NCBI GenBank assembly: GCA_014435945.1
Contig: GCA_014435945.1_4088.1
Strand: one strand, 5' to 3'
Length of the DNA stretch: 64,000 nucleotides
Origin: a phage
The notes beneath the pieces were generated by a model. That model was given only the letters and a program-made list of their open reading frames with translations. It searched no databases and had not been told where the DNA came from. This document shows positions 1-64,000 of the stretch, one piece after another. The position numbers and the translations under genes were made by a program. Every line of letters begins with the position of its first letter. Position 1 is the stretch's first letter.

Positions 1-80
1 AAAAAAAAACAATTTGACTTAAGTTAAATCTTCCTATAATATTATTTATGTAATCAACAATCAACTAAGAGGGTTAACCA

Positions 81-689
81 GTGGTACGATTATGTAAAGA
101 AATCATCCAATCTATTATTATTATTTTCTTAATTAACTTTCCTGCAAGTGCAGGTGTTGAAAGAAAAAGTATCATTAGATATGATGAATCTAAACAGACA
201 GTTCAGTTCATTTCAACTTTAACTGAAAATTCTGTAAACCGTTTGATGGTTTTTAGAGAAACACACCCATTTGACACTATCATCATTACGTCACCGGGTG
301 GTGATTTTGATGCGGGAGTGGCACTAGGAAATTTTGTCAATGATAACAATTTAACAATTATTGTTGAAAGATATTGTAATTCTTCTTGCACTATCGCATT
401 CTTTAGTGCTAATATAGAAAACAGATACATGATGAAGGACTCAATTCTAGGTCTACATAATGTGTCAATCGAAAGTAAAGCACGAAATAGTGATGACACA
501 TACATAACAGTTCGCCAAATGACTATTTTTGCTGAACAGCTATCAACTAAGGTTGGTGTTCTATTTGCGTTATATGCAGCGAATGGTATTCCTCCAGAAT
601 TGTTAGTGGAGGTTAGTAAGGTTCGTGGTAATGAAGTTGTGAGACTTACACCAGATCAGTTGCTCGAATTAGGTAGTATCATTCATTAG
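81..689 (+). CDS. secreted ClpP/crotonase-fold protease-like protein
   Basis: GTG start 8 nt after AAGAGGG; hydrophobic N-terminal signal-like segment; TSPGGDFD motif reminiscent of ClpP-family peptidases. Confidence 0.35.
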   Translation: MVRLCKEIIQSIIIIFLINFPASAGVERKSIIRYDESKQTVQFISTLTENSVNRLMVFRETHPFDTIIITSPGGDFDAGVALGNFVNDNNLTIIVERYCNSSCTIAFFSANIENRYMMKDSILGLHNVSIESKARNSDDTYITVRQMTIFAEQLSTKVGVLFALYAANGIPPELLVEVSKVRGNEVVRLTPDQLLELGSIIH

Positions 690-781
690 TATTAGATACA
701 AAATAATAATATTATAATAAGAGGATGATAAAGTGGTACATCCTTTGTTATAAGTTCACATACACTAGGAGTGTATAAACT

Positions 782-1042
782 ATGACAAATTTACAAAACT
801 TAACATCTCTTGTTTTTTATGCAACAACTATTGTATATTGCATTACATTAGTTTTAACATGTTTCATCTATAAAGACTACAAACGTGGTTTTATGGATTC
901 CAGTACACACAAATTTGCATCCAAGTTCGAAGCAGGAATTTACTATGTTCTATCAATTTCTTATGGAGCATGTTTACTTACACTAGGGTTGCTGATATAC
1001 TGGTTGTATACGGCACTTTTTGCACAAGGAGTTATTTCATGA
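782..1042 (+). CDS. small membrane protein (hypothetical)
   Basis: ATG ORF with two long hydrophobic segments. Confidence 0.4.
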   Translation: MTNLQNLTSLVFYATTIVYCITLVLTCFIYKDYKRGFMDSSTHKFASKFEAGIYYVLSISYGACLLTLGLLIYWLYTALFAQGVIS

Positions 1043-1632
1043 CTTGTATTATCGCTCACACAAATGGCACATCTTCCTTCATCGCTGGTGATAAATTAGG
1101 AAGCAATGGTTTCACTAAAGCAGTTCAAACTGAGCCTAAAGTGTTTGAGAAAGAGTTCATTAAACTCAATGAGGATGGTCTTACTCGCACTAAAGAAGTA
1201 ATGGCGTTAGGGTATACTACATCGTTCCGCATGGGTCAGTTGTTGAATTACAACCTAACTCTACCAGAACAAGTTGCAGGGGAAACCTTTTCACAGTATC
1301 TAGTACTGAAAGTTATTCCTATCATTCGTCAAATGTTTAAAGATGAATGGGGTGCTCGTGATGCATCACAAGATGTTGGTGGTGGTCAGTTCATTATTCT
1401 TCATAATCATACGATTTATGAAGTTCAAGAAGACTTTTCAGTACTGCAACCTAAAACACAAATTACTGCTGTCGGAAGTGGGACTTATCATGCAATTGCA
1501 TCCATGTCAGCGTATATTGAAGTTCAAGAAGAAACCAATGTTCAGTTACATGAACGTGTTGAGTCTATTTTCAAAATTGTTAGTGATAATGTAACAAGTG
1601 TTAGTCCAGAGTTTGATATTTTGAAATACTGA
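1039..1632 (+). CDS. HslV/proteasome-beta-like Ntn-hydrolase peptidase
   Basis: ATG 8 nt after AAGGAG; N-terminus MTCIIAHTNG..FIAGD parallels HslV MTTIVSVRRNG..VIAGD (Thr at position 2); internal AVGSG motif. Confidence 0.45.
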   Translation: MTCIIAHTNGTSSFIAGDKLGSNGFTKAVQTEPKVFEKEFIKLNEDGLTRTKEVMALGYTTSFRMGQLLNYNLTLPEQVAGETFSQYLVLKVIPIIRQMFKDEWGARDASQDVGGGQFIILHNHTIYEVQEDFSVLQPKTQITAVGSGTYHAIASMSAYIEVQEETNVQLHERVESIFKIVSDNVTSVSPEFDILKY

Positions 1633-1663
1633 GAATAATAATTATAAAGAGAGAGTGTATCTG

Positions 1664-1855
1664 ATGGCATACATAATTTACGAGTGGATTTTTTGTTTCA
1701 TAGTTGTGTTTATTTGTGTGGTGTTATACAATCACACTAAATGTTTATACCGAGAATTCAGGAATGGTAATAAACATGGACACAATAAGTGGATGTATGT
1801 CTATCATATTGCTATCATTGTATTTTTAGTATTAAACTTGATACTTTTTATATAA
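1664..1855 (+). CDS. small membrane protein (hypothetical)
   Basis: ATG after AAAGAGAGAG; hydrophobic helices; ORF track gave GTG at 1655. Confidence 0.35.
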   Translation: MAYIIYEWIFCFIVVFICVVLYNHTKCLYREFRNGNKHGHNKWMYVYHIAIIVFLVLNLILFI

Positions 1856-1864
1856 GGAGTAAAT

Positions 1865-2617
1865 GTGATATCAGATAAATTTATACAAAATGCTGGGAAC
1901 AAAAGATTACTTATAATTTCAGGGGCAGGTCTTTCAGTTGAGAGCGGGATGGAACCATTCCGCTTTGATGATGGGTTGTGGGACAATTTCAAAATTAATG
2001 ATGTTTGTAACATTGCACGACTTAGTTCTAAGTATCATGTAGTTCATTCATTTTATAATACATTGCGTGTAAAATTAGGTGAATGTCATCCTAATGAAAT
2101 GCATTACTTTATTAAATCATTAGAAGATTTGTATGGTGATTGTTTTTTACACATGACTTCTAATATGGATGATCTATATACTAGAATTGGTGGAACCGAA
2201 CTCAAACTACACGGAAATTTATGTGAAGTAATTGAGAACTTTTCTATTAATACTGATGATTACAATGTCATTAATTGTGGTTATGAACCATATATTCCTA
2301 AAGCTGATGTTTTTGCAAAACCAAATGTAGTGATGATTGGTGAGTATCATCGCTACGTTGATGGGGTACGTCTCCCCATTTATGAAGAACGAAATGAAGT
2401 GTTGAAAAGTCTCACAGAAAATGATACAGTTGTAGTTATTGGAAGTAGTGATACAGTACTGGTATGGTCCAGACTAGCTGGTGCACTTCCATGCTATAGT
2501 GTAAATGTTAACATCCGAAAAAATGATAATGATTTTCTTTTTAATGAGAAGGTCATCAAACCTGCGACGAAAGCAATTCCACAGGTTGAAACTATAATTA
2601 AGGAACGAATGCGATGA
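1865..2617 (+). CDS. Sir2-family NAD-dependent deacylase/ADP-ribosyltransferase-like protein
   Basis: Sirtuin motifs GAGLSVESG, HPNEMH, NMDDL..LHG, VVMIGE, VIGSSDTV; GTG start 6 nt after AAGGAG. Confidence 0.7.
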   Translation: MISDKFIQNAGNKRLLIISGAGLSVESGMEPFRFDDGLWDNFKINDVCNIARLSSKYHVVHSFYNTLRVKLGECHPNEMHYFIKSLEDLYGDCFLHMTSNMDDLYTRIGGTELKLHGNLCEVIENFSINTDDYNVINCGYEPYIPKADVFAKPNVVMIGEYHRYVDGVRLPIYEERNEVLKSLTENDTVVVIGSSDTVLVWSRLAGALPCYSVNVNIRKNDNDFLFNEKVIKPATKAIPQVETIIKERMR

Positions 2618-3165
2618 GTAAAGCGGAAGTACCACTGGGGCAAATGGGGAAACGTGCAAATTTTGTATTCTGTTTCTTTTATGCAAAAGAATGTACCCCA
2701 TACGCTGGTTATGAACTAAATGATATCCCAGTGGTTAACTTAGTACTCCTACAAGTGCGTTGGGATGGATTGTTGGGTGCATGTGGTGGAACAGTTGAAA
2801 GTACTGATAAGTCATTAGAAGATGCGTTACAGCGTGAAGTTCAAGAAGAAATGAACTATATCATTGACAAAAGTCGCCTGTCTCCATTAAAATCACTTGA
2901 ATTGTTTCCAGAGGGTCACTCACATAGCTATAGTTATGAAATGACTTATGCTGAACTTAAAAAACTTCGTGATAATTATGCATATGGCAAACATGCTAGT
3001 GCAGAGGTGGCTGGTGTAAATTTATGTCACATCTCTCGTTATTCGAAGGGACAAAATCGAGAAGCAGGATATAATAATCTTATGACACAGAACTTCATCG
3101 GAACTGCGAAACAAGAATTAGAGTATCTTGTACAAAAAGAAAACTTACTAATCAGCTATCTATAG
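2614..3165 (+). CDS. Nudix hydrolase
   Basis: Nudix box GGTVESTDKSLEDALQREVQEEMNY (one-residue insertion relative to consensus); start overlaps upstream stop (ATGA). Confidence 0.6.
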   Translation: MSKAEVPLGQMGKRANFVFCFFYAKECTPYAGYELNDIPVVNLVLLQVRWDGLLGACGGTVESTDKSLEDALQREVQEEMNYIIDKSRLSPLKSLELFPEGHSHSYSYEMTYAELKKLRDNYAYGKHASAEVAGVNLCHISRYSKGQNREAGYNNLMTQNFIGTAKQELEYLVQKENLLISYL

Positions 3166-3174
3166 GAGTTTAAA

Positions 3175-3495
3175 ATGTCGTACTCAATGTTCTTGGATGA
3201 TATTCGTGATTATCAAAAATATTATCCTGACCAAGAGATGGTATTGTGTCGTGACTACGAAAGTGCATGTGAATACGTAATCAAAAATGGAATTCCAGCA
3301 TTTGTCTCATTTGACCATGACTTGGGTGACTTGAGTACAGATGAGAAAACGGGATACACTTTTGCCAAATTTCTAATTGATTATATGTTTGAGCATAATA
3401 TTAAAGAACCATTTAAATACTATGTACATAGTAGTAATCCAGTAGGGAAAGTTAATATTGAAACTTACTTAACTAATGGATTTAATGCACTATGA
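3175..3495 (+). CDS. hypothetical protein (possible receiver-like fold)
   Basis: ATG after GGAG; LDDIRD ... FDHDLG pattern loosely reminiscent of a receiver domain; no firm assignment. Confidence 0.45.
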   Translation: MSYSMFLDDIRDYQKYYPDQEMVLCRDYESACEYVIKNGIPAFVSFDHDLGDLSTDEKTGYTFAKFLIDYMFEHNIKEPFKYYVHSSNPVGKVNIETYLTNGFNAL

Positions 3496-3794
3496 TTTCA
3501 ACACATATCAAGAGTCTTATTTGCACAACACTGTTAGGTATAGGTGTTCTATGGTTCAGTTCATATCATGAGAACACTAAACGTTACAATATTCATTACA
3601 ATACAGCGACTGTAACAGGATTAGGTCAATGTAATGAAAATAAATGCTCATTTACTTATAAAACCAGTACTGGTGAAGTTCGTAATGGGTTATCAAGAGA
3701 TCCAGTATCAATTGGTCAACTAGTTTACCAGGAATGCTGGGAGGAAAAGGCTCGTGGTTCAAGATGTTATGTTGAATACGAACCGAGCATGTAA
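3492..3794 (+). CDS. hypothetical protein with N-terminal hydrophobic segment
   Basis: Start overlaps upstream stop; N-terminal TM/signal-like stretch; several Cys. Confidence 0.45.
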   Translation: MISTHIKSLICTTLLGIGVLWFSSYHENTKRYNIHYNTATVTGLGQCNENKCSFTYKTSTGEVRNGLSRDPVSIGQLVYQECWEEKARGSRCYVEYEPSM

Positions 3795-3855
3795 TATTCC
3801 GAGTCACTAACCATTAGTCGAGTACAAGGATGTACTCATAACTCAAGGATGTTTT

Positions 3856-5295
3856 ATGAAAAAATATACAATTGACACAAACGTACTACTATCTGATCCA
3901 AATGCTACCATTGCTTTTGATGGAGCAGCTATCATTCTACCGTTCACAGTACTTGAAGAATTGGATTCAATCAAAAGTCGTAATGTGGATGTTTCCCGTG
4001 ATGCTCGTGTTGCAATCCGTAACATTGAAGCTATCCTTTCTGATGCATCACATGAAGAAATTAGTAGTACTGGTGTTAATATTGCTGATGTTCATACTAA
4101 TATGAGTCCTGAAAGCAAATTGTTTGTTATTACAAGCGAAGAAGCTGAAGCACTAATTCGTACTGCTGGTAACGAAGAGAAAGTTCAAACTCTTCTAAAA
4201 AGCACAGTACCAGATGATAAAATCATTTTAGTAGCATTAGCAACTGATTCAGTACTGGTTACCCGTGATATCAATATGCGTATCAAGGCTCTAAGCTACG
4301 GGGTGGAAGTTCAAGATTACCGTCATGATATCGTGATTGGTGATAGTGATTTGATTCACATTGGTCAACATCACCTTGACCTACATTTCTGGGATGTGTA
4401 TAGTAATCTGACTGATGTATCTATTCAGTCTGAACAAGTTGGTCGTCGTTTGTACCACTACATTCCAAAAAGCTTGATTGAACATATCATGCCACAAAAT
4501 ATTTGCATCGGTGATTACCTATATGATAATGCTGATGTTCTATTTGTGTACGAAGGTCAATCTGCAATTGAAGAAGATGATGGTACTTTAACACCAGAAG
4601 ATATTCTTGTATTCCAAGATATTGGACAATCCGTTGCTCTACGTGCTAAAGTGTGGGATATTAAGGCTAAGAATATTCAACAAGCACTAGCAATCAACAG
4701 TATCCTAGATCCTGATGTTCATCTAACAGTACTGTTAGGTTCAGCAGGTACTGGTAAAACACTAATCACCATTGCAACTGCACTAGAGTTAGTTCTAGAG
4801 AAGAAAAAATACGACCGTATCATCTTCTCCAAAACACAAGATTCCCAATTCGAAGACATTGGTTTCTTGCCTGGTTCTGAAGCAGAGAAAGTGATTCCTT
4901 TCTGTGGTGCGGCAATCGATGCGTTGGAATTCCTACACAAAGATGATGCTAACCCACAAGGCAGTATCGAAGAAATCATGAAACGCAATGTTATCCAATT
5001 CAAAGCACTAAACTTCGTTCGTGGTCGTTCTTTCACAAATACTATCCTAGTAGTTGATGAATTCCAGAACATCACACCTGCTCAGGCAAAAACAATCTTG
5101 ACTCGTGCAGGGATGAACTGTAAAGTGGTTATTATGGGCAACTTGAGCCAGATTGACTCTAAATTCATTAGTCCAGTAAACAGCGGCCTAACTTATGTTA
5201 CCGAGAAGTTCAAGAACTGGGACGGCTGTCGTGTAATCGAACTAGAAGGTGTCGTTCGTTCACCACTAGCAGAATTTGCAGAAGAAAATATGTAA
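3856..5295 (+). CDS. phoH: PhoH-like ATPase with N-terminal PIN domain
   Basis: N-terminal PIN-like IDTNVLL; C-terminal Walker A LLGSAGTGKT and Walker B ILVVDEFQN typical of PhoH. Confidence 0.85.
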   Translation: MKKYTIDTNVLLSDPNATIAFDGAAIILPFTVLEELDSIKSRNVDVSRDARVAIRNIEAILSDASHEEISSTGVNIADVHTNMSPESKLFVITSEEAEALIRTAGNEEKVQTLLKSTVPDDKIILVALATDSVLVTRDINMRIKALSYGVEVQDYRHDIVIGDSDLIHIGQHHLDLHFWDVYSNLTDVSIQSEQVGRRLYHYIPKSLIEHIMPQNICIGDYLYDNADVLFVYEGQSAIEEDDGTLTPEDILVFQDIGQSVALRAKVWDIKAKNIQQALAINSILDPDVHLTVLLGSAGTGKTLITIATALELVLEKKKYDRIIFSKTQDSQFEDIGFLPGSEAEKVIPFCGAAIDALEFLHKDDANPQGSIEEIMKRNVIQFKALNFVRGRSFTNTILVVDEFQNITPAQAKTILTRAGMNCKVVIMGNLSQIDSKFISPVNSGLTYVTEKFKNWDGCRVIELEGVVRSPLAEFAEENM

Positions 5296-5361
5296 TAATG
5301 TGTGGGACATTCGTCCCATACATGATATAATAATATTGTTAACAACAAAGGAGAAATACTC

Positions 5362-5559
5362 ATGGCAAAGCAACCTAAGAAAAAAGAACCAGTAGCAAAA
5401 GTTAAGAAAGTTAAAGTTATTCAATCTAAAGAACAACGTAATTACGAACTACGTAAAGCAGAAACCCTATCAGGTCTTCAAGCTCTACGTAAACAAGGTG
5501 TTCTAACTCGTGCTCAATACCGTGAGATAGTAGCACAAAAAGGTTATTGGTCCATTTGA
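5362..5559 (+). CDS. small basic protein (hypothetical)
   Basis: ATG after AAAGGAG; Lys/Arg-rich 65-aa ORF followed by a terminator. Confidence 0.45.
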   Translation: MAKQPKKKEPVAKVKKVKVIQSKEQRNYELRKAETLSGLQALRKQGVLTRAQYREIVAQKGYWSI

Positions 5560-5653
5560 AGCAATAAACTGGAGTTCATGATAAATACTTTCATAAGAAT
5601 AATAATACTTTTTATTAATTTAAAAAGAACTCCATGTGTTATTTCAGTTTTTC

Positions 5654-5681
5654 ATCCCTGTCTTTTGGCAGGGATTTTTTC
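5654..5681 (+). terminator. intrinsic terminator
   Basis: ATCCCTG-tcttttgg-CAGGGAT hairpin followed by TTTTTT. Confidence 0.7.
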
Positions 5682-5775
5682 TTTCTAGATATTGACAAAA
5701 GGATTAAACCATGAGAACATGTAGTAAAGGAAGAATGACATTCCATTAGGTTAGTTTAACTTAAAGGAGAAATAT

Positions 5776-6333
5776 ATGTTTTTTGACCAAACATTTACGT
5801 TGTACCATGATTCAGGTAAAGTTGAGATTATTGATAATCTGTTAGAGTACATTGCGGAACATGACGGTATAGACCGTTTCCACAGTAAGATGAAATTCGA
5901 TTTAGCTGAATTCAACAAAAAGAATCGTGAAACATTTTGGAAGAACCGTTTCTATTACGAAATGTATCCAGAAAAGTTCGTAGGTTATTATCTTTGTACT
6001 GAAAAAGGATTACTTGTATCTCCTGATTTACTTATGGGTGAATACATGATACTCTATAATGAGTACTGGGAACATAAGCGTAATGCTCGTGACACTGAAT
6101 GGCGACACAAGCGTTCGTATATGTACAAACATAACCACTCCAGATACAAACGTCCTAAGACCCAACAAGAGCGTCGTATGGCTTGTGCAGTACTGAAGGA
6201 TGAGGGGGAACCTGAAATACGTGGAAGACGTAAGATGCGTTCATTGCCATCGTATTGGGATGATATCAGAACAAGACACAGTACTGGCTGGAAATACAGT
6301 ACAAAACGTAAACATCAATACAAAGGGAGCTAA
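5776..6333 (+). CDS. hypothetical protein
   Basis: ATG after AAAGGAG; 185-aa ORF with basic C-terminus. Confidence 0.5.
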   Translation: MFFDQTFTLYHDSGKVEIIDNLLEYIAEHDGIDRFHSKMKFDLAEFNKKNRETFWKNRFYYEMYPEKFVGYYLCTEKGLLVSPDLLMGEYMILYNEYWEHKRNARDTEWRHKRSYMYKHNHSRYKRPKTQQERRMACAVLKDEGEPEIRGRRKMRSLPSYWDDIRTRHSTGWKYSTKRKHQYKGS

Positions 6334-6360
6334 TGCTCCCTAATTTTATAGGTGAACTTT

Positions 6361-6690
6361 ATGAACAAAATTGACGTTACTGTAGTGATTGGTTATATTG
6401 AAATTGAACCGTGTGGCATTGATACCTTTATTGACACTCTTAATAAGTATCGTGCTGAATATGACGGTCACATTAGTCTTTCACCAGACAGTGGTTACGG
6501 CGGTTTTCATGGATACAATGTAATTTGGACCAGAGAAGAAACTGACGAAGAATATAATACACGAATTGAAGCTGAATCTAAAAGACGTGAAGAAATTGAA
6601 CGTCAAGAAATGAAACACTTAATGAACAAGAAATCATTAAGTACCGAAGAGAAATCTAAACTTTTAAAATACATCAAGGATTACATGTAA
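6361..6690 (+). CDS. hypothetical protein
   Basis: ATG chosen in frame with the ORF-track GTG at 6352; charged C-terminal helix. Confidence 0.45.
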   Translation: MNKIDVTVVIGYIEIEPCGIDTFIDTLNKYRAEYDGHISLSPDSGYGGFHGYNVIWTREETDEEYNTRIEAESKRREEIERQEMKHLMNKKSLSTEEKSKLLKYIKDYM

Positions 6691-7337
6691 TGAAAAATGT
6701 ATCACAAGAAAAGATTCTGTACCTTGCAAAGTACAATGGTGGATTTAATATTACCAGTTGTGAATATCATGGTAACATGGCTAAAATGATTGACGAGCTA
6801 CTAGAAGGTAAAATGCTCCGTTGGGAGACAAATGACCTTTGGTACGAATATGCGGGTCAACAATGGGAAAGTGACTACGATAATGCAATTCATACGTATA
6901 CAATTACTAAAAGTGGTGAAGTACGTTTGGCTATCATGCGTTGTGCTTACACTTACAAAAATTTCAAAGATGAAGAAAAGCATATTCGCCGAAATGAAGA
7001 GTTAGTACACCTAATGGGTGAAGCTGGCATTACAATGCATGACTTGTTCAATGATCCAAGATGGACTGGAAAACTGTCCAAAGCAGAATACAAAGCATTA
7101 CGATACATCCAAGAACCAGAAATCAACAAACCTAAAGAATGTATTGATGATGGTGAACTAAGCCTCAAAAATGTATTTGAAAGTACCAGTACTGAAAGTA
7201 TTACAGACATTTCTGTACAGATGGCACTAAAAGCAATGGAACTTTTCAAGACACAATATGAAGGACACAGTGCTGAAGAAGTAGAGCGTGAGTTCATTAC
7301 GCGAGTACAAATTGCATTACATAAATCAAAAAAGTAG
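6690..7337 (+). CDS. hypothetical protein
   Basis: ATG overlapping upstream stop; 215-aa ORF. Confidence 0.5.
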   Translation: MKNVSQEKILYLAKYNGGFNITSCEYHGNMAKMIDELLEGKMLRWETNDLWYEYAGQQWESDYDNAIHTYTITKSGEVRLAIMRCAYTYKNFKDEEKHIRRNEELVHLMGEAGITMHDLFNDPRWTGKLSKAEYKALRYIQEPEINKPKECIDDGELSLKNVFESTSTESITDISVQMALKAMELFKTQYEGHSAEEVEREFITRVQIALHKSKK

Positions 7338-7343
7338 GTTCAT

Positions 7344-7523
7344 ATGAAAATTTTACTTGTACTAATCGCCGTTCTTATGGTATTATCTTGTTCAGTTAGT
7401 AATGGTTCATACATTTACGTATCAGTATTTGAAGAAGCACCAACGAACTGTGTATTAACTCACACTGGTATTGTGTTAGTTAATGGTAAACCATCAATCG
7501 AGTACTTATGTATAGGTGATTAA
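7344..7523 (+). CDS. small putative lipoprotein
   Basis: 59-aa ORF (below ORF-track cutoff); signal peptide with lipobox-like VLSC. Confidence 0.35.
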   Translation: MKILLVLIAVLMVLSCSVSNGSYIYVSVFEEAPTNCVLTHTGIVLVNGKPSIEYLCIGD

Positions 7524-7526
7524 ATT

Positions 7527-7760
7527 ATGAAATTTATTTCTATTGCAATTGTTTCAGCACTCATGATGTTAGTAACAGGCTGTGCACCTAAAGTTCAGGA
7601 GGCTGATGCAGAGTTCATTCGCCAGAATTTGACTAAACTTAACTACGATGGCACATTGTATGCTTGCCATGAGATGCGTCATGGGCAAGATCTTAATCTC
7701 ATGTGCAGGAAGATTGTGAATCGCAAACGTCTTAATACTGTTCCGAAGGATGCACAATGA
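7527..7760 (+). CDS. small putative lipoprotein
   Basis: Signal peptide with lipobox LVTGC. Confidence 0.45.
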   Translation: MKFISIAIVSALMMLVTGCAPKVQEADAEFIRQNLTKLNYDGTLYACHEMRHGQDLNLMCRKIVNRKRLNTVPKDAQ

Positions 7761-7927
7761 AAGAAGTAATTGGTTACAAATGTAAAAATTGTGGCAAAGA
7801 TAAGGGTAAGCATTCAGTACAAGGGATGGCTTGTCCAAATCCAGGACGTGGTAATTTCAGAGGGTTCAGTACTGAAAAGTCTTACGAACCGGATCATACC
7901 AAACCTGTAATGGGTTATAAATTATGA
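7757..7927 (+). CDS. small zinc-ribbon-like protein (hypothetical)
   Basis: 56-aa ORF, start overlapping upstream stop; CKNCG ... CPNPG cysteine pairs. Confidence 0.3.
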   Translation: MKEVIGYKCKNCGKDKGKHSVQGMACPNPGRGNFRGFSTEKSYEPDHTKPVMGYKL

Positions 7928-8283
7928 GTGATTATGTGGCATTTCTTCATCGCTTTGGTGAAGCTCAAGAAAAACACATTATCCGTATGCCAGCTTATGG
8001 TGAAGAAGACTGGTACAAAAGTACTATCAGTGTAGGTGCATTTCGTGACCGTGAAGCTGAATTCTTTCTGGGTAAGCAACATGAACGAGAGGTACTTTGC
8101 TCACTTTGGCGTTTAGATGAATGGGATAGTGAAAATTCCAGAACGGCTGAATCAATGATGGCTATTGTTGGTATTGCGAACTATCAGCACCCATATGATC
8201 TATTACCTACATTTGAACATGCTTCTTTGTTTGACTTTTACAAAGCAGTAGGGTATGATTATAAAAAGAAACGTTACATTTAA
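7924..8283 (+). CDS. hypothetical protein
   Basis: ATG overlapping upstream stop; 119-aa ORF. Confidence 0.5.
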   Translation: MSDYVAFLHRFGEAQEKHIIRMPAYGEEDWYKSTISVGAFRDREAEFFLGKQHEREVLCSLWRLDEWDSENSRTAESMMAIVGIANYQHPYDLLPTFEHASLFDFYKAVGYDYKKKRYI

Positions 8284-8328
8284 TATCAGTACTGTTATAG
8301 TGGCAGTACTTTTTAATTGGAGATTACT

Positions 8329-8943
8329 ATGACTACATCTGAAAAGTACTGGTGGATTTTGGGCCATCCTAAATTCATCAACGGAGATATGGTTCCCCCA
8401 AGGATTGATATCGAACCACATGATGTGTGTCCAATCACAAACCGCATTGAATCATTTAAAGCTCTGAATACAAAGACACAATTTTGGGTAGAATTCATCT
8501 CACCTATGTACGTTGAGCAAGATGATGAATGGGTACAAGCACATGATTATGAGTTAGATTGCGGTGGTGATACTTATGATGAGGCAATTGATGAACTATA
8601 CAAAAATGTGCTAAACACTTATGGTGATTACACCCAACAAGAAGCAGACGATACGTTTAATAAGATCCATGCAGTCATTTCTACATCATCAATTTACAAT
8701 ACAGCAAAAACAGTTTGGGAAGAACGTCACGGGTGGAGTTCATCTGTAATTGATGCAGAAGCCAAAGAAACAATTCTCGAAGACATAAAAAATATAAAAA
8801 GTACAATAGAAGCCTTGCGTGAATTTATAAAGTCTTGTACAATAGAACAACAGAAAGAGGCAAAGATGCATTTGGAGAGTGAAGAATGTAAACTTTGGGT
8901 TCTAGAGAAATCATTTGAAAAGGGTATAGACTTAGACTTATGA
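8329..8943 (+). CDS. hypothetical protein
   Basis: ATG 6 nt after GGAG (ORF track gave TTG at 8317). Confidence 0.5.
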   Translation: MTTSEKYWWILGHPKFINGDMVPPRIDIEPHDVCPITNRIESFKALNTKTQFWVEFISPMYVEQDDEWVQAHDYELDCGGDTYDEAIDELYKNVLNTYGDYTQQEADDTFNKIHAVISTSSIYNTAKTVWEERHGWSSSVIDAEAKETILEDIKNIKSTIEALREFIKSCTIEQQKEAKMHLESEECKLWVLEKSFEKGIDLDL

Positions 8944-9308
8944 ATCGTAAACTTGAGAAACTAATTGAAGAATTACGACGGATGCCACCCATCGAGCAAG
9001 TGGGGAGCTACAAACGTTATCGTGTGATTGCTCGTGCACTAGATAAGAAAGGTCGTGTATTGGCAACACGTACTAATTCTTACACACATACTCACCCAGT
9101 ACAGAAAGGTTTTGCAATCCGTGCTGGGCGTCCACAAGGTGAATTTCTTCATGCTGAAATCTCATGTTTGCTGGCTTCTCGTGCTGAAGTTCATACTTTG
9201 TTGATTGCACGGGTAAGTAAAGATGGTATTCCAGTCCCTGCCAAGCCTTGTGAGATTTGTACGTTGGCAATTCTGGAATATGGGGTCAAAGAAATTATTC
9301 ATACATGA
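8940..9308 (+). CDS. CMP/dCMP-type zinc deaminase-fold protein
   Basis: Zinc-binding motifs HAE (LHAEISC) and PCxxC (PCEICTLAI). Confidence 0.55.
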   Translation: MNRKLEKLIEELRRMPPIEQVGSYKRYRVIARALDKKGRVLATRTNSYTHTHPVQKGFAIRAGRPQGEFLHAEISCLLASRAEVHTLLIARVSKDGIPVPAKPCEICTLAILEYGVKEIIHT

Positions 9309-9526
9309 AGAAAATCGAACGCTACCAAAACCATACAGTTGTGACTGAAGATGATATATTTTATTATTATATTTTCAGACCCACACACTGTTTACAAATA
9401 ACGACATATGAGAATGGTAAATTCAAAGATGTCAACTTCCATATAACAGATTTAGCAAAATATTCCAGTACTGAATACTTTAGTAATTTAGTGTTTGTGT
9501 ACTGTATACCACATCATAACATTTAA
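9305..9526 (+). CDS. hypothetical protein
   Basis: In-frame ATG overlapping upstream stop; 73 aa. Confidence 0.35.
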   Translation: MKKIERYQNHTVVTEDDIFYYYIFRPTHCLQITTYENGKFKDVNFHITDLAKYSSTEYFSNLVFVYCIPHHNI

Positions 9527-9536
9527 GGAGTCAACT

Positions 9537-9896
9537 GTGGCTAAAACTATTTCTTTAAAAAATGAAAATGTAGGACAACGCAAAGATGGGTTCTTTGGAT
9601 TCTCATGGACAACATTGTTCTTTGGTCCGTTCCCTGCATTGTTTCGTGGTGACTTTATTACGTTCATCGGTGCATTTGTAATTTACTTCATCCTCAACGC
9701 AGTGTCTTTTTGGATTGTGGGTACAATTGCAATGGTCGTGTGGGCATTTCTTTATAATAAGTACTACACTGTGAATCTCATCAAGAATGGGTATAAATTC
9801 AATGGTACACATGAAGAAAATGCTGAAGCTGCAATGGCGTTACAAATTGATCTAAACAAAAACAATACTGTAGATAAAAACAAAGAACCAGAATAA
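9537..9896 (+). CDS. DUF2628-like membrane protein
   Basis: GTG 7 nt after AAGGAG; FGFSWTTLFFGPFPALFRGDF motif and two TM helices, as recalled for DUF2628. Confidence 0.45.
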   Translation: MAKTISLKNENVGQRKDGFFGFSWTTLFFGPFPALFRGDFITFIGAFVIYFILNAVSFWIVGTIAMVVWAFLYNKYYTVNLIKNGYKFNGTHEENAEAAMALQIDLNKNNTVDKNKEPE

Positions 9897-10115
9897 ATGG
9901 ATCAGTATGAGATAACTTACGATTATTATGGTAAGGCTTATATGAAGTGTGGTCGTTTTGTTGAACTATCAAATAGAGAAGCAATCGACCCACAAACCAT
10001 TATATCCATCCATAACTCGTACTATAAAAAAATTACCATAGCTAATTTTGCAACATACGTAGATAATCCTATATTTCCGTATATCATTCATTTCTATTGT
10101 AGAGCTATAAAATAA
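9897..10115 (+). CDS. hypothetical protein
   Basis: 72-aa ORF immediately after upstream stop. Confidence 0.35.
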   Translation: MDQYEITYDYYGKAYMKCGRFVELSNREAIDPQTIISIHNSYYKKITIANFATYVDNPIFPYIIHFYCRAIK

Positions 10116-10125
10116 GGTAAAAAAA

Positions 10126-10536
10126 ATGTTAGCCGATGATTTTATGTCTCTAAGTATCAAGATATTTGATATATTAGGTGATGAAATAGATTTCCATCTA
10201 AATGATAAAACTATACCACACGAAGATGGTGGGTATTTTTTCGCATTTGGTAATAAGTTCAATGTTGATTTTTCAATTCCGGTTCCTGATGGAAGTGATT
10301 ATGCAGCATCAACATATTTTGAATTTCAGTTCAGTGGTCATACCGAGCGTTTACTAACATATAGACGTAAAGGAAATTTCAGTAGACCAGAGATTATATT
10401 AATGGATTTTGAAAAACGCATAGAACTTGCAAAGAATAATCCATTCATCAGTACTTATGCGTTAAACCAATTCATTGATCTATTTGATGGATATCCAGAC
10501 AGAATACGAGGGTCGTTACGTATAAATGCAGAATGA
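10126..10536 (+). CDS. hypothetical protein
   Basis: 136-aa ORF. Confidence 0.45.
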   Translation: MLADDFMSLSIKIFDILGDEIDFHLNDKTIPHEDGGYFFAFGNKFNVDFSIPVPDGSDYAASTYFEFQFSGHTERLLTYRRKGNFSRPEIILMDFEKRIELAKNNPFISTYALNQFIDLFDGYPDRIRGSLRINAE

Positions 10537-10711
10537 AATCTTTAAAAAAGAATACGATGGTGAAAGTCTATATGATATTCAGCGAGACGTACATGAAGCA
10601 TTCGATTCAAGATTTAACCCATTAGCTGGACAAATCCCACAAGATGAGTTTGGTTTCCAAGAAGGCACATTTACAGTGACTATTACATGGAGTCCAGATG
10701 AGACTAGCTAA
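10526..10711 (+). CDS. hypothetical protein
   Basis: 61-aa ORF overlapping upstream stop. Confidence 0.3.
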   Translation: MQNEIFKKEYDGESLYDIQRDVHEAFDSRFNPLAGQIPQDEFGFQEGTFTVTITWSPDETS

Positions 10712-10771
10712 ACTTGTAATCGGATGCAGTGCAATTGCTGCATATATGTTTTTTGCCGCTCCAACCAATGT

Positions 10772-10810
10772 AGTACTGCTAATTTGGGCAGTTTTTATAT
10801 TAGCAGTACT
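10772..10810. repeat. 12-bp perfect inverted repeat, each arm containing AGTACT
   Basis: AGTACTGCTAAT (10772-10783) and ATTAGCAGTACT (10799-10810) are exact reverse complements with a 15-nt spacer. Confidence 0.8.
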
Positions 10811-10813
10811 TTA

Positions 10814-10836
10814 AAGCACCCTAGTGGTGCTTTTTC
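10814..10836 (+). terminator. intrinsic terminator
   Basis: AAGCACC-ctagt-GGTGCTT hairpin followed by T-run. Confidence 0.65.
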
Positions 10837-10973
10837 TATTTGTACAAATATAAAGCAATGTGACCTTTCCTTGATATAGGTCAAGAGAAATACCCTGTTC
10901 TGACGCTATAATGGTGTCTGGTGATGTTAAATAACTTCACCCCCAGATGATTTCAAAATACAAGGAAAGTAAA

Positions 10974-12779
10974 ATGCAATTAGATAAATTATATACTGAC
11001 GTAACAAATTTCCTAAATCAGAGCAATACTGATCTTACAAATGAAAATGCAAACAAAGATGCGAAATGCGTCAATACACACAGGGATTTACTTGCTGGTA
11101 TCCTATCTAAGCATTATTCACAAGATGTTATTCCAAAGGAGCTAATGCAGTGGCATAATGATGGTTATGGTCACATTCATGATTTAGACTACTATATCAG
11201 CCCATTAACTAACTGTTGCTTGGTTAACTACCCAGATATGCTAAAAAATGGATTTACCATTGGTTGTGCCAAAATTGAAGAACCAAAGAGTTTTAGTGTA
11301 GCATGTACAGTACTGACACAAATTGTACAAGCTGTTGCTAGTTCCCAGTACGGTGGTCAATCGTTGGCTCATATCGACGTTGGTCTTGAACCTTACGTCC
11401 AAAAGTCGTGGGATAAGCTATTAGCGAAGCAAAAGGCATATAATCTCAGTACTGAATACATTGAGGAAGAATTACGAAAAGAAGTCTATGATGGGTGTCA
11501 AACCTTACTTTACCAGACAAATTCAATGATTAGTACAAACGGACAAGCAGCATTCATTTCTCTTAGTTTAGGACTGAATACTTCAAAATTTGGAAAATTA
11601 ATCACTGAACAGTACTTAAAAGTACATGAGAATGGTTTAGGCAAAGATAAGATTACTCCAGTGTTTCCTAAAGTAATTTTCTTTTTACAGGACGGAATCA
11701 ACATGAATAGCGATGATTGCAACTATGACATGAAACAGTTGGCAATGCGTTGTGCATCGAAGAGAATCTATCCAGACTTCGTTTCTGTACCGTTAAATCA
11801 CAAAGTGACAGGAAGTAGTAGCACAGCAGTAACTCCGATGGGTTGCCGTTCATTTTTAGGAAAATGGGAAGATTCCAATGGTAATGAGCAATACAACGGT
11901 CGTTTCAACTTAGGCGTGGTTTCCATCAATTTACCACTAATTGCTCTTGAAAGTGCATCAGATGGAGATTTTTTTGATAAAATAGACGAGCATATGAATA
12001 TTGCATATCGTGCTCAGATGAACCGTGTAGAGCGTTTAAAAGGCACAAAAGCGAAGCAGAATCCAATTTTGTTCATGGAAGGTGCACTTTCACGTTTAGG
12101 GGCTGAAGAAACGATTGACAAGCTATTTTATAACGGATATGCTAGTATTAGTATTGGTTACGTTGGTTTAGTTGAATGTTCAGAAATTCTGACTGGTTCT
12201 ATCAGTAAGGAGTTCTGCATGTCAGTTCTGAATTATATGAAAGTTAAATGCGATGAGTTCAAAAAAGAGAGTAACATAGCTTTTAGTCTATATGGAACCC
12301 CAGCAGAGTCACTTTGCTACAAATTTGCACGTTGCATCGAATCTAAGTATCCTTCAGTACTAAAACGTGATTACATCACAAATTCCTTCCACCAACCAGT
12401 ATGGGTAGCAAGTTCACCATTTGATAAGTGGAGTTACGAAGAGGGTTTTGCTTACCTCAGTAATGGTGGAAACATCAGTTATGTTGAATCACCCAACCTA
12501 AGTAACAATATTCAAGCACTTGAGACTTTAGTCAATTACGCTTACACAAAGATCCCATATTTTGGTATCAACCAGCCAATTGACCAGTGTTACGAGTGTG
12601 GGTATAAAGGTGAGTTCAGTGTGGATAAACACGGTTTTCATTGTCCAGTATGTGATAATCGCAATGAGAAGACAATCTCAGTGATTCGTCGTGTTTCTGG
12701 ATATTTGGGGAACCCATCGTCTCGTGGATTCAACAAAGGCAAACAACAAGAATGTTGTGAGCGTATACAACACAAATAA
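10974..12779 (+). CDS. nrdD: anaerobic ribonucleoside-triphosphate reductase (class III)
   Basis: C-terminal glycine-radical motif RRVSGYLG and CxxC..CxxC zinc ribbon; ATG after AAGGAAAG (ORF track started at 10947). Confidence 0.9.
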   Translation: MQLDKLYTDVTNFLNQSNTDLTNENANKDAKCVNTHRDLLAGILSKHYSQDVIPKELMQWHNDGYGHIHDLDYYISPLTNCCLVNYPDMLKNGFTIGCAKIEEPKSFSVACTVLTQIVQAVASSQYGGQSLAHIDVGLEPYVQKSWDKLLAKQKAYNLSTEYIEEELRKEVYDGCQTLLYQTNSMISTNGQAAFISLSLGLNTSKFGKLITEQYLKVHENGLGKDKITPVFPKVIFFLQDGINMNSDDCNYDMKQLAMRCASKRIYPDFVSVPLNHKVTGSSSTAVTPMGCRSFLGKWEDSNGNEQYNGRFNLGVVSINLPLIALESASDGDFFDKIDEHMNIAYRAQMNRVERLKGTKAKQNPILFMEGALSRLGAEETIDKLFYNGYASISIGYVGLVECSEILTGSISKEFCMSVLNYMKVKCDEFKKESNIAFSLYGTPAESLCYKFARCIESKYPSVLKRDYITNSFHQPVWVASSPFDKWSYEEGFAYLSNGGNISYVESPNLSNNIQALETLVNYAYTKIPYFGINQPIDQCYECGYKGEFSVDKHGFHCPVCDNRNEKTISVIRRVSGYLGNPSSRGFNKGKQQECCERIQHK

Positions 12780-12787
12780 GGTACATT

Positions 12788-13114
12788 ATGGATTTAAAGC
12801 CAATTGTGGTTAACAAATATAAAGAACCGTATGATGTGTATATCGGGCGTGGGTCTAAATGGGGAAACCCATTTACCCATATCAGTGATAAACAGACCAA
12901 AGCCGAGTTCATTGTTGCTACAAGGGAAGAATCAATCGAAAAGTTCAGAGAATACATTATTGAGCGTATTTCTAATGGAGAAGTTAAGATTGATGATTTA
13001 CTTGAGTTAGCAGGGAAACGTCTTGGCTGTTTCTGTAAACCGAAATCATGTCATGGTGATGTTCTCGTTGAGATAGTGAGTGCAATATTAGATGAATTAC
13101 CAGACGATAATTAA
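12788..13114 (+). CDS. DUF4326-like protein
   Basis: YIGRGSKWGNPF and CFCKPKSCHGDVL motifs, recalled from memory as DUF4326 signatures; sits between nrdD and nrdG. Confidence 0.45.
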   Translation: MDLKPIVVNKYKEPYDVYIGRGSKWGNPFTHISDKQTKAEFIVATREESIEKFREYIIERISNGEVKIDDLLELAGKRLGCFCKPKSCHGDVLVEIVSAILDELPDDN

Positions 13115-13562
13115 AGACGACCTTATTAATGGGGAGGGAGTAAGATGCTCCCTTTTTGTTAGTGGGTGCAGTCATGGGTGTGCCGGATGCTTCAACGAAG
13201 AAGCATGGGATTATAGAAGTGGACAAGAGTTCAGTACTGATACAATTGATATAATTTTAGCTGAACTCAGTAAGCCTTACGTTAGTGGATTATCCCTCCT
13301 TGGTGGAGATCCTCTAATGAAAAAGAACATAGAAACAATTTTAGAACTATGTAAGATTGTAAAAGAGACTTATCCCAATAAAACTATTTGGTGCTGGAGT
13401 GGATATACTTTAGAAGAGATTATGAATAATCATGCTAAAGACATTCTTCAGTACTTAGATGTATTAGTTGATGGTAAATTTGTTTCAGAAGAAAAGAATT
13501 TAACATTACCATTTCGTGGTTCAAATAACCAACGAATTTTATATAAAAATAAAGACTTTTAA
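13092..13562 (+). CDS. nrdG: anaerobic ribonucleotide reductase activating protein (radical SAM)
   Basis: Cys cluster CSLFVSGCSHGCAGCFN; immediately downstream of nrdD; start overlaps upstream gene. Confidence 0.85.
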   Translation: MNYQTIIKDDLINGEGVRCSLFVSGCSHGCAGCFNEEAWDYRSGQEFSTDTIDIILAELSKPYVSGLSLLGGDPLMKKNIETILELCKIVKETYPNKTIWCWSGYTLEEIMNNHAKDILQYLDVLVDGKFVSEEKNLTLPFRGSNNQRILYKNKDF

Positions 13563-13567
13563 ACACA

Positions 13568-13590
13568 AGCACCCAATGGGTGCTTTTTTA
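13568..13590 (+). terminator. intrinsic terminator
   Basis: AGCACCC-aat-GGGTGCT hairpin followed by TTTTTT; same stem family as the 10814 terminator. Confidence 0.7.
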
Positions 13591-13597
13591 TTACATT

Positions 13598-13605
13598 CAT
13601 AAATA
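13598..13605 (+). promoter_or_regulatory. possible T4-type late promoter-like element
   Basis: CATAAATA (7/8 to TATAAATA) 34 nt upstream of the first fiber gene. Confidence 0.25.
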
Positions 13606-13638
13606 CAGTAACTAATATCTAAATTACAAGGGATATGT

Positions 13639-16335
13639 ATGTCAAAGAAAATATATGGTGGCTTAGACGTCACTCATAATGTGACAGTTAAAGGGAAAAG
13701 AACAGTACAGGGCATCAATGATCAAGTATTTGATGCTAATGGTAATATGGAAATTGATACATATTCCAAAGAAGAATTACTTGATGTAATTAGTTTACTT
13801 CCAATCTCGCATTATGGTACACATAACTATCTACCTGCTGGGGTATCTGGTGATTTTAATGGTGCATCAGAAAACCAATCCCAACGTAGAAACAAAATAC
13901 TTTTAGAAAACGATGGCACATTAGTACTATTACGTAGTGGTACAAACGGTAGTGTTGAAGGTTTGTTTTATTCTTACCTAGCGAACGCATTATCCGTTAC
14001 CGATATGAGCCGTACTGTTAATACAAGCCGTCAGTATAAGCCTGGCTATTTTGGGGCAAACCGTGTTGCTATTGGTTTATACAATACCGATTCAAAAATA
14101 CTGTTAGGTCGTTACAATGACACATCTACCAATACTAATGGGTTGTTTATATCAGTAACGAATGGTACATTGGATGATACACAACATAGTGGTCTTTTTG
14201 TGAACCAAGCTGATATTTCACCTGAAGGTGGGATTGAGTATGCTATGATGGCAGAAGACGGTTCAGTTTATGTATTCAACGTCCTTAATGAAAATAACAA
14301 ACTACAGATTGTTGTTGTTCGTGTTGTATTGAATATTGCAAACGGTACTTATACTGCTACCCGAATCACGGGGTGGACAACAAAAACTTTTTATAATACT
14401 ACATATACTGCTCAGAATAATATGATCATTACTGACCATGTTAACTCAACTAATATTGCTGATAAGCCCTATGTCTATGTACCACAAAATTTGGCTGGTA
14501 TGGGGATTTATATGACATCTATCGATTTATATGTTGCTCAGGAGCCAGGAACGCAGAACTTCCGATTCAGAATGAATGGTGACGCATGGTTCACTATGGC
14601 AAACTACAATACCCGACCACAGCATAGTTATAGTTTCAATTTTAACATGAGTACTAAACAATGTAACTTGGATAATGGGAACGATATTGGTACATTTGCT
14701 GCACCATTTGTTGTTACAAACACAGGTTCGGCATTGGTTGCTACTGGTAATGTTCTCAACAACGATCCGTTATATGACCATAGCGGTGCAAGAAACATTT
14801 ACAGTTCATATTATTATTTGAATACAGGTGAAGTATTCTGTACTGCATGTCCAAACTTAGCAGAACCATTACTTATGCAGAAAGCTAAATTTACTGCACA
14901 ATCAATATATAGCATGATTAATGTACGTGCGAACATTTCAACTGATTTCAGAAATGGCATAGTTCGTCCTTCATTTGGTTCAGCAGTTGGTTCTTTTATT
15001 AACGGCGTAGAATTGCTTCCAGGGAACAGTACTAAACAGTATTCTCGTTCAACTGGTTCTGGTGCATTCCGTCCATCTTATGCAGTTCATAAAAGTACTC
15101 CTAACTTTACGTTTAATTCTTTATCACGTGGAACCATACAAGGTTATGAGCCAACAACAGAACGTGCTAATGTGACAGATAACACGAACAACAGAGTTTT
15201 TATTAGTTCCATTAGTGGTAATAATGTTACTACAAATGGTGGGATATTCATGGTAGGTCAGAGATATTCCCAATCACTATCATATGATAAAAATATGAAC
15301 GGAACTGGTATCATTAGTGTTACTCAATCTGTACTTGATAATTTCAGAAATGCTGAATACGCTAAAGTACTAAGCGACTGGAACTTATCTTCTGCTGCTT
15401 ATAAAGATATGACATTGTTTGTTCCACAACAAACTGATATACCTGCATTCGTAATGCTAAGTACAGTTACAAATACATATCAGAACTATATTAGAATTGC
15501 TGAAGTGAATGTGAATACACGTTCAGGTAATATCACTACAATTACCTTCAAGCGTTTAGTACTAGAAAACGTTTACGGAAGTAACTTTACACCAAATGGT
15601 AATGGTAGTTTTGCATCGTCTTCTGTTGGTTTAACAATATATGATGGTGGTTCTTTCTACTTCATAGGTGGTTCTGACCCATTATCTCACCCAACTATAG
15701 GTAATACAAGTACACATCAATTTAGAGCATATGTAACAAAAGCTACTGCACAATTTGATAGTTTTATTATCAGTGGTTCACATGCAAGTTATGAGCAAGG
15801 TATTCAACCAGCAGCTTTACCTGGTATTGGTTTTGGTTATTTCCAAGCAATAGACTATGTAAACAAAATGACTTTCCAAAAATGTGGTACTACAATTGCT
15901 GATTATAATAACTGGACTGCTCAAGGTGCACCGATTAACGTAGTTTCACAAGACGTTGCTCAAGGTTTTATTGTGTACTTCACAGAAGAAACTCCAGTAA
16001 TTCTTTCTGGTAAAGCATTTACATTACCGATTACTAGTATAAACTTAACTACAGTTAAGGCTAATCCAGCAAACACATTATTTCATGTATATGTTAAAAT
16101 GGAACAAGGTAATGCAAAATATGTAATAACAACTGATGTTATTTCAGAGACTGGTACTACAGCATATAATATTTTCTGGATAGGTACTATACAAACAAAC
16201 TCACTACAAATATCAAATGTTAACATACAAAAACGTTCAAGATTGGATATTTTCGGTGCGTCTCTTGAAGCTGCTGGTTCTTCATTCCCAGTTAGTTATG
16301 GTCTACCGTCACAAACAGGAACAATCAATTGGTAA
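13639..16335 (+). CDS. tail fiber / receptor-binding protein, paralog 1
   Basis: 898-aa S/T/N/G-rich protein; shares N-terminal LPISHYG module and C-terminal GSSFPVSYGLPSQTGTINW module with 16348 and 16952. Confidence 0.55.
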   Translation: MSKKIYGGLDVTHNVTVKGKRTVQGINDQVFDANGNMEIDTYSKEELLDVISLLPISHYGTHNYLPAGVSGDFNGASENQSQRRNKILLENDGTLVLLRSGTNGSVEGLFYSYLANALSVTDMSRTVNTSRQYKPGYFGANRVAIGLYNTDSKILLGRYNDTSTNTNGLFISVTNGTLDDTQHSGLFVNQADISPEGGIEYAMMAEDGSVYVFNVLNENNKLQIVVVRVVLNIANGTYTATRITGWTTKTFYNTTYTAQNNMIITDHVNSTNIADKPYVYVPQNLAGMGIYMTSIDLYVAQEPGTQNFRFRMNGDAWFTMANYNTRPQHSYSFNFNMSTKQCNLDNGNDIGTFAAPFVVTNTGSALVATGNVLNNDPLYDHSGARNIYSSYYYLNTGEVFCTACPNLAEPLLMQKAKFTAQSIYSMINVRANISTDFRNGIVRPSFGSAVGSFINGVELLPGNSTKQYSRSTGSGAFRPSYAVHKSTPNFTFNSLSRGTIQGYEPTTERANVTDNTNNRVFISSISGNNVTTNGGIFMVGQRYSQSLSYDKNMNGTGIISVTQSVLDNFRNAEYAKVLSDWNLSSAAYKDMTLFVPQQTDIPAFVMLSTVTNTYQNYIRIAEVNVNTRSGNITTITFKRLVLENVYGSNFTPNGNGSFASSSVGLTIYDGGSFYFIGGSDPLSHPTIGNTSTHQFRAYVTKATAQFDSFIISGSHASYEQGIQPAALPGIGFGYFQAIDYVNKMTFQKCGTTIADYNNWTAQGAPINVVSQDVAQGFIVYFTEETPVILSGKAFTLPITSINLTTVKANPANTLFHVYVKMEQGNAKYVITTDVISETGTTAYNIFWIGTIQTNSLQISNVNIQKRSRLDIFGASLEAAGSSFPVSYGLPSQTGTINW

Positions 16336-16347
16336 AGGATTAATCTT

Positions 16348-16935
16348 ATGGCATATATTATAAGATCCGATATCGAAGCTATGTCACAAATCGTAGTCCA
16401 GAATAAAAACACTGGACTATCTATTAGTGATATTAATGACGTATCGTATCGAACAGACGCAAATGGGGAATGTACATTCCCCCTCTTAACAAAAGATGAA
16501 GTTGATTCTATTGTTAACGGTTTACCATTATCACAATATGGTGAACTTTATGATGTATCTAGTTTGTCAATTACATCAAGCGGTTATTCATTACGTTTTA
16601 ACCGAGAGATACCTGCATTCATCGGTGGCTATCTTTATAATTACCCTGTTGTTGCAGTGACAGCACCAACAGTTGTATCAGGAACACAAACACAATATGT
16701 ATACGCTACTTTAGTACTGGGTGAGCCAATTTATAGAATCTCAACTTCACAATTACAAGAATCACAGATTATAATGTTCATCGGGACTATTACCGTTGGA
16801 ACTTCTGGTATTACTGCTATCAACATTGAACGCGTATCACGATTCAATACATACAGACCAAGTACAACACAAAAAGGTTCATCTTTCCCAGTCAGTACTG
16901 GAAATCCAACACAAACTGGTACATTAGGCTGGTAA
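16348..16935 (+). CDS. mini fiber paralog (N- and C-terminal fiber modules only)
   Basis: 195 aa; LPLSQYG N-terminal module and RFNTYRPSTTQKGSSFPVSTGNPTQTGTLGW C-terminus matching flanking fibers. Confidence 0.4.
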   Translation: MAYIIRSDIEAMSQIVVQNKNTGLSISDINDVSYRTDANGECTFPLLTKDEVDSIVNGLPLSQYGELYDVSSLSITSSGYSLRFNREIPAFIGGYLYNYPVVAVTAPTVVSGTQTQYVYATLVLGEPIYRISTSQLQESQIIMFIGTITVGTSGITAINIERVSRFNTYRPSTTQKGSSFPVSTGNPTQTGTLGW

Positions 16936-16951
16936 TTAAAGGAAAAAGAAT

Positions 16952-19681
16952 ATGTCATCCAAACGCATCATTGGTAGTGCTGCTATACTTGGAAATTTAG
17001 CAATTGGTGGAAAGTACGCTATGCGTACTTTTAATGGTACAGCACCAGACGCAAATACAGGTATTGTTAACTATCCAATTTATAAAAGATCAGAAGTTCA
17101 AAAAATACTTGATATGTTACCAATCTCCCGTATAGGGGAAATGGATTATCTACCATTAAACGTTAATGGTTCATACGAAGGGGCAACGTCGCTTTCAGAT
17201 GTATACCGTATGCAACCAACAATAGTCGAAGATGATGGTACTGGTGTGGTATTACGTGCTGGTACAAATGGTAGTACTGAAGGATATTACTATGCATTCA
17301 TTCGTGATTTGCGTAATATTGATGCACTAACACAAAGTAGTGTTATCAGTACTACATCAAAATATCATCCTAGAATTCTTCCAAGTACTGAAAATGTTAA
17401 ACAGTTTATCGGAACGAATGGTTATGAATTACTAGTTAGCCTATCTAGTGCAAGTAATTATATTTTCACTTTAACAAATGGTACATTTAACGAAGTTGCA
17501 CATATTCACGCTTCTATCGCTGCTACATCATTTGGTACAGATAAACCATTGTATGCACATATCGTTAATGATAAAGTATTTGTGTGGTGCAAAGACACTA
17601 CTATAGCAAACTATGGTTTGGCTTTAACATTATATACTGTTAATACAAGTAGTATTAAAGATGGTACTATGAGTACTTTTGCTAAGGTTACTGGTTTTTC
17701 TGGTCAAACCTTAAGAAGTGTTAACTACACAAGTGCTAATAATTTGAAAATTTATGAAAGATTATATTCAGTTGGAACTAGTAGTGATTCATTATTTGAA
17801 TGCACTTCACCAGTTACACGAGTTGAATATTCAGATTATACAGATTATAATATACAAGCAAACGTAAGTCCAGATTTATCAAAGATTAGAATTACATTAT
17901 TCCCAACTAACCGTTTAGTATCAAATCTATATATTAGTACTGTTTATGCTAGTGGTTTTAGTTTTGTTTATACTATCAACTCTAAATCATTATCAATTGA
18001 TGGAAGTAGTAGAGCACCAATAGCAGCGGAATATAATGATGTTGATGGATTCACATTAACAAACCCATTTGCCATTGAGATGAACAACTTCATGGGTACA
18101 CAGTTAGGTGTTCCGCAATTAGGTAACGTTGGTTCTATATGCCAAACCTATGACGGTTTAGTATTCAGTACTCGTGCTCGTTGGAGTTCTTCTGAAACCT
18201 ATGGTATTCAGGTTTATAACGTAACAGGAACACCATATGATAGTTGGGTTGCCAGTACTCGCAAAGCGAACAATTCTAAATTTGTAAACGTTGCCCCAAC
18301 ATATGGTAGTGCAGTAGGTGAAAACCTTTTAGGAACACGTTTTATTGATAAACGTAAAGTACTGTTAGCATGTTCTGGAACATATGAAGATGAGTCATAT
18401 GGTTATAACAATACAGTATTTTCTGAAATTGGCACTGATCCAACCTTCCAGTTCAATTCAGTACAAAACAATACAACACTTAATGGTTTTGCACCACAAG
18501 CCAACCGAACTCGCCTCGGCGACAACTACAAATATACAGGTATGATTTCATTAATTGATACTGACGGTTCAGTTAAATGTTATGGGACATCATTCATTGA
18601 AGGTGTATACAAAACAAGTGGTGGTTTGTTTAACCCAGATACTTTAGAATTTGATGGTTCTTATACAATTGGTGATAATGTTCTGGAAACATTAAAACAA
18701 GAAATACTTGCTAATATTGGAATAGTAGGAGCATTTACTGGTAAAATTGCTTTATATTATGTACCAGATAGTTCTTTCTCAAAATCTATTGCGGTGGTTT
18801 CTGCATATAACTTAGGAAATAACCAAGGTTATGCAATATATTCTGAAGTTGATGTCACTGTTTCAGGAACCAATATTAGTTCTGCGTCTATGGTGAGTTC
18901 TAGATACGAAACACTTAATTCTGTAACAGGTATTGTAACCGAAGCCTATATGAAACGCTGTACTGGTCTAACTGTTGCTAAGTATTCTGGTTTTGGTTAT
19001 ATTGGTGTTGATGCAGTTCATCAGTTTTCACAACCTGGTAATGCTCAATTCAAATTGATGATTGCTAAAACAGTGAATGGTTTGATTACATCTAACCGAT
19101 TTATGTCATCCAGCTACATAGATAATGGCAATGCATTCCAGCACGGAGTTATACCAGGTGTTGGATTTGGATACTATCATCTTCAAGATTCAGATTATCA
19201 AACTAAAGCAGTGTTTAGTCTCTTTGGGACAACATCAGCACAGATGGATGGGTTGATTGATGGTTCAGGAACTGTACAAGATAAAATCGTAGTAGTTTCA
19301 CAAGATGTTGCTGAAGGTTTCACTGTGTACTTCACCCGTGAAGTTCCGGTATTCCTTGGTGGTATGTTTGATAGATTAGCGATTCAAACCATAGAATTAA
19401 GTACTATTAAAACTAACCCAGCTAACAGTACTTTTTATCTTTACATTCAAATGAACCGTAACACAAGAAAAGCGGCATACGTTATCAGTACAACTCTTCT
19501 TGATGAGACATTGACAAACGTATATGTTGGTGATATTGTTACTGGAAGTACGAGTATTACGTCAATTGATACTGAAAAGGTAACCCGATTCTTGACATAC
19601 AGACCTAGTACGACCAAGCGTGGTTCTGCTATCCCAGCAAGTACTGGTGTTCCTTCAAGCTCTGGTACACGTTGGCATTAA
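16952..19681 (+). CDS. tail fiber / receptor-binding protein, paralog 2
   Basis: 909 aa; LPISRIG N-terminal module; C-terminus RFLTYRPSTTKRGSAIPASTGVPSSSGTRWH. Confidence 0.55.
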   Translation: MSSKRIIGSAAILGNLAIGGKYAMRTFNGTAPDANTGIVNYPIYKRSEVQKILDMLPISRIGEMDYLPLNVNGSYEGATSLSDVYRMQPTIVEDDGTGVVLRAGTNGSTEGYYYAFIRDLRNIDALTQSSVISTTSKYHPRILPSTENVKQFIGTNGYELLVSLSSASNYIFTLTNGTFNEVAHIHASIAATSFGTDKPLYAHIVNDKVFVWCKDTTIANYGLALTLYTVNTSSIKDGTMSTFAKVTGFSGQTLRSVNYTSANNLKIYERLYSVGTSSDSLFECTSPVTRVEYSDYTDYNIQANVSPDLSKIRITLFPTNRLVSNLYISTVYASGFSFVYTINSKSLSIDGSSRAPIAAEYNDVDGFTLTNPFAIEMNNFMGTQLGVPQLGNVGSICQTYDGLVFSTRARWSSSETYGIQVYNVTGTPYDSWVASTRKANNSKFVNVAPTYGSAVGENLLGTRFIDKRKVLLACSGTYEDESYGYNNTVFSEIGTDPTFQFNSVQNNTTLNGFAPQANRTRLGDNYKYTGMISLIDTDGSVKCYGTSFIEGVYKTSGGLFNPDTLEFDGSYTIGDNVLETLKQEILANIGIVGAFTGKIALYYVPDSSFSKSIAVVSAYNLGNNQGYAIYSEVDVTVSGTNISSASMVSSRYETLNSVTGIVTEAYMKRCTGLTVAKYSGFGYIGVDAVHQFSQPGNAQFKLMIAKTVNGLITSNRFMSSSYIDNGNAFQHGVIPGVGFGYYHLQDSDYQTKAVFSLFGTTSAQMDGLIDGSGTVQDKIVVVSQDVAEGFTVYFTREVPVFLGGMFDRLAIQTIELSTIKTNPANSTFYLYIQMNRNTRKAAYVISTTLLDETLTNVYVGDIVTGSTSITSIDTEKVTRFLTYRPSTTKRGSAIPASTGVPSSSGTRWH

Positions 19682-19689
19682 AAATTTTA

Positions 19690-19717
19690 AGCTCGTCTAT
19701 TGACGGGCTTTTCTTTT
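19690..19717 (+). terminator. intrinsic terminator
   Basis: AGCTCGTC-tatt-GACGGGCT hairpin (one G-U pair) followed by T-rich run. Confidence 0.55.
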
Positions 19718-19728
19718 ATGTGTATAAT
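19700..19728 (+). promoter_or_regulatory. sigma70-type promoter
   Basis: TTGACG, 17-nt spacer, TATAAT; 24 nt upstream of the 19752 ORF. Confidence 0.6.
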
Positions 19729-19751
19729 GCTAGAAAATACAGGAGGAAATT

Positions 19752-20318
19752 ATGGTCAAATCTTTACTACCACCACCAAAGCGTCACAAAATCCAAGAAA
19801 TGAAAGACCAACGTACATTAAAGATGTACAACAATTTAGTTAAGTTACTGTGTAAAAGTCCATCGCTCAAAGCAGAGTTTAAAACTGATGATGACCGCAA
19901 AGCACTAATTGAGATGAAGTATATGCTCAGTAAAATGTCCTTTTACAAATTTGTAAAAGAATACGCATCTGACCCATTTAGTCCTCGTTGGAGAACCAAA
20001 CCAAGAGAGTTTTTTTTCGGTGGTTCATATACTGATATCATTCAAGATACTGTGATAGGCGTAGAGTTCGAGATTGATTATGAGCCGAATGGTGTGGAAA
20101 ACTTGCTGATTGAGAAACGTTTACCAAGTGAAGAAGAAATTTATGTTTATGCAAGAAAACTTTCAACTTACAGTTCAAGAATTACTCTAGGCAAGTTAGA
20201 TTCATTTATTATTTTCTATATACGTGTTGGTGTAGATAAAATGGTAACTAAACTCAATGAACTTTCATTACAACAAAAACAGATTAATGCATACAAAGAC
20301 ATTACTGATTTATACTAA
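19752..20318 (+). CDS. hypothetical protein, tandem paralog A
   Basis: Shares TDDDRKALIEMKYMLSK-type motif with the next two ORFs; ATG after CAGGAGG. Confidence 0.5.
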   Translation: MVKSLLPPPKRHKIQEMKDQRTLKMYNNLVKLLCKSPSLKAEFKTDDDRKALIEMKYMLSKMSFYKFVKEYASDPFSPRWRTKPREFFFGGSYTDIIQDTVIGVEFEIDYEPNGVENLLIEKRLPSEEEIYVYARKLSTYSSRITLGKLDSFIIFYIRVGVDKMVTKLNELSLQQKQINAYKDITDLY

Positions 20319-20324
20319 TGAGGA

Positions 20325-20846
20325 ATGAATATGTTTTTTGGCCCAGTTGGAAAACAAAACAGTACTTTAATTTGGCATGAAATTATCTTTAAAATTATAT
20401 CAAAAAGTTTCACACTTAAAGATATCATCAATACAGATCAAGATCGTCGTGTTCTGTTAGAAGCAAAATATAAATTGAGCAAACACCCTTTGCTACCATT
20501 AATCATTGATTACGTTAATGATTATGAATCCAGTCGTTGGAAGTTTGAAGAAGGCGGTTTATTTCGTGGAAAAACATTCTACGGTGCGGAACGATATGTA
20601 TTCAGTGATGCAACAAATGGCGTTAAGTTTGCTATTAGAAACTTTAACTCCAAAGAAAATGATTATCTTGAAAGTGGAGTGAAAGTATATATCGATAATA
20701 ATAGCAATGTTCTAACATATGACGAATCACTAATTATGTTACAAATAATGCGTGGCGTTGAAGGTGTAAGACACAATCTTACTAATTTGAAAATTCAGCA
20801 AAATGATATACATAATAGACAGAAAATTAAGGGTTTATATAAATGA
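20325..20846 (+). CDS. hypothetical protein, tandem paralog B
   Basis: Motif TDQDRRVLLEAKYKLSK; similar length. Confidence 0.5.
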   Translation: MNMFFGPVGKQNSTLIWHEIIFKIISKSFTLKDIINTDQDRRVLLEAKYKLSKHPLLPLIIDYVNDYESSRWKFEEGGLFRGKTFYGAERYVFSDATNGVKFAIRNFNSKENDYLESGVKVYIDNNSNVLTYDESLIMLQIMRGVEGVRHNLTNLKIQQNDIHNRQKIKGLYK

Positions 20847-21352
20847 TTTCATTTTTCAAAAAGAAAGAAAAAGTTGATGAAACTGGATTAGAATCGTTTC
20901 TATGGACTCTTATCATCAAAAAAAGTCCATTGATAAAAGAATATGCCATCAATGATACTAATAGAAAAACTATCATTGAATACAAATACGAATTATCAAA
21001 ATGTGATCCGATTGTTTACCACTTTGTAAAGTACTGTTCTAAAAATTTATCGGATATCACCATTGATTATGAGTCAGTACCAATGAGTTTTCCTTATGGA
21101 GATTGGGTAAATACTTATGATATTTTTGATGGGTCTAACGGATTCAATTTTTATTTCACATCAAATAAAGCATATGTTCGAATCAAAACAGATATAGGTT
21201 GGGCATTACATAGCTCAAATAAAGAAGATTATAATTTATTAGCTGATGTATACAGAAGTGTTAAGAATTCAAAGGATATTGATGAAAGAATTAAAAAGCA
21301 AAATCGCATTTCTTTATCTTTAGAAACATATAAGTCAAAGTACGGTGGTTAA
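20843..21352 (+). CDS. hypothetical protein, tandem paralog C
   Basis: Motif NDTNRKTIIEYKYELSK; start overlaps upstream stop. Confidence 0.5.
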   Translation: MISFFKKKEKVDETGLESFLWTLIIKKSPLIKEYAINDTNRKTIIEYKYELSKCDPIVYHFVKYCSKNLSDITIDYESVPMSFPYGDWVNTYDIFDGSNGFNFYFTSNKAYVRIKTDIGWALHSSNKEDYNLLADVYRSVKNSKDIDERIKKQNRISLSLETYKSKYGG

Positions 21353-21354
21353 TT

Positions 21355-21756
21355 ATGACTACAATCGATGATATCTACAGTACTATACGCAATATGAGTA
21401 CAGATAGAAAAGTCTTTGGTGACAAAGAAAAGTCCAAATGTTATGGCATCGATTCTTTTGATATTATTTCATACGAATATAATAACAATGGGACAAGTTC
21501 ACTAAACATTGTGTGTCCACGAGATCCAGAAAATAATTTCATGTACGTTGAAATTAACAATGATGGTATGTTCTTTACTAAAGTATATAAAGGTGGGAAA
21601 GAATACGAACCCATCGAAGTAATGAATGAAGAGAAATTCTTCCAAGAAGATACCATCATCAATCTTGGATTTAGTTACAATGACTATCAAGTACTGGATC
21701 ATGATTTTAAACGATACTATAATGGTTTTCTAAAGGAGTTAACGATTTACTTATGA
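21355..21756 (+). CDS. hypothetical protein
   Basis: 133-aa ORF. Confidence 0.45.
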   Translation: MTTIDDIYSTIRNMSTDRKVFGDKEKSKCYGIDSFDIISYEYNNNGTSSLNIVCPRDPENNFMYVEINNDGMFFTKVYKGGKEYEPIEVMNEEKFFQEDTIINLGFSYNDYQVLDHDFKRYYNGFLKELTIYL

Positions 21757-22991
21757 AAAACAATTTTCTAGAACAAACTATTGTGAAACACTTAGCTGGT
21801 TCACAGGCGTATGGCACAAGCACACCAGAAAGTGATACAGATTATCGTGGTATCTTCCTTGCAAACAAAGAATATATCCTAACTCCTTTTTTTAATGTTA
21901 AGGAAGTTTCAGATACTTCTGAAGAAGATACTAAATTTTATGAAATCAATCAGTACTTAAGTCTGTATACTGAAGCTAACCCAAACATTCTTGAATCACT
22001 ATGGGTTAAACCGGAACACATCGTAGAAAGTACTGAAATCTATGACTATCTACGCTCATTCAATCAGCAATTATTGAGTTCAAAGATTGCACATTCATAC
22101 AGTGGTTATGCATACAATCAGGTTAAGCGTATGTCTAATCACCACGGCTGGCTCGATAAGGAACGAATTGCTGAACGTAAACTAAATGAAATTTTAGAAG
22201 AACATCCAGTTGACGAAGTACTTTCATGGATGTATGATACATTCCCGCAGTATTTGGTAGACCGTTTGAATAAATCCAATCTTCACCCATTCAATGCTAC
22301 AAAAATTGATTTTGAAAAATACATGCGTGATACTTCATTACAATTAGTTTCAACACAAGCATTGAAACAATATCATTTTGTACGTTTAGTACATAATTAT
22401 AGTACTGACAAAGTATTAGATCGTGATTTCAATTTATTGAATTACAATTCAGGGTATGAACTAATCCATTACGGTGAAAACATCTTTGGGGTAATTATCA
22501 ACCCGAATGAAAGTACAGTGAATGCTGATGGTTCACTACGTTACTTCAACAAAGAACGTACTACAGAAGAATTGAAAGTTCGTCCTGAACTCATTGTAAA
22601 ATTCAATGAAAAGGAATACAAAGAAAATAGTGAGAACCGTAAGAGTTATCACAAATGGAAGCAGAATCGTAATGCCAAACGTGCTATTCTTGAATCACAC
22701 CACGGTTATGACTGCAAACATGCTATGCATACAATCAGGCTGCTGAATACAGCACAGGAAGCACTTGAAACTGGTATCATCCAAGTTCACCGACCGGATG
22801 CTGCTATGTTGATGGACATTCGTAACGGGAAGTGGTTGTATCAAGAAGTTATGGATTATTTCAACGAAAAGGTTGACTACATCCGAAATGTGGCGTATCA
22901 TAAGACCCATCTACCGAAGCGACCAAACATAAAGTTGGCTACGAAGGTACTATTAGATATCCGTGAAATGCAATGGTACAGTAAAAAATAA
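21753..22991 (+). CDS. Pol-beta-superfamily nucleotidyltransferase (possibly PF10127-like)
   Basis: N-terminal GSQAYGTSTPESDTDYRGIF (GS ... [DE]xD NTase motif). Confidence 0.45.
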   Translation: MKNNFLEQTIVKHLAGSQAYGTSTPESDTDYRGIFLANKEYILTPFFNVKEVSDTSEEDTKFYEINQYLSLYTEANPNILESLWVKPEHIVESTEIYDYLRSFNQQLLSSKIAHSYSGYAYNQVKRMSNHHGWLDKERIAERKLNEILEEHPVDEVLSWMYDTFPQYLVDRLNKSNLHPFNATKIDFEKYMRDTSLQLVSTQALKQYHFVRLVHNYSTDKVLDRDFNLLNYNSGYELIHYGENIFGVIINPNESTVNADGSLRYFNKERTTEELKVRPELIVKFNEKEYKENSENRKSYHKWKQNRNAKRAILESHHGYDCKHAMHTIRLLNTAQEALETGIIQVHRPDAAMLMDIRNGKWLYQEVMDYFNEKVDYIRNVAYHKTHLPKRPNIKLATKVLLDIREMQWYSKK

Positions 22992-23001
22992 GAGGATTGT
23001 T

Positions 23002-23418
23002 ATGCTAAACGAACAAATCAAAGACGCACTACGTGTACTGAATCGCGAAGTTAACCGCATCCAGAAAAGTACTGATCGTTATAAACTAATGCATGAACTT
23101 AGACTTTCGTTGGAAGCTATCAATAATGGCGAATGGTATCTTGAACCAGAATATCGCACTCGTGAATTAACTGACGTTGAAAAAGCAATTGTCAAATTCA
23201 TTACAAGTCGCGACAAAAATGCATCCGAAAAAGATGTATCAATGAACTTCCATCTTACTAAATGTGAAGTCGTGGAAAAATTTAAATTCGATTGGCTTGA
23301 CTGGATTGAAATGATCATGGAACTTGAAGAAGAATTCAAAGTTGAAGTTGATTTGGAATACGAGAATGAAAACACTAAACTGTATAAACTCGTAGATCAT
23401 ATTCAAAAAATGTTGTAA
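23002..23418 (+). CDS. acyl-carrier-protein-like domain protein (attachment Ser replaced)
   Basis: C-terminal FDWLDWIEMIMELEEEF aligns with ACP DSLDTVELVMALEEEF, Trp in place of the phosphopantetheine Ser; ATG after AAGAGGA. Confidence 0.45.
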   Translation: MLNEQIKDALRVLNREVNRIQKSTDRYKLMHELRLSLEAINNGEWYLEPEYRTRELTDVEKAIVKFITSRDKNASEKDVSMNFHLTKCEVVEKFKFDWLDWIEMIMELEEEFKVEVDLEYENENTKLYKLVDHIQKML

Positions 23419-23471
23419 ACATATAATATAGTACACTCTAAATAATATTACCAACTATAGGAGATGTTATT

Positions 23472-23846
23472 ATGAGTGTACTAGAAATTATTGTTTCAAA
23501 AGTTTTAATACCATATTGGAAACCAATTTTGGTAGTAGGAGTAATGGCAGGTTGTGTTTACGGTGGATGGTCAGCAAATACTTATTATACTGGTTATAAA
23601 GAAAGTATTGACCAAAAAATAGAAAAGAAAGTTGATTCTGCACTCGCTAAGATGCAGCAAGAAAATGCAAAAAACTATATAGAAACCAAAAAGATAATGC
23701 AAGATAATGCTAAAGTTATCGAGACACAAGTGCCTATTATAGTAGAAAGAGAAGTTTACAAAAACGTATGTCTAGATGAAGATGGCGTTAAACTTCTGAA
23801 TGAACTTAAACAGAATTCCCTTGCAGCGAGGAATAAATTCAAATGA
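23472..23846 (+). CDS. putative i-spanin (inner-membrane spanin component)
   Basis: N-terminal TM helix followed by charged coiled-coil-like region; adjacent to lipoprotein gene. Confidence 0.45.
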   Translation: MSVLEIIVSKVLIPYWKPILVVGVMAGCVYGGWSANTYYTGYKESIDQKIEKKVDSALAKMQQENAKNYIETKKIMQDNAKVIETQVPIIVEREVYKNVCLDEDGVKLLNELKQNSLAARNKFK

Positions 23847-24157
23847 AATACGCTTTAGTATTTGCAATTTCTTTTCTATTAATTAGTGGTTGTGCTGAAG
23901 AAATTAAGTATCAACCTAAACCAATTGTAGAACAAGAAATCTTACTTGAACGTTGTGACGAAAATACACCACTACCAAGTAAAATCATGGTCGATAAAAA
24001 CGGGTTCAGAGGATATGATGGTGCTGAAATTCTTGCAGTACTTGCAAAATGGGATGCAATGTACAATGACTGTGCACTAAAACATGATGCATTAATTAAA
24101 ACTATTCGTGATTTACAAAATCAAGATGTTAAGGTTAAAATTAAATCCGAGGATTAA
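23843..24157 (+). CDS. putative o-spanin (outer-membrane lipoprotein)
   Basis: Signal peptide with lipobox LISGC; start overlaps upstream stop. Confidence 0.5.
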   Translation: MKYALVFAISFLLISGCAEEIKYQPKPIVEQEILLERCDENTPLPSKIMVDKNGFRGYDGAEILAVLAKWDAMYNDCALKHDALIKTIRDLQNQDVKVKIKSED

Positions 24158-24159
24158 AA

Positions 24160-24771
24160 ATGTCAAAATATCAGGTCTACTATGTTGCCAAACTATCACT
24201 TCTTGATGAGTTAAATCAAAGAAGTACGCAGATGAAACGCTATACATATAACGGTGTTACTTTCCGATACTTCCCACAAAAAGTACTTACATTCGTTAAG
24301 AATCGTAAATGCGTTGCGTGTGGTATTGAAGCCACTGAAGTTCGCATTGAGCGTTCACATAGCACTGATCCGGTATATGGTAAACCTCACTTAAATGTCT
24401 ATGCAGTTTGTGGTCTATATGAAGTACTGATGACAGTAGATCATAACCAATTAGCATCTAAGGGTGGACCTGATTTAGAGTCAAATTACAACACCATGTG
24501 TTCACGTTGTAACAGTCTTCGTTCTAATAAAACTGAATCAGTAGGTGAATTCCTGGAAAAAGTTAAGGGTAGAAATCTACTGGAAGAGCATATGAATGAT
24601 TTTTTCAATAAAGATAAGAAGAAATCTAAAACTCCTACTCCAGAAGAATTGGAAGAACGCCGTTTACGTACAGAACTATGGGAAACCGACCATATATGGC
24701 ATGTTCGTGATTTTGGACGACATATGAAAGCTCTAAAAAAAGAACAAAAGAAATTGAATAATCACAATTAA
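24160..24771 (+). CDS. HNH endonuclease (free-standing homing-type)
   Basis: Zinc-finger CVACG ... HNH core TVDHNQLASKGGPDLESNYNTMCSRCNSLRSN. Confidence 0.55.
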   Translation: MSKYQVYYVAKLSLLDELNQRSTQMKRYTYNGVTFRYFPQKVLTFVKNRKCVACGIEATEVRIERSHSTDPVYGKPHLNVYAVCGLYEVLMTVDHNQLASKGGPDLESNYNTMCSRCNSLRSNKTESVGEFLEKVKGRNLLEEHMNDFFNKDKKKSKTPTPEELEERRLRTELWETDHIWHVRDFGRHMKALKKEQKKLNNHN

Positions 24772-24780
24772 TATGTTATG

Positions 24781-24815
24781 ATAGGGACTTGAGAAATCGA
24801 GTCCCTATTTTTTTT
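24781..24815 (+). terminator. intrinsic terminator
   Basis: ATAGGGACT-10 nt loop-AGTCCCTAT hairpin followed by T7; GGAG and ATG follow directly. Confidence 0.75.
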
Positions 24816-24826
24816 GGAGAAAATAA

Positions 24827-25183
24827 ATGAAATCTAAAATCTTTTTACCACAGTTAATGTGGCATCTGGCAGAGTTAGATGAAGATGATGAATATACTGA
24901 CTATGGTACATGGGATGACAGTACTGAATCATTCAATCCCGATGTTAAGTACAAAATCATTAGTAATGAAAGTAAAGGGCATAGACGATGGACAGAAGAA
25001 TTTGATCTAGTTTTTCTTGACATGAACACGAACAAATATTATCATTGTACGTATGAACGAGGTTTAACAGAAGATAGACCAGCAGAACCATTCAGAAATG
25101 AAACTGATGGTGTTAAGTGCTATGAAGTTTCTGTTACCAGAGAAGAAATTATCACTTATCGAACTTTGTGGAAATATTTGTAA
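24827..25183 (+). CDS. hypothetical protein
   Basis: ATG 7 nt after GGAG; 118 aa. Confidence 0.5.
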   Translation: MKSKIFLPQLMWHLAELDEDDEYTDYGTWDDSTESFNPDVKYKIISNESKGHRRWTEEFDLVFLDMNTNKYYHCTYERGLTEDRPAEPFRNETDGVKCYEVSVTREEIITYRTLWKYL

Positions 25184-25581
25184 TGCTAAAAGAATTAGAT
25201 TTTTCAAACTTAGAAATCATCAGTGCTGTTAAAAATATCTCTGACTTTGGAGATGAGAAGTCAGTACTGGTAACTGTTACATTCGTCAAAGAACAGGATA
25301 GCTATAGCCATTTAGATGGTATTGAAGAACTAATTCACAAGACTAATCTACAAAACGATGGTAAACTCATTAAGCTTCAGGCTTCCTATACGCAAAAATC
25401 GTCATTTTTTGTAGACCTAAATAATGTAGTCAAGGTGGTATACAATCACCCTGAACACAAATACAGGAACACGACAAGAAACGAGAATGATGCTATAGAC
25501 TCCAATATCAAAGAGGATGTCGAATTCATCAACACAATTTTTGACCGTTGTTCCAAGGATTTGAAAAAGGTATACATGTAA
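25183..25581 (+). CDS. hypothetical protein
   Basis: ATG overlapping upstream stop (TAATG); ORF track gave GTG at 25168. Confidence 0.45.
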   Translation: MLKELDFSNLEIISAVKNISDFGDEKSVLVTVTFVKEQDSYSHLDGIEELIHKTNLQNDGKLIKLQASYTQKSSFFVDLNNVVKVVYNHPEHKYRNTTRNENDAIDSNIKEDVEFINTIFDRCSKDLKKVYM

Positions 25582-25601
25582 CGGGACATAACACATCCTA
25601 G

Positions 25602-25610
25602 TGATATAAT
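25602..25610 (+). promoter_or_regulatory. extended -10 promoter element (TGATATAAT)
   Basis: TGnTATAAT; same 9-mer recurs at 36899, 40505, 52848 and 55908. Confidence 0.45.
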
Positions 25611-25887
25611 GTATATTGTAAAATGACAACGGACATTGAAAAATGGATAATGAGAACCTACTTCTCTTGAAAATGTAAAGGATAGATGAGCTTTACCGTT
25701 GTAGCGAACAGCAAAAGAAACCTGTTAGAGTACTGGCAATCAAACAAACACGAGATAAGACCACGAATCACGGCGACACGGCTGTATAAAGAACTCCAAT
25801 AAGCACACAGAGAGTTCCTAGATAGATGTATAAGGTTCGCACCTTACGAATTTGCTAAGGGAGTTCAAGGATTGTGGACGCGATTTT

Positions 25888-25916
25888 ACAAGAAAGTTGC
25901 GTCCAAAATTTGAGAA
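25888..25916 (+). repeat. direct repeat copy 1 (core CGTCCAAAATTTGAGAA)
   Basis: ACAAGAAAGTTGCGTCCAAAATTTGAGAA; 17-nt core identical to copy at 26053. Confidence 0.7.
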
Positions 25917-26040
25917 CAGGTACTACTTTGATCGAATAGAGTTTAGTACTGAGTGCTGTTGATGAAAAGACCAGCGACCGTTGCATATGACTGCGATAGA
26001 GAGAAACCGAGCAACCCGCTTTCGCTCTCTAAATTTTGGT

Positions 26041-26069
26041 ACAGGAAAGATCCGTCCAAAATTTGAGAA
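26041..26069 (+). repeat. direct repeat copy 2 (core CGTCCAAAATTTGAGAA)
   Basis: ACAGGAAAGATCCGTCCAAAATTTGAGAA; core identical to copy 1. Confidence 0.7.
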
Positions 26070-26108
26070 ATTCGCAATTCGATAATATCCGATGCCATCA
26101 TCGTCAAG

Positions 26109-26131
26109 AGAGACTTAATTGTCTCTTTTTT
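26109..26131 (+). terminator. intrinsic terminator (short stem)
   Basis: AGAGAC-ttaatt-GTCTCT followed by TTTTT. Confidence 0.45.
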
Positions 26132-26137
26132 ATTACC

Positions 26138-26161
26138 TTCATTCCCCTGCGGGGGGATGAA
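26138..26161 (+). other. stable GC-rich hairpin with UGCG loop
   Basis: TTCATTCCCC-tgcg-GGGGGATGAA (10 bp with G-U pairs); no following T-run. Confidence 0.5.
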
Positions 26162-26271
26162 ATAGTCCTCAACAAATCCCGTCAAGCTTTTAAAGTACAT
26201 TATCATTTTCAGAAGGAACTAGTTTACGAAGTAAACGTAGTGACTTCTTGAGTTACGAGAGAACGAAGTGA

Positions 26272-26700
26272 ATGAGTAACACAACGAAAATATCCAATAC
26301 ATCTGAATTAACACAAATGTTATTCAAAGAATATTTTGAGTATCAAATCAAAAGCGATCATAATTTGGTTCAGACCTATTTGAAGAGAATCAAAGATCCA
26401 TTAAGTTTAAACAAAGGAACTGAATTTTATAACAGTATTTTAGATTTTATTAATTTAGTTCATACAAACAGACCTATTGTAGTTTTCTTCTTTGATAAAT
26501 CAATTCCTGTAGAAGTTCCTGATAATGTATTTTTTGTTACAGAAACTGATTTAAGTAATCAAAGTACTGTAAGTAGATTAAGGAATTGCTTACTTATAAT
26601 TTGTGATTCTTCATTATATAACAATAGAGTACTATGGAATAGAAGTAAGAGAAATGCAGTTTCAGAAATGAATCCTGAAGTTACCTTTATTATTAACTAA
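26272..26700 (+). CDS. hypothetical protein
   Basis: 142-aa ORF, very AT-rich. Confidence 0.45.
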   Translation: MSNTTKISNTSELTQMLFKEYFEYQIKSDHNLVQTYLKRIKDPLSLNKGTEFYNSILDFINLVHTNRPIVVFFFDKSIPVEVPDNVFFVTETDLSNQSTVSRLRNCLLIICDSSLYNNRVLWNRSKRNAVSEMNPEVTFIIN

Positions 26701-26730
26701 ATACCATAGAATAACTCTAAGGAGAGATTT

Positions 26731-27171
26731 ATGGAAAATATTAATGATTTGCGACATGTAATGGACTTTATTGGAGATACTGAAGAAGATAGTTCTTATG
26801 ATGAAGTACTACTTACATTTATTGAGAATAGTTTATTTTTAAGTGCTGCTGCTCACAACTGGCATTTACAGAGCCATTTCTACACTAAGCACCTACAATT
26901 GGATGAACTATACAAAGAGTTACCTGAGTACGTTGATGCATTTGTAGAGGGTATTATGAACACTCGCGGTGCATTGCAGGTAGGTACTGGTAACAGTTAT
27001 CGTTTTACCCCTATCGAGGATTGTGTACCAATTCTTGAAGAATATGTTAGTCAATGTAAAGCCATTCATGCTATGCTTGAAGAGGCTGAAGACTATGGCA
27101 GTACTAACACGCTAGAAGACATTATGAGTTTTTGTGAAGGAATGCTTTACAAACTCAAAGTTTTACAATAA
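26731..27171 (+). CDS. hypothetical protein (possible Dps/ferritin-like fold)
   Basis: AHNWHLQ ... HLQLDELY ... EEAEDYGSTNTLEDIM loosely recalls Dps helices; weak. Confidence 0.35.
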   Translation: MENINDLRHVMDFIGDTEEDSSYDEVLLTFIENSLFLSAAAHNWHLQSHFYTKHLQLDELYKELPEYVDAFVEGIMNTRGALQVGTGNSYRFTPIEDCVPILEEYVSQCKAIHAMLEEAEDYGSTNTLEDIMSFCEGMLYKLKVLQ

Positions 27172-27178
27172 AATATAT

Positions 27179-27208
27179 GGAGAGTCATTGTGACTCTCCT
27201 TTTCTTTT
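27179..27208 (+). terminator. intrinsic terminator
   Basis: GGAGAGTCA-ttg-TGACTCTCC followed by TTTTCTTTT then GGAG. Confidence 0.75.
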
Positions 27209-27219
27209 GGAGAATATAT

Positions 27220-27573
27220 ATGAGTGATTACCGCGTAACATCTGGACTAATGGCCCGTCTTATTGAAGCAGTTCCTGAAGATGATTATGAAGCTATTTCA
27301 GATCGTCTTTTTGACGCAGATTCTAAACTCCATATTACATATGATGGTGCATTGATTTTCAGTACTGATATTGATATGTCTAGTTATGAATTTGAGATTT
27401 CTTTTGGTAACAAACTAACTACTGAAGAATTCGCTCAAAAATGTGAGCGTGAAGGGTTGTGTATTGATATTAGTTCAGTTCAGCCATATACATCACTGTG
27501 GTATGATGGTGCTGATAGTCCAATGTCTACTACATCTTTACAGGATTTTCTAAATGCAAATCAAAAAGATTAA
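27220..27573 (+). CDS. hypothetical protein
   Basis: ATG 7 nt after GGAG; the ORF-track GTG at 27190 lies inside the terminator hairpin. Confidence 0.5.
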   Translation: MSDYRVTSGLMARLIEAVPEDDYEAISDRLFDADSKLHITYDGALIFSTDIDMSSYEFEISFGNKLTTEEFAQKCEREGLCIDISSVQPYTSLWYDGADSPMSTTSLQDFLNANQKD

Positions 27574-27946
27574 ATTCCACCAGCATTGTTCTATACATGA
27601 ATGTGATGATTGTGGTATGAACATGAGTGACATTTATACAGTTTCCTGTAAAGGATTCAAATTCACTCACGGTGAACCTGCATATTGTTATGGCACAGAA
27701 GAAGGTGATATCGAAGTAGTACTGAAAGAATTGTTCCAGTACTTGCAAAGTGCAGGTCATGATGTTACAATGCCCACATATTACGAAGATGATTATGACT
27801 CACATGTAGAAGAAAATACATATTATAATCAATTCGTTCATGGTAATGGCTTTATCACATACCTTCATGAGAATGGTATTGAGGTAAAAACTAAGTACAC
27901 TAGTGATGATTACGAAAGTGATGACTCTATGGAGATTGAAGATTGA
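27554..27946 (+). CDS. hypothetical Cys-rich protein
   Basis: 130-aa ORF; CxxxxCxxC cluster near N-terminus; acidic C-terminus. Confidence 0.45.
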   Translation: MQIKKIKFHQHCSIHECDDCGMNMSDIYTVSCKGFKFTHGEPAYCYGTEEGDIEVVLKELFQYLQSAGHDVTMPTYYEDDYDSHVEENTYYNQFVHGNGFITYLHENGIEVKTKYTSDDYESDDSMEIED

Positions 27947-28530
27947 AAGCAAAAGACCTAGCAGCACTGTTGATGCAGAACCCTGAAATGGAAGTGTATC
28001 ATGAGCACATGCATATTGATGATATGTGTGAATCGTACTATTCACCAGAAAATGTGTCTGGGATTGAAATCACACCAAGTGGTGTATTCATCAGTACTGA
28101 ACGTATTGATTACAATTCCCAGCAAGAAATCAAAACTCCACATAATAAACCTCGCATTGGTGCTATTGACCTAGTATTTCATCAGGACCGTTTGGTGGAA
28201 TATGATGAAGACGATGGTACTACCCGAACTGATGTTGAGAATGTTGTTTTTCCTTTTTATAACGCCTATGATGACCCAACAACAGGTGAAGATTTCTTCC
28301 GTGAGTTATCAGAGGATGGTTATGTTTATGGTGAAAATGGAACTATTTTTGTACTGGACCCTAATTATGAGCCAGATCACAACACTTGGCAATTCTATAC
28401 ACCTCAAGATGTAATGGAAGTTAAAGTACTTACAGATCTTGACGATAATTGGAACCCAGTATATACTTCAATGACATTTGAAGAAGCAAAAAACCATTTC
28501 GTTTCTAAACTAAACATTACAAAAGAATAA
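27943..28530 (+). CDS. hypothetical protein
   Basis: TTG start 8 nt after GGAG (in-frame ATG 30 nt downstream possible); acidic. Confidence 0.45.
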   Translation: MKAKDLAALLMQNPEMEVYHEHMHIDDMCESYYSPENVSGIEITPSGVFISTERIDYNSQQEIKTPHNKPRIGAIDLVFHQDRLVEYDEDDGTTRTDVENVVFPFYNAYDDPTTGEDFFRELSEDGYVYGENGTIFVLDPNYEPDHNTWQFYTPQDVMEVKVLTDLDDNWNPVYTSMTFEEAKNHFVSKLNITKE

Positions 28531-28543
28531 GGATTTGAAATTT

Positions 28544-28825
28544 ATGAAAATTGTCGCAAGTGCATGGATGAAACTTACTGATGGTACTACTGCTTTTGAA
28601 GAGTATGGCTTTGTTGAAAGTGTAGAAGAATTAAAGCGTTTCAAAAGTGAAAATGATGATGATGTATTTGACATTGTATTCACCTATCACCATATTCCAA
28701 ATGATACAGATTATGAACATTATTATTACAATCAAGATCTGTTGGAAAATCTAGTGTGCGACAATCAACATGAAATTGATGAAAACACTGCTCTACTAAT
28801 GCTGAGTACCGTATCTCCGGTATAA
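28544..28825 (+). CDS. hypothetical protein
   Basis: ATG after AAGGA; acidic 93 aa. Confidence 0.45.
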   Translation: MKIVASAWMKLTDGTTAFEEYGFVESVEELKRFKSENDDDVFDIVFTYHHIPNDTDYEHYYYNQDLLENLVCDNQHEIDENTALLMLSTVSPV

Positions 28826-28833
28826 GGAGTTAT

Positions 28834-29313
28834 ATGTATAACCTTACAATTATCCGCGAACCAAATGAATATGACGGTAATACAACCTATGGTGAAGTTT
28901 TGGTATTTCAAAGTACTGAACAAAGTGGTATTGAACATAAATTAAAAGATTATTTACGTGATCATTTATATCTGCACCGTACTGATGCAAATTGTAATTA
29001 TGGTGATATAATGTTTATTGTAACGCACAATGGTGCGGTAATTGAACATATGAACATGACAAATGTAATGGATTTTTATAATTACACTGATACTTCTTTT
29101 CCATTGGATAACTATTTCAGTACTGTTTTTGATGCGTTACGTAAGAACGTTGCTAAAAATGATAGATTCTGTACTAATTTTAGATTATTAGAAACAAATA
29201 CAAGAAAGAATCTTTCTAAGAAGTATGATGAAGAACATAAGAAAAATCAGGAAATTCAACGTTTACATGAGTTAATGAAGAAATATCCCAACGAGGTCAA
29301 ATATGGCTCTTAG
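28834..29313 (+). CDS. hypothetical protein
   Basis: ATG after AAGGAG; 159 aa. Confidence 0.5.
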   Translation: MYNLTIIREPNEYDGNTTYGEVLVFQSTEQSGIEHKLKDYLRDHLYLHRTDANCNYGDIMFIVTHNGAVIEHMNMTNVMDFYNYTDTSFPLDNYFSTVFDALRKNVAKNDRFCTNFRLLETNTRKNLSKKYDEEHKKNQEIQRLHELMKKYPNEVKYGS

Positions 29314-29641
29314 AGGACAAACTCAATATAAGTGTATTGAAGAAATCAGAAAGAAAGATGGAACACTTTTTGACAGGAAATTAAAACAAGAATATAAAGA
29401 CCTAAGAGATGTTATCCGAAATGAAAGTTTCGGTGGGAAGCGTAGACAGAAGATTTATGAATTTCTGAAGAATGGTGTAGAAATTCAAGTCAATGGTCTT
29501 CATTGTGTACAAACCAAAAACGATCCAGATATTTTACGTCTTTTAAAAGAGGGTAAAATAGAAATGTTCAATATCCCAATTTCATCCTATGGTAATAGAT
29601 TAAAATGTAAGCACACGTACTTAAGGATTAAAAATGGGTAA
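29303..29641 (+). CDS. hypothetical protein
   Basis: 112-aa basic ORF overlapping neighbours. Confidence 0.45.
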   Translation: MALRGQTQYKCIEEIRKKDGTLFDRKLKQEYKDLRDVIRNESFGGKRRQKIYEFLKNGVEIQVNGLHCVQTKNDPDILRLLKEGKIEMFNIPISSYGNRLKCKHTYLRIKNG

Positions 29642-30218
29642 ATTAGTATATTACTATGGTAGTATGTCTAGTGGTAAAAGTACTCATCTTTTACAAAAAG
29701 CATATAACCATAAGAAAAATGGAATGAAGGTAATTTACTTAACCAGTGCACTTGATGATCGTTATGGAACAGGAAAGATTACTTCAAGAATTGGCATCGA
29801 AGCTGTGGCTGAAGTAATTCCAAAAAATGACATTAGTGTTCTTCTTAAAGTTAAAGAAACACTCAAAAATGACGTTGACATTAACAGTATCTATGTTGAT
29901 GAATGTCAATTTTTAAACAGAGAACAGATTGACCATTTAGCTGATATAGCAGATAATTATGGTGTTGATGTTTCCTGTTATGGAATCCGAACAGATTTTG
30001 AATCCAATCTATTTGAAGGTTCACAAAGACTGTTCGAAATAGCTGATGACATACATGAACTTAAGAACGTGTGTGAGAATCAGAAGTGTGGCAAAGAAGC
30101 CACTATGAATGCCCGTATAGTTGAAAGTACTGATAAAGTCTTTATTGGTGGTGATGAATCATACAAGAGTCTATGCAGAACTTGCTATATGGATTATATG
30201 AGGAATAAAAATGGTTGA
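29634..30218 (+). CDS. tdk: thymidine kinase
   Basis: P-loop YYGSMSSGKST, DECQFL, C-terminal zinc motif CxxxxC ... CxxC. Confidence 0.9.
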   Translation: MGKLVYYYGSMSSGKSTHLLQKAYNHKKNGMKVIYLTSALDDRYGTGKITSRIGIEAVAEVIPKNDISVLLKVKETLKNDVDINSIYVDECQFLNREQIDHLADIADNYGVDVSCYGIRTDFESNLFEGSQRLFEIADDIHELKNVCENQKCGKEATMNARIVESTDKVFIGGDESYKSLCRTCYMDYMRNKNG

Positions 30219-30435
30219 TTCATTTATGAAACGCGTTTTGAATGATGTACTATCTGGATTTAAAAAAGCGACTAGTCTTATTTTTAGTTCAGTAGTGATG
30301 GTTATTACCGTAATGGCATTTGCACTTGTACTGCATTTTGTACCATTCTGGTTAGTATTCATTGTACTCATTGTTCTTCTAGGTACGCATGTTTATTATG
30401 TTTACTGTGAAGCTTTGGATGATGATAACGTTTAA
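30211..30435 (+). CDS. small membrane protein (hypothetical)
   Basis: Two hydrophobic helices. Confidence 0.4.
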   Translation: MVDSFMKRVLNDVLSGFKKATSLIFSSVVMVITVMAFALVLHFVPFWLVFIVLIVLLGTHVYYVYCEALDDDNV

Positions 30436-30443
30436 AAGTGTTT

Positions 30444-30467
30444 GACCTCACTATGTGGGGTCTTTTT
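30444..30467 (+). terminator. intrinsic terminator
   Basis: GACCTCAC-tat-GTGGGGTC (one G-U) followed by TTTTT. Confidence 0.55.
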
Positions 30468-30478
30468 AAGGTATCTAT

Positions 30479-30922
30479 ATGCATAACGAAACTGAAGTCT
30501 TCAAACGTTTCATTGATATTTGTTTACACACGAATTTGGTATATTTGGGTCCAGGAGCAAACTTCAGAACTTTATCTTCAATTTTAGGATACACTGAACC
30601 ATCATGCTTATATTGCGATGGGAACATGATCCATCTAACTGATGGTGATTTTAATGTTCAGTACATTTCTCAATGTGATATGTATGTATTCAATACACCA
30701 GAATATAATATTATTATTGAAGAACGTACTAAAGATAATTACCCAACCCAATATGTAAGTTGGGATAGAACAGATTGCGTATATGCCACTGGCCCAGTAC
30801 AGAAACCTATGAACTATCCTACTATTCATTTGAATGTTATCCATGATGAATTGAAAGATTACTGTAACAGTATTTCAGATTCGGAAACAAAATACTTTCC
30901 TATTATATTTTTTAAGGTTTGA
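30479..30922 (+). CDS. hypothetical protein
   Basis: 147-aa ORF. Confidence 0.5.
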   Translation: MHNETEVFKRFIDICLHTNLVYLGPGANFRTLSSILGYTEPSCLYCDGNMIHLTDGDFNVQYISQCDMYVFNTPEYNIIIEERTKDNYPTQYVSWDRTDCVYATGPVQKPMNYPTIHLNVIHDELKDYCNSISDSETKYFPIIFFKV

Positions 30923-31314
30923 TTATGAGATGGCGTAAACGACATGTAACAAGATTTAATAAAATAATCAAAAAGTATTTCTCGCATAAGTTAGATCCAA
31001 TCATACTTCAACTAAGAAGTAGTATGTTTGATAGACGTTTCCCACAGTGTTTAGAATCGTACAGTCGTAAACGTTACAAGAATGAATACCTGGTATATCG
31101 TTATGATTTATCAGAATTCTTTTTGAATACTCGTGTATCTGTACCCATCAGACTGTACTCAAGGGTAAAACGAAGTAGGGTCCAAGATATCACTTATGGT
31201 TATCTTATGCTTGAGATTAATGAACTCAATGAAAAAACAGGTAGAAATTTCAGTACTTTATGTCTGGAAAACAATGATATCATAAAAAGAATTATAGAAG
31301 ATTTGGGCAAGTAG
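30919..31314 (+). CDS. hypothetical basic protein
   Basis: 131 aa, Arg/Lys-rich. Confidence 0.45.
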   Translation: MIMRWRKRHVTRFNKIIKKYFSHKLDPIILQLRSSMFDRRFPQCLESYSRKRYKNEYLVYRYDLSEFFLNTRVSVPIRLYSRVKRSRVQDITYGYLMLEINELNEKTGRNFSTLCLENNDIIKRIIEDLGK

Positions 31315-31343
31315 GATTTTTTATGCTATAATTGGAGATGAGT

Positions 31344-31688
31344 ATGAAATACATCGACAAAGGTACAGTTGAAACACAGTACTGGAATATTCATATTGCT
31401 GGTGATATCCAAACAGCAAGAGAGTACACACGAAAGTTTGCATTCAAGCTTGGATTTTGTGTACAATTGATTCCGTGTGAATACATCTACACGGGTGGTC
31501 TTGAAAGTGGAATGTGTGCTCGTATTATTCAGTACCCACGCTTCCCAAAAGAAGAAATATATCTCAACCGAGATGTATTAAACTATGCTAAGGGTTTAGC
31601 TGAAGAGTTGTGTCAAAAGAGTTTTACTATTGAACGAAATAATGATACAATCTATTATGAAAGTACCGACCCTTTACACAAGAAATGA
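31344..31688 (+). CDS. hypothetical protein
   Basis: ATG 6 nt after GGAG (ORF track gave TTG at 31332). Confidence 0.45.
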   Translation: MKYIDKGTVETQYWNIHIAGDIQTAREYTRKFAFKLGFCVQLIPCEYIYTGGLESGMCARIIQYPRFPKEEIYLNRDVLNYAKGLAEELCQKSFTIERNNDTIYYESTDPLHKK

Positions 31689-31699
31689 AAGGAAAATAT

Positions 31700-31831
31700 A
31701 TGAATGGACTAAAAAAGTTTGGTAAAGATTTTCTAAAGTGCATCCGATACACATATGATGCAAATCCAGAAATGACTGCCATCGTGGGTGTGTTTATTAC
31801 ACTCGTTGTATTAAGCTTTATTGTGGTGTAA
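31700..31831 (+). CDS. small membrane protein (hypothetical)
   Basis: 43-aa ORF below track cutoff; ATG after AAAGGAAAA; C-terminal TM helix. Confidence 0.3.
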   Translation: MNGLKKFGKDFLKCIRYTYDANPEMTAIVGVFITLVVLSFIVV

Positions 31832-31834
31832 CAT

Positions 31835-32038
31835 ATGATTGAAATTAATGCTGATATATATTGTAGTGCATCACCCAATTACTTCATTTATGCACTAAGT
31901 ACATTTGGTGAAACTGAAGGTGAAACTTTTGTTTTAGTAGATAATACTACATGGTACAAAACAAGTAATAAAATTCCGAAAGATGTTTTGGAAACTTATG
32001 TTCGTATTGAAAATAAAAACATATATGTAAATTTATAG
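31835..32038 (+). CDS. hypothetical protein
   Basis: 67-aa ORF. Confidence 0.35.
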   Translation: MIEINADIYCSASPNYFIYALSTFGETEGETFVLVDNTTWYKTSNKIPKDVLETYVRIENKNIYVNL

Positions 32039-32045
32039 GTAAAAT

Positions 32046-32456
32046 ATGATTGAAATGGAAGGAACTCTGGTGTATGATCCAGATCGTGGCACTATGAAAA
32101 AGAAGAAGGACTTCTGGTTAGTACTGCAACTTCCATTACAGTTGGTTCGATACTACCAGTACTTCATCAGAACTGACTTACATATTGATATCAAAGACCC
32201 ACAATGGGGAGCACATGTCAGTATCGTTCGTGGTGAAGTGCCACCAAATCCAGAGTACTGGAAAAAGTACGATGGTATGAAAGTTAAGATTAAGTTCGAA
32301 CCTTTCATCGAAGAAGTAAAAGACAATAAGAAACCTGGGTCATTCTTTATCATAGAGTTTGAAGATGATTTCATTGCACAAATTCGTGATGAACTTGGTT
32401 TAGCATCTAAATATTTCAAATATCACATCACCATTGGTAGAACATACTACGATTAA
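32046..32456 (+). CDS. 2H-phosphoesterase-superfamily protein (LigT-like)
   Basis: Two H-x-[ST]-x motifs about 90 residues apart: GAHVSIVRGE and KYHITIGR. Confidence 0.5.
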   Translation: MIEMEGTLVYDPDRGTMKKKKDFWLVLQLPLQLVRYYQYFIRTDLHIDIKDPQWGAHVSIVRGEVPPNPEYWKKYDGMKVKIKFEPFIEEVKDNKKPGSFFIIEFEDDFIAQIRDELGLASKYFKYHITIGRTYYD

Positions 32457-32623
32457 TGTGGTTATTTGGTAAATAGGTCTTGATATAACTAAAAAGTATG
32501 CTATACTACTTAAATGTTCCAAAGAACAACTGAGTACTGTAGAAAGTCCAATGAGGCTTTTGCAAATGGCCTCTTTGCCCTCTTTGTGATTGCTCATTGT
32601 TAACAACCAACAAAGGAGGCGTT

Positions 32624-33550
32624 TTGAAAAAAGCGAAAAAAGCACTGAAAACTAAAATTGCCGTAGGCGTATTAGTTTCATCAGCCCTATTCGCTGCTAT
32701 TGGATTTTATGGTTTTTCTCAAAGTGATCATGTACCATCATTAGACGAAAGTCAGGTGCATAATTTAAAACCACAGTTTACTCAAATTCAAAAGCAGGAA
32801 CTACCAAAGGTATCAGTACCAAAAGCAGTTCCAAGCAGCGAGAAACATTATACGGTTCAACCTGGTGATAGTTATTATTCTATTGCACAGAAATTTAAAC
32901 CTAAAAATGTACAGATTGAAGATTATGTCATTTTGTTGAAGAACATCAACTTAAATGCAACTCTTCATACTTCTCAGGGTATCTTTATCCCAACAAAAGA
33001 GGATTTGAAGCACGTATTGTTACCAGATGTGACTGTACTGTTTGATTATAAAGATCCAGAAATTGTCAATCACATCAAAGAAGCTGAAGGTTCTATTGAA
33101 TTTCAGTCCAAGAACAAACGACGTTTACTTGGTGGGAAAGTTGGAGTTCCATATCGAAATTCTAAATTTTATCCGTATCGTGATATAAAAGGTAACTTCA
33201 CTATTGGGTACGGACATTATCTTGGAAAGAAAGAATCAGATGCAAGTAAGTATCGTAATGGTATTACGAAGTCACAAGCACATAAACTTTTATTGTCTGA
33301 CATGGAACGAACTAATAATGATTTAGTTTTATTATTGAAGAAAAGAAATGCAACAAACCTTACGGCTGAACAACAACGAATTTTATTTGAGATGGCATTT
33401 ACATTAGGAGTTGATAAGTTAAATACTTTCAATAAATTATGGAAAAGCGTTGATAATCAAAATAATAACAAGTTCAAAAAAGAAATTAAGAATTCTCTAT
33501 GGTATCGTCAAGTAGGAAACCGTGCAGAATTGTTAGTTAGTAATTTGTAA
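32624..33550 (+). CDS. endolysin: N-terminal membrane anchor + LysM + T4-type (GH24) lysozyme domain
   Basis: TTG 5 nt after AAAGGAGG; TM segment; LysM YTVQPGDSYYSIAQKF; lysozyme motifs EAEGS, FTIGYGH, WYRQVGNRAELL. Confidence 0.75.
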   Translation: MKKAKKALKTKIAVGVLVSSALFAAIGFYGFSQSDHVPSLDESQVHNLKPQFTQIQKQELPKVSVPKAVPSSEKHYTVQPGDSYYSIAQKFKPKNVQIEDYVILLKNINLNATLHTSQGIFIPTKEDLKHVLLPDVTVLFDYKDPEIVNHIKEAEGSIEFQSKNKRRLLGGKVGVPYRNSKFYPYRDIKGNFTIGYGHYLGKKESDASKYRNGITKSQAHKLLLSDMERTNNDLVLLLKKRNATNLTAEQQRILFEMAFTLGVDKLNTFNKLWKSVDNQNNNKFKKEIKNSLWYRQVGNRAELLVSNL

Positions 33551-33558
33551 TTTACAAT

Positions 33559-33589
33559 AAAGGATGATATGTATCATCCTTTATTTTTA
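33559..33589 (+). terminator. intrinsic terminator
   Basis: AAAGGATGAT-atgt-ATCATCCTTT followed by ATTTTT. Confidence 0.7.
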
Positions 33590-33599
33590 AGGTAAAAAT

Positions 33600-34232
33600 A
33601 TGATATATAATGTTGGTATAAATGATGTACCAGGTGATTCTAAATCGGATAGTGATGGTTATTATATATATGTGAAATGGAAAAGTATGATTAAACGATG
33701 CTACTCAGTTGAATATCAAAAAATACATCATTCATATATTGGAACAACTGTATGTAATGAATGGCTTACATATTCAAATTTTAAAGATTGGTATCTAAAT
33801 AATTACATAGACGGGTATGTTTTAGATAAAGACTTGATATCGGGTGATTTACAAGTATACTCACCAGTGACATGTTCATTTGTACCACAAGAATTAAATT
33901 GTTCTATTCTTGAAAGTAATAGTGCTAAAACAAAACTACCATTGGGTGTGTCATATCAACAGAAAACTAAAAATATGATAAATGAACGTTCGAAACCATA
34001 TGATTCATATATAAAAATGTATGGTAAGTTGTATCGTCTTGGTAGTTATGAATGTCCTGAACTTGCACATAAAGAATGGCAAATCGCCAAGAAAAAATAT
34101 CTCGAAGAACTCATTGACAGATATAAAAATTCTGTTAAAATGGAAGTCATAGAAGGTATTCAGAAACGAATTGATATATTACATAATGATATAGTCAATA
34201 ACGGTGTTACAATCACAATCAATAAGATATAA
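33600..34232 (+). CDS. putative homing-endonuclease-associated DNA-binding protein
   Basis: WKSMIKRCYS ... YIGTTVCNEWLTYSNFKDW pattern recalled from phage proteins annotated HNH/AP2; tentative. Confidence 0.35.
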   Translation: MIYNVGINDVPGDSKSDSDGYYIYVKWKSMIKRCYSVEYQKIHHSYIGTTVCNEWLTYSNFKDWYLNNYIDGYVLDKDLISGDLQVYSPVTCSFVPQELNCSILESNSAKTKLPLGVSYQQKTKNMINERSKPYDSYIKMYGKLYRLGSYECPELAHKEWQIAKKKYLEELIDRYKNSVKMEVIEGIQKRIDILHNDIVNNGVTITINKI

Positions 34233-34244
34233 GGTAGGTAAATT

Positions 34245-34577
34245 ATGCTAGATTTAGTTATCCAAGGTAATGTTGATATTACTCCAGCAATCAATTACGC
34301 GATTCATGCAGAAGCAAATGCACTAACGAAGTTTAGTGATTCTTCAGTACTTTATATCGGTGTTCATGTGAAGAAAGAGCATAAGTCTCAATACTCTGTG
34401 ACTCTAACATCAGGTAGTAAATCAGTTACTGCCGATGCAGCAGATTTATACAAGGCGATTGCTGATTCATTTGAAAAAATGGAAACTGTATTCAGTAAAG
34501 ACAAAAGCATTAAATTGCACCGCCGAAACCATCCAGAACATCCAGTTCAAGAAGACTTGACTGACAACGAAGAGTAA
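34245..34577 (+). CDS. hypothetical protein
   Basis: 110-aa ORF. Confidence 0.5.
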   Translation: MLDLVIQGNVDITPAINYAIHAEANALTKFSDSSVLYIGVHVKKEHKSQYSVTLTSGSKSVTADAADLYKAIADSFEKMETVFSKDKSIKLHRRNHPEHPVQEDLTDNEE

Positions 34578-34588
34578 TATATAATAAA

Positions 34589-34620
34589 GGGACAGAGATA
34601 ATTCTGTCCCTTTTCTTTTT
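34589..34620 (+). terminator. intrinsic terminator
   Basis: GGGACAGA-gataat-TCTGTCCC followed by TTTTCTTTTT then GGAG. Confidence 0.75.
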
Positions 34621-34630
34621 GGAGTACATT

Positions 34631-34810
34631 ATGAATGCAGTACTGATATTTTTAATGTGTGTGGTATTTGGTGCTTTTGGTCTATTCGTAATTTTAGATA
34701 CTGAACCTAGTACTGAAGTAGGTACAACCATTACACTTAAACCTGGTGTTAAAATTAATGATACCTATTGCTACAATCCAAACATAAACCGTTATGAGAT
34801 TTGTTTATGA
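34631..34810 (+). CDS. small membrane protein (hypothetical)
   Basis: ATG 7 nt after GGAG; N-terminal TM helix. Confidence 0.4.
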   Translation: MNAVLIFLMCVVFGAFGLFVILDTEPSTEVGTTITLKPGVKINDTYCYNPNINRYEICL

Positions 34811-35214
34811 AAACATTCAATATTGTTCATATAATTGAACCGATTGCAGAACATATTAAAAACATAAGTAAGAACGATTCAGGTTTTTTCTTCAATTTAG
34901 ACAAACTTCATCGCTATACCAATGTATCTAGTTTTAATCGTGCTAAGAGACTTTATATCCGTATACACAACCTATGGTACAGTGACGATACGTTGATGAT
35001 AGATATTACTGTTGATGAAGACATAACATTAAGATACATTGACGATTTTAAATCAGATGATATTCGTTCTGGCTCATTACCAATTGATGCTTCATATGAA
35101 GAATATATGCAATATCAGTTCATTGATGACACATTTGGATTTGACTTTGATCTATATAATAGTATAATGAACGTATACCATATATACGAAAGGAATTTGA
35201 ATGGACATTCGTAA
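34801..35214 (+). CDS. hypothetical protein, tandem paralog 1
   Basis: C-terminus YMQYQFIDDTFGFDFDLYNSIMNVYHIYERNL resembles the next ORF. Confidence 0.45.
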   Translation: MFMKTFNIVHIIEPIAEHIKNISKNDSGFFFNLDKLHRYTNVSSFNRAKRLYIRIHNLWYSDDTLMIDITVDEDITLRYIDDFKSDDIRSGSLPIDASYEEYMQYQFIDDTFGFDFDLYNSIMNVYHIYERNLNGHS

Positions 35215-35623
35215 AATACCAAATTTCCACAGTACATTAATGTACTTTTCTGAACAAGAAATCAGTACTGAAAGACGTGGTTTAGTTACATATAATCAAC
35301 ATCGTGTTATGTACACTAATAATTTTCAGGGTACTGTACGAATAAAATTTCGTAATGCGTTAGAAGAGAATGATGAATTGTTAATTTTACTAAGAAAAAG
35401 TAAGATTGAATTGACATACGCAACTCACCATATTGAAAGTGAGTTGATGTGGCACACCCTATCAAAAAAAGAAGGTTCATTGCCAGTTGTTGATAATGGT
35501 CCTGAAACACTTGATCAGTACATGTTCATTGATGATACATTTAGTATTGACTATCCATCATTTCAGTGTATACTAGATATACATGCAAAATATTACGACC
35601 GTCTACGTGATAGATTAATTTAA
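35201..35623 (+). CDS. hypothetical protein, tandem paralog 2
   Basis: C-terminus LDQYMFIDDTFSIDYPSFQCILDIHAKYYDRL. Confidence 0.45.
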   Translation: MDIRKIPNFHSTLMYFSEQEISTERRGLVTYNQHRVMYTNNFQGTVRIKFRNALEENDELLILLRKSKIELTYATHHIESELMWHTLSKKEGSLPVVDNGPETLDQYMFIDDTFSIDYPSFQCILDIHAKYYDRLRDRLI

Positions 35624-35758
35624 TTGGAGGCATTGTGATTACAGTATTAGAAGAAGATTGGGGTGTTTCCGAGCAAGGAACAGATGAATATGAATATCCA
35701 GAATATCAGCCAAAAGGCTTCTGGGAACGTCTACGTGATTGGTTGATGGGGGAATGAT

Positions 35759-36874
35759 ATGAAAAAGTATTTGGTTGGTGGCTACGTTCGTGACCGTTTA
35801 ATGGGCATCCGTGCAAAAGACAAAGATTATGTTATTGTTGGTGCTACCGAATCCGATATTAAGTACTTGCAAAGTATTGGATACAAGCAAGTAGGTAAGG
35901 ATTTCCCTGTATATCTAAGTCCAGAAGGTAATGAACACGCATTAGCCCGTACTGAGCGTAAAACTGGTACTGGATATGGTGGCTTCGAAGTGAATACAAA
36001 AGGTGTGACACTAGAACAAGATCTATATCGTCGTGATCTCACAATCAATAGTATTGCATATGATCCAGTACTCCAGATTCACATCGACCCTTATGGCGGG
36101 AAAGCTGATATCAAGAACAAAGTACTTCGTCATGTATCAGAACACTTTAAAGAAGATCCATTGCGTGTTCTACGTTTGGCCCGTTTCGCTACGCGTTACT
36201 CCGACTTTACAATCCATGATGATACTATGACAATGTGTAAAGATATGGTTAGTACTGGTGAACTAGACCATCTAGTCCCAGAACGTGTATTTGTTGAATT
36301 CGAAAAAGCACTTTCTGAAGAAAACCCTTCCAAGTTTATCAAAACTCTGGTACAATTTGGTTATTACGAAAAGGCATTTACTACAGTTCCAGTTACCAAG
36401 AAACGTCTGGAATTAATTGATGCTATCGCTGCAAATTGTACAGAAGAATATAAACCATATTTCTTATGGACAGTACTTCTTGAAAATGAAGAAGTAAATA
36501 ATGATTCAGTACTTAACGGTTCCATTAAGGTTCCAGTTAAGTACGTGAAGTTTAGTAATTACATCAAGCGTTTCCGTGAAGATATTAAAACCTTCCGTAA
36601 GAAGACCCCAGTTGAAATGGGGCAAATCTTACTGGATATGAATATCAAAAACAATGGTGGTGAAGATTTCCTTTACAAAGTACTGGAAAACTTCATTTTG
36701 AACAAAGAAATTGATTCTGAACTTGAAGATTTGATTATTAAAGTTTATGATCGTTATACTGATGTTGAATTACCTGATATTCAGCAGTTAGTGAAAGATG
36801 GTGAACTCCAAACATCGGAGATTCGTGATTTTGTTGCTGAATTGCGTATTGAAGCAATCAAGCAAATGTTCTAA
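35759..36874 (+). CDS. cca: tRNA nucleotidyltransferase (CCA-adding enzyme)
   Basis: Head-domain motifs GGYVRDRLMG, DxD, RRDLTINSIAYD, ERKTGTGYGGF. Confidence 0.85.
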   Translation: MKKYLVGGYVRDRLMGIRAKDKDYVIVGATESDIKYLQSIGYKQVGKDFPVYLSPEGNEHALARTERKTGTGYGGFEVNTKGVTLEQDLYRRDLTINSIAYDPVLQIHIDPYGGKADIKNKVLRHVSEHFKEDPLRVLRLARFATRYSDFTIHDDTMTMCKDMVSTGELDHLVPERVFVEFEKALSEENPSKFIKTLVQFGYYEKAFTTVPVTKKRLELIDAIAANCTEEYKPYFLWTVLLENEEVNNDSVLNGSIKVPVKYVKFSNYIKRFREDIKTFRKKTPVEMGQILLDMNIKNNGGEDFLYKVLENFILNKEIDSELEDLIIKVYDRYTDVELPDIQQLVKDGELQTSEIRDFVAELRIEAIKQMF

Positions 36875-36898
36875 AAGCTGGGACAAGTTAACATCTTC

Positions 36899-36907
36899 TG
36901 ATATAAT
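36899..36907 (+). promoter_or_regulatory. extended -10 promoter element (TGATATAAT)
   Basis: TGATATAAT 43 nt upstream of the Nudix ATG. Confidence 0.4.
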
Positions 36908-36949
36908 TACTAGTATCTGAACATCACTTGATGATAAAGAGATAAGATT

Positions 36950-37394
36950 ATGCGTTATAGCTGTGGTATAATATTTTATCGTGATGGTCAGATACTTATC
37001 GGGCATACAACACGGACAGAATCACTGGGACTTACCTAAAGGTAAAACTGAAGGTACAGAAACATTTAAAGAGGCTGCTGTACGTGAATGCTACGAAGAG
37101 ACAGGATATGAAATCGATGAAGATGATCTTCTGTTTCTTGGTGATGTATCGTATAGAAAGGGGAAACGTTTAGTTTTATTTTTCTATACAGCCAAAGATA
37201 AGCCTATACCAGAAGAGTTGGTGTGTAAAAGTACTTACACAAACAGATATGGTAGAAGTCACCCAGAATTGGATAAGTTCATGTACATTGATGTACTAGA
37301 TTGTCAAAAGTATTTGACTGAACGAATGTGTAACAGTATAATAAAGGCTGTTACAATGTTTCAACGAAATAAAGGGAAAAGAAATGAAAGTTAA
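36950..37394 (+). pseudogene. Nudix hydrolase with apparent +1 frameshift near codon 25
   Basis: Frame A (ATG 36950) encodes Nudix-like N-terminus GIIFYRDGQILIGHTTR then stops at 37037; frame B (+1) encodes LPKGKTEGTETFKEAAVRECYEETGY (perfect Nudix box) to 37394. Confidence 0.55.
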
Positions 37395-37632
37395 AATTTA
37401 TGGTCGCACTACTGGTTGTAAATTCTGCGACACTGCTAAAGCAGTATGTGAAAATAACAAATTTGATATGGAGTTTATCGATATTGTTACCGCTGGTATT
37501 GATGGTGCTAAACTATCTGAACTATGTGGTGAGCCAGTACGACAGGTTCCACAAATTTTCGTAAACGATGTTTACGTTCCAGGTGGCTGTACTGGTTTCG
37601 TTGAAGGTCTTAAAGAAGGTCGCTGGAATTAA
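37384..37632 (+). CDS. glutaredoxin/thioredoxin-like protein (NrdC-like)
   Basis: 82 aa; active-site CKFC near N-terminus; size and pattern as T4 NrdC/NrdH-type redoxins. Confidence 0.7.
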   Translation: MKVKIYGRTTGCKFCDTAKAVCENNKFDMEFIDIVTAGIDGAKLSELCGEPVRQVPQIFVNDVYVPGGCTGFVEGLKEGRWN

Positions 37633-37874
37633 TGAATATTGATAAAGTATCATCTCGTGCAAAACATTTAGCTGACACATTGGGTGTTGAATTTAAAATG
37701 CCTGATATGGAAGCTGCAAAAGTTAAAGCACAACGTAAAATTCACAAAATGAAAGAATACACTACTAAGAAAGAACAGTACGATAAAGCGGTTGCTTATA
37801 TTATTGAAGCTTTCAGTAAAGATGATATTTTGGCATTCATCGCTTCAGTAGAGGTTTCGAGCAACCCTAAATAA
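37632..37874 (+). CDS. hypothetical protein
   Basis: 80-aa ORF overlapping upstream stop. Confidence 0.4.
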   Translation: MNIDKVSSRAKHLADTLGVEFKMPDMEAAKVKAQRKIHKMKEYTTKKEQYDKAVAYIIEAFSKDDILAFIASVEVSSNPK

Positions 37875-37919
37875 TAATGAAGAACACAAGTTCTTCGTAA
37901 CAATTTGGGAGATACTATT

Positions 37920-38162
37920 ATGCTCAGTTTTCGTGAACAATTAGCAAAAGGCCAATTCGCTGCTAAAGCTCAAACATCCATTCCTAAAAAGTCTGCTTTC
38001 TTAGGGACGATTACAGAAGATGGTTATTGTGATTATAATGCACCAGAAGATTCATGGTACATTACGAAAGACACAAAACGTGGTAATAGACTTCACAAAA
38101 GTACCATTGCTCGCAAACAACGAAAAGAATTGAAAAAAATTCGATTCGGTGAAGAAGAATAA
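37920..38162 (+). CDS. hypothetical basic protein
   Basis: ATG after GGGAGA (ORF track gave TTG at 37905). Confidence 0.4.
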   Translation: MLSFREQLAKGQFAAKAQTSIPKKSAFLGTITEDGYCDYNAPEDSWYITKDTKRGNRLHKSTIARKQRKELKKIRFGEEE

Positions 38163-38173
38163 AATATAAATTA

Positions 38174-38203
38174 AGGACTCTGATTACAGAGTCCTTTCTT
38201 TTC
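38174..38203 (+). terminator. intrinsic terminator
   Basis: AGGACTCTG-atta-CAGAGTCCT followed by TTCTTTTC then GGAG. Confidence 0.75.
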
Positions 38204-38213
38204 GGAGAATATA

Positions 38214-38690
38214 ATGATACATGAACACCTAGGTAATTTGTTTGAATTGTTCAACTCTGTTACTGATGATCAAACCGCGTTGCATATAATCGCTCATGGT
38301 TGTAATGCACAGGGTAAGATGGGTTCGGGTTTTGCAAAAGAACTAAGAAATCGTTACCCGATGGCATATGATGATTATAAAGCATATGAAAAGGAAATGG
38401 GATTTCTAAGAACAGGACAAATTTCATATTCTTCTATAAGTGATGATTTGCTTATCGCAAACTGCATTACCCAACAGTACTATGGTAATGACGGTTCTAA
38501 GTATGTAAGTTATGATGCAATCGATGATGTTTTCAAACAACTAAATTACTTATGTAACGTTGAACGCACTGTTCATGTACACTTCCCGAAAATTGGAGCC
38601 GATTTAGGCGGTGGTAACTGGAACGTTATCAAAGAAATCATTGACCACAGACTGGTTAATGCAGAAAAACACTTATACATTCTAAAATAA
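38214..38690 (+). CDS. macro-domain protein (ADP-ribose binding/processing)
   Basis: ALHIIAHGCNAQGKMGSGFA resembles the macro-domain motif [IV]xHxxNCQGxMGAGIA. Confidence 0.55.
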   Translation: MIHEHLGNLFELFNSVTDDQTALHIIAHGCNAQGKMGSGFAKELRNRYPMAYDDYKAYEKEMGFLRTGQISYSSISDDLLIANCITQQYYGNDGSKYVSYDAIDDVFKQLNYLCNVERTVHVHFPKIGADLGGGNWNVIKEIIDHRLVNAEKHLYILK

Positions 38691-38709
38691 ACAAAAGGAC
38701 TTGACAAAA

Positions 38710-39018
38710 ATGACTATGACCGTTAAACTACTAAACATCAACAGCGTTGGCCCAGTACTAGCAATTCTACAAAATGATGCACCAGAAGCAGTAGTAGTTA
38801 ACTACCCAGCCCAGCTAGGTACTGACGAACAAGGTGAAATCATTCTACGTGATTACCTAGAATTCATTAGTTCTGAAAAAGGCGTTATTTTTTATAAATC
38901 CAACATCATTAGCATCAGCGATGCAAACCCTGCACTAGTTGAAGCTTATGTTGAAGCAATCAAGGCTATCGAAGAAAAACCAGCACTGATTGTTCCTGAT
39001 AACAAAATCATTCTATAA
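38710..39018 (+). CDS. hypothetical protein
   Basis: ATG after AAAAGGA (ORF track gave TTG at 38701). Confidence 0.45.
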   Translation: MTMTVKLLNINSVGPVLAILQNDAPEAVVVNYPAQLGTDEQGEIILRDYLEFISSEKGVIFYKSNIISISDANPALVEAYVEAIKAIEEKPALIVPDNKIIL

Positions 39019-39030
39019 TAGAGGTATCTA

Positions 39031-39408
39031 ATGGCTGCTCAAAACGTTAAAGTTAAAACTATCCAAGCTATCGTAGTACTGAAAGATTCTACTCCATCAC
39101 CAAAAGAACTGGTTATGGCTGGTATGACAATGCTACATCAGTACAATCCAGAATCACCTAACTATGTACTGGAATACGAAGCGAAGCAGTTTAAAGAACA
39201 TTGGCAGTCATGGATTAAAGATAATGAAATGGAACAGGTTGTTTATGCTGCTGATGACATTTTCGAATTAGAACAAATCGAATATCTAGCAGGACAACAA
39301 TCTGTACCATTGAGTATCTTCGGTAATGGAGAAGAAGTTTTAGTACTGGGACCATTTACCGCTGATGCCATCATGCATTTACTAAGTAATTGTAAAAAAG
39401 TTGGCTAA
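39031..39408 (+). CDS. hypothetical protein
   Basis: ATG after AGAGG; 125 aa. Confidence 0.5.
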   Translation: MAAQNVKVKTIQAIVVLKDSTPSPKELVMAGMTMLHQYNPESPNYVLEYEAKQFKEHWQSWIKDNEMEQVVYAADDIFELEQIEYLAGQQSVPLSIFGNGEEVLVLGPFTADAIMHLLSNCKKVG

Positions 39409-39619
39409 AAAACAAATATTATCAGGTTACCGTAATAACACGTTGCACTACAATGACTTAAAGTACTGGGTTGACCCACACAACAATAAGTCATTGTTGC
39501 TGTACAGAGATAAATTTCGAGATTTGTACGGTATATATGACACCCAGTTAATATACTTAGTTGATACCGAACATTTTGCTCCTATGGTATACTTGTATTG
39601 CTTGTATAATTCCAAATAA
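39401..39619 (+). CDS. hypothetical protein
   Basis: 72-aa ORF overlapping upstream stop. Confidence 0.35.
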   Translation: MAKKQILSGYRNNTLHYNDLKYWVDPHNNKSLLLYRDKFRDLYGIYDTQLIYLVDTEHFAPMVYLYCLYNSK

Positions 39620-39669
39620 CTATTAGCACCTCTAAATAATGTATATAAACATTAATGAGGTGCTTTTTT

Positions 39670-40461
39670 ATGTCTTACGATTATATGGGTGGAAACCCAG
39701 ATGCTCCAAACTTTGATCATCGTGAAAAACTGAAAGATGTTATCACTCAAATGTTAGGTGCTGGTGCAGTTGAAGTTGAAATTACTGATGGTCAATTGGA
39801 AATTGCAATTGATAATGCGGTATCAAACTACCGAGCATGGAGTTCTGCTTCAAAAGAAGAAGCATTCTTGAACATGAAATTCTATGATTCACAATCTGTA
39901 TACATGCTTCCTACTGAAGTTGAAATTGTCAAACAGATTTATCGTTATGGTAACGGTTATCTAAGTTCTGGTAGTGGTAACTCAGTAGACCCTTTTTCAC
40001 TCGCATTTACCAACACTTACCTTTTAACGTCTGCACGTAACGCTGGTGGTTATGACTTAACTACTTATGATTTTAGTTTTCAGTTCCAAGAATTAGTTGG
40101 GCGTATGTTTGGTAGAGAAATCATCTTCCAGTTCAACCCAATGACCAAAAAACTAATAATTGACCGTGATATTCGTGGTACTGAAGAAGTGCTATTACAT
40201 GTATATCATAATATACCTGAACCATTGCTATTCCAACGTCAACAAAGCTATCCTTGGCTACGTGACTGGGCATTGTCTGAAGCTATGATTATGTTGGGTC
40301 GCAACCGTGCTAAATTTGCTACATTACCTGGACCACAGGGTACATTCTCTATGGATGGTGATACATTACGTAATGAAGGTGCACAACTTCAAGAACAGCT
40401 TAAAGAACAGTTGAAGAGATACAAAGATGGTGGTGATCCACTTGGAATGATTATCGGATAA
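39670..40461 (+). CDS. hypothetical protein (possibly virion-associated)
   Basis: ATG 9 nt after GAGG; 263 aa; lies upstream of the tail module. Confidence 0.45.
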   Translation: MSYDYMGGNPDAPNFDHREKLKDVITQMLGAGAVEVEITDGQLEIAIDNAVSNYRAWSSASKEEAFLNMKFYDSQSVYMLPTEVEIVKQIYRYGNGYLSSGSGNSVDPFSLAFTNTYLLTSARNAGGYDLTTYDFSFQFQELVGRMFGREIIFQFNPMTKKLIIDRDIRGTEEVLLHVYHNIPEPLLFQRQQSYPWLRDWALSEAMIMLGRNRAKFATLPGPQGTFSMDGDTLRNEGAQLQEQLKEQLKRYKDGGDPLGMIIG

Positions 40462-40471
40462 AACAAAAAAA

Positions 40472-40497
40472 AGACTCCTATATGGGGTCTTTTTTTA
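40472..40497 (+). terminator. intrinsic terminator
   Basis: AGACTCC-tatat-GGGGTCT (one G-U) followed by T7; resembles the 30444 terminator. Confidence 0.6.
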
Positions 40498-40504
40498 TAT
40501 GTTG

Positions 40505-40513
40505 TGATATAAT
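40505..40513 (+). promoter_or_regulatory. extended -10 promoter element (TGATATAAT)
   Basis: TGATATAAT immediately after the terminator, 28 nt upstream of the 40541 ORF. Confidence 0.4.
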
Positions 40514-40540
40514 GATAATATTAATCTAAAGGAACCTGAC

Positions 40541-40819
40541 ATGAATAACAACATAGATGCAGTGTATGCAATGTATAACAAATATACTTGTGGAGCACCT
40601 ACATTGGATTATGAATCAACCGAAAAGAACTGGAAATTTATAAAAGAATCAATCGTAGATGTTTTCGGTAGAGATCGAATAAACGCGTGGGCGAGTATAT
40701 GTCGTGATGATAATGGAGAAACATTCTACATCACTTATGTTACTATATATTATGGGAGTGAGTTTATAGTTGGATTACTTGAATGTTTAGTAGGAAAGGA
40801 TTTAGTAGTACTTATATAA
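40541..40819 (+). CDS. hypothetical protein
   Basis: ATG after AAAGGAAC; 92 aa. Confidence 0.45.
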   Translation: MNNNIDAVYAMYNKYTCGAPTLDYESTEKNWKFIKESIVDVFGRDRINAWASICRDDNGETFYITYVTIYYGSEFIVGLLECLVGKDLVVLI

Positions 40820-40837
40820 TATACATGGAGAAGTATT

Positions 40838-41464
40838 ATGGAAAGACAAATAATTGCAATTAACGGTACTATCGGTAGTGGCAAAGATACTTTTGGTGAA
40901 ACTTTTATCAATAATGGTTACACAAGAATGTCATTTGCAACTAATCTTAAAGATTCAGTTGCTGCTATCTTTGGATGGGATCGTGAAATGCTTGAGGGTT
41001 CGACTAAGGAAAGTCGTAAACTCCGTGAAGAGCCAGACCAGTACTGGTGTGAGAAGTTGGGTCGTGATGATGTTTCCCCTCGTTGGGTATTACAGAATTA
41101 CGGTACTAATATTTTGCGTAAGTACTTTCATAATGATATTTGGGTCCATAGTTTAGAGAAGTCAATGCAATCTGTTGAAGGGAATATTATCATTACTGAC
41201 TGCCGATTTCCAAATGAACTAAAAATGATTCGTTCATTAAATGGTATTGTGATTGAAGTTCAGCGTACCCTCCCACACTGGTATGGTTTAGCAGCATCTT
41301 TTAATAAAGGTGATATTAGCATGAAACCAATTGAGTTAGAATCAGTTCATGAATCTGAATGGGCGTGGATTGGTATCAATAATCCTGATATCATTGTACA
41401 AAATAATAGCACAATTGAAGCGTTGCACCAACAAGCATTGAGCGTTATTTATGCCAATAAGTGA
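40838..41464 (+). CDS. deoxynucleoside monophosphate kinase (T4 gp1-like)
   Basis: P-loop INGTIGSGKDT; ITDCRFPNE..IVIEVQR region parallels T4 dNMP kinase IVPDTRQDHE..VIHVVR. Confidence 0.6.
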   Translation: MERQIIAINGTIGSGKDTFGETFINNGYTRMSFATNLKDSVAAIFGWDREMLEGSTKESRKLREEPDQYWCEKLGRDDVSPRWVLQNYGTNILRKYFHNDIWVHSLEKSMQSVEGNIIITDCRFPNELKMIRSLNGIVIEVQRTLPHWYGLAASFNKGDISMKPIELESVHESEWAWIGINNPDIIVQNNSTIEALHQQALSVIYANK

Positions 41465-41500
41465 AATTAAAACAATTAGGACTTGACATTCAAATCCTTC

Positions 41501-41508
41501 AATAAATA
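41501..41508 (+). promoter_or_regulatory. possible T4-type late promoter-like element
   Basis: AATAAATA (7/8 to TATAAATA) 51 nt upstream of the tail sheath gene. Confidence 0.25.
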
Positions 41509-41558
41509 AGACTATACGAATATAATTCGAATAACCAATTATTTTTGGAGGATTTAAT

Positions 41559-44222
41559 ATGGCAGGAGATCTACTCTCACCTGGCGTTTCCATTTCAGTA
41601 ACTGATGAAAGTATGAGTACTGCTGCTGCTCCTGGCACAGTACCACTATTTGTAATCGCTACTGCTGAAGACAAACTTGTTCCTGGTAGCAGTGCAATCG
41701 CTGCTGGAACCACTAAAGCAAACGCTGGTAAACTACAGCTACTAACATCACAGAAAAGCTCACTAGATACATTTGGCTCACCAATTTTCCAAATGAACAA
41801 TGGTTCAGTTGTTCAAGGTGACGAACTAAACGAATATGGTCTACATGCTGTATATTCTTATCTAGGCATCACCAACCGTGCATATGTTATTCGTGCTGAT
41901 ATCGATTTAGCTCAACTATCACCAAGTGCAACTGCACCAACTGGTCCAGTACCAAATGGTACTCTATGGTTTGATGCTGCTCAATCACAAATTGAAGCTT
42001 ATGTTGCTAAGAAAGACAGCCCAAGCAGTTTCTATGACTGGCAATTAAAGCCTGTTACAATCGTAAGTTCTGAAGAAGTTGACGATGTAAGCCTAGTTGG
42101 TCTAAACGTTGATGATCTCGTTCTACGTTACAAACCAAGTAATGGTCAAATGCTTATGTACAAACGTGCAGCATCTGGTCTAGTACAGGTTGAAACTTAC
42201 CTATCACCAATCAACAAAGTTCCAGTTGGTTCAACTGTTGAACAAGGTAACGTATGGATTCGTGATGGTTATACTCAAAATGGTTCAAACTATTTTGGTA
42301 CTCGTTTTGTTCTAAAACGTTATGCATCTCTAACTCAAGTTTGGAATATCGTTCCAGCATATACTGGTAATTCTTTCCAAGAAGTTGAAGCTAAGAGTGG
42401 TGTACTAAACAACAGTTATATTGCTTGCCGTTTTGATGATGATAGTAAGAGTTTCTCTTTCTATATTCAAAGTGCAAAACTATCAGCAATTAGTGCTCCA
42501 GCAGTACCACTAGGTGAAACTGTTATTGAGCAAGCTGGTGAAAATAGTTATTTGACTTTCGCTTACCTAAACAAATCTGTTAAAGTACTTGCAGTACCAC
42601 AAGGTGGCGTAATTAATACTCAAACTATCATCGATAATCTAAATGTTAGTGCTGATCTTATCAATGATGGATTCAAATTCAAACGTGAATCTAATGGCGG
42701 TTTGGTAGTTACAAACACCAAAGGTTATAGCTTTAAAGTTACCCAAAGCGGTGATGATATTTTTGCAGCGAATGAACTAGCTAAACTAACTGTAGATAGT
42801 AACAACTATTCTCTAGTTAACGTTAATAACTTACGTGTTAGCTCTTCTGTTCCACGTAGTATTGCTAAAGACGGTACTATTTGGTATGATTTCGGTAATT
42901 CCGATAACCTAACTGTTACCATGTACATTGCAGATGTTGCAAATGACGAATGGGATCTAGTACAAGAAGATAACAAATATGTTCAAGTTGATGAACCTGC
43001 GGCAGACCGTCTAATTTGGGTACGCCCTCTATCTCAAGGAATTGATGGTTATGATTTCTATCGTAACGTTGATGGTGAGTGGGTTAAACTAGACAATACT
43101 GACCAAAGTACTCTAAACGGTATGATTTTCGCTGACTTTAACTTCCCTGAACAAGTTGCTTCTGCTGCTCTTTATCAGAATGGTATGCTTGCAATTGACC
43201 TCGGTAATACCGAAGGTGTTGTTAAGAAAATGGTTAATGGTCAATGGCAAGTTGTTAGTGGTGTTAGTCTTGATGGTGCAGGTCTATTCGGTCGTGCAGC
43301 ACAACGCAAACTAATCGTTGAAGCACTAGCTGCTGTAATCATCGGTAATGATGATATCCGTTCTGAATTCATCAACTTTAACCTAATCTGTGTTCCTGGT
43401 TATGTAGAAACTCTAGATGAATGTATTACCCTAAACACTGATCGTAAAGAAACAGCGTTTATCGTAACTGATGTACCTGCTCGTTTGAACCCAACCGGAA
43501 ACGGTAGTGCAGTTCAAGAATGGGCTACCAACGCAAACAACGCACCAAGTAATGGTTCAGTAGGCCGTACTTCTGCATATGATTATGCTGCTCAGTACAT
43601 GGGCTGGTGTTTAAGTACTAACGTTGATGGTGAAGAAGTTGCAGTGCCAGGCAGTACTGTTGCAATGCGTACCTATGCGTACAGTGATAGTGTTAGTTAT
43701 GTGTGGTATCCACCTGCTGGTACTACTCGTGGTGTTGTAACCAACGCTGCAAGTACTGGTTTCATTAATAGTGAAGGTGAATATCAACCAGTAGTATACA
43801 ACCAAGGTCAACGTGACGTGATGTATACCAACAACATTAACCCAATTGCAATGCGTCCTAACCGTGGCTTGCTAGTATATGGTGATAAAACACTATCTGC
43901 TAACCAAACCTCTGCACTAAGCCGTGTTAACGTTGCTCGTTTGGTTGTTTACATTCGTCGTCAACTAGAAATCATCTCTGAACCATTCCTATTCCGTTTG
44001 AATACTCCAAGTACTCGTCAGGAATTCAGTGGTGTAGTGAATAGCTTCCTAGCTGAAATCGTTCAACAACAAGGTCTATATAACTTCGCAGTAGTTTGTG
44101 ACGAAAGTAACAACACTTCTGAACGTATTGACCGTAACGAACTTTGGATGGATATTGCAATCCAACCTACCAAGTCTATCAACTTCATTTACGTACCTAT
44201 TCGTATTGAAAAGACTCAATAA
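41559..44222 (+). CDS. tail sheath protein
   Basis: 887 aa; conserved sheath C-terminal domain (GLLVYGDKTLS ... RVNVARLVVYIRRQLE ... FAVVCDESNNT ... WMDIAIQP). Confidence 0.85.
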   Translation: MAGDLLSPGVSISVTDESMSTAAAPGTVPLFVIATAEDKLVPGSSAIAAGTTKANAGKLQLLTSQKSSLDTFGSPIFQMNNGSVVQGDELNEYGLHAVYSYLGITNRAYVIRADIDLAQLSPSATAPTGPVPNGTLWFDAAQSQIEAYVAKKDSPSSFYDWQLKPVTIVSSEEVDDVSLVGLNVDDLVLRYKPSNGQMLMYKRAASGLVQVETYLSPINKVPVGSTVEQGNVWIRDGYTQNGSNYFGTRFVLKRYASLTQVWNIVPAYTGNSFQEVEAKSGVLNNSYIACRFDDDSKSFSFYIQSAKLSAISAPAVPLGETVIEQAGENSYLTFAYLNKSVKVLAVPQGGVINTQTIIDNLNVSADLINDGFKFKRESNGGLVVTNTKGYSFKVTQSGDDIFAANELAKLTVDSNNYSLVNVNNLRVSSSVPRSIAKDGTIWYDFGNSDNLTVTMYIADVANDEWDLVQEDNKYVQVDEPAADRLIWVRPLSQGIDGYDFYRNVDGEWVKLDNTDQSTLNGMIFADFNFPEQVASAALYQNGMLAIDLGNTEGVVKKMVNGQWQVVSGVSLDGAGLFGRAAQRKLIVEALAAVIIGNDDIRSEFINFNLICVPGYVETLDECITLNTDRKETAFIVTDVPARLNPTGNGSAVQEWATNANNAPSNGSVGRTSAYDYAAQYMGWCLSTNVDGEEVAVPGSTVAMRTYAYSDSVSYVWYPPAGTTRGVVTNAASTGFINSEGEYQPVVYNQGQRDVMYTNNINPIAMRPNRGLLVYGDKTLSANQTSALSRVNVARLVVYIRRQLEIISEPFLFRLNTPSTRQEFSGVVNSFLAEIVQQQGLYNFAVVCDESNNTSERIDRNELWMDIAIQPTKSINFIYVPIRIEKTQ

Positions 44223-44229
44223 AACACTA

Positions 44230-44255
44230 AGGGAACCTTTTGGTTCCCTTTTTTA
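44230..44255 (+). terminator. intrinsic terminator
   Basis: AGGGAACC-tttt-GGTTCCCT followed by TTTTTT. Confidence 0.75.
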
Positions 44256-44305
44256 TTGTTTAAAATTAAATACGTTATGTTATTAATTCAACGATCAGGA
44301 ATAAT

Positions 44306-44452
44306 ATGGAAGAAATACTTAAAAAAACATTACAAGATGTAAGTAAAACTGTAGCAACACAGGACGATGCCGTAAAAATCCTTAAAGCTTTTATACAAAA
44401 TTTGGAACATTGTCGGTATAATTCGAGAATACAATGTTTACACAAATGGTAA
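44306..44452 (+). CDS. small hypothetical ORF
   Basis: 48-aa ORF, ATG 6 nt after AGGA; below ORF-track cutoff. Confidence 0.25.
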   Translation: MEEILKKTLQDVSKTVATQDDAVKILKAFIQNLEHCRYNSRIQCLHKW

Positions 44453-44609
44453 ATGGTCGGTTGGTGTAAACTATACAGATCATAAACAAGAAAAAAAGTA
44501 CTTGTATTGTGTGAATATAGATTGGTTTCCTGTTGATGAGATACTTCAATAAAAGTGTAAGTAATAGATAAATAATATAAAGATGTCATTCCATAACAGG
44601 AGAATATAA

Positions 44610-45296
44610 ATGGCTACAATGCTTGATCGATATGGCGTTCCGCTCGCTGGCGGTGGTCGTATCTCTATGAAACAACCTAAAGCAAAATATAAATTCCGTG
44701 TTGTTTTCTTTGGCTTCGGTGCTAACGACGATGGCAATATGATTACCCTAGATACCAACACCGTTGGTGCTGTATCTGTATCACATGAAAACGTCACTGT
44801 GCATAGTTATAACAGTTCTGCTCACTATAAAGGTAAGTATACTTGGGATACTATTGATGTGGCTTTCCGTGATTCAGTTGGTAATGCTTCTGCTAAAGCT
44901 CTTTATAACCAAATGCGTAAAGAATTTAACTATTACAGTCAAGAATCTCGTATGACTGATTCCCAGTTCAAATTTGAAATGTGGATTCAAGAACTAGATG
45001 GTTCTAATAGTGAAAACACTTCTAACCTTTTTGAAGGTACTTTGAGTACTTGGGTATGTCAAGGCTGCTTTATTGAATCTAGTAACTTTGGTGACTGGGA
45101 TTATTCCTCAAGTGAAGCACAAGTTATTTCTATGACAATTCAACCAGACGGCTGTGCAAAACTCGGTCCTAATGGTGAAGCGTTCGGTGATGAAATTACT
45201 GGTTTCGGTAACCCATCCACTGCTACCTCTATTAGTGGTGCACAAACCAACATTAGTAGTACTACTCTACCAGATAGTAACTTCTACGAAAATTAA
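44610..45296 (+). CDS. putative tail tube protein, paralog 1
   Basis: Directly downstream of sheath; N-terminus DRYGVPLAGGGRISMKQPKAKYKFRVVFFGFG shared with next ORF; fold not verified. Confidence 0.45.
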   Translation: MATMLDRYGVPLAGGGRISMKQPKAKYKFRVVFFGFGANDDGNMITLDTNTVGAVSVSHENVTVHSYNSSAHYKGKYTWDTIDVAFRDSVGNASAKALYNQMRKEFNYYSQESRMTDSQFKFEMWIQELDGSNSENTSNLFEGTLSTWVCQGCFIESSNFGDWDYSSSEAQVISMTIQPDGCAKLGPNGEAFGDEITGFGNPSTATSISGAQTNISSTTLPDSNFYEN

Positions 45297-45312
45297 TTTT
45301 TCTTTTAAACGT

Positions 45313-45341
45313 AAGCCTCGAACTAGTTCGGGGCTTTTTTT
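45313..45341 (+). terminator. intrinsic terminator
   Basis: AAGCCTCGAAC ... GTTCGGGGCTT hairpin followed by T7. Confidence 0.65.
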
Positions 45342-45385
45342 ATGCTAAATAAAGTATAATACCTTATAAAATAAAAGAGGTTGCT

Positions 45386-46162
45386 ATGGCAAATAACATG
45401 ATTAATAAATATGGCGTTCCTCTACCATCAGGACGTAACCGTTCAATGTTACAACCGAAAGCAAAATACAAATTTCGTGTTATTGTATATAATTTCGGTA
45501 CTGATATAGATGAGCGTGATCACATTGCATTAGATGTTGATAAAGTTGATAGACCTACTGTTACTTTCAGTACTCATAAACTATATCAATTTACAACAAA
45601 TACATCTTACATTGGTAGTCACGATTGGGACCCAATTACTTTAACTATCCGTGATTCAGTTGGTAATGCATCAGCAAAAGCCTTGTCACGACAATTACAG
45701 AAACAATTAGATTTTCAACGAAGAATTACTTCCAGAACTGACCATGATTATGGTTCATATAAGTTCGGAATTGTCATTCAGATGTTGAATGGTCGCAACT
45801 CTGATGATACACTAGAAGACTTGGGAAGAAACACATTAGTTAATGCAACAACTGCCGCTACCAACAATACTGGATTAGTCAACGCTGTTGATCAGTTCAT
45901 TGGTGGTTCATCATACAATAGTGCTGGCGTTATGGAGTACTTTGTACTAACAGGATGTGTTATACAAAATATATCATATGATTCACTTGACTATAGTTCA
46001 AGTTCTCCTGTTGAAATGGTTATTACAATAAAACCTGATAATTGTATCCAATTCGATAATATCGAAGAAATGTACAGTACTAGAATAAATTCACTTTTAC
46101 CTGAAAACGTAAACCAAGGATTAGATATCATTGACCGTGTTTTCGGTAGCATTGGATTATAA
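45386..46162 (+). CDS. putative tail tube protein, paralog 2
   Basis: N-terminus NKYGVPLPSGRNRSMLQPKAKYKFRVIVYNFG paralogous to 44610; ATG after AAAGAGG. Confidence 0.45.
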   Translation: MANNMINKYGVPLPSGRNRSMLQPKAKYKFRVIVYNFGTDIDERDHIALDVDKVDRPTVTFSTHKLYQFTTNTSYIGSHDWDPITLTIRDSVGNASAKALSRQLQKQLDFQRRITSRTDHDYGSYKFGIVIQMLNGRNSDDTLEDLGRNTLVNATTAATNNTGLVNAVDQFIGGSSYNSAGVMEYFVLTGCVIQNISYDSLDYSSSSPVEMVITIKPDNCIQFDNIEEMYSTRINSLLPENVNQGLDIIDRVFGSIGL

Positions 46163-46173
46163 GGAGATAACCC

Positions 46174-47268
46174 ATGAGTGATTTTTTTGATTCATTTGTC
46201 AGTACTGGGACTAGTATAGTTAATGGTGTTATTGATAATATCAACATCATTAGAGAACCAGCTTTTGAGAATTATAACGCTGCACAACGTGTGTTTGGTA
46301 CAGCAGGTGAAATGGGTTTTTCATTCTATAATTTACCAAAATTTAAGAACAGTTTTATTATCGAATTCGTACTAACCCCGTTCGCAAAGAATTTTATTAA
46401 AACTCAACTCCCAGATACACATACTGATTTTGATGTTAATAATGTATCGTGCTTTGTAAAAGATGTAACACTTCCTAGTTTTTCTTTTAGTGTTGAAACC
46501 GTAAACCAATACAACAAAAAACGTTTAGTTACTGGTGATATTGTTTATAAACCCAGTAATGTTGTTTTCTATGATACTGTTGATGGTGCTGGATATCTCC
46601 TAATGGACGCATATCGTAAGTTCTACTATGGTGACTTCTTTGACAAGAACCCACAATCTTACCGAAATGACGTACTCAGTACACCAGAAAATTTCAATGG
46701 TTTAGGTGGAAACTGGGGTCGTTCTGTAATGAACAATGGTAACTACGACAACCAGTACTTTTTCAAATCAATTAATATCTATGAAATTGATAATGAAACC
46801 TATACAGTTCATAACATGATAAATGTATTCATCGAAGATATACAATTAGAAACTAAATCTATGGAAAGTGAAGGTGACCCAGCACTATTATCTTTGACTA
46901 TGCGTTATGAAGCGTGTAACAACTTTGGTCCTGAAGGGTACTTGAGTATTGGTGTCCCTACAATGGAAATTGCACAACTCATCACCGATACTGAAGGTCT
47001 TGGTGTGAGTGGATTCTTTAAGTACTTTGGTGAACTTGATGACAAAACTAAAGGAATTTCGACAGTTGGTAAAATTATCCGAGCAGGAACATCAGTTAGT
47101 GATATAATCAGTAGTGCTGGTGATATCCTTCGTGGTGACATTACTCCTGATACCATCCGAAACATAGGTTCCGCAGTGACAAGAGGTGCAAATGCTATTG
47201 GTTTAGGAAGCATCGTTTCTTCTGCAAGCTCAAAATTCGGATTAGGTAATATATTAGGAGATTTTTAA
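46174..47268 (+). CDS. hypothetical virion protein
   Basis: 364 aa, ATG after AAGGAGA; Gly/Ser-rich C-terminus; within tail module. Confidence 0.5.
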   Translation: MSDFFDSFVSTGTSIVNGVIDNINIIREPAFENYNAAQRVFGTAGEMGFSFYNLPKFKNSFIIEFVLTPFAKNFIKTQLPDTHTDFDVNNVSCFVKDVTLPSFSFSVETVNQYNKKRLVTGDIVYKPSNVVFYDTVDGAGYLLMDAYRKFYYGDFFDKNPQSYRNDVLSTPENFNGLGGNWGRSVMNNGNYDNQYFFKSINIYEIDNETYTVHNMINVFIEDIQLETKSMESEGDPALLSLTMRYEACNNFGPEGYLSIGVPTMEIAQLITDTEGLGVSGFFKYFGELDDKTKGISTVGKIIRAGTSVSDIISSAGDILRGDITPDTIRNIGSAVTRGANAIGLGSIVSSASSKFGLGNILGDF

Positions 47269-48285
<1,017 letters not shown>

Positions 48286-48312
48286 CTTAAACGACCTTAT
48301 GGAGTTATTAAA

Positions 48313-48846
48313 ATGAATAGATTACAACAAATCCTAACGGATAAAAAACCAGTTTTTGAATACCGAGTCAAGTTTGCAGTTGAACCTACCAATGAGCAAC
48401 TACGTAAAGTATCACAACGCCTAATGGATCGTTATGATGCATTTGATATTGGTGCACTAAAGAAAACTATTTTCATGGAAAGACCACTAGATTTTTATGA
48501 ATTAGATTGTGGTGAAATTTGGATGTTTGATTTCAAATGCCACCGTGGTGTTCAATCAAACGTACTAATGTATGAAATTGGCAACCTACTAAGTATGACT
48601 GAAGCTCTAATCCGTGTACGTAGTAAAGATGAACCACGTCAACAAGAAATGACCGAACTCGAAGATGATATTGACTTTGACGATTACGAACCAGTAATTG
48701 GTGTTGATTTTGGTAAACCAGAAGACAGCCACGATTTAGCTGGTGAAGAACGTGCTGTAACCGCAGTTAAAGATGCGATTGAAGCAGTAAAAAGTGACAA
48801 TAAATACTCTCAATATATGAGTGCTGGTTTTGGTAAAAAGGATTGA
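48313..48846 (+). CDS. hypothetical protein
   Basis: 177 aa; acidic C-terminal half. Confidence 0.5.
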   Translation: MNRLQQILTDKKPVFEYRVKFAVEPTNEQLRKVSQRLMDRYDAFDIGALKKTIFMERPLDFYELDCGEIWMFDFKCHRGVQSNVLMYEIGNLLSMTEALIRVRSKDEPRQQEMTELEDDIDFDDYEPVIGVDFGKPEDSHDLAGEERAVTAVKDAIEAVKSDNKYSQYMSAGFGKKD

Positions 48847-48849
48847 GAC

Positions 48850-49395
48850 ATGAGTATACTTAATGAAATGTTAGATTATAATGATGAAGAGCTAAATGAA
48901 GCTCGTCCATATAGTCGTTCACAAAGTGCAGTAGATAGTGCAAAAGGAAAAGTAAAAGGCTTTTTCGGTAGTGGTCAAGTAGAACAAGGTGCACAAGAAG
49001 TTGGTGCAGAAGCAAACCGTCTTTGGGCTGAATTTAAACGCTATGTTGGACGCAAATACGGTAAAGCACAGCCATCAGTACCATATGCTGATGTTGCACA
49101 ATTCTTCAAAGGAAATAACCTTGATATAAAACATTTGGGCAATAACAGTCGTCGTACTTTTACTCCTAAAGATGTTGGTTCTGCTCTATTGGCAGCAGCA
49201 CGTGACTTGATGAATGATTATCGTGATGATGATAAAGGTGAAGAACAACAACGTCCTGCACCACAAGCTCAACCTGACAATGCTCCACAATCAGCACCAC
49301 AGGAACAGCCAAAAGCACAAGGTTCTAGTATCCCTGATGCTCTACAAAAATTAAGTCCAGAGCAGCGTGAACAACTTTTGCGTATGCTTTCTTAA
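48850..49395 (+). CDS. hypothetical protein
   Basis: 181 aa; Q/P-rich low-complexity C-terminus. Confidence 0.5.
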   Translation: MSILNEMLDYNDEELNEARPYSRSQSAVDSAKGKVKGFFGSGQVEQGAQEVGAEANRLWAEFKRYVGRKYGKAQPSVPYADVAQFFKGNNLDIKHLGNNSRRTFTPKDVGSALLAAARDLMNDYRDDDKGEEQQRPAPQAQPDNAPQSAPQEQPKAQGSSIPDALQKLSPEQREQLLRMLS

Positions 49396-49408
49396 GGAGA
49401 ATCAACAC

Positions 49409-50920
49409 ATGGATAATTTTTTCAGTACTGAAACTACCACAGTACCTAATGGATATGTATATACTTCTCACACTGGTGGCAAATATGTATTTCTTGAAGG
49501 TTTCTGGTTTAACGACAATAATATGTTAATGGTAGACCCTAAAAAATACCCATCCATGTACGCAAGTGCTCGACAACAGATTGTTGAGCACAATCTATCT
49601 TCTAGTGAATATAAAATTGGTAACAAATATATTCTTGAAGGTAAAGAGTGTACATTTCTTGGTGAAAATCGTTTCAATTCTAAAGATGGAATTCTACTAA
49701 CTGAAAGTGAAATTATCACTGAACTAATGGCAGATGACCACCGTGTATATAATGTTTCAAAAGAAACTCTACAAAAAGAATGGAACTCCCTAAAATTCTA
49801 TATCCTTCCACCATATGCTGATGATATTTCTATTCCAGCAGGTATGGAAGTTAGTGGATTTAAATTCATCCCTAAAAATCACCGTTTTGTTGATGCAAAA
49901 TCTGGACGTCCAGTTGATCCAGCAATGACCCGTAAACTTTCCGATGAAGGTATGCGTATTGCTCGCCAATTAGCACCAAAAAACAAACTAATTCCAATTA
50001 AATCTACTTTAGTACAAGGCAATACTCGTTCCGAATGGAATGGTAAAGAATTTTGTGATAATGATGGTAATGTTGTAATTCCAGAACAAAATGCACATGT
50101 AATCTTTAATGCATATCAGCAATTTGTTAAGGCTAACCCTGGTGATTTTCCTTCACTAACTGGTGAACATGAATCAGGTGAACAACGTTTTGGTTCAGGT
50201 GAAAAGCCAGAACAACCTAAACAACCAGTAAAACAGCCAGTATTCGCAACAAAAGAATCCATTAATGAAGCAGATGAAGAGATTGAAGAAACTGAATCTG
50301 TTGTGGTTCCAAATGGTTACCGCATTACTTCAAATAAAGGTAAAACATACATTAAACAAAAAGATGCATGGTTTGATGTAGAAACTAAAAAACAACTAAA
50401 TGTTAGTGCTGCAAAAAGTGTTGAACGTGCTGCTCAACGTGATATAATTCGCCATAACAGTTCTGGTGCAATGAAAATCGGAACTAAAGTAAAATCTAAG
50501 AAAGGCACAGAGTATTCTTATATCGGTGGTAACCGCTTTATTAGTGCTGATGGTAAATTGATTCCAAAATCAACTGCTGATAACATTCTTGCTCGTTATG
50601 ATGCAGAACGTGCTGATAAGAAAGAAGAAGAACCTGAAGAGAAAGTAGATGCTGAAGTATCAAGTACTGATGTAGTTGAGCCAAAAGCTGAACCTACTAA
50701 AGAACCAGAACCTGTTGCAGAGCCAGAACCTGAAGTTCCTGCTGCTGGGGATGAAGTTCAATCATTAGCTTCACGAATTAAAGAATCACCTTACGCTAAG
50801 AAAATTACAGTACTCTTAACGCGTGGTGATGAGGTTTCTCTAATTGCTGCTGACATTTTACTATCTGGTAAAAAGGATGAAACAGTGCAAATTTTAAAAT
50901 CATTAAATAAGAATGATTGA
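49409..50920 (+). CDS. hypothetical protein with internal ~90-aa duplication
   Basis: ATG after AAGGAGA; VPNGYVYTSHTGGKY ... and VVPNGYRITSNKGKTY ... repeat units; acidic C-terminal region. Confidence 0.55.
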   Translation: MDNFFSTETTTVPNGYVYTSHTGGKYVFLEGFWFNDNNMLMVDPKKYPSMYASARQQIVEHNLSSSEYKIGNKYILEGKECTFLGENRFNSKDGILLTESEIITELMADDHRVYNVSKETLQKEWNSLKFYILPPYADDISIPAGMEVSGFKFIPKNHRFVDAKSGRPVDPAMTRKLSDEGMRIARQLAPKNKLIPIKSTLVQGNTRSEWNGKEFCDNDGNVVIPEQNAHVIFNAYQQFVKANPGDFPSLTGEHESGEQRFGSGEKPEQPKQPVKQPVFATKESINEADEEIEETESVVVPNGYRITSNKGKTYIKQKDAWFDVETKKQLNVSAAKSVERAAQRDIIRHNSSGAMKIGTKVKSKKGTEYSYIGGNRFISADGKLIPKSTADNILARYDAERADKKEEEPEEKVDAEVSSTDVVEPKAEPTKEPEPVAEPEPEVPAAGDEVQSLASRIKESPYAKKITVLLTRGDEVSLIAADILLSGKKDETVQILKSLNKND

Positions 50921-50942
50921 TAACTAAAAGGATTTATTTAAA

Positions 50943-51935
50943 ATGGCTAAAAAAATTAATGAAGCACAAGTTAAAATCGATATCGCAGGTCTAGAATCTG
51001 AAGATCTAGAAACACTATCTCGTATGCTTGCATTAGCTGGTCAAGCAGAGCGTCAAGCTTCTCCTGTTGCTGCTCCAGTTCCTTCTATGGGGTCTATGAC
51101 CCCTTCTCTACCACCAATCGCTCCACTCGACATGGATTCCATTGGTGCGGGTGCTGAAGAAGAAGTTGGTGGTACAATGGATGGTGCGATTGATGCACCA
51201 GTTGAAGACCCATTGGAAGTAGCTGCTGACTCACTATCTGCTGAAGCTGGTGATTTTGGTGGTGATTCTGAAGAAGTAAGTATGGATGCAGAGTTCGAAG
51301 AGCCTGGTGTTGCAGATGAAGAAGAGTTTTCTTTAGATCTTTCCGGTCAACCTCAACTAGAATCAGTTGAAGAAGAGGAAGAAGAAGAAGAAATCATCGA
51401 AGAAGAATTCGATTTCAGTCGTATGCTATCTCTAGCTGGTCTTCAAGACGAACCAGAAGATGAATATTCAGTAGAAGGTAACCCAGATACTGAAGTTAAA
51501 GTTGAAGAAAACACTTTCCTACCAGACCTAACCATCTCTGAAGATGAAGAACAAGGTGACAGTACTGATTTTGGTCCTTACAACACTGAAGCTGATGCTG
51601 TTCGTGACGGTCAAGCTAAAACTAATGGTGTAGAAGGTGACCACTTTGTTGTTATTACCAAGGGTAACAAGTTCTACTGGAGACGTGTCGTTGATGAAGA
51701 TGTTGACAATCGTCCTGAACCAGAGTACTATGACAATGACGGTAACGAGAACCGTGTTCACAAATTTGAACCTAAGTTTCCAGGTACTGCTCTAGGTGAC
51801 AACCCACTCAATGTTAATGAGAGTGATGAGTCAGTGGAAGGTAACGAAGAACTAGAAGATGAAAGCGATGAAGAAGTCGAAGACATTTTCGAAAGTCTCC
51901 AGAAGAAATATCAACAATTTCTAGGGGACAAATAA
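50943..51935 (+). CDS. highly acidic protein (hypothetical)
   Basis: 330 aa, long Glu/Asp runs (EEEEEEEEIIEEE). Confidence 0.5.
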   Translation: MAKKINEAQVKIDIAGLESEDLETLSRMLALAGQAERQASPVAAPVPSMGSMTPSLPPIAPLDMDSIGAGAEEEVGGTMDGAIDAPVEDPLEVAADSLSAEAGDFGGDSEEVSMDAEFEEPGVADEEEFSLDLSGQPQLESVEEEEEEEEIIEEEFDFSRMLSLAGLQDEPEDEYSVEGNPDTEVKVEENTFLPDLTISEDEEQGDSTDFGPYNTEADAVRDGQAKTNGVEGDHFVVITKGNKFYWRRVVDEDVDNRPEPEYYDNDGNENRVHKFEPKFPGTALGDNPLNVNESDESVEGNEELEDESDEEVEDIFESLQKKYQQFLGDK

Positions 51936-51936
51936 G

Positions 51937-52329
51937 ATGGGATATAATTATCGTGAATTGGTTGAAGCATTAGATGAAATCACTTCTAGTGAAGAATCTA
52001 CTGAAGAAGAAAGTTTTGCAGTTGAGACTCCTTCTGATGCTGTTGCCACCGATTTACTTAAAGATATCACCGAATGCCTTATCCACATTGTGGATAAGGT
52101 TAAATCAGGTGAAGATCAAAAAGAAATCGTAGAAAAGCTTCAAAAAGCGTGTGACATTTTATCGGATGTTCGATATAATGATGAAAGTACTGAAGAAGTT
52201 GATGAATCCACTGATTGCTGCTTCGGAACCAAAGATATGGGTCCGAAAATTGGTAAAGATGGTGTCCAAGACTATAAAGTTAAAGATGCTCCTTCATATG
52301 CAGCAAGACAGGGTTTCGTGGGGATGTAA
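51937..52329 (+). CDS. hypothetical acidic protein
   Basis: 130 aa. Confidence 0.45.
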   Translation: MGYNYRELVEALDEITSSEESTEEESFAVETPSDAVATDLLKDITECLIHIVDKVKSGEDQKEIVEKLQKACDILSDVRYNDESTEEVDESTDCCFGTKDMGPKIGKDGVQDYKVKDAPSYAARQGFVGM

Positions 52330-52332
52330 TTT

Positions 52333-52710
52333 ATGATTCCTGAACCACACAACAGTACTGAATTTCAAAACGATGTACTTTTAAAAGTTAGAGAAGTACA
52401 TGGATCAGACGCTGAATTAACAGACCGTATGCTTCTGATGTCAATTTTTGAAAATTTCAGAACTGGCGGTGGTTTAAGACTTAGCAAGTTTGGATATACA
52501 ATTTGTAAAGAAAACATTCTTTATGAATTTACAAAAATCCCCTTGCAAAGAGAGTTCAAAAGTTCTATAATCTTTACATCGCTTGATAGGATATGTACTT
52601 CACCCTACTATGTAGAAGGGCAGTACATATACCTCTCGGACGCAATGATAGTTACAGAGTTAACATTGTGTGGTGATGATTTTAGAATGTTATTTTCGAT
52701 GCACATGTAG
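52333..52710 (+). CDS. hypothetical protein
   Basis: 125 aa. Confidence 0.45.
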   Translation: MIPEPHNSTEFQNDVLLKVREVHGSDAELTDRMLLMSIFENFRTGGGLRLSKFGYTICKENILYEFTKIPLQREFKSSIIFTSLDRICTSPYYVEGQYIYLSDAMIVTELTLCGDDFRMLFSMHM

Positions 52711-52736
52711 CTTCGAAAATAAAGAAAAAAAAGATG

Positions 52737-52764
52737 TTGACAACGCCGAATGATGTGTTATAAT
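52737..52764 (+). promoter_or_regulatory. sigma70-type promoter P1 (tandem copy 1)
   Basis: TTGACA, 16-nt spacer, TGtTATAAT (extended -10); ~40-nt unit repeated at 52829. Confidence 0.6.
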
Positions 52765-52828
52765 GACCACCACGAAGCAAGTTTTCAAAATCACAAGATG
52801 TGAGATTGAAAAAGAAATAAAAAAGTTG

Positions 52829-52856
52829 TTGACAAGCCTGAACGATGTGATATAAT
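52829..52856 (+). promoter_or_regulatory. sigma70-type promoter P2 (tandem copy 2)
   Basis: TTGACA, 16-nt spacer, TGaTATAAT; near-identical to P1. Confidence 0.6.
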
Positions 52857-52919
52857 GACCACATCAAGACGGCAAAGAGAAATGCCTTTTTAAATACACG
52901 GATGATTCATGAAGTAACA

Positions 52920-52960
52920 AAGGAACTGATAAGTTAAAAATTCTTTTAACACAGTTCCTT
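52920..52960 (+). other. long nested hairpin followed by T-rich tract (attenuator/terminator-like)
   Basis: AAGGAACTG ... CAGTTCCTT outer stem enclosing GTTAAAA-attc-TTTTAAC; followed by TACTTTTG. Confidence 0.5.
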
Positions 52961-52987
52961 TACTTTTGCCCACGGATTGGCTATAAT
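52959..52987 (+). promoter_or_regulatory. possible third promoter (weak -35)
   Basis: TTTACT, 17-nt spacer, TATAAT; 41 nt upstream of the MoxR ATG. Confidence 0.35.
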
Positions 52988-53027
52988 AGAAACCTAAACG
53001 ATTTTATCCAACAAAAGGAAAATATAC

Positions 53028-54356
53028 ATGTCTACTCAAAACAACGATATCCTGAACGTAAAACTGACTCCTAAGAAAGCTAAAGAAGCAATGGCACTGG
53101 CTGACATGATTCAAGATAGCCTGATGATTTGGGGTAGCCCTGGTATCGGTAAATCTGCCATCGCACGTCAATACGCTGATGAGAACTACCCACTGCGTAA
53201 AGATAACGTGGCAAAAATTGAGTTCATGAAACAACAAATCGAAGCTGATACTGAAAATGCTGATCAACTTCGCCGTGAACTGGCAGCGTTTGAAGCCAAA
53301 CTAATCGACCAAGACACTAACTTTATCGATTTCCGTTTGTCTCAGATTGAACCAAGTGACCTTCGCGGTATCCCAGTTCCAGAGAAAGTGTTCCTTGATA
53401 TGGATGGTAAGCAACTGATTGAATCTGAACTGGCTAGTGCACAAGATTACATCGCTGAAACAGCAGTTGTGTGGGCAGCACCTAAAGTACTGAAACTGTC
53501 TCCAGATTGGAAAGGTGTTATTCTGTTTGACGAAATCAACTCTGCAATGCCGATTGTACAGGCAGCGTCTTATCAGCTAATCCTCGACCGTTGTGTTGGT
53601 GAGATGAAGCTACCTAAGACTGCACTGATTCTCGCAGCAGGTAACCGTGAAACTGATGGCGGTGTAACGTTCTCTCTAGCTACACCACTGCGTGACCGTA
53701 TGACCCACATCGAAATGATTCCTTATCATCAAGATTGGATTAACGATTATGCGATTGGTAAGCGTTTGAACCCAGCAACTGTAGCGTTCATCAACAACAC
53801 TGGTGCTAAACACTTCAACACCCTTAGCCCACAAGATCCTTCTCACTGTGGTGGTACTTCTCCACGTTCATGGGAAGCAGTAGCACGCTACGAAGATCTG
53901 AAGAAAGTTAAGAACATTGATAAAGAAGTGTTCCGTGCGATGATTGCAGGTCGTGTTGGTGAAGGCGTAGCAACTGAATACATCGAGTATGTTGATAACG
54001 TAGCTAAACTACCAGATACCATGTCCATCCTACAGGGTGAGATTAAAGAGATTGATGCTTCGCTTGATATTTCCGCGAACTACTTCATCACTCTGAATCT
54101 GGTTTACAAAATTATCGACCTCTACAATGAGAAGCAAGAACAACGTCTACCAGTGGAAGATTGGGGTAAGCTGTGCAACAACTTCATCACCTTCCTAGAC
54201 CATAACTTCTCTGCAACTCAAGCAGAACTGGCAGTACTGGCGATTCGTACCATCACGCTTCATAAAGTAGCGATTACGATTAAAGATGTACCAGCGTTTA
54301 AAGACTTCGTTATGAAGTACTCTGACCTAGTACGTAAAGCACGCTCTCTTGGTTAA
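53028..54356 (+). CDS. MoxR-like AAA+ ATPase
   Basis: Walker A WGSPGIGKS, Walker B ILFDEIN; size and pattern of MoxR/CbbQ-type ATPases. Confidence 0.8.
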   Translation: MSTQNNDILNVKLTPKKAKEAMALADMIQDSLMIWGSPGIGKSAIARQYADENYPLRKDNVAKIEFMKQQIEADTENADQLRRELAAFEAKLIDQDTNFIDFRLSQIEPSDLRGIPVPEKVFLDMDGKQLIESELASAQDYIAETAVVWAAPKVLKLSPDWKGVILFDEINSAMPIVQAASYQLILDRCVGEMKLPKTALILAAGNRETDGGVTFSLATPLRDRMTHIEMIPYHQDWINDYAIGKRLNPATVAFINNTGAKHFNTLSPQDPSHCGGTSPRSWEAVARYEDLKKVKNIDKEVFRAMIAGRVGEGVATEYIEYVDNVAKLPDTMSILQGEIKEIDASLDISANYFITLNLVYKIIDLYNEKQEQRLPVEDWGKLCNNFITFLDHNFSATQAELAVLAIRTITLHKVAITIKDVPAFKDFVMKYSDLVRKARSLG

Positions 54357-54380
54357 TAATTAAAAAGAGTGTTGACAAGG

Positions 54381-54406
54381 AGGATACCACATGGTATCCT
54401 TCTTTT
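54381..54406 (+). terminator. intrinsic terminator
   Basis: AGGATACC-acat-GGTATCCT followed by TCTTTT. Confidence 0.6.
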
Positions 54407-54431
54407 ATCTTAACTAAACGAGGAAATACAA

Positions 54432-55841
54432 ATGTCAGATAAACGTTTCAGTGATGTTACTCCGGCTCTCCAGAAAGAATGTCAAGATCGTCTGATCTTA
54501 GCTCGAACATCTTTAATGCTAACATTCCCATTCTTTGGTGTACTGGCTTCTCGTCTGCGTCCAGTTGCAAACAACACATGGTGTCGTACTTTGGCTGTAG
54601 ATGGTAAGCATTTATTCTACAACGTAGAATTCATCATGGGTATTCAGGACCAATCCAAAAAGTCAGCATACGAAGAAGCAATTCGTGAGAAACATCCTGA
54701 AGTAACTGAAGAACAACTTAAAGAAATGACAGAAGGTTTGACTGATGAAAACCTGATTGCAGTTATTTGTCATGAAATTCTTCACTGTGCATATGACCAC
54801 TTCTTGCGTCGTGGTATGCGTGACCCGCAGCGTTATAACCGTGCTGCTGACTATGCAATTAACCAGATTCTTGTTCGTGATAAAATTGGTAAAATCCAAA
54901 GCCAATGGCTGTACGATAAAAAGTACGATGGTATGACTGCTGAAGAGATTTATAACATTCTCGAAGAAGAAGATAAACAGGATCAAGACGGGGAAGGTGA
55001 AGGAAATCCACAGGCTGGTAGTGGTGAGGGTGAAGGTAAATCACGCGGTACTTTTGGTGATATCAAAGATGGTAAAGGCAAAGGTACAACAATCGACCAG
55101 CATGACGTTCCACAAGAAGGTCAAGAAGGTGGTTCAAGTGATAAACAAAAACGTGATTATATGGATGATTTCAAAACAGCAATGATGAATGCTGCTCGTG
55201 CAGGTGGTACTCCTGCTGAAATCGCACGTATGATTAACAACTTCAAAGAACCTAAGATTGACTGGCGTTCCAAACTTCACCGCACACTGCGTAGCTGGTT
55301 GAAGTCTGATGCAACTTATCAAAATCCTAATCGTCGTTCATGGGGTGCTGGTTTTGGTAGTTCTGGTTCATTCTACGGGAATCCAATCTTCCCTGGTATG
55401 AAACCAGATGATGATATTGATATTGCAATTGCACTAGATGCATCCGGTTCTATCTCTGAAGATATGCTCCGTGATTTCATCAGTGAAGTACTGGGTATCA
55501 CTAAGCAGTTTAAACAATTTAAAATCCGTATCATGACGTTCGATACTGAAGTTTATACTGTTAAAGATTACAAAACTGGTGAAGAGAGTAAGATTCTCGA
55601 ATATCCAGTGAAAGGTGGTGGTGGTACTGACTTTGAAGCAGTATGGGTTCATATGAAGCATGACAACTATAAGCCTAAACAGCTTATTATGTTTACCGAT
55701 GGTGAGCCGTGGCAGTCATGGGGTGATCCTGATTACTGTAAGACACTGTTTGTTATCCACAGTAATCCTAACAAACAAGCACCATTTGGCGAAACTGTAC
55801 ACTACGAATATGAAGCTGACAAAAAGCGTCAACGTAGCTAA
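54432..55841 (+). CDS. von Willebrand factor A domain protein with N-terminal metallopeptidase-like domain
   Basis: HEILHCAYDH (HExxH) in N-terminal half; C-terminal MIDAS motif DIAIALDASGS; Gly/Glu-rich linker. Confidence 0.7.
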   Translation: MSDKRFSDVTPALQKECQDRLILARTSLMLTFPFFGVLASRLRPVANNTWCRTLAVDGKHLFYNVEFIMGIQDQSKKSAYEEAIREKHPEVTEEQLKEMTEGLTDENLIAVICHEILHCAYDHFLRRGMRDPQRYNRAADYAINQILVRDKIGKIQSQWLYDKKYDGMTAEEIYNILEEEDKQDQDGEGEGNPQAGSGEGEGKSRGTFGDIKDGKGKGTTIDQHDVPQEGQEGGSSDKQKRDYMDDFKTAMMNAARAGGTPAEIARMINNFKEPKIDWRSKLHRTLRSWLKSDATYQNPNRRSWGAGFGSSGSFYGNPIFPGMKPDDDIDIAIALDASGSISEDMLRDFISEVLGITKQFKQFKIRIMTFDTEVYTVKDYKTGEESKILEYPVKGGGGTDFEAVWVHMKHDNYKPKQLIMFTDGEPWQSWGDPDYCKTLFVIHSNPNKQAPFGETVHYEYEADKKRQRS

Positions 55842-55853
55842 GTACTAAATAAT

Positions 55854-55885
55854 GAGAACGGAAAATTCCGTTCTCTACTTTTTTC
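55854..55885 (+). terminator. intrinsic terminator
   Basis: GAGAACGG-aaaatt-CCGTTCTC followed by TACTTTTTTC. Confidence 0.75.
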
Positions 55886-55907
55886 AGCGGGACAGCTTGG
55901 AAAAAGG

Positions 55908-55916
55908 TGATATAAT
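55908..55916 (+). promoter_or_regulatory. extended -10 promoter element (TGATATAAT)
   Basis: TGATATAAT 35 nt upstream of the 55951 ATG. Confidence 0.4.
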
Positions 55917-55950
55917 TATATTTGTAACAACATACATGGAGAGTATTAAA

Positions 55951-56181
55951 ATGGAACAAGAACCAGAAAAAATTCAACTAACCCTAATCGACCTAATCAA
56001 CGCTGCTAAAATCATGGAAGCTGCTGTTGCTCGTAATTCATTTAAAGTCGAAGAACTTGTTGATGTTGCTCCAGTCGTATCTAAGTTTGTTGAGTTTGCT
56101 AACTCTGCACTCGAAGATATCAAAGCACAAGAAGAAGCTGATGCTGCACAAGCTGCTGCTGAACAAAATAAAGGAGAATAA
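55951..56181 (+). CDS. hypothetical acidic protein
   Basis: ATG after GGAGAG; 76 aa (ORF track started upstream at 55852). Confidence 0.45.
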   Translation: MEQEPEKIQLTLIDLINAAKIMEAAVARNSFKVEELVDVAPVVSKFVEFANSALEDIKAQEEADAAQAAAEQNKGE

Positions 56182-56183
56182 TA

Positions 56184-56837
56184 ATGGCTATTCGTCACGT
56201 TGGTGTAGTACGTAATACGGGTTCACGAGTATTTGTGGTATGGCGTTCACTCCCTGATGATCCAGAACATTGTCTCATTGTTTATCGCGACTCACTTCCT
56301 GAAGCATATGCTCAATCTGTTGCAGATTTAGTAATGAATCAAGGTCAATCGAATGTAGATTTGTGGGAAGTTATGCATAAGATTGGTCATCTAGACGGTC
56401 GCAAAATGCTAGATGTTCTTCATAATCTACAACATTTGCGTCGTGCACGTACTTGTGATATTGATATGCATGTTGGTGGAAACAGTAAGATTTCTCTTGA
56501 TGTTCTAAACACCGCAATCAATGATAATGATGCTAAAAAACATGAAGATGGTAAAGTTAAAGAATACAACCCATTCAAGCCACAAGAAGTTGATACTTCT
56601 GTTGAAGAAGCTACCATTGTTGAGCAACTACTTAAAGATGCACAACGTTATGAGCAGTTGGCTAAAGAGCACTTTGAACGTGCTTACAACTTAGAACCAT
56701 CTCTACGTCCACAAGTTCAAGCAACACCTGTAGCACCTGATAGCAAAACTTTCTATATTGAAATCCCAGAAGGAATTTCACAAACCAAAGCAATTGAGAA
56801 AGTTAAACAGGCATTTGCTGAACGTAAAGCAAAATAA
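56184..56837 (+). CDS. hypothetical protein
   Basis: 217 aa. Confidence 0.5.
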   Translation: MAIRHVGVVRNTGSRVFVVWRSLPDDPEHCLIVYRDSLPEAYAQSVADLVMNQGQSNVDLWEVMHKIGHLDGRKMLDVLHNLQHLRRARTCDIDMHVGGNSKISLDVLNTAINDNDAKKHEDGKVKEYNPFKPQEVDTSVEEATIVEQLLKDAQRYEQLAKEHFERAYNLEPSLRPQVQATPVAPDSKTFYIEIPEGISQTKAIEKVKQAFAERKAK

Positions 56838-56842
56838 TATAA

Positions 56843-57436
56843 ATGAATAAAATAGAATTAGATGAAGCAATCAATGGTTTATCTAATGTATGTTTCAGTG
56901 GCGGGGCAGCAGGTGCTGACCGCCTTTTTTCTATCTATGCAAAAGACAATGGATTTGAAGTAATAAATTTTTCATTCAAGGGTCACCAAAGCAGTGTAGA
57001 TGAAAATACTATATTAGAAATTCCATCCAATATCCTTTGTGATAGTTCAATATTAAAACAATTAAACATTGCATGTTACTCTTTACGCCGTAAAGTTCCT
57101 AAGCCTGGTTCGTATGTATATAACTTACTTGCAAGGAATAGTTACCAGATACTTAATACTAAAAGAGTATATTGTATTGCAAATATTACATCACCCACGC
57201 AAGTTTCAGGTGGAACTGCATGGGCAGTACAGATGTATATGGATTCAGTTGACAATCCAGAAATATATTGTTATGATATGAACACTCGCTCTGTATTTTA
57301 TTATGATACAGTACTGAAAGAGTTTACTGAAACATTCTCAATACCAGCACCACACGGTAACTGGACTGGGATTGGTTCACGTAATGCTACACAAAAACAC
57401 ATGGAACACTTTATTACATTTTTCAAGGACGTATAA
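56843..57436 (+). CDS. hypothetical protein (possible DprA/LOG-like Rossmann fold)
   Basis: N-terminal CFSGGAAGADRLFSIYA resembles GxAxGxD of DprA/LOG-like proteins; tentative. Confidence 0.3.
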   Translation: MNKIELDEAINGLSNVCFSGGAAGADRLFSIYAKDNGFEVINFSFKGHQSSVDENTILEIPSNILCDSSILKQLNIACYSLRRKVPKPGSYVYNLLARNSYQILNTKRVYCIANITSPTQVSGGTAWAVQMYMDSVDNPEIYCYDMNTRSVFYYDTVLKEFTETFSIPAPHGNWTGIGSRNATQKHMEHFITFFKDV

Positions 57437-58365
57437 TGAAACAACTACAAGAACTATATCAAAGAATTCTGGATCAAGGTGTCGAAAGCGTTGATCGTAC
57501 TGGTGTTGGCACTATCAAGCTAATCGGACAACAAATGCGTTTTGACCTAAAAGAAGGTTTCCCAGCAGTAACTACTAAACGTTTAGCTTGGAAAGCAATG
57601 ACTTCAGAATTGTTATGGTTTATTGAAGGTTCTCACGATGAGCGTCGTCTGTGTGAAATTTTACACGGGACACGTGATGTAGAAAAGAAAACAATTTGGA
57701 CAGACAACTACCTTAATCAAGGTGTAAGCCTTGGGTATTCTGATGGTGAGCTTGGCCCAGTTTATGGTAAACAATGGCGTGAATGGGAAGATTATAAATT
57801 CAGTTCCAGTACTGAAGAAATTCAAGAACTAAAAGATAAAGGGTATAAAGTTATTGATTATACTGGTTCACATGGTGTTATTATGCGTCGTGTAACTGAC
57901 CAGCTAAAACAAGTTATTGAAGGTATCAATACTGATCCATACGGTCGTCGTCACATTCTAAGTGCATGGAACGTTGGTGAGCTTGATGCTATGACTTTGC
58001 CACCCTGTCATAGCTTTGTGCAGTTTTGTGTTGTACAGGGTAAACTAAGTTGTATTCTTCATCAACGTAGTGCTGATCTATTCCTTGGTGTACCATTTAA
58101 TATTAGTAGTTACTCACTACTAACTCATATGATTGCACAAATTACAGGGTTAGATGTTGGTGAATTTATTTGGAATGGTGGTGACTGCCATATCTATCAA
58201 AACCATATTGAACAAGTAAAAGAGCAACTCCAACGTGAACCACGTACATTACCAGAATTATGGCTAGATCCTACTATTACTGATATTGAAGATTTCACTA
58301 TGGATTCTTTCAAATTAGTTAATTACGATCCAATGCCAACAATCAAAGCACCAATGGCTGTATAA
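57436..58365 (+). CDS. thyA: thymidylate synthase (ThyA type)
   Basis: DRTGVGT, GPVYGKQWR, SAWNVGELD, catalytic LPPCH, HQRSADLFLGVPFNI; ~30-aa insertion relative to E. coli ThyA. Confidence 0.9.
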   Translation: MKQLQELYQRILDQGVESVDRTGVGTIKLIGQQMRFDLKEGFPAVTTKRLAWKAMTSELLWFIEGSHDERRLCEILHGTRDVEKKTIWTDNYLNQGVSLGYSDGELGPVYGKQWREWEDYKFSSSTEEIQELKDKGYKVIDYTGSHGVIMRRVTDQLKQVIEGINTDPYGRRHILSAWNVGELDAMTLPPCHSFVQFCVVQGKLSCILHQRSADLFLGVPFNISSYSLLTHMIAQITGLDVGEFIWNGGDCHIYQNHIEQVKEQLQREPRTLPELWLDPTITDIEDFTMDSFKLVNYDPMPTIKAPMAV

Positions 58366-58372
58366 AAGAAAA

Positions 58373-58396
58373 GGGAGACTTATGTCTCCCTTTTTT
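58373..58396. terminator. bidirectional intrinsic terminator between convergent modules
   Basis: GGGAGAC-ttat-GTCTCCC flanked by A-run upstream and T6 downstream. Confidence 0.75.
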
Positions 58397-58397
58397 A

Positions 58398-60362
58398 TTA
58401 TCTTAATGTAACCAGTGTACGTCCGGCAAATCTCACATCAGGAGTTGCAGGGATACTGAACACTACGCTTGTTCCATTGAATGTAACACTATCAACTTCA
58501 ACACGAGTGTAAACACCAGTACTTACGAGTTCTTGAATTTCAGCAGTTACTATGTTACTAGCAGTTACTGTTAATGTGTAATATGAGCCGTTTAAAACCC
58601 ACGCTGACGCAGTAAACGGGTCAGTACGTACAGAACCAGAACCAATTGGAACCCATTGTCCTTGGACCTTCTGCATCGATGTACGTTCGGTATTTGAGTA
58701 TGCAATCATACCATCAACACCAACTGAGTTATCAATTGTAGCCAGTACTGGTAATTGAATACCATATCGGTTGAAACGAGTACGAATAACACCGTTATCA
58801 TATATACTTACATCAGCATAACTTCCCATAGTGAAACGTAAGTCTGCACCAAGTAGTTTTATATCACTTTGGTTTGTAGTACTTTCTAATGTGAATACAC
58901 CATTCTCTAGTAAGTTTATGTTTTTGAATTTGTTATTAGTTCCATTGAAATTAGTATTTGCATTATAAGTACTAACACCATTAACTGTAATAGTGTCACC
59001 AGTAGTGTCGCCTAGTGTTGTATTACCTTTAACAACTAAATTCCCGCTGGCAGTGATGTTACCTGCGTTTAAATCACCAGTTAGTGATGTTGATCCATCT
59101 ACAATAATATTTCCATGAAAATGTGATTCACCATTTTTAAATTCAACTTGAACTTTATTCATTGAACTTAAAGAAATAATATTACTACTTGCACTTATCC
59201 CTACGTTTGTGTTTGATGCATTATCAAAACGTATTACTGGCGTAGCTGCTGGTGTAGCGGTAGTTTGGAATAATGTTAATGTTCCATTATTAATTCTAAC
59301 ACGCTCAGTTCCGGCTGTTGTAAAACCAATTGCGTCATCGGATGGATGAAATATACCAGTATTAGCATCGGACCACTTAGTTGGGTCATTACCTGGGTTA
59401 TTCGTTGGGTCAAACGGATTATTATTAAATGTCAATGCTGGTGCTGCTGCACTGCCATACACCACCCCAAAACGCCCAGAGCCGTCTGTTCCATCATTAT
59501 ACATGGAATCGCCAGTTCTACGTAAACACTCAATCACAACGTTATCTATGGATGTTTGAACGGTCCCTGCGTTTGTTCTAAATTGGCGATGATTTGCAAT
59601 CATTACAGTATTGTCATATAATACTGAAGCAGCGGAAATGCTTGTTCTTGACTGACGAAGACGTATATTCTTATCTTCAGTTATAATAATCCAATCACCA
59701 TCTGAAAGTGCAGTTTGGTTCATTGGAACACCAGATGCAAATGGTTTGGTCAAGTCAGTATCTGTTGCTAAATTTTCAAGGCCATCATGTCCAGTACTGG
59801 GAATAGATGCAGTAATAATTCTAGCAAAAGCGTATGTTACTAGTTTAGCACCAGATATATTTGGATTAGAGTCAACATAATATAAAATTTCAATCCAATT
59901 ACCTTGTCCAGTTGGATTTGTAGGTGTAAATGTAACAGGACTTGTTTGTGGATTATTTGCTTCATAATGTGCTTGTGCGGCATCCATTATACCACGAACG
60001 ACATAATAATCACCATTAAGCGATGGTGATGGTGCTGGTAGTGGAGTTTGTGCTAAAGGTGGATCGATATCATCTGGGATGGGATTATATGTACCAACAA
60101 ATTGTAAACCACTAGTTACTGAATCTGGTAATTGGGAAGTAAGAAGTTTACCGTTTGCATCTAGGTTTGCAAAACGTCGATATGCCATTGAACCATCTTC
60201 AAAGTCTAGTACACCTTCAAATGCTTTCCATCCTTTATTGTATCTAATCATCCCTGATCTAACCACATCAGCGGTTTCTTTAGTCGGTGCTTTAGGTAAT
60301 TCTAGAAATGCCTGACTATCTATAATTACACCACCATCACCTCTAATTCGATTTATACTCAT
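58398..60362 (-). CDS. tail fiber / receptor-binding protein
   Basis: 654 aa, Gly/Thr/Asn/Ser-rich with short beta-repeat character; convergent with + strand genes. Confidence 0.55.
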   Translation of the reverse strand: MSINRIRGDGGVIIDSQAFLELPKAPTKETADVVRSGMIRYNKGWKAFEGVLDFEDGSMAYRRFANLDANGKLLTSQLPDSVTSGLQFVGTYNPIPDDIDPPLAQTPLPAPSPSLNGDYYVVRGIMDAAQAHYEANNPQTSPVTFTPTNPTGQGNWIEILYYVDSNPNISGAKLVTYAFARIITASIPSTGHDGLENLATDTDLTKPFASGVPMNQTALSDGDWIIITEDKNIRLRQSRTSISAASVLYDNTVMIANHRQFRTNAGTVQTSIDNVVIECLRRTGDSMYNDGTDGSGRFGVVYGSAAAPALTFNNNPFDPTNNPGNDPTKWSDANTGIFHPSDDAIGFTTAGTERVRINNGTLTLFQTTATPAATPVIRFDNASNTNVGISASSNIISLSSMNKVQVEFKNGESHFHGNIIVDGSTSLTGDLNAGNITASGNLVVKGNTTLGDTTGDTITVNGVSTYNANTNFNGTNNKFKNINLLENGVFTLESTTNQSDIKLLGADLRFTMGSYADVSIYDNGVIRTRFNRYGIQLPVLATIDNSVGVDGMIAYSNTERTSMQKVQGQWVPIGSGSVRTDPFTASAWVLNGSYYTLTVTASNIVTAEIQELVSTGVYTRVEVDSVTFNGTSVVFSIPATPDVRFAGRTLVTLR

Positions 60363-60408
60363 TTAAATATTTCCTCAGAATAGATTATATATTAAGTATT
60401 TATTTTAG

Positions 60409-60439
60409 ATAAAAGAAAAGGCCAACCATAGTTGACCTT
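60409..60439 (-). terminator. intrinsic terminator (minus strand)
   Basis: On the minus strand AAGGTCAAC-uaug-GUUGGCCUU followed by UUUUCUUUU. Confidence 0.6.
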
Positions 60440-60452
60440 TAAAAAATATAAA

Positions 60453-61232
60453 TTAACGAGTACGCTCAGGAATATCAATACCTTCATATACCCATACAGC
60501 CGCCTGTTGTGCTTTATAAATTGCATCTTCATCAGCATCAGGAACTGCATCAATGTCAGCACATTGCTTATCACACTCTGCGAATAGTGATTCAACCATA
60601 GCAAATGCTTCCGTGTATAGTTGTGTCATGTCAGCAGCAGATAGTTTAACAATTGCATCATCAAGGAAAATAGAAACACTATCAGCACCTGAAGTTACTT
60701 GAGTGTAATAGTTAAGAAGCATTTGACGACCAGCTAGATCAGTACTATAACGATGACCGTTAAACATATAACCAGCATTAATACGGTCACTACGAGATGA
60801 TACGGTGCGTGCTTTCAGATCAGATTTAACTGATGCAATATCCATATCAACATAATTATAAGTTTTCAGTACTGTTAACTCTTTATATTCACCTTCTGCT
60901 TCTTCTAAGAATGTAATGACTGGTTGATTACTATCTAGTAGTTTAATATATTCCAAATTCTCATTAATTGCGTTCACGTTACCAACATTCTTATATTCCA
61001 ACCACCAGAACCCCTCTTCTTTACGAACAGCGTTATTAGGTTCAATTTCAGAACCATCTTTACTTGAAATACCATAAAGTGCACGAATATCGCTGTACAA
61101 ATAACGATATGTTTGTTCATCATCTGGAGTTGCTCCAGGGCGTTCTTTTAAACCCTTAACACCAACTGGGTTGGAGATGATGTTACCCAATTCATAATTT
61201 TCTTTAGAACTACCTTTTACATATGTAAACAT
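60453..61232 (-). CDS. hypothetical protein between fiber genes (possible fiber-associated)
   Basis: 259 aa; minus-strand ATG preceded by GAGGT; acidic C-terminus. Confidence 0.5.
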   Translation of the reverse strand: MFTYVKGSSKENYELGNIISNPVGVKGLKERPGATPDDEQTYRYLYSDIRALYGISSKDGSEIEPNNAVRKEEGFWWLEYKNVGNVNAINENLEYIKLLDSNQPVITFLEEAEGEYKELTVLKTYNYVDMDIASVKSDLKARTVSSRSDRINAGYMFNGHRYSTDLAGRQMLLNYYTQVTSGADSVSIFLDDAIVKLSAADMTQLYTEAFAMVESLFAECDKQCADIDAVPDADEDAIYKAQQAAVWVYEGIDIPERTR

Positions 61233-61255
61233 ATAACTACCTCACTTGTTAAGAT

Positions 61256-61289
61256 GGTGTCACCATTATTGATGACACCGTTTTTTTTT
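61256..61289 (+). other. hairpin followed by T9 on the + strand (terminator-like, antisense to fiber module)
   Basis: GGTGTCA-10 nt loop-TGACACC followed by TTTTTTTTT; the T-run is on the + strand although flanking genes are on the minus strand. Confidence 0.45.
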
Positions 61290-61299
61290 ATTTTAATTA

Positions 61300-64000
61300 T
61301 TAAGCAGTACGTTGTGCAATGAACAAATCAGTAACTGAACTTACACCATCATAAATTACTTGGTAAATGGTCACGCTACCAGCAGTTTTGTTTAGTTCAC
61401 CATCAACAACAGCATAAGTACCATCAGTTGTAAAGTTTCTGTTACCAGTTGTATCTTGTTTAACATAGATGTATACTGATGCAGCTTTACCACCACCAAT
61501 TAGGCCAGTAATTGGAGCCAACGTGGTATCTTGGTCTAGAGTGATGAAGTATACGTTACTTGTACCATCTGGAGTCCATGTTCCGGTTGGAGCAATTACT
61601 GATGATGTAACTTGAGTTGGGATTACATCATACTTTTTGGTAGTTACTGTTGTAGTAGTTAAGTTAGCATTAGTAGTGGTTAGTTCACCAGTTACTGTTA
61701 CTGCCTTATCAAACACAGCATTTTCTTTAAATGATGAAGTTGCATTAACGGTTAGAACGTCAGCCGCTGCGTCACCTAATGTTACGTTACCATTCGCAGT
61801 TAGTGCTCCTGTTACTGCTAGTGTTCCACCTACTGTTGCGTTACCAGTAACGGATGCACTTGCAAGTGTAGCCAAACCTGATGTTGTAATTGTAGAAACG
61901 GTTGTTGCACCGAATCCAGCAGTACCAGTTGCAGAGATATTACCACCTACTGTTAGGTTACCAGCAGTGATACCAACAGTACCAGTGATGTTTGCACCAC
62001 TTGACATAGTTACTGCACCACCAAATGAACCAGTAGTAGTAACTTCTAAAGTATTACCTTTAAGCAATCCAGTTGCAGTGATAGAAGTACCAGCAGTAAT
62101 TGAAGTGTTAGCAGTAATTGAAGTGCCAGCCGCTACGTTGTTAGTTGCAGTCAAAGACTTAACAGCTACATCGGAATCTGCTTGGTTCAATTGTGCATTT
62201 AGTACACCAGTAACAGTAAAGTCACCGTTGTTTACAACGTTACCATTAACGATTAGGTTGTTGTTTTGTGAACCGACTTCACCAATTGTTGCAGAACTTG
62301 AAATAATTGCCGCACCAGCAGTAATATTACCAGCAGAAGATAAAGAATCGGATGCTATTACTGCAAACGGTTCTAGTGTTTGTCCACCAACATCGATATC
62401 TGCGTTAATACCACCTTCAACACGTAGTTTACCAGCAATATAAGTGTCTGGCATAATCTGTACAGTTTCAGGCTGCTCACCTAATGGTGTACCAACTGTT
62501 AGAGTTGCACCAGTTTTAACAGAACCTAGTGTTGTTTGACCAACTACACCTAGTGTACCACCAACGGTTGCGTTGTTAGTTACTGCTAGACCAGTTCCTG
62601 AACCATTCAAGGTTGCAGATGGAGCAGTTACTGCACCAGAAGTTAGTGTTCCACCAATTGTTGCTAAACCAGTTACACCTAATGTTCCACCAAGGGTAGC
62701 ATTACCTGTCGCATTTAATGTTTCAGATAGAGTTAGTGTTTTAGCAGAGATATCTGCACCAGTTAGATCTAAGCTACCAGGAGTTAGTGTTCCAACTACA
62801 GTTACATCGTTACCAAATGTCGCAGCACCAGTAACGCCAAGAGTAGTACTGAAAGAGCCACTTGTTGCAGATACACCAGAAGTTACGATAGAACCAAGTG
62901 ATGCTTGACCAGTTACTCCTAATGTACCACCAATAGTTGCATTATTAGTTACTGCTAGTGCAGTACCAGTACCGCTTAGGGTTGCCGATGGAGCAGTTAC
63001 TTCACCAGTTACACCTAATGTTCCACCTACTGTTGTGTTACCACCAAAGGAAGCTGCACCATCAGAGTGAATAGTTTCAGATACTGACAAACTCTTAGCT
63101 GTAATGTCAGCAGTTGTTAGGTCTAAACCACCTGCTGGTGTGAATACACCTTCAACAGTTACATCGTTGTCAAATGTAGCTGCACCAGTAACATCCAATG
63201 TAGAACTAAATGTACCAGTACTACCCGATACAGCACCGGAAACCAATGAACCAACAGTTGTTACACCAGTAATATTCACAAGACCAGTTACAGTCAATGG
63301 ACCTGAAGATAATGAGCCAGTTACACCTAATGTTCCACCAACGGTCGCATTGTTAGTAACACCCAAACTACCAGCATTCACTGTGCCAGATGCAGTAACA
63401 TCAGTAGTACTAACACCACCACTTAGTGTGCTTAGGCCAGTTGCAGTGATGGTTGAAGCAGTTGCAAGACTATTAGCAGAAATATCTGCACCAGTTAGGT
63501 CAATACCACCTTGTGGAACCAATTCACCTTCAACTGTTAGTTTCTGAACAGTACTATCACCAGATACATTTAAGGATGCAGCACTTAGTGCAGCTACTGT
63601 ACTTTGACCAGTTACATTTAAAGTGGTGTTTACTGTAGTGTTGTTTAAAGTTGTATCACCGGATACTAATATAGCGTTGGTATTGATACCACCAGCATCA
63701 ACTTGAATACCACCAGTGCTTACAGTTACTTTCTTGCCGATATTTACGATATCAGTTAGGGTAGTTGCACCAGTTACTGAAGCAGTACCTGCGACTGAAA
63801 GGTTTCCAGATACGGATGGGCTACCAGTTACAACACCAGTTGTTAGTACTAGGTTACCACCAACGGTAGTATTACCAGAACTAGCAAGGGTAATTGCTGA
63901 AACATTGGAAGAACTTAAATCAATTGAACCATTAACAACTAGGTCACCACCAATTGTAGCACCTTCAGTAGTACTTAGGGATTTAGAACTAATATCGGTA
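61300..64000 (-). CDS. tail fiber protein with repetitive GT-rich units, 5' end beyond window
   Basis: ORF-track start (TTG at 63522) is internal: the same minus-strand frame has no stop from 63523 to 64000; repeated GGTLGVTG-type units. Confidence 0.6.
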   Translation of the reverse strand, partial: TDISSKSLSTTEGATIGGDLVVNGSIDLSSSNVSAITLASSGNTTVGGNLVLTTGVVTGSPSVSGNLSVAGTASVTGATTLTDIVNIGKKVTVSTGGIQVDAGGINTNAILVSGDTTLNNTTVNTTLNVTGQSTVAALSAASLNVSGDSTVQKLTVEGELVPQGGIDLTGADISANSLATASTITATGLSTLSGGVSTTDVTASGTVNAGSLGVTNNATVGGTLGVTGSLSSGPLTVTGLVNITGVTTVGSLVSGAVSGSTGTFSSTLDVTGAATFDNDVTVEGVFTPAGGLDLTTADITAKSLSVSETIHSDGAASFGGNTTVGGTLGVTGEVTAPSATLSGTGTALAVTNNATIGGTLGVTGQASLGSIVTSGVSATSGSFSTTLGVTGAATFGNDVTVVGTLTPGSLDLTGADISAKTLTLSETLNATGNATLGGTLGVTGLATIGGTLTSGAVTAPSATLNGSGTGLAVTNNATVGGTLGVVGQTTLGSVKTGATLTVGTPLGEQPETVQIMPDTYIAGKLRVEGGINADIDVGGQTLEPFAVIASDSLSSAGNITAGAAIISSSATIGEVGSQNNNLIVNGNVVNNGDFTVTGVLNAQLNQADSDVAVKSLTATNNVAAGTSITANTSITAGTSITATGLLKGNTLEVTTTGSFGGAVTMSSGANITGTVGITAGNLTVGGNISATGTAGFGATTVSTITTSGLATLASASVTGNATVGGTLAVTGALTANGNVTLGDAAADVLTVNATSSFKENAVFDKAVTVTGELTTTNANLTTTTVTTKKYDVIPTQVTSSVIAPTGTWTPDGTSNVYFITLDQDTTLAPITGLIGGGKAASVYIYVKQDTTGNRNFTTDGTYAVVDGELNKTAGSVTIYQVIYDGVSSVTDLFIAQRTA

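Follow-up and report, generated by a model that had tools for sequence, protein, structure and literature searches.

The hexamer palindrome AGTACT is present in large excess throughout a 64,000-base stretch of jumbo coliphage DNA (the window), where it is under selection at the level of the DNA itself. One clade of jumbo phages is the sole bearer of this enrichment among the genomes sampled, and a promoter design that holds AGTACT in fixed register is conserved across several genera. On balance we lean towards AGTACT being a candidate site of a clade-specific, symmetric DNA-binding protein that would both mark phage DNA and act at early promoters.

Selection on AGTACT at the DNA level

The window belongs to a Rak2-like jumbo coliphage (Asteriusvirus) with 99.7% identity to vB_Ec-M-J, and its G+C content of 36.1% is close to the ~35% assumed in an earlier, sequence-only reading of the same DNA. 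AGTACT occurs 150 times (2.3 per kb) against about 20 copies expected, a roughly 7-fold excess that makes it the most over-represented of all 4,096 hexamers and bears out the several-fold enrichment claimed by that reading, whose local counts were exact (7 copies in 27,001-29,000, 6 in 46,001-48,000 and 14 in 48,001-58,000). Dinucleotide-preserving shuffles (n = 100) gave a mean of 20.4 copies (sd 3.9, maximum 28), none reaching 150, and expectations were 21.5 under a mononucleotide model and 20.1 and 34.5 under order-1 and order-2 Markov models, respectively. The order-4 Markov expectation is high (126), as the inflation extends to the 5-mers AGTAC and GTACT. The 8-bp palindrome CAGTACTG was found 36 times compared with 1.16 in shuffles, and the longer palindrome TTCAGTACTGAA noted previously was confirmed at two exact positions (Table 1). 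The intergenic copies reported earlier are also present, but at positions up to 6 bases from those given (true positions 8288/8305, 10772/10805, 25729 and 25945).

The excess persisted under null models that preserve proteins and codon usage. Codon-aware nulls were run on the 96 called genes of the window, in which 140 coding copies were observed; 26.2 were expected (maximum 41) when codon order was shuffled within genes, and 37.2 (maximum 58) when synonymous codons were permuted with each protein and the codon usage of each gene kept. Coding copies are distributed 70/24/46 among the three frames, each at 3 to 5 times its null, rather than being confined to one frame or to a few Ser/Thr-rich genes, and ORF-free DNA carries about 2.4 copies per kb compared with 2.3 overall. 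The word is present in all three frames and in non-coding DNA, which excludes a peptide motif. The favoured status of the codons AGT, ACT and GTA and the order-4 expectation might suggest that the excess simply follows from composition, codon usage, proteins rich in Ser-Thr or a family of dispersed repeats. Yet Ser-Thr dipeptides occur at only 1.3 times expectation (70 of 127 are encoded AGTACT, while 71 of 126 Val-Leu dipeptides are encoded GTACTN), no direct or inverted repeat family of at least 30 bp in the window carries the motif, and outgroup phages of similar G+C content contain 1 copy where 10 are expected. The codon-aware nulls, the spread over frames and intergenic DNA, and the outgroups together refute such an origin, to which we attach a negligible probability.

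Distances between sites in the window are compatible with an exponential distribution (KS p = 0.33), each 8 kb holding 12 to 22 sites, and a short-range check for periodic spacing revealed none except a promoter pair at 20-23 bp. Minus-strand genes carry the word at similar density, as expected of a signal read on double-stranded DNA. Genome-wide, most sites (about 900) are intragenic and distant from promoters.

Table 1. Location of AGTACT features in the 64,000-base window.
Feature	Coordinates	Strand	Observation
Dispersed AGTACT, 150 copies, 36 as CAGTACTG	1..64000		Near-random spacing, uniform density
Perfect 12-bp palindrome TTCAGTACTGAA	7865..7876		Sequence match
Perfect 12-bp palindrome TTCAGTACTGAA	49421..49432		Sequence match
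Two intergenic AGTACT, 17 bp apart	8288..8310		ORF-free; just 5′ of RBS and start of gene at 8317; third AGTACT of the group at 8345, within that gene
Intergenic inverted repeat AGTACTGCTAAT ... ATTAGCAGTACT, AGTACT at either end	10772..10810		Intergenic in vB_Ec-M-J annotation; followed by a terminator-like hairpin, upstream of nrdD
AGTACT at 25729 and 25945	25729..25950		Within a 690-bp ORF-less stretch
Terminal-repeat promoter design: AGTACT, 14 bases, AGTACTTGCAA, TACAAT -10-like hexamer	27718..27775	+	Intragenic; AGTACTTGCAA is a -35-like TTGCAA abutting the palindrome; sole instance of the design in the window
Minus-strand genes with 10 AGTACT in 5.1 kb	58398..63522	-	Counts; about usual density

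The sequence around AGTACT is mirror-symmetric over about 24 bp, that is, to about 9 bp on each side, beyond which flank information is at background. The preferred flanks are C at -1 and G at +1, T at -3/-4 and A at +3/+4, and A at -7/-8 and T at +8/+9, a symmetry that is found within genes almost all on one strand. Word and flanks are two-fold symmetric, and therefore cannot encode orientation.

Individual sites are conserved above background. Aligned AGTACT sites are shared with PBECO4 in 65% of cases compared with 43% for all hexamers, and with GAP32 and CBB in 31-32% compared with 15-16%; where the amino acid is unchanged, codons are identical in 86% of cases inside the motif and 71% outside (74% and 58% for GAP32). 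A word could also be inflated without functional selection, by a neutral drive arising from mutation or repair (very-short-patch-type biased repair or biased gene conversion, for instance), as in the precedent of E. coli CCWGG; turnover against PBECO4 is balanced (38 sites lost, 34 gained), and repair bias restoring existing sites could in principle also yield excess conservation. The depletion of one-mismatch neighbours that such a drive predicts was nevertheless seen in none of nine neighbour pairs, eight being at or above expectation and the sole low pair containing AGG/CCT, which is rare in general. Lost and gained sites trace to a wide range of neighbours without one prevailing route, the annotated nucleases showed no Vsr-like gene, and both the positional conservation of sites, synonymous ones included, and the promoter register kept across genera also speak against a drive, which we consider highly improbable. 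The proposal of the sequence-only reading that selection acts on the DNA and not on a peptide is thus upheld by the codon-aware nulls, the occurrence in all frames and intergenic DNA, the synonymous conservation and the symmetric flanks.

Clade distribution and early promoters

The complete 357-kb genome of vB_Ec-M-J contains 1,125 copies of AGTACT against 128 expected (8.8-fold), with CAGTACTG enriched 63-fold and TTCAGTACTGAA present 24 times against an expectation of 0.04. Comparison with relatives and the host showed enrichment in all seven Rak2-like phages of Enterobacterales sampled, the relatives being PBECO4, RaK2, GAP32, CBB, Munch and fHe-Yen9-04, and none in the outgroups PA5oct and Atu_ph07, in T4, in T5 or in E. 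coli, where the word stands at 0.1-0.4 times expectation. E. coli has about 0.06 sites per kb and a phage of the vB_Ec-M-J type about 3, so that the phage carries some 40-50 times the host density. We found no published account of AGTACT enrichment. The earlier suggestion that the phage lineage supplies the reader of the motif gains indirect support from this pattern, with one clade enriched and other coliphages and the host without enrichment.

Phages are known for avoiding palindromes, and avoidance in this genome is extreme: it has been purged of 23 other hexamer palindromes, and GCGC is completely absent from the same clade (0 in phage compared with ~7 per kb in the host). That several genera retain one palindrome in over 1,000 copies amid such avoidance therefore points to an unrecognised protein-DNA system.

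AGTACT density peaks at the physical ends of the genomes: the terminal repeats carry 6.4-6.7 copies per kb, and 16 copies fall within the opening 2 kb of CBB, as many as in the opening 1.7 kb of vB_Ec-M-J. Nineteen promoters in the terminal repeats have the form AGTACTTGC-N16-19-TAnAAT, and 12 have the form AGTACTGTATAAT. A two-site design, AGTACTTGCA-N9-10-AGTACT-N-TATAAT, was identified in vB_Ec-M-J, CBB, RaK2, GAP32, fHe-Yen9-04 and metagenomic jumbo contigs, and CBB keeps it though most of its terminal-repeat genes are unrelated to those of vB_Ec-M-J. One AGTACT abuts the -35 hexamer in these promoters and the other sits in the spacer, where a single base separates it from the TATAAT that follows; their centres are ~21 bp apart and therefore on the same helix face. 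Genome termini do not lie at AGTACT, and the analysis gave no sign of nicking, of modification at the word or of a role at packaging ends; the full list of activities offered earlier (binding, nicking, modifying, packaging, recombination) covers too much to be scored as a whole. The sequence-only reading had missed the promoter link, the clade-wide distribution and the total absence of GCGC.

Candidate readers of the word

We infer from these observations that a protein reads AGTACT and that the phage supplies it. With its flanks (Y-C-AGTACT-G-R) the word would be the recognition site of a two-fold symmetric, dimeric double-stranded DNA-binding protein, putatively specific to Rak2-like jumbo phages of Enterobacterales and probably phage-encoded or virion-carried. 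Selection would retain about one site per 350-420 bp genome-wide, and from the gap in site density between phage and host AGTACT would thus work as a mark of phage DNA. The same putative protein may act at the host-type early promoters in the long terminal repeats, where the geometry fits the shut-off or tuning of early transcription by such a factor, and binding would serve to control promoters as well as to mark, organise or protect the genome as a whole. Counting against this reading are the intragenic position of most sites and the outcome of domain searches, in which the annotated regulators, the terminal-repeat proteins that are conserved and the genes beside the phage sigma factor yielded no DNA-binding domain. 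Restriction/modification enzymes recognise palindromes as compact as 6-8 bp more typically than helix-turn-helix regulators do, and the reader could therefore be a modifying enzyme.

If the word were the target of a phage orphan DNA methyltransferase or other base-modifying enzyme, its enrichment would serve an epigenetic mark. AGTACT is the Type IIP restriction site of ScaI/Eco255I and has the compact 6-bp palindromic shape that is classic for Type II targets; such targets are normally avoided by phages, whereas AGTACT is 7-9-fold enriched, and the purge of hexamer palindromes and GCGC implies that carriage of 1,125 ScaI-type sites would be hazardous without some form of protection. At least two orphan methyltransferases are encoded by the clade, and there is a parallel with the cyanobacterial palindrome HIP1, whose inner CGATCG and GATC words are methylated. 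The only methyltransferases found, however, have likely specificities that do not point to AGTACT, although sequence alone does not fix the target of such an enzyme. One is of the phage Dam family (PF05869/TIGR01712; N6A), the studied members of which target GATC. The other is a C5 enzyme that aligns full-length with the catalytic domains of DNMT3A/B, suggesting a CpG-type target, and AGTACT lacks CpG; RaK2 DNA has been reported with methylated CpG (PMC3622015). C-to-T decay products are undepleted (AGTATT plus AATACT at 1.05 times expectation), and methylation alone explains neither the enrichment nor the fixed promoter register. We regard this explanation as unlikely.

Alternatively, AGTACT may be a Chi-like control word for a translocating enzyme (a nuclease or helicase, from phage or host) that spares word-rich DNA and destroys host DNA lacking the word; being palindromic, the word would work from either end. 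The density gap between phage and host, the uniform spacing and the peak at the physical genome ends all fit this possibility, true Chi is itself enriched in the phage, and with GCGC at zero the clade shows the converse use of sequence content too. Known Chi words are, however, asymmetric and read on a single strand, whereas AGTACT and its flanks are two-fold symmetric, with neither asymmetry nor orientation bias, and the symmetric 24-bp pattern indicates duplex recognition. Such a role would also leave the fixed promoter register unexplained, and no candidate was found among the annotated nucleases; we consider it decidedly unlikely.

The phage word could also copy the site of a host protein in order to hijack it, for example SlmA, with a resulting block of cell division. 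The site of this nucleoid-occlusion factor, GTGAGTACTCAC, is a palindrome with AGTACT as its central hexamer, and SlmA requires G, T, purine, A and G at positions 1-5 of the 12-bp palindrome (PMC3020112). Every enriched phage infects Enterobacterales. The flanks required by SlmA are nevertheless disfavoured in the phage: the base at -1 is most often C (44%) and least often G (10%), there are 5 copies of GAGTACTC where 4.1 are expected, and GTRAGYRCTYAC has no match in 357 kb, which contradicts SlmA-site mimicry. T4 and T5, which share the same host, avoid AGTACT, and hijacking of a host protein in general is very improbable.

Tentatively, and at rather long odds, AGTACT and GCGC might form a two-word code by which these jumbo phages with unmodified DNA distinguish self from host, AGTACT being the positive mark and GCGC the negative. 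The reader of AGTACT would be a phage protein with a role in organising, protecting or licensing phage DNA and with control over early promoters, and a phage nuclease could destroy the GCGC-bearing host chromosome without modification of phage DNA bases.

Parallels and significance

The closest analogue of AGTACT appears to be HIP1 (Highly Iterated Palindrome 1, GCGATCGC), a palindrome that is hyper-abundant genome-wide in cyanobacteria (PMC5861425). Both are short palindromes that are hyper-abundant in all frames and intergenic DNA, conserved above background and apparently selected, and both are without a known peptide, RNA or single-gene function; for AGTACT we found composition-aware excess, presence in every frame and in non-coding DNA, and conservation over control words, as in HIP1-type words. 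HIP1 occurs in cells and AGTACT in a virus. The AGTACT core is 6 bp (8-12 bp with flanks) and enriched 7-9-fold (52-63-fold for the 8-mer) compared with 15-300-fold for HIP1, and, unlike HIP1, AGTACT has fixed positions in early promoters and no known methylation word inside. A periodicity of 10-90 kb has been reported for HIP1, for which a 357-kb phage genome is too small for comparison.

Chi, the uptake sequences (USS/DUS) and KOPS are asymmetric, orientation-biased bacterial signal words with known readers. They resemble AGTACT in being short, selected and present at high, roughly even density, whereas AGTACT is a palindrome with symmetric flanks; they identify own DNA through a dedicated reader protein, a role that is proposed for AGTACT. 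TF1 of phage SPO1 resembles the mechanism proposed for the reader: it is phage-encoded, binds phage DNA selectively, and has preferred sites overlapping early promoters in the long terminal redundancy, and it presumably dampens transcription from them. SPO1 marks its DNA by a modified base (hydroxymethyluracil), whereas the AGTACT phages are proposed to do so by a sequence word, and no HU-like gene was identified in the AGTACT phage.

Much that is unusual in the codon usage of these genomes is explained by AGTACT, namely AGT-ACT for Ser-Thr and GTA-CTG for Val-Leu, CTG being otherwise among the rarer Leu codons. Rak2-like phages are a group under development for therapy, and recoding or engineering of these phages should respect the word. 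If AGTACT is a true mark, it would reveal by what means a large phage whose DNA is unmodified, and which lacks a nucleus-like shell, distinguishes its own DNA from that of the host, and would provide a fast genetic model for hyperabundant palindromes, of which HIP1 has been a puzzle for more than 20 years.

Abundance of AGTACT and its independence of coding constraints

The window contains 150 copies of the hexamer AGTACT, against 20.4 ± 3.9 (maximum 28) in dinucleotide-preserving shuffles; no other of the 4,096 hexamers is as over-represented. Its half-extended forms CAGTAC (106) and GTACTG (103) rank behind it, and the 8-bp palindrome CAGTACTG is present in 36 copies compared with 1.2 expected. 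The several-fold excess across the window proposed in a sequence-only reading is therefore borne out; the local counts in that reading were exact and its coordinates lay at most 6 bases from the true positions. The gene content of the window (anaerobic ribonucleotide reductase, PhoH/PIN protein, tail sheath and tube proteins, tail fibres) fits a Rak2-like jumbo myovirus, and a 6-kb piece showed 99.7% identity to phage vB_Ec-M-J (OQ718158.1, 378,573 bp, genus Asteriusvirus) and ~76% identity to the PBECO4/121Q group. No RNA genes were found in the window by Rfam or tRNA scans. Using the entire vB_Ec-M-J sequence as a stand-in for the complete genome, we found 1,125 copies of AGTACT against 128 expected by composition, 256 of CAGTACTG against 4.1, and 24 of TTCAGTACTGAA against 0.04. 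Each 10-kb bin of the unique region to 350 kb carried 1.1-3.9 sites per kb; the 21.5-kb direct terminal repeats, along with the 7 kb immediately left of the right repeat, are denser, at 6.4-6.7 per kb. The test for periodic spacing suggested by the sequence-only reading was negative: gaps between sites in the window fit an exponential distribution, with no helical or other short-range period except a promoter-associated pair 20-23 bp apart.

The 96 genes called in the window contain 140 copies. Shuffling codon order within each gene gave an expectation of 26.2 (maximum 41), and permuting synonymous codons, with proteins and per-gene codon usage kept, gave 37.2 (maximum 58); the latter null is conservative because AGTACT itself inflates the codon usage being preserved. 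Counts in the three reading frames are 70, 24 and 46, exceeding their respective nulls 3- to 5-fold, and ORF-free and coding DNA do not differ in density, in agreement with the multiple frames and intergenic copies noted earlier by eye. AGTACT spells 70 of the 127 Ser-Thr dipeptides, and GTACTN 71 of the 126 Val-Leu dipeptides, 32 of these with CTG, elsewhere one of the less used Leu codons. Together, the two codon-aware shuffles and the frame and intergenic tallies rule out a codon or dipeptide artefact. A dispersed repeat was also rejected as the carrier, since no repeat family of at least 30 bp in the window contains AGTACT. The commonest Ser codon in the window is AGT (478 of 1,425), partly owing to AGTACT, and a phage-encoded tRNA-Ser(GCU) reads AGY codons.

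Coordinates of features in the window and in related genomes
Genome	Position	Feature	Details
Window	13639-16335	Gene, ~900-residue protein	No Pfam match; shares a 73-nt stretch (79% identical, near 3' ends) with its neighbour, of which it may be a paralogue
Window	16952-19681	Gene, ~900-residue protein	No Pfam match; neighbour of the preceding gene
Window	24735-24788	Sigma-70 promoter	Weaker copy of the tandem promoters
Window	25581-26272	690 bp without ORF of at least 100 codons	Unannotated in vB_Ec-M-J too; two AGTACT sites; no Rfam match
Window	25887, 26040	30-nt direct repeat in this stretch	90% identical
Window	27577, 40042, 63689	Chi octamer	
Window	52717-52770, 52809-52862	Tandem near-consensus sigma-70 promoters	92 bp apart; A-rich upstream stretch, TTGACA, 17-bp spacer, TG-n-TATAAT
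Window	53028	AAA ATPase gene	Downstream of the tandem promoters
Window	61700-63520 (minus)	Tail-fibre gene	Imperfect internal repeats of ~62-71 nt, 4-6 copies, 60-80% identical, encoding a repetitive fibre segment
vB_Ec-M-J	1-1760	Left genome end	Non-coding, dense with short repeats
CBB	1-2000	Start of terminal repeat	Non-coding, dense with short repeats
vB_Ec-M-J	280881-281690	C5 methyltransferase	269 aa
vB_Ec-M-J	293332-293421	tRNA-Ser(GCU)	

Restriction to one phage lineage and absence of GCGC

A survey of 25-50 kb per genome, with 100 kb for E. coli K-12, provided the comparison with relatives and host suggested by the sequence-only reading: AGTACT is enriched in Rak2-like phages and lies below expectation in PA5oct, Atu_ph07, T4, T5 and E. 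coli K-12. The trait is thus a property of a single phage lineage rather than of all phages infecting these hosts, and a reader of the word provided by that lineage is favoured over an effect general to the host. The phage carries ~40-50 times as many sites per kb as the host. A counterpart palindrome in PA5oct was rejected, as the seemingly 6-fold enrichment of CTGCAG is accounted for by trinucleotide content (14 copies versus an order-2 expectation of 9.9, from analytic Markov expectations).

AGTACT and GCGC in sampled genomes
Genome	AGTACT observed	AGTACT expected	GCGC
PBECO4	117	16.8	0
RaK2 (Klebsiella)	114	16.6	0
GAP32 (Cronobacter)	114	16.8	0
CBB (Pectobacterium)	65	10.0	0
Munch (Salmonella)	42	8.4	0
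fHe-Yen9-04 (Yersinia)	67	8.5	0
PA5oct (Pseudomonas), distant relative	1	10	Normal
Atu_ph07 (Agrobacterium), distant relative	1	10	Normal
T4	3	8.4	Normal
T5	2	8.0	Normal
E. coli K-12 (100 kb)	6	23	715

The tetramer GCGC is absent from the window (41 expected from shuffles), from the 378-kb vB_Ec-M-J genome (383 expected) and from every AGTACT-rich relative sampled, compared with ~7 per kb in E. coli; among the sampled genomes, AGTACT enrichment and GCGC absence always go together, neither occurring without the other. In vB_Ec-M-J a further 23 G+C-rich hexamer palindromes, including GGTACC, CGTACG, CCATGG, GAGCTC and GGATCC, have zero copies in 378 kb where 12-39 each were expected. RaK2 avoids such palindromes less strongly (GGTACC 8 versus 3.7 expected), although its lower G+C puts the expectations for most of these words under the cut-off applied. 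This avoidance appears to be confined to a narrower lineage than AGTACT enrichment and GCGC absence.

Flank symmetry, conservation and use at early promoters

Across 983 non-redundant sites the flanks of AGTACT are mirror-symmetric: C at position -1 (44%) is matched by G at +1 (47%), T at -3/-4 by A at +3/+4, and A at -7/-8 by T at +8/+9, while the opposite choice next to the core, G at -1 or C at +1, is disfavoured. Symmetry over ~24 bp, although nearly all genes lie on one strand, is the trace that a protein binding duplex DNA as a dimer would be expected to leave; recognition in RNA or in a single strand would not produce it. Sites are also conserved beyond background. Against PBECO4, 70 of 108 aligned sites (65%) are intact compared with 43% of all hexamers in the same alignment, and against GAP32 and CBB 31-32% compared with 15-16%. 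Among codons whose amino acid is unchanged, those wholly within AGTACT are identical more often than those outside in both PBECO4 (86% versus 71%) and GAP32 (74% versus 58%), and the difference holds for the same codon inside and outside the word (ACT 0.88 versus 0.66; TAC 0.87 versus 0.60). Synonymous-codon conservation, the codon-aware nulls, the use of all frames and the ORF-free copies uphold the earlier argument for selection on the DNA word rather than on a peptide. Turnover is balanced (38 sites lost, 34 gained) with no dominant mutational path. One-mismatch neighbours are not depleted, which argues against a VSP-type repair drive, and a repair drive has a lower probability.

In the vB_Ec-M-J terminal repeat, almost all of the small early genes have, directly upstream, a sigma-70-type promoter with AGTACT at fixed places. 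Nineteen promoters have the form AGTACTTGC-N16-19-TAnAAT, in which the palindrome and the -35 hexamer TTGCAA overlap by one base, the T that ends the former and begins the latter. Twelve have the form AGTACTGTATAAT, in which the palindrome occupies the spacer and is separated from the -10 hexamer by a single base; several combine both placements, with copies 20 bp apart. The same design (aaaAGTACTTGCA, 9-10 bases, gAGTACTtTATAAT) and an equal AGTACT density, with 16 sites in the first 2 kb, were found in the CBB terminal repeat, where only ~10 of ~50 genes are detectably related to those of vB_Ec-M-J. Scanning IMG/VR for AGTACTTGC-N9-13-AGTACT-N-TATAAT returned 30 stretches, nearly all from jumbo contigs of 345-378 kb, RaK2, GAP32, CBB and fHe-Yen9-04 among them; all are AGTACT-rich save one 17-kb contig (4 sites versus 2.8 expected), and none contains GCGC. 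Centred at ~-37.5 and ~-16.5, two helical turns apart, the paired sites look like operators of an early-transcription factor. Beyond the early region, strong sigma-70 promoters do not contain AGTACT, an example being the tandem pair at 52,717-52,862 in the window.

The left-end repeats of vB_Ec-M-J and CBB comprise GGCTAGATGG- and CTAAACGGCTAGA-like units plus ...CCCTGGATGG, with 16 AGTACT sites. This repeat-rich end recalls the region of T5, likewise rich in repeats, that halts DNA injection.

Candidate readers and possible roles of the word

The E. coli nucleoid-occlusion factor SlmA binds GTGAGTACTCAC, which has the same central hexamer as the phage motif, and requires G-T-purine-A-G at positions 1-5 (PMC3020112). 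Hijacking of SlmA was rejected: the phage favours C and avoids G beside the core, against these requirements, GAGTACTC is at expectation, and the phage genome contains no SlmA-type 12-mer. The packaging signal envisaged by the sequence-only reading failed as a cut site, physical genome ends and terminal-repeat boundaries lying away from AGTACT. That the word is a modification target is a lower-probability explanation. The phage C5 methyltransferase aligns end to end with the mammalian DNMT3A/3B catalytic domains, which span more of it than matches to the bacterial M.HhaI or M.HaeIII; being DNMT3-like over its whole length, it fits the CpG methylation reported for RaK2 DNA (PMC3622015) and not AGTACT. 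The second methyltransferase is of the phage Dam family; neither enzyme points to AGTACT as its target. Ten standard restriction enzymes all cut DNA of the close relative fEgEco12 in the expected way (PMC13070987), so this DNA is not hypermodified.

A Chi-like role for AGTACT is also assigned a lower probability. The E. coli Chi octamer GCTGGTGG itself is enriched in vB_Ec-M-J (32 plus-strand and 13 complement copies, ~1.3 expected each), with nine plus-strand copies within each terminal repeat, and may protect the phage against RecBCD. Pfam, PHROGs, NCBIfam and PDB sequence searches gave no DNA-binding assignment to a reader protein among the annotated regulators, methyltransferases, nucleases, genes adjoining the phage sigma factor and ten terminal-repeat proteins, most of which have a homologue in the CBB repeat.

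The nearest described phenomenon is HIP1 of cyanobacteria, another hyperabundant palindrome, which occurs in every frame, is maintained by selection and has no established function (PMC5861425). AGTACT shares these traits of abundance, frame and selection; unlike HIP1, it is viral, lies in a genome that otherwise purges palindromes, is built into promoters and is paired with the total absence of another palindrome, GCGC. Full-text literature searches and the RaK2, CBB, fEgEco12 and Sharanji papers gave no mention of the motif (a scope that excludes subscription-only articles such as the GAP32 paper), and its enrichment is apparently undescribed so far.

These data show that AGTACT is a duplex DNA word under selection, restricted to one lineage, distributed genome-wide and used at early promoters. 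From its symmetry, clade restriction and promoter geometry we infer that its reader is a phage-supplied protein acting as a dimer. Promoter-associated sites number at most a few dozen of ~1,000, so a promoter role is not the whole story; the ~900 intragenic sites could mark phage DNA for organisation, protection or the selective action of phage enzymes.

Follow-up and report, generated by a model that had tools for sequence, protein, structure and literature searches.

Neighbouring genes for a predicted exported ClpP-fold peptidase and an HslV/BPH-like threonine peptidase in an Asteriusvirus jumbo phage

Two protease-like open reading frames at the left edge of a 64,000-nucleotide stretch of phage DNA (GenBank assembly GCA_014435945.1, contig GCA_014435945.1_4088.1; the whole stretch is referred to here as the window) are probably separate, non-structural phage peptidase genes whose syntenic proximity is confined to Asteriusvirus. 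ORF1 (81..689, plus strand, GTG start) encodes a 202-aa predicted exported ClpP-fold serine peptidase, and ORF2 (1039..1632, plus strand) a 197-aa propeptide-less HslV/BPH-like N-terminal-threonine peptidase. In the mechanism proposed for them, a Sec-type signal would direct the ORF1 product to the periplasm, where, released or N-terminally anchored, it would act independently of an ATPase as a ClpP-fold serine peptidase via Ser101 and His126. The ORF2 product would be cytoplasmic, with host methionine aminopeptidase exposing Thr1; this residue, together with Asp17, Lys33 and a Gly oxyanion hole, would cleave peptide bonds in the manner of HslV, BPH and the proteasome beta subunits, most likely within a ring-shaped homo-oligomer. 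The oligomeric state of the two proteins, their proteolytic activity and their substrates are what we infer from the findings set out below.

The window is from an Asteriusvirus, that is, a PBECO4/121Q-like E. coli jumbo phage; it is 99.7% identical to vB_Ec-M-J and 96.8% identical to the close relative TH47, which has a 352-kb genome. A preliminary description of the region, made from the sequence alone, had reported two protease-like genes in tandem directly upstream of Sir2/Nudix. Both genes are present at the positions reported and on the plus strand, and they do lie in the same neighbourhood, but they are not strictly adjacent: the description had overlooked an 86-aa ORF (782..1042, plus strand, from the ORF list) that intervenes and whose stop overlaps the ORF2 start (ATGA). 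This ORF is an annotated CDS in vB_Ec-M-J, is kept across the PBECO4 clade (65% identity to the PBECO4 orthologue), and from its two hydrophobic segments (residues 7-30 and 53-82) is predicted to be a membrane-protein gene; searches of Pfam, PHROG, NCBIfam and PADLOC gave no family match for it. ORF1 and this gene evolve much faster than the surrounding genes. An unannotated 63-aa ORF, also with two hydrophobic segments (residues 1-29 and 42-63), lies between ORF2 and Sir2 (1664..1855, plus strand) and was matched by tblastn in three PBECO4-clade loci (52% over 48 aa, E 7e-15). The Sir2 and Nudix genes themselves are real by Pfam and PHROG matches and open a downstream block (1865..5295, plus strand) of Sir2, a Nudt16-like Nudix protein, cREC_REC, a 100-aa protein and PIN-PhoH, of which Sir2, Nudix, cREC_REC and PIN-PhoH accompany ORF2 in PBECO4, in 121Q-like phages and in the more distant jumbo contigs L009-L011. 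A scan of the locus for promoters and terminators stayed at background level, with the sole terminator-like site inside ORF1.

ORF1 is preceded by a ribosome-binding site (AGAGGG) 7 nt upstream of the GTG and belongs to phrog_26024 (E 3.7e-70). Its match to Pfam CLP_protease is marginal (E 4.4e-4; 20.6 bits, the gathering score being 20.2), it scores 18-21 bits against NCBIfam ClpP models with cut-offs of 228-251, and neither Pfam nor NCBIfam holds a model describing its exported ClpP-fold family. The ClpP-like fold suggested earlier was upheld by profile and structure searches, and the AF2 model shows a ClpP fold that begins at about residue 31 and includes the handle helix. Conservation was read from a family alignment of 20 members (A3) and from the 135 best remote relatives. 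The TSPGGD motif noticed in the preliminary description (aa 70-75; 288..305, plus strand) aligns with ClpP 'INSPGG' and corresponds to the 'NSPGG' oxyanion-loop region; its S71, G73 and G74 are invariant in A3 and present in 133-134 of the 135. Ser101, the predicted nucleophile, is placed by HMM alignment opposite the catalytic Ser of ClpP ('AASMG') and stands between two invariant cysteines in C99-N-S101-S-C103 (375..389, plus strand). A3 shows no variation at C99, S101 or C103, which are kept in 130-133 of the 135, and the two cysteines are the only ones in the mature domain. The predicted general base is His126 of H126-N127 (456..461, plus strand), aligned to the catalytic His of ClpP ('MIH'), invariant in A3 and a His in 123/135 of the best remote relatives. 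Of the expected Ser/His/Asp triad, then, the Ser and His are retained and the Asp is not conserved: the position equivalent to ClpP Asp171, around E185, is D, E, N, K or S across the family, so that catalysis would require a Ser/His dyad or another third residue. About 1500 cluster representatives match the family with the hallmarks SxGG, CxSxC and His, and by sequence ORF1 is predicted to be one of many exported ClpP-like proteins that form a large and still uncharacterised group.

The signal-like N-terminus described earlier was likewise borne out. ORF1 begins MVRLCKEIIQSIIIIFLINFPASA, followed by GVE, and direct reading of these residues gives a predicted Sec signal peptide of aa 1-24 (81..152, plus strand), with R3 and K6 in the n-region, a hydrophobic core, P21, and A22-S23-A24 ahead of G25 as an AxA-type site. 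A Kyte-Doolittle scan marks residues 1-26 as a hydrophobic segment, and the AF2 model places a helix at 2-19 and a disordered linker at 21-27. 'LINFPASAG' is nearly invariant among Asteriusvirus ORF1 orthologues, an N-terminal hydrophobic segment occurs in 20/20 family members, and many remote relatives have lipobox-like N-termini. Export of ORF1 is thus a prediction from its N-terminal sequence. A disulphide within CxSxC was also considered as evidence of export, but this argument is weakened by the cytoplasmic ClpP-like protein of contig L005, which has the same motif ('DCGSMC').

Comparison with characterised serine peptidases places the protein more precisely. Features of ClpP (MEROPS S14) seen again in ORF1 are the Ser, positioned where a strand meets a helix, the His, the SPGG loop and a long 'handle' helix. 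ORF1 differs from ClpP in its CxSxC motif, in the lack of conservation at the Asp171-equivalent and at the N-terminus, where ClpP has axial loops and helix A and ORF1 has a signal sequence in their place. The axial loops are the docking point of the unfoldase, ClpX or ClpA, and ORF1 is without them; its predicted periplasmic location is also without an AAA+ partner or ATP. Besides ORF1 the phage has a canonical ClpP (231 aa, E 8e-46), encoded some 3.6 kb upstream of where the window begins. SppA (S49) and the NfeD/1510-N membrane proteases use a Ser-Lys dyad, whereas the ORF1 family has a ClpP-type His and no invariant or near-invariant Lys; as modelled, ORF1 is structurally nearer ClpP proper than either of these. 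If the prediction holds, the ClpP fold would be found in a new setting, working in the periplasm without ATP.

Several GenBank records would instead make ORF1 a phage head-maturation (prohead) protease, 'Head maturation protease' being its product name in vB_Ec-M-J, WPEC5 and fEgEco12. Some similarity lies in this direction: ORF1 weakly matches the ClpP-related prohead protease model NF045542 (E 0.012), and its RaK2 homologue weakly matches phrog_94 and phrog_1684 (prohead protease). However, ORF1 bears an N-terminal signal sequence and is located among early and auxiliary genes outside the head module, and a prohead core protease of the T4 gp21 type is already known from the genus (gp227c); its gene lies in the head module beside those for the scaffold and the major capsid protein, and the protein was detected in virions. 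The ORF1 orthologue of phage phAPEC6, gp346c, was not detected in virions of that phage; it and gp345c, the relative of ORF2, are both absent from the 62-protein virion proteome (PMC7247149). A prohead role is accordingly very improbable, and, given this non-detection, the automated pipelines that label ORF1 a 'head maturation protease' in several genomes are probably in error.

For ORF2, the longest open frame runs 970-1632, and the true start is the ATG at 1039, with AAGGAG 8 nt upstream; in 65 of 87 relatives the ORF opens directly with MT. Among the PHROGs its match is phrog_1040 ('peptidase HslV family', E 2.6e-22), and this, like the ORF1 match to phrog_26024, lies far outside what chance would give. 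The N-terminus MTCIIAHTNG...IAGD with Thr at position 2, and the internal GSG, both pointed out in the preliminary description, were upheld with this start, the GSG falling at aa 146-148. Methionine aminopeptidase removes Met before Thr, and from this specificity Met1 of ORF2 would be removed and Thr1 exposed. Residue conservation was evaluated over 80 distinct relatives, the counts referring to sequences having a residue at the column. Thr2 (mature Thr1; 1042..1044, plus strand), the predicted nucleophile, is aligned to HslV Thr1 and is Thr in 78/78; Asp18 (mature Asp17; 1090..1092, plus strand) is in register with the HslV 'IAGD' and is Asp in 78/78; Lys34 (mature Lys33; 1138..1140, plus strand), aligned to HslV Lys33, is Lys in 79/79; and Gly58 (1210..1212, plus strand), equivalent to the oxyanion-hole Gly45 of HslV and Gly47 of the proteasome and aligned to HslV G45, is Gly in 79/79. 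A check of the catalytic residues thus finds Thr1, Asp17, Lys33 and the oxyanion Gly all kept. G146-S147-G148 (1474..1482, plus strand) aligns with 'IGSGG' of HslV and corresponds to G123-S124-G125; both glycines occur in 80/80 relatives, with Ser between them in 22 and Cys in 55. The beta-hairpin that follows Lys33 is extended by some 18 inserted residues (aa 38-55; 1150..1203, plus strand), which have no counterpart in the HslV alignment and are modelled as part of strands 35-43 and 50-59. This insertion is specific to the enterobacterial jumbo-phage clade apart from one further sequence, P0066; the other, shorter relatives of alignment A1 are without it.

The HslV/proteasome-beta-type fold expected for ORF2 was confirmed by both profile and structure searches. 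The AF2 monomer (pLDDT 92.4) is an alpha-beta-beta-alpha sandwich with two helix pairs (H1-H4), and Foldseek matched it with probability 1.00 to HslV, BPH and proteasome beta subunits, HslV giving the best E-values (9e-10) and BPH the top TM-scores (0.71-0.80). Its profile found HslV in the PDB at 7.9e-8 and BPH only weakly (E 0.003-0.004), and hhalign against E. coli HslV gave a probability of 94.8% (E 5.5e-8). Family models register the protein poorly: no Pfam model, Proteasome included, matched at E<=1, and the NCBIfam HslV models scored it far below their cut-offs (NF003964, 19.1 against 137 bits; TIGR03692, 18.1 against 157.75). HslV (ClpQ, MEROPS T1B) and ORF2 are alike in having Thr1, Asp17, Lys33, Gly45 and GSG in register, in lacking a propeptide beyond Met1, and in size (176 and 197 aa). 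Identity between the two is only 15-20%. ORF2 also differs by carrying Cys where HslV has Thr at position 2, by its 18-aa hairpin insertion and by a longer, acidic loop following helix 2, and no HslU is encoded beside it. BPH (PDB 5ovs, 5ovt, 5ovu; PMC5777263) resembles ORF2 in the top TM-scores, in standing alone with no known unfoldase, and in a longer acidic pore loop (PMC8665760) comparable to the post-helix-2 loop of ORF2; BPH, however, is bacterial and forms heptameric double rings, whereas ORF2 is phage-borne and was modelled as a monomer. Phage-associated proteasome homologues, PPH, AAH and CPH, were described in 2021 by Fuchs, Alva and Lupas, and share with ORF2 the group I (HslV/BPH-like) type, a compact, propeptide-less form and occurrence in tailed phages (PMC8665760). 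PPH is of about 140 aa and without helix 2 (PMC8665760), and ORF2, with 197 aa and both helix pairs, is therefore not PPH.

The suggestion that an HslU partner might be encoded elsewhere in the phage was not sustained, no HslU ORF being found in the window or in the 352-kb TH47 genome; the sole AAA+ match in TH47 is a 770-aa ClpA homologue, encoded along with a 231-aa ClpP. ORF2 could then be a phage surrogate for HslV, seated on the host HslU hexamer or on the phage ClpA homologue and giving ATP-dependent breakdown of chosen host proteins. HslU is indeed encoded by the host E. coli and not by the phage, and the phage ClpA homologue bears an IGM loop. Four residues of E. coli HslV, F54, F57, K80 and Q114, are reported to line or touch the pocket for the HslU C-tail (PMC6429459), and three of these four are identical or similar in ORF2 (F54 to F63, K80 to R93, and Q114 to Q137, the last within a 'V-x-Q-P' stretch common to both proteins). 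The fourth, F57, aligns with Gly, and at about 16-20% identity the HslV-ORF2 alignment makes the mapping of the pocket uncertain. Also against the surrogate are the higher TM-scores of the unfoldase-independent BPH, the post-helix-2 loop of ORF2 (aa 105-117, low pLDDT), which in its length and acidity resembles the BPH pore loop (PMC8665760) and not the short loop of HslV, and the hairpin insertion of the ORF2 clade, which HslV does not have. Dependence of ORF2 on an unfoldase in this manner consequently appears unlikely. Improbable to a greater degree is that ORF2 is a non-protease Ntn enzyme, either a connectase-like ligase/transpeptidase or a small-molecule amidase, possibly tied to the neighbouring genes of nucleotide and NAD metabolism. 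The proteasome-like folds do include the ligase connectase (PMC8665760), to which ORF2 has a weak phmmer match; the Cys beside Thr1 is nearly invariant in ORF2 relatives, as compared with the Thr-Thr of HslV; and most neighbours of ORF2-type genes in other phages encode enzymes acting on nucleotides or alarmones (HD_4, Thg1, dCMP deaminase, RNR, thymidylate synthase). Yet the connectase match has an E of about 0.9, ORF2 has both helix pairs and is without the helical insertion of connectase, and its top sequence and fold matches, HslV and BPH, are both peptidases. A threonine peptidase thus remains the preferred reading of ORF2.

The distribution of the two genes argues for their separateness. 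Relatives of ORF2 were found in 341 IMG/VR viral contigs and 198 cultured phage records, T5-like phages included, and with phage proteasome homologues described since 2021 (PMC8665760), a phage HslV-like gene is not in itself unusual. Relatives of ORF1 occur in 48 phage records, 46 of them Escherichia, Klebsiella or Salmonella phages with one Xanthomonas and one Erwinia phage; among the matches listed, all are RaK2/PBECO4-like jumbo phages bar one 47-kb Klebsiella record. After ORF1, RaK2-like phages have NMNAT and Nampt instead of ORF2, and in L009-L011 ORF2 is present with no ORF1 within 8 kb. No constant partner of the HslV-like gene emerged when ORFs within 4 kb were clustered at 86 loci and the immediate upstream ORFs inspected. 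The commonest neighbour families were HD_4 (12), PhoH (10), Thg1-like (10), NAD-ligase (10) and dCMP deaminase (8), and other upstream genes were methylases, terminase ends, HNH and a tail gene. A small upstream membrane protein was likewise rejected as a general partner: only 6/31 small upstream ORFs had a hydrophobic segment, and the arrangement was confined to the enterobacterial jumbo clade and one T5-like phage. A ClpP-like gene paired with an HslV-like gene was not conserved either, being found only in contigs L003 and L005 and in Asteriusvirus.

These patterns bear on the proposal, made in the preliminary description, that ORF1 and ORF2 make up one proteolytic host-takeover or anti-defence module working with Sir2/Nudix. 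The 86-aa protein might or might not be part of such a module. These genes lie close together on one strand, the 86-aa ORF overlaps the start of ORF2, and no convincing terminator separates ORF1 from ORF2; with this arrangement, and with the 86-aa gene and ORF2 coupled in translation, they could be expressed together. A ClpP-like gene lies directly upstream of an HslV-like gene in the two unrelated contigs L003 and L005, and given these the linkage may be recurrent, but the ClpP-like proteins concerned lack a signal peptide and fall in another PHROG than ORF1. Related phages place NAD-salvage genes and Acb1 between the ORF1 homologue and Sir2 (RaK2-like phages) or Gad2 and Apyc1 near HslV-like genes (L005 and L006), and by such neighbouring counter-defence genes an anti-defence role is only hinted at. 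Against a single module stand the independent phyletic patterns of ORF1 and ORF2, their different predicted compartments, the absence of any neighbour conserved across the 86 loci, the lack of PADLOC matches for either protein and the lack of support in the literature searched. The proteolytic module is consequently regarded as improbable, and two separate peptidase genes brought together in Asteriusvirus are preferred.

Phage HslV-like proteins are common, occurring in T5-like, Vibrio, Aeromonas and jumbo phages, and no substrate, partner or phenotype is known for any of them; literature searches turned up no function for the phage HslV-like or proteasome homologues and no Asteriusvirus transcriptomics. 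The present locus is a clean test case, with catalytic residues intact, no HslU in the phage, HslU in the host and a ClpA homologue in the phage. A more far-reaching picture, speculative and with little probability attached to it, is that ORF1 is a phage-delivered periplasmic peptidase that remodels the host envelope, by cutting receptors, lipoproteins or lysis regulators for instance, and that ORF2 is a 'mini-proteasome' recruiting host HslU or phage ClpA against host defence proteins, the two forming a two-compartment takeover toolkit in a counter-defence island. Envelope remodelling of this kind, if true, would explain the fast evolution of ORF1 and of the 86-aa membrane protein.

Over positions 4-6000 the window is 99.7% identical to Escherichia phage vB_Ec-M-J and 96.8-99.4% identical to seven further phages of the same subclade, with about 82% identity to the PBECO4 subclade, whose DNA match begins at 702, directly past ORF1. 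Both subclades, and the window with them, fall in Asteriusvirus, a genus of jumbo myophages of E. coli (350-385 kb). ORF1 (81-689, plus strand; 202 amino acids) has a GTG start and a good ribosome-binding site. ORF2 (1039-1632, plus strand) encodes 197 amino acids from MTCIIAH; its longest listed ORF is 970-1632, but the true start is the ATG at 1039, which has AAGGAG upstream. The two genes that the preliminary description placed in tandem are indeed present, but an 86-residue ORF with two hydrophobic segments (782-1042, plus strand), unmentioned there, lies between them. Because its stop overlaps the ORF2 start (ATGA, 1039-1042), translational coupling of the two is suggested. Small membrane ORFs also precede the HslV-like gene in the jumbo contigs L009 and L010 and in the T5-like phage L104, though not generally. 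A further ORF of 63 residues with two hydrophobic segments (1664-1855, plus strand) follows ORF2; the records of vB_Ec-M-J, PBECO4 and phAPEC6 carry no annotation for it, its product is kept in the PBECO4 clade (52% identity over 48 residues, E 7e-15), and it is probably a real gene for a small membrane protein. Next comes a conserved plus-strand block (1865-5295) encoding, in order, Sir2, a Nudt16-like Nudix protein, cREC_REC (a cyclic-phosphate-processing receiver domain), a 100-residue protein and PIN-PhoH, which resembles a set for NAD/ADP-ribose or RNA-end processing.

ORF2 is predicted to be a proteasome-like enzyme with an N-terminal threonine nucleophile. Pfam gives no match, but phrog_1040 ('peptidase HslV family') is hit at 2.6e-22, and a profile of its 35-sequence family finds HslV structures (7.9e-8) and, more weakly, actinobacterial proteasome beta subunits and the Betaproteobacteria proteasome homologue, BPH. 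Alignment with E. coli HslV by hhalign (94.8% probability) places Thr2 on HslV Thr1. The AlphaFold model is of high confidence (pLDDT 92.4, pTM 0.88), with both sheets and both helix pairs where such a fold should have them; in a Foldseek search HslV was the top match by E-value (9e-10) and BPH gave the top TM-scores (0.71-0.80). Thr1, Asp17, Lys33 and the oxyanion Gly are 100% conserved wherever the column is occupied among 80 distinct family sequences, as are both glycines of the GSG motif, the middle residue of which is Ser in ORF2 and Cys in 55 of the 80. The HslV-like character, N-terminal threonine and GSG motif noticed earlier are borne out, with the predicted catalytic threonine both conserved and in register. 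Since 65 of 87 ORFs of relatives begin directly with Met-Thr, the protein lacks a propeptide. Directly after the nucleophile, 74 of 78 relatives carry Cys (alignment A1 of the ORF2 family; loci L003-L087), where HslV and proteasome subunits have Thr.

ORF2 is nevertheless not an HslV orthologue: it reaches 18-19 bits where the NCBIfam models for HslV demand 137-158. As to a possible use of host HslU, PMC6429459 names four pocket residues of E. coli HslV; in an alignment of 15-20% identity, three of them map to identical or similar residues of ORF2 and one to Gly. In the enterobacterial jumbo-phage clade an insertion of about 18 residues lengthens the hairpin after Lys33 relative to shorter relatives and HslV, and an acidic loop, of low confidence in the model, follows helix 2; Fuchs et al. 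(PMC8665760) link a long acidic loop at this place to BPH, which works without an unfoldase, and a short loop to HslV, which is gated by HslU. The search for an HslU partner elsewhere in the genome was made in TH47 (MT446416.1), a relative with an assembled genome of 352 kb that is 96.8% identical over the window's first 6 kb, using E. coli HslU, ClpX, Lon and ClpP as queries. HslU was not found in that genome; the sole AAA+ match is a full-length ClpA homologue of 770 residues (289535-291847, minus strand; TIGR02639, 5.7e-226) with IGM in a 'KRSIGMSG' loop. TH47 also encodes a canonical ClpP of 231 residues (27276-27971, minus strand) with the ClpP-like motifs AASMG, CHQ and DADRD, which occupies 2448-3143 in locus L001. 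Both genes fall outside the window, ClpP about 3.6 kb upstream and ClpA about 14 kb beyond its right end, and the two proteins could possibly form a phage-encoded ClpAP protease. ORF2 would shed Met1 and serve as a cytoplasmic Thr1 peptidase, probably as a ring oligomer, and may act constitutively on peptides and unfolded chains in the fashion of BPH or through a borrowed hexameric unfoldase.

ORF1 is best described as a putative exported, ATPase-independent relative of ClpP, a reading drawn from its ClpP-type Ser and His, its signal-like N-terminus and the missing axial loops and first helix. It matches Pfam CLP_protease marginally (20.6 bits, threshold 20.2) and phrog_26024, 'protease', strongly (3.7e-70). 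Checked against the ClpP Ser/His/Asp triad, the invariant Ser101 and His126 align with the nucleophile and the His in the HMM alignment, but the column of ClpP Asp171 is variable within the family. The two missing elements are those by which ClpP docks its ATPase and is gated. The signal-like N-terminus consists of basic residues, a hydrophobic core, Pro and then Ala-Ser-Ala ahead of Gly25; 'LINFPASAG' is nearly invariant in Asteriusvirus orthologues, and a comparable hydrophobic N-terminus occurs in 20 of 20 family members. An exhaustive profile search (E<=1e-3) returned about 1500 cluster representatives, the best 135 of which keep SxGG, CxSxC and the His. CxSxC, around the nucleophile (ORF1 residues 99-103, window 375-389, plus strand; remote relatives P0097-P0231), is nearly universal in this ClpP-like superfamily of predicted export. 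At least 83 of 124 remote relatives have a hydrophobic N-terminal segment, lipobox-like in some of those inspected, and no model in Pfam or NCBIfam covers this family. A cytoplasmic ClpP-like phage protein, that of locus L005, has CxSxC as well, so the motif may or may not form a disulphide. In the likeliest mechanism ORF1 would act in the periplasm as a Ser101/His126 peptidase with no ATPase.

Several GenBank records name ORF1 a head-maturation protease, which it probably is not. In phAPEC6, of the same genus, the part of prohead protease falls to gp227c, a T4 gp21-like protein that is present in virions and whose gene adjoins those for the scaffold and major capsid proteins, and neither gp346c (ORF1) nor gp345c (ORF2) is among the 62 virion proteins, which include the flanking gp347 and the PIN-PhoH orthologue gp341c (PMC7247149). 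ORF1 and the 86-residue ORF, both predicted to be envelope-directed, are the fastest-evolving genes in the compared stretch: between the window and PBECO4 their products are 52% and 65% identical, as against 88% for ORF2, 90% for Sir2, 95% for PIN-PhoH and 96% for the upstream ClpP, and their neighbours are 78-99% identical between Asteriusvirus subclades. The catalytic motifs of ORF1 are invariant despite this divergence, which would be consistent with contacts to variable parts of the host surface and equally with relaxed constraint.

The preliminary description raised the possibility that the two genes form a proteolytic module, and their distributions speak against it. ORF2 relatives occur on 341 IMG/VR contigs and in 198 cultured-phage records, including many T5-like Epseptimavirus (amid nucleotide-metabolism genes), Aeromonas, Vibrio and other phages. 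ORF1 relatives occur on only 2 IMG/VR contigs and in 48 phage records, all from Escherichia, Klebsiella or Salmonella phages save one Xanthomonas and one Erwinia; among the matches listed, all are RaK2/PBECO4-like jumbo phages except one 47-kb Klebsiella record. In RaK2-like genomes the ORF1 homologue holds the syntenic place, preceded by dCMP deaminase and a virion gene of Ig-like type. Between it and Sir2 (L100-L102, about 5600-10000) stand NMN adenylyltransferase/Nudix, Nampt (NAD salvage) and Acb1, and neither an HslV-like gene nor an 86-residue-type membrane ORF. Conversely, no ORF1 lies within 8 kb in the jumbo contigs L009-L011, which keep ORF2, Sir2, Nudix, cREC_REC and PIN-PhoH. Across 86 loci the genes directly upstream of the HslV-like gene are heterogeneous, and the top neighbour families (HD_4 hydrolase, PhoH, Thg1-like, NAD-ligase, dCMP deaminase) reach only 8-12 loci. 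L003 and L005 do have a ClpP-like gene immediately ahead of the HslV-like one, but its product lacks a signal sequence and belongs to phrog_1827. Because the relatives are distributed separately and the neighbours are inconstant, the tandem appears to be an accident of synteny at the level of the genus, in a region where auxiliary genes vary.

In L100-L102 the stretch from the ORF1 homologue to Sir2 is a variable island rich in genes of counter-defence type. Relatives often have counter-defence genes in this region: Acb1 and NAD salvage in the island, and, close to HslV-like genes, Gad2 in L005 and Apyc1 in L006. An anti-defence role for the proteases is weakly suggested by this guilt by association. 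The Acb1 homologue is anti-CBASS, and the Gad2 homologue (L005, 6861-7448) is found one gene downstream of the HslV-like gene there. In L006 (1304-4608) an Apyc1 (anti-Pycsar) homologue and a 604-residue FtsH-like protease lie within 4.5 kb upstream of another HslV-like gene.

The kind of protein to which ORF2 belongs is already known, phage proteasome homologues having been catalogued bioinformatically (PMC8665760) and HslV-like genes without HslU remarked in other jumbo phages (PMC7823757), and some records already give ORF1 and ORF2 protease-type names. The finding is real and moderately ordinary, with ORF1 an uncharacterised ClpP-fold variant of predicted export. Direct observation covers the folds, the conserved residues, the distributions, the lack of HslU in the phage and the absence of both proteins from the phAPEC6 virion proteome, while export, processing, oligomeric state, activity and substrates are inferred. 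Two other arrangements of HslV-like genes were seen. At 12 loci (L023, L032 and 10 others) a gene for HD_4, a RelA/SpoT-type hydrolase of about 210 residues, lies directly upstream, and in those inspected, such as L023 and L032, its stop overlaps the start of the HslV-like gene; an alarmone hydrolase may here be paired with a peptidase. In L085 (7441-8552) two HslV-like genes of 186 and 183 residues abut in tandem, suggesting a possible hetero-oligomeric phage proteasome-like particle.

Follow-up and report, generated by a model that had tools for sequence, protein, structure and literature searches.

A phage that encodes a Sir2-family protein directly followed by a Nudix hydrolase and a small receiver-like protein raises the question of whether these genes form one functional unit and, if so, what that unit acts on. 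The original prediction treated them as a module for NAD+ or ADP-ribose chemistry, which might modify or demodify proteins or counteract host defences. We addressed the question in a phage DNA stretch of 64,000 nucleotides (the window; assembly GCA_014435945.1, contig GCA_014435945.1_4088.1), which is 99.8% identical to an annotated Asteriusvirus (E. coli jumbo phage). The genes are functionally linked and belong to a cassette already described in silico.

Gene content and extent of the cassette

All three open reading frames were found on the plus strand where they had been predicted, encoding the sirtuin (1865-2617), the Nudix hydrolase (2614-3165) and a cREC (cyclic-phosphate-processing receiver-fold) protein (3175-3495), and each protein exceeded the curated Pfam cut-offs, kept its catalytic residues and had a PHROGs assignment in agreement with Pfam. 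A Shine-Dalgarno sequence, AAGGAG, was read in the sequence at 1854-1859 (plus strand), 5 nt ahead of the GTG start of the sirtuin at 1865. The TGA stop of the sirtuin gene (2615-2617) overlaps the ATG of the Nudix gene (2614-2616) by 4 nt, as first noticed, the cREC gene starts at 3175, 9 nt past the Nudix TAG, and the cREC stop overlaps by 4 nt (ATGA) the ATG at 3492 of a gene for a small membrane-anchored Cys-containing protein (3492-3794, plus strand; phrog_14661 'membrane protein', 1.2e-38), which is translationally coupled to cREC through this overlap. Downstream on the same strand lies a PIN_4 and PhoH gene (PhoH2-type, predicted RNase/NTPase, 3856-5295; Pfam PhoH 8.5e-45, PIN_4 4.5e-20), which corresponds to the 'PIN domain endoRNase' of the neighbourhood described in PMC9503650. 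The unit is longer than the three genes of the original prediction, being composed of Sir2, Nudix, cREC, membrane protein and PIN/PhoH and reaching 5295. Its tight spacing and the lack of a terminator-like site before 5654 support a joint unit, and the genes at 1865-5295 are probably co-transcribed as one conserved jumbo-phage cassette. The sole terminator-like site that the consensus scan gave between 600 and 5800 is a hairpin at 5654-5675 (plus strand, 9-bp stem then T-run), a possible end of the transcription unit; since the scan returned 1 site against 2.2 expected by chance, the hairpin is weak evidence on its own. The promoter scan was uninformative (30 sites, 22.8±4.4 expected). An HslV-like gene lies upstream of the cassette.

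Five lineages of Rak2-like jumbo phages share the array, and the order Sir2-Nudix-cREC-TM-PIN/PhoH is kept in Eneladusvirus BF, Alcyoneusvirus RaK2, Mimasvirus CBB and phage Munch, whose Sir2 proteins are 43-64% identical to that of the window. The cassette proteins of BF are 44-69% identical to those of the window, with 69% for PIN-PhoH, found at the same position, and 45% for the membrane protein (tblastn), which keeps its position in BF, RaK2, CBB and Munch. Broad synteny is common to all Rak2-like phages, so adjacency alone is weak evidence of joint function, and the conservation within this group is partly due to shared ancestry.

Families of the sirtuin, Nudix and cREC proteins

We preferred the GTG at 1865 as the sirtuin start (250 aa) over the ATG at 1949 used in GenBank OQ718158 because of the strong Shine-Dalgarno sequence; the later start would also remove the NAD-binding motif GAGxSxxSG. 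Profile searches placed the protein in the Sir2 family as anticipated (Pfam SIR2 PF02146, E=1.3e-19, 71.3 bits, cut-off 24, model positions 1-178 of 180; phrog_2162, 7.9e-74), and its closest PDB relative by sequence was E. coli CobB (2.3e-21). Structure prediction agreed: the AF2 model had a pLDDT of 91.6, its top Foldseek matches were CobB (TM-score 0.75 by query length, 0.84 by target), and the best 50 matches were all deacylase-type sirtuins. G20, G22, S27, N100, D102, H116 and G117 are invariant in 29 members of the clade and A21, S24 and G28 nearly so; the phage sirtuin thus has in common with CobB and class III sirtuins the GAGxSxxSG motif, the N and D of TxNxD and the catalytic His-Gly. 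The expected catalytic His is present, as H116, whereas the zinc-ribbon Cys is not: none of its cysteines falls at a zinc-ligand position of CobB, the clade conserves neither C120 nor C138, and the CxxC...CxxC ribbon is retained only in the distant relative P0149. Further differences from CobB are the Gln of TQNxD, which is Ser here and Ser, Ala or Thr across the clade, the first Arg of YNARR (the Arg of YxxR), which is Leu here and Leu or Met in the jumbo-phage members, and an extra beta-hairpin insertion of about 11 residues after FGE. In class III sirtuins the YxxR Arg recognises acidic acyl groups. In fold the protein resembles CobB, yet its place is in a phage clade that lacks the zinc-ribbon cysteines.

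We rejected membership of this protein in three other families. It falls far under the NCBIfam cut-offs of the CobB deacylase equivalogs (84.7 bits against 320 for NF040867, 89.3 against 318 for NF001755). It had no PADLOC match as a defence-type SIR2 NADase (Thoeris ThsA, DSR, SIR2-HerA), the best Foldseek matches being of the deacylase type, and the cassette proteins match no Tpt1/KptA model in Pfam or NCBIfam. Public records label the sirtuin 'NAD-dependent protein deacylase', and it could be a CobB-like NAD+-dependent lysine deacylase that remodels host or phage acylation, with the Nudix, together with cREC, disposing of O-acyl-ADP-ribose or ADP-ribose. Its closest relatives in sequence and structure, E. 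coli CobB and SIRT5-class deacylases, the invariant N100, D102 and H116 and the NAD-binding motif are consistent with this reading, as is the yeast Nudix Ysa1, whose clearance of sirtuin by-products is established (PMC4004948). The scores of 85-89 bits against cut-offs of 318-320 and the substitutions at the zinc ribbon, TQNxD and YxxR argue in the other direction, and we consider deacylation an unlikely function for the cassette.

The Nudix hydrolase (2614-3165, plus strand, 183 aa) matched both Pfam Nudt16-like PF22327 (E=1.5e-18, 67.7 bits, cut-off 27) and Pfam NUDIX PF00293 (E=2.4e-7, 31.3 bits, cut-off 21.1), in line with the predicted family, and human NUDT16 (5wji, 8.8e-12). Its Nudix box, residues 58-82 (GGTVESTDKSLEDALQREVQEEMNY), aligns to hNUDT16 without gaps at 13/25 identical residues, and the glutamates of RE..EE (REx2EE) are kept in BF, RaK2, CBB and Munch. 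Equivalents of hNudT16 R50, E76, E79, E80, E136 and I164, the substrate and metal residues whose roles are taken from PMC6459841, are retained (R49, E75, E79, E131 and I162 aligning to R50, E76, E80, E136 and I164), and Y23 is probably the equivalent of H24, by extrapolation to a position outside the alignment. Judged by this homology, the conserved metal ligands and the adenine and phosphate contacts, the protein is of the type of vertebrate NUDT16 and Xenopus X29 (U8 snoRNA-decapping; ADP-ribose/protein-ADPr pyrophosphatase), known for conjugated ADP-ribose and RNA caps, and not a generic free-ADPr pyrophosphatase. It differs from NUDT16/X29 in being operonic with or fused to cREC, in having Asn for the Gly of xGU in the Nudix box, and in carrying smaller residues, L35 and T60, at two 'mouth' positions (F36/F61 in hNudT16). 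The word-indexed homologue search gave only 11 close relatives, and an exhaustive HMMER search was needed to reveal the wider family. One member, P0236, is a Ham1 (ITPase)-Nudt16-like fusion, which points to inosine-nucleotide sanitation for some of the family. The module for NAD+ and ADP-ribose of the original prediction stands as a linked Sir2-Nudix unit with intact motifs, and is revised in the type of its Nudix and in its size.

A further reading is RNA decapping, turnover or nucleotide sanitation, in which the Nudix would remove NAD- or ppp-type 5' caps and feed PIN-PhoH, or hydrolyse (d)IDP, while its neighbours would be co-inherited early genes. The Pfam family name 'U8 snoRNA-decapping enzyme-like', the predicted RNase/NTPase two genes downstream of cREC and the P0236 fusion fit such a role. 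A joint function is favoured instead by the fusion of Nudix to cREC and by the neighbouring cREC and Sir2 genes of the unrelated phage rV5, both described below. The nearest relatives of the window's Nudix are also linked to cREC and are not Ham1 fusions, so that this explanation seems quite improbable.

The small protein first called loosely receiver-like does have a receiver fold: cREC (3175-3495, plus strand, 106 aa) matched Pfam cREC_REC PF20274 at E=1.9e-23 (83.4 bits, cut-off 27), and its model (pLDDT 96.8; four strands and four helices) had receiver domains as its best structural matches. Four Asp residues of the receiver-type active site, D8, D9, D47 and D49, are the same in all 58 sequences compared, and relative to classical REC/CheY the protein has the extra invariant residues H48, D49, H85 and N88. 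A classical receiver would have five beta/alpha units, a Lys following beta5 and a histidine kinase as its partner. We rejected this identity: cREC has only four units and hence no beta5 Lys, and no histidine kinase was present in the neighbourhoods sampled. Iyer et al. (2022, PMC9503650) state that cREC and histidine kinases never occur together, and they describe its cyclic-phosphate activity as predicted and the domain as experimentally uncharacterised; our literature searches found no later experimental paper on it.

Nudix and cREC form one polypeptide in BF and in the metagenomic P0163, and a single 299-aa ORF is annotated in CBB, whereas in the window they are separate, in-frame ORFs split by a TAG. 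In 11 records cross-checked by coordinates, cREC starts 10-25 nt after the Nudix. Read-through of the TAG by a phage suppressor tRNA was rejected, the window having no tRNA genes; since cREC also has its own Shine-Dalgarno sequence, we treated the two as separate proteins.

Gene neighbourhoods in other phages

Matches to the window's Sir2 occur in 987 phage records, T5- and rV5-like phages among them, and the contexts of Sir2 and cREC outside the Rak2-like group repeatedly include RNA-repair genes. In rV5, of an unrelated lineage, a Rnl1-type RNA ligase, cREC and Sir2 follow one another with a 4-nt overlap and an 8-nt gap. The same phage also encodes a P-loop kinase of divergent sequence, a phosphoesterase of the calcineurin-like type and an array of tRNAs. 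In T5, Sir2 is followed by two small ORFs and then a Swiss-army-knife RNA-repair HAD phosphatase. A 135-kb contig has the order phosphoesterase - Rnl1 - kinase - HNH - Sir2, freshwater phage contigs have cREC directly upstream of an Rnl2-type ligase, and on one further contig a stretch of five genes includes HAD_PNKP, cREC and Rnl1. No RNA-repair neighbour was present in 5 of the 8 metagenomic cREC contexts sampled, nor in the Sir2 context of a KVP40-like Vibrio phage. RNA ligases, polynucleotide kinases and end-healing phosphatases near cREC and the sirtuin clade favour RNA-end processing over the protein (de)modification first suggested, which is less probable; deacylation would leave these neighbours in rV5, T5 and metagenomic phages, as well as cREC and the Nudix-cREC fusion, unexplained.

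Other neighbours bear on the earlier suggestion of counter-defence. BF, CBB and Munch have an Acb1-like gene two positions upstream of Sir2; the Pfam scan covered BF and Munch, which matched Acb1 (anti-CBASS) at 3.6e-15 and 1.7e-16, and the CBB gene has the same 'RNA ligase' annotation and position. Nampt and NMNAT-Nudix genes lie just upstream of the cassette in BF, RaK2, CBB and Munch, a pair that corresponds to NARP2-type NAD+ reconstitution (PMC13464706), and L016 carries a NARP3-type pair, NadR-like and PnuC-like, some 4-6 kb upstream of its zinc-less Sir2. The NARP3 paper was rejected as a description of the cassette, as it concerns an unrelated NadR/PnuC system. In a counter-defence island, the Nudix and cREC would break down immune signals that derive from NAD or are of the cyclic-phosphate kind, or strip toxin-added ADP-ribose from phage RNA, DNA or protein, and the sirtuin would modify or demodify a defence component. 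Besides these neighbours, such a role would fit NUDT16, which removes protein-conjugated ADP-ribose (PMC4680915, PMC6459841), and the small L35 and T60 of the phage Nudix, given that truncation of the hNudT16 'mouth' residues favoured bulky substrates (PMC6459841).

However, tblastn with BF, T5 and rV5 queries found nothing in the 64-kb window for Nampt, NMNAT, the Acb1-like and Zn-binding proteins, the T5 HAD-SAK or the rV5 Rnl1, and none of NARP1/2/3 (Nampt/NMNAT, Adps/Namat, NadR/PnuC) or Acb1 is annotated at 70000 to 135000 of OQ718158. When the four cassette proteins were run against PADLOC, the sole match was a partial one of 16 bits for the Nudix, which gives no membership in a defence or anti-defence model. 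The cassette persists in the window without Acb1, Nampt and NMNAT and so does not depend on them. Moreover, an NAD+-consuming sirtuin would be an odd weapon against NAD+-depleting defences, cREC associates with RNA ligases and PNKP and not with known anti-defence genes, and NAD+ resupply genes are equally expected beside an NAD+-consuming repair enzyme. The suggestion thus gains from the sister-genus cassettes and loses in the window itself, and we regard it as improbable.

A candidate NAD+-dependent route of RNA-end repair and its relation to known systems

The further NAD/ADP-ribose genes of the original prediction were recovered, all on the plus strand. The macro domain protein (38214-38690) is related to Appr-1''-p phosphatases (PDB 2fg1 7.8e-16, 5e3b 2.1e-11, ADP-ribose 1''-phosphate phosphatase 6lfu 1.7e-6; phrog_335 'phosphatase' 3.1e-46), its Pfam Macro score of 20.4 bits being just below the cut-off of 22. 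The second Nudix (36981-37394), about 30 nt from its predicted 36,950, is of a generic MutT/RppH-like type (PF00293 9.6e-12; phrog_1185 5.7e-46), with PDB matches only to generic MutT, Ap4A hydrolase and decapping Nudix proteins (E at least 2.5e-5). The probable 2H phosphoesterase (32046-32456) contains two HxS/T motifs, HVSI and HITI, and its Pfam 2H-SAK match (5.9e-5, 23.8 bits) lies under the 27-bit cut-off; it has no PDB sequence relative and no tblastn similarity to the Acb1-like 2H of BF. It is the sole 2H-like ORF in the window, 28 kb from the cassette. A tRNA nucleotidyltransferase of the CCA-adding type (35759-36874; Pfam PolyA_pol head 5.5e-19, RNA-binding domain 3.1e-10), so annotated in OQ718158, is also present, and the near-identical phage vB_Ec-M-J encodes a T4-type Rnl1 and a full Pnkp about 13-16 kb upstream of the cassette.

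We tentatively propose, at a little less than even confidence, that the cassette is an NAD+-dependent module for RNA-end processing or repair with the sirtuin as an analogue of Tpt1/KptA, as Iyer et al. (PMC9503650, section 3.7.3) predicted independently. We infer each step of its mechanism. Host or phage ribonucleases would leave 2',3'-cyclic-phosphate RNA ends, which would be opened by cREC, whose four-unit receiver fold bears a conserved Asp/His cluster. The zinc-less sirtuin would then use NAD+ like Tpt1/KptA, a phosphate oxygen attacking C1'' as nicotinamide leaves, and a ribose hydroxyl activated by His116 would resolve the adduct; this parallels ordinary sirtuin chemistry, where C1'' is attacked by an acyl oxygen and the reaction passes through a 1',2'-cyclic intermediate. 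The NUDT16-like Nudix would cut the pyrophosphate of the ADP-ribose product, free or RNA-attached, releasing AMP, the macro domain (38214) and 2H-like (32046) proteins could clear by-products, and the T4-type Rnl1 and Pnkp could join the RNA. In its strongest form, the sirtuin would be an NAD+-dependent RNA 2'-phosphotransferase or RNA-phosphate ADP-ribosyltransferase with an evolutionary origin separate from Tpt1/KptA, cREC a new metal-independent class of cyclic phosphodiesterase with a truncated receiver fold and the Nudix a trimming enzyme for ADP-ribose, either free or linked to RNA. The three would give phages another way of healing RNA, driven by NAD+, beside T4 Pnkp/Rnl1; this version is possible but doubtful.

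Several points count against the RNA model. T4-type Pnkp and Rnl1 heal 2',3'>P ends without making a 2'-phosphate, so a phage that already has them would have no obvious use for a Tpt1-like step. PIN nucleases depend on metal ions and leave no cyclic phosphates. This PIN chemistry, the nearness of the sirtuin to genuine protein deacylases and the Acb1-like, Nampt and NMNAT genes beside the sister-genus cassettes, whose functions are known ones of counter-defence, all weigh against the RNA model. Sir2 and cREC are also acidic (median pI 5.5 and 4.9), which is not typical of RNA-binding proteins and counts mildly against it, pI being a weak test. No sirtuin is known to act on RNA, and our literature searches found no bench studies of phage sirtuins or of cREC.

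If the proposal is true, it would provide the first example of a sirtuin with activity on RNA, the first enzymatic role of a receiver-fold domain outside phosphorelay, and a new phage route for undoing the RNA damage of bacterial defences such as anticodon nucleases and toxin RNases. The zinc-less clade is widespread, with T5- and rV5-like therapy phages among the 987 records, so knowing whether it acts in RNA repair, protein deacylation or the disarming of immunity would bear on host-range prediction. The genes are already annotated in near-identical genomes, and the neighbourhood type and predicted function were published in 2022; the present analysis adds confirmation and sharper family assignments.

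The closest known system is configuration 1 of Iyer, Burroughs, Anantharaman & Aravind (2022, Viruses 14:1977, PMC9503650), represented by Serratia phage BF among the Rak2-like jumbo phages, with the same order of sirtuin, Nudix, cREC and PIN; the whole set is found in order at 1865-5295 and is orthologous to the BF locus. The window differs in its unfused Nudix and cREC, in missing the BF-type Zn-binding small protein and the Nampt/NMNAT of BF, CBB and Munch, and in having no adjacent 2H (Acb1-like) gene. The fungal and plant tRNA-splicing end pathway comprises Trl1 (ligase, kinase, 2H), Tpt1/KptA, Cpd1 (2H), Poa1 (macro) and Ysa1 (Nudix). For the Tpt1 mechanism we drew on PMC6333775 and PMC11417386. 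The phage would hold the same logical activities, namely candidate cyclic phosphodiesterases (cREC, 2H-like), a candidate NAD+-using transferase (sirtuin), a Poa1-related macro domain, a Nudix and a nearby ligase and kinase, but the sirtuin fold is unrelated to Tpt1 and the cREC fold to 2H, so that the likeness would be one of function. The tRNA repair by T4 Pnkp and Rnl1, which counters anticodon nucleases, would serve the same purpose as the proposed module, which might back it up, treat a different lesion or handle by-products; the T4 repair itself works without NAD+ and without a sirtuin, cREC or Nudix.

Gene layout and source phage

The window comes from an Asteriusvirus-type (PBECO4/121Q-like) E. 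coli jumbo phage, and its bases 1600-5400 have 99.8% identity to Escherichia phage vB_Ec-M-J (OQ718158) and about 81-82% identity to PBECO4/121Q-type phages. The three ORFs of the original prediction were present exactly as described, namely Sir2 (1865-2617, 250 aa, GTG start), Nudix (2614-3165, 183 aa) and the receiver-fold protein cREC (3175-3495, 106 aa), and the stop/start overlap of Sir2 and Nudix was confirmed as ATGA. cREC starts 9 nt past the Nudix TAG with its own Shine-Dalgarno sequence, its stop overlaps the next start at 3492, and the genes stay tightly packed through 3492-3794, which encodes a small membrane-anchored protein, and 3856-5295, which encodes a PIN_4+PhoH protein (Pfam); the sole terminator-like hairpin between 600 and 5800 lies at 5654-5675. 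Reading of the sequence placed AAGGAG at 1854-1859, 5 nt upstream of the Sir2 GTG at 1865. GenBank OQ718158 (EcMJ_211) begins Sir2 at the internal ATG 1949, which cuts off 28 residues including the GAGxSxxSG motif. Since that start would delete the glycine-rich NAD-binding motif, GTG 1865 is the better start and the OQ718158 start is mis-annotated.

The Nudix and cREC ORFs share one frame and are parted only by the TAG plus 9 nt (3163-3177), with the TAG falling within the cREC Shine-Dalgarno (TAGGAG); read-through of this TAG is unsupported because no tRNA genes were found in the 64-kb window. The 61-nt gap before PIN-PhoH holds two copies of CAAGGATGT 18 nt apart (3820-3855), the first within a short inverted repeat (GAGTAC...GTACTC) and the second providing the ribosome-binding site for the ATG at 3856; the repeat may have a regulatory role. 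The cassette is immediately preceded by two protease-like genes, one ClpP-like (81-689; Pfam CLP_protease 4.4e-4, phrog 'protease') and one HslV-like (1039-1632; phrog_1040, 1.9e-23). In Klebsiella phage RaK2, NMNAT and Nampt come after the ClpP-like gene, so that in the window phage the HslV-like gene sits where the NAD-salvage genes would be. Between the HslV-like gene and Sir2 we observed an ORF of 66 aa (1655-1855) that carries no annotation, has two hydrophobic segments and gave no PHROG match; the equivalent position is occupied by an 88-aa hydrophobic protein in RaK2 and a Phage_zn_bind_2 protein in Serratia phage BF.

Sirtuin, Nudix and cREC proteins

The Sir2 and Nudix assignments held in profile searches, in which all three proteins were above Pfam gathering scores (SIR2, 1.3e-19; Nudt16-like, 1.5e-18, plus NUDIX, 2.4e-7; cREC_REC, 1.9e-23) and PHROGs agreed. 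E. coli CobB was nearest to the sirtuin both by sequence (2e-21) and by predicted structure (model pLDDT 91.6; TM-score 0.75 by query length, 0.84 by target); the score fell well short of the NCBIfam CobB equivalog cut-offs, and defence-type SIR2 models gave no match. These closest homologues agree with a protein deacylase of the CobB kind coupled to disposal of its by-product, a reading which would leave cREC and the RNA-repair neighbours unexplained and which we regard as unlikely. In sirtuin alignments of 8 and 29 sequences, GAGxSxxSG, N100, D102 and H116-G117 were invariant. Of the two Sir2 features named in the original prediction, the catalytic His therefore stood (H116) and the zinc-ribbon cysteines were missing; they were absent in every jumbo-phage, rV5-type and T5-type member aligned, and the Gln of TQNxD was replaced by Ser, Ala or Thr in all of them. 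The distant relative P0149 retains both features, which indicates that their loss is a clade trait and not an alignment artefact. RaK2-type sirtuins (L003:5258-5995 in RaK2; P0131 and P0134) read GNG, not GAG, in the NAD-binding motif, and where other members have 'FR' their segment is divergent and shortened; judged from these sequences, the activity of this lineage may be altered or decaying.

The Nudix is directly homologous to human NUDT16 and to Xenopus X29 (8.8e-12). Its Nudix box aligned to that of NUDT16 without gaps (13/25 identical), and it retains the equivalents of R50, E76, E79, E80, E136 and I164, residues which, in the structure of NudT16 with ADP-ribose, bind metal, phosphate and adenine (PMC6459841). 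Only 223 representative clusters among 1.84 billion proteins make up the NUDT16-like family. NUDT16 has IDPase activity, with which the metagenomic protein P0236 (391 aa), a Ham1-family ITPase fused to a Nudt16-like Nudix, agrees; this suggests that some family members work in inosine-nucleotide sanitation. The same fusion hints at decapping or inosine-nucleotide sanitation without any joint function of the cassette, a reading against which the Nudix-cREC fusion speaks and which we consider quite improbable.

No solved sequence relative of cREC was found. Its predicted model has four beta/alpha units, not five, and the invariant cluster comprises D8, D9, R11, D47, H48, D49, H85, S86 and N88.

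Neighbourhoods in other phages

The order Sir2 - Nudix - cREC - membrane protein - PIN/PhoH is also present in BF, RaK2, Pectobacterium phage CBB and Salmonella phage Munch, with a Sir2 identity of 43-64%. A single 302-aa polypeptide of BF carries both Nudix and cREC (Pfam), CBB has one 299-aa ORF annotated at the same place, and the metagenomic representative P0163 again has the fused architecture; across 11 phage records with cross-checked coordinates, cREC begins 10-25 nt downstream of the Nudix. cREC and the sirtuin are more widespread among phage records (141 and 987, respectively) than the NUDT16-like Nudix (75, nearly all Rak2-like jumbo phages).

Because shared ancestry could account for the Rak2-like synteny, unrelated lineages were examined. 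In rV5 (Vequintavirus), a T4 Rnl1-type RNA ligase, cREC and a zinc-less Sir2 are consecutive (4-nt overlap, 8-nt gap) and adjoin a divergent P-loop kinase, a calcineurin-like phosphoesterase and a tRNA array, and in T5 a 'Swiss-army-knife' RNA-repair HAD phosphatase is located two small ORFs past Sir2. L016, a 135-kb metagenomic phage contig, has the order phosphoesterase - Rnl1 - kinase - HNH - Sir2. Stand-alone cREC genes in freshwater phage contigs have an Rnl2-type ligase directly downstream, and in one further contig cREC is flanked by HAD_PNKP and Rnl1. The neighbours of cREC in Aeromonas phage CC2 are a CCA-adding enzyme, an HD hydrolase and a kinase-like gene. Nothing informative came from five other metagenomic cREC contexts or from the Sir2 context of one KVP40-like Vibrio phage; the association of cREC with RNA-repair genes is a sampled one (3/8 metagenomic contexts plus rV5).

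About 4-6 kb upstream of its cluster, L016 also carries a NARP3-type pair of NadR-like (CTP_transf_like + AAA_28) and PnuC-like NMN-transporter genes (L016:1-1960 and 3331-6774), which makes it the second instance in which NAD+ resupply genes lie close to the zinc-less sirtuin clade.

The jumbo-phage relatives also bear on a possible counter-defence module. Two genes upstream of Sir2, beside Nampt/NMNAT, BF gp110 (L002:4504-4950, 'RNA ligase' in RefSeq) and a Munch 'hypothetical protein' (L005:4407-4853), both 148 aa, matched Pfam Acb1 (anti-CBASS) above cut-off (3.6e-15 and 1.7e-16, respectively), and CBB gp118 (L004:4472-4918) is Acb1-like by position and 'RNA ligase' label only. Nampt plus NMNAT-Nudix (NARP2-type) lies just upstream of the cassette in all four relatives, and NUDT16 enzymes remove conjugated ADP-ribose (PMC4680915, PMC6459841). 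However, Acb1-like, Nampt and NMNAT neighbours were all absent from the 64-kb window, which retains the cassette all the same, and NAD+ resupply genes beside an NAD+-consuming enzyme suit either model; we give counter-defence a low probability.

Proposed NAD+-dependent RNA-end healing

NAD+-dependent RNA-end healing was proposed for the sirtuin neighbourhood by Iyer et al. 2022 (PMC9503650, section 3.7.3), and such a system is the best-supported reading of the cassette, which we favour tentatively and rate as somewhat short of probable. The sirtuin would act in the Tpt1/KptA role, cREC would open cyclic phosphates and the Nudix would break down the ADP-ribose product. The sirtuin-Tpt1 analogy seems to us chemically natural, because in both enzymes the first step is the displacement of nicotinamide at C1'' by an oxygen nucleophile, and both resolve the adduct by an adjacent ribose hydroxyl via a 1'',2''-cyclic species; this common chemistry would explain why the catalytic His was kept while the zinc ribbon was lost. 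Against RNA-end healing, the pI values of Sir2 and cREC are acidic, and the near-identical genome of vB_Ec-M-J already encodes a complete T4-type route (Rnl1 and a full Pnkp beyond the window, some 13-16 kb upstream of Sir2). PIN nucleases use metal-dependent chemistry, which also counts against it.

At the level of the claim made, the finding is real but already known, since many public records annotate Sir2 and Nudix, and this type of neighbourhood has been published together with the role predicted for it; literature searches turned up no experiments on cREC or on phage sirtuins. What we add is that the Nudix is of NUDT16 type and keeps the ADPr contacts, that the phage sirtuin clade bears a zinc-less/Gln-less signature (absent from the main text of PMC9503650), that cREC is modelled as a four-unit receiver, that the '2H' neighbour in sister genera belongs to Acb1, that the window phage's locus lacks both this gene and NAD salvage, and that the Sir2 start is mis-annotated. 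RNA-end healing would be notable biology if proven, to which the window contributes no decisive evidence.

The wider toolkit originally predicted was largely recovered: the window contains a macro domain (38214-38690), whose solved relatives include a Poa1-type ADP-ribose-1''-phosphate phosphatase, and a second, generic Nudix (36981-37394), and the 2H phosphoesterase (32046-32456) is probable, with two HxS/T motifs and a sub-threshold Pfam score. A CCA-adding enzyme is encoded at 35759-36874. In yeast, the by-product pathway runs Tpt1-Cpd1-Poa1-Ysa1, and the phage mirrors it with a candidate NAD+ transferase, a candidate cyclic phosphodiesterase, an Appr-1''-p-type macro domain and a Nudix.
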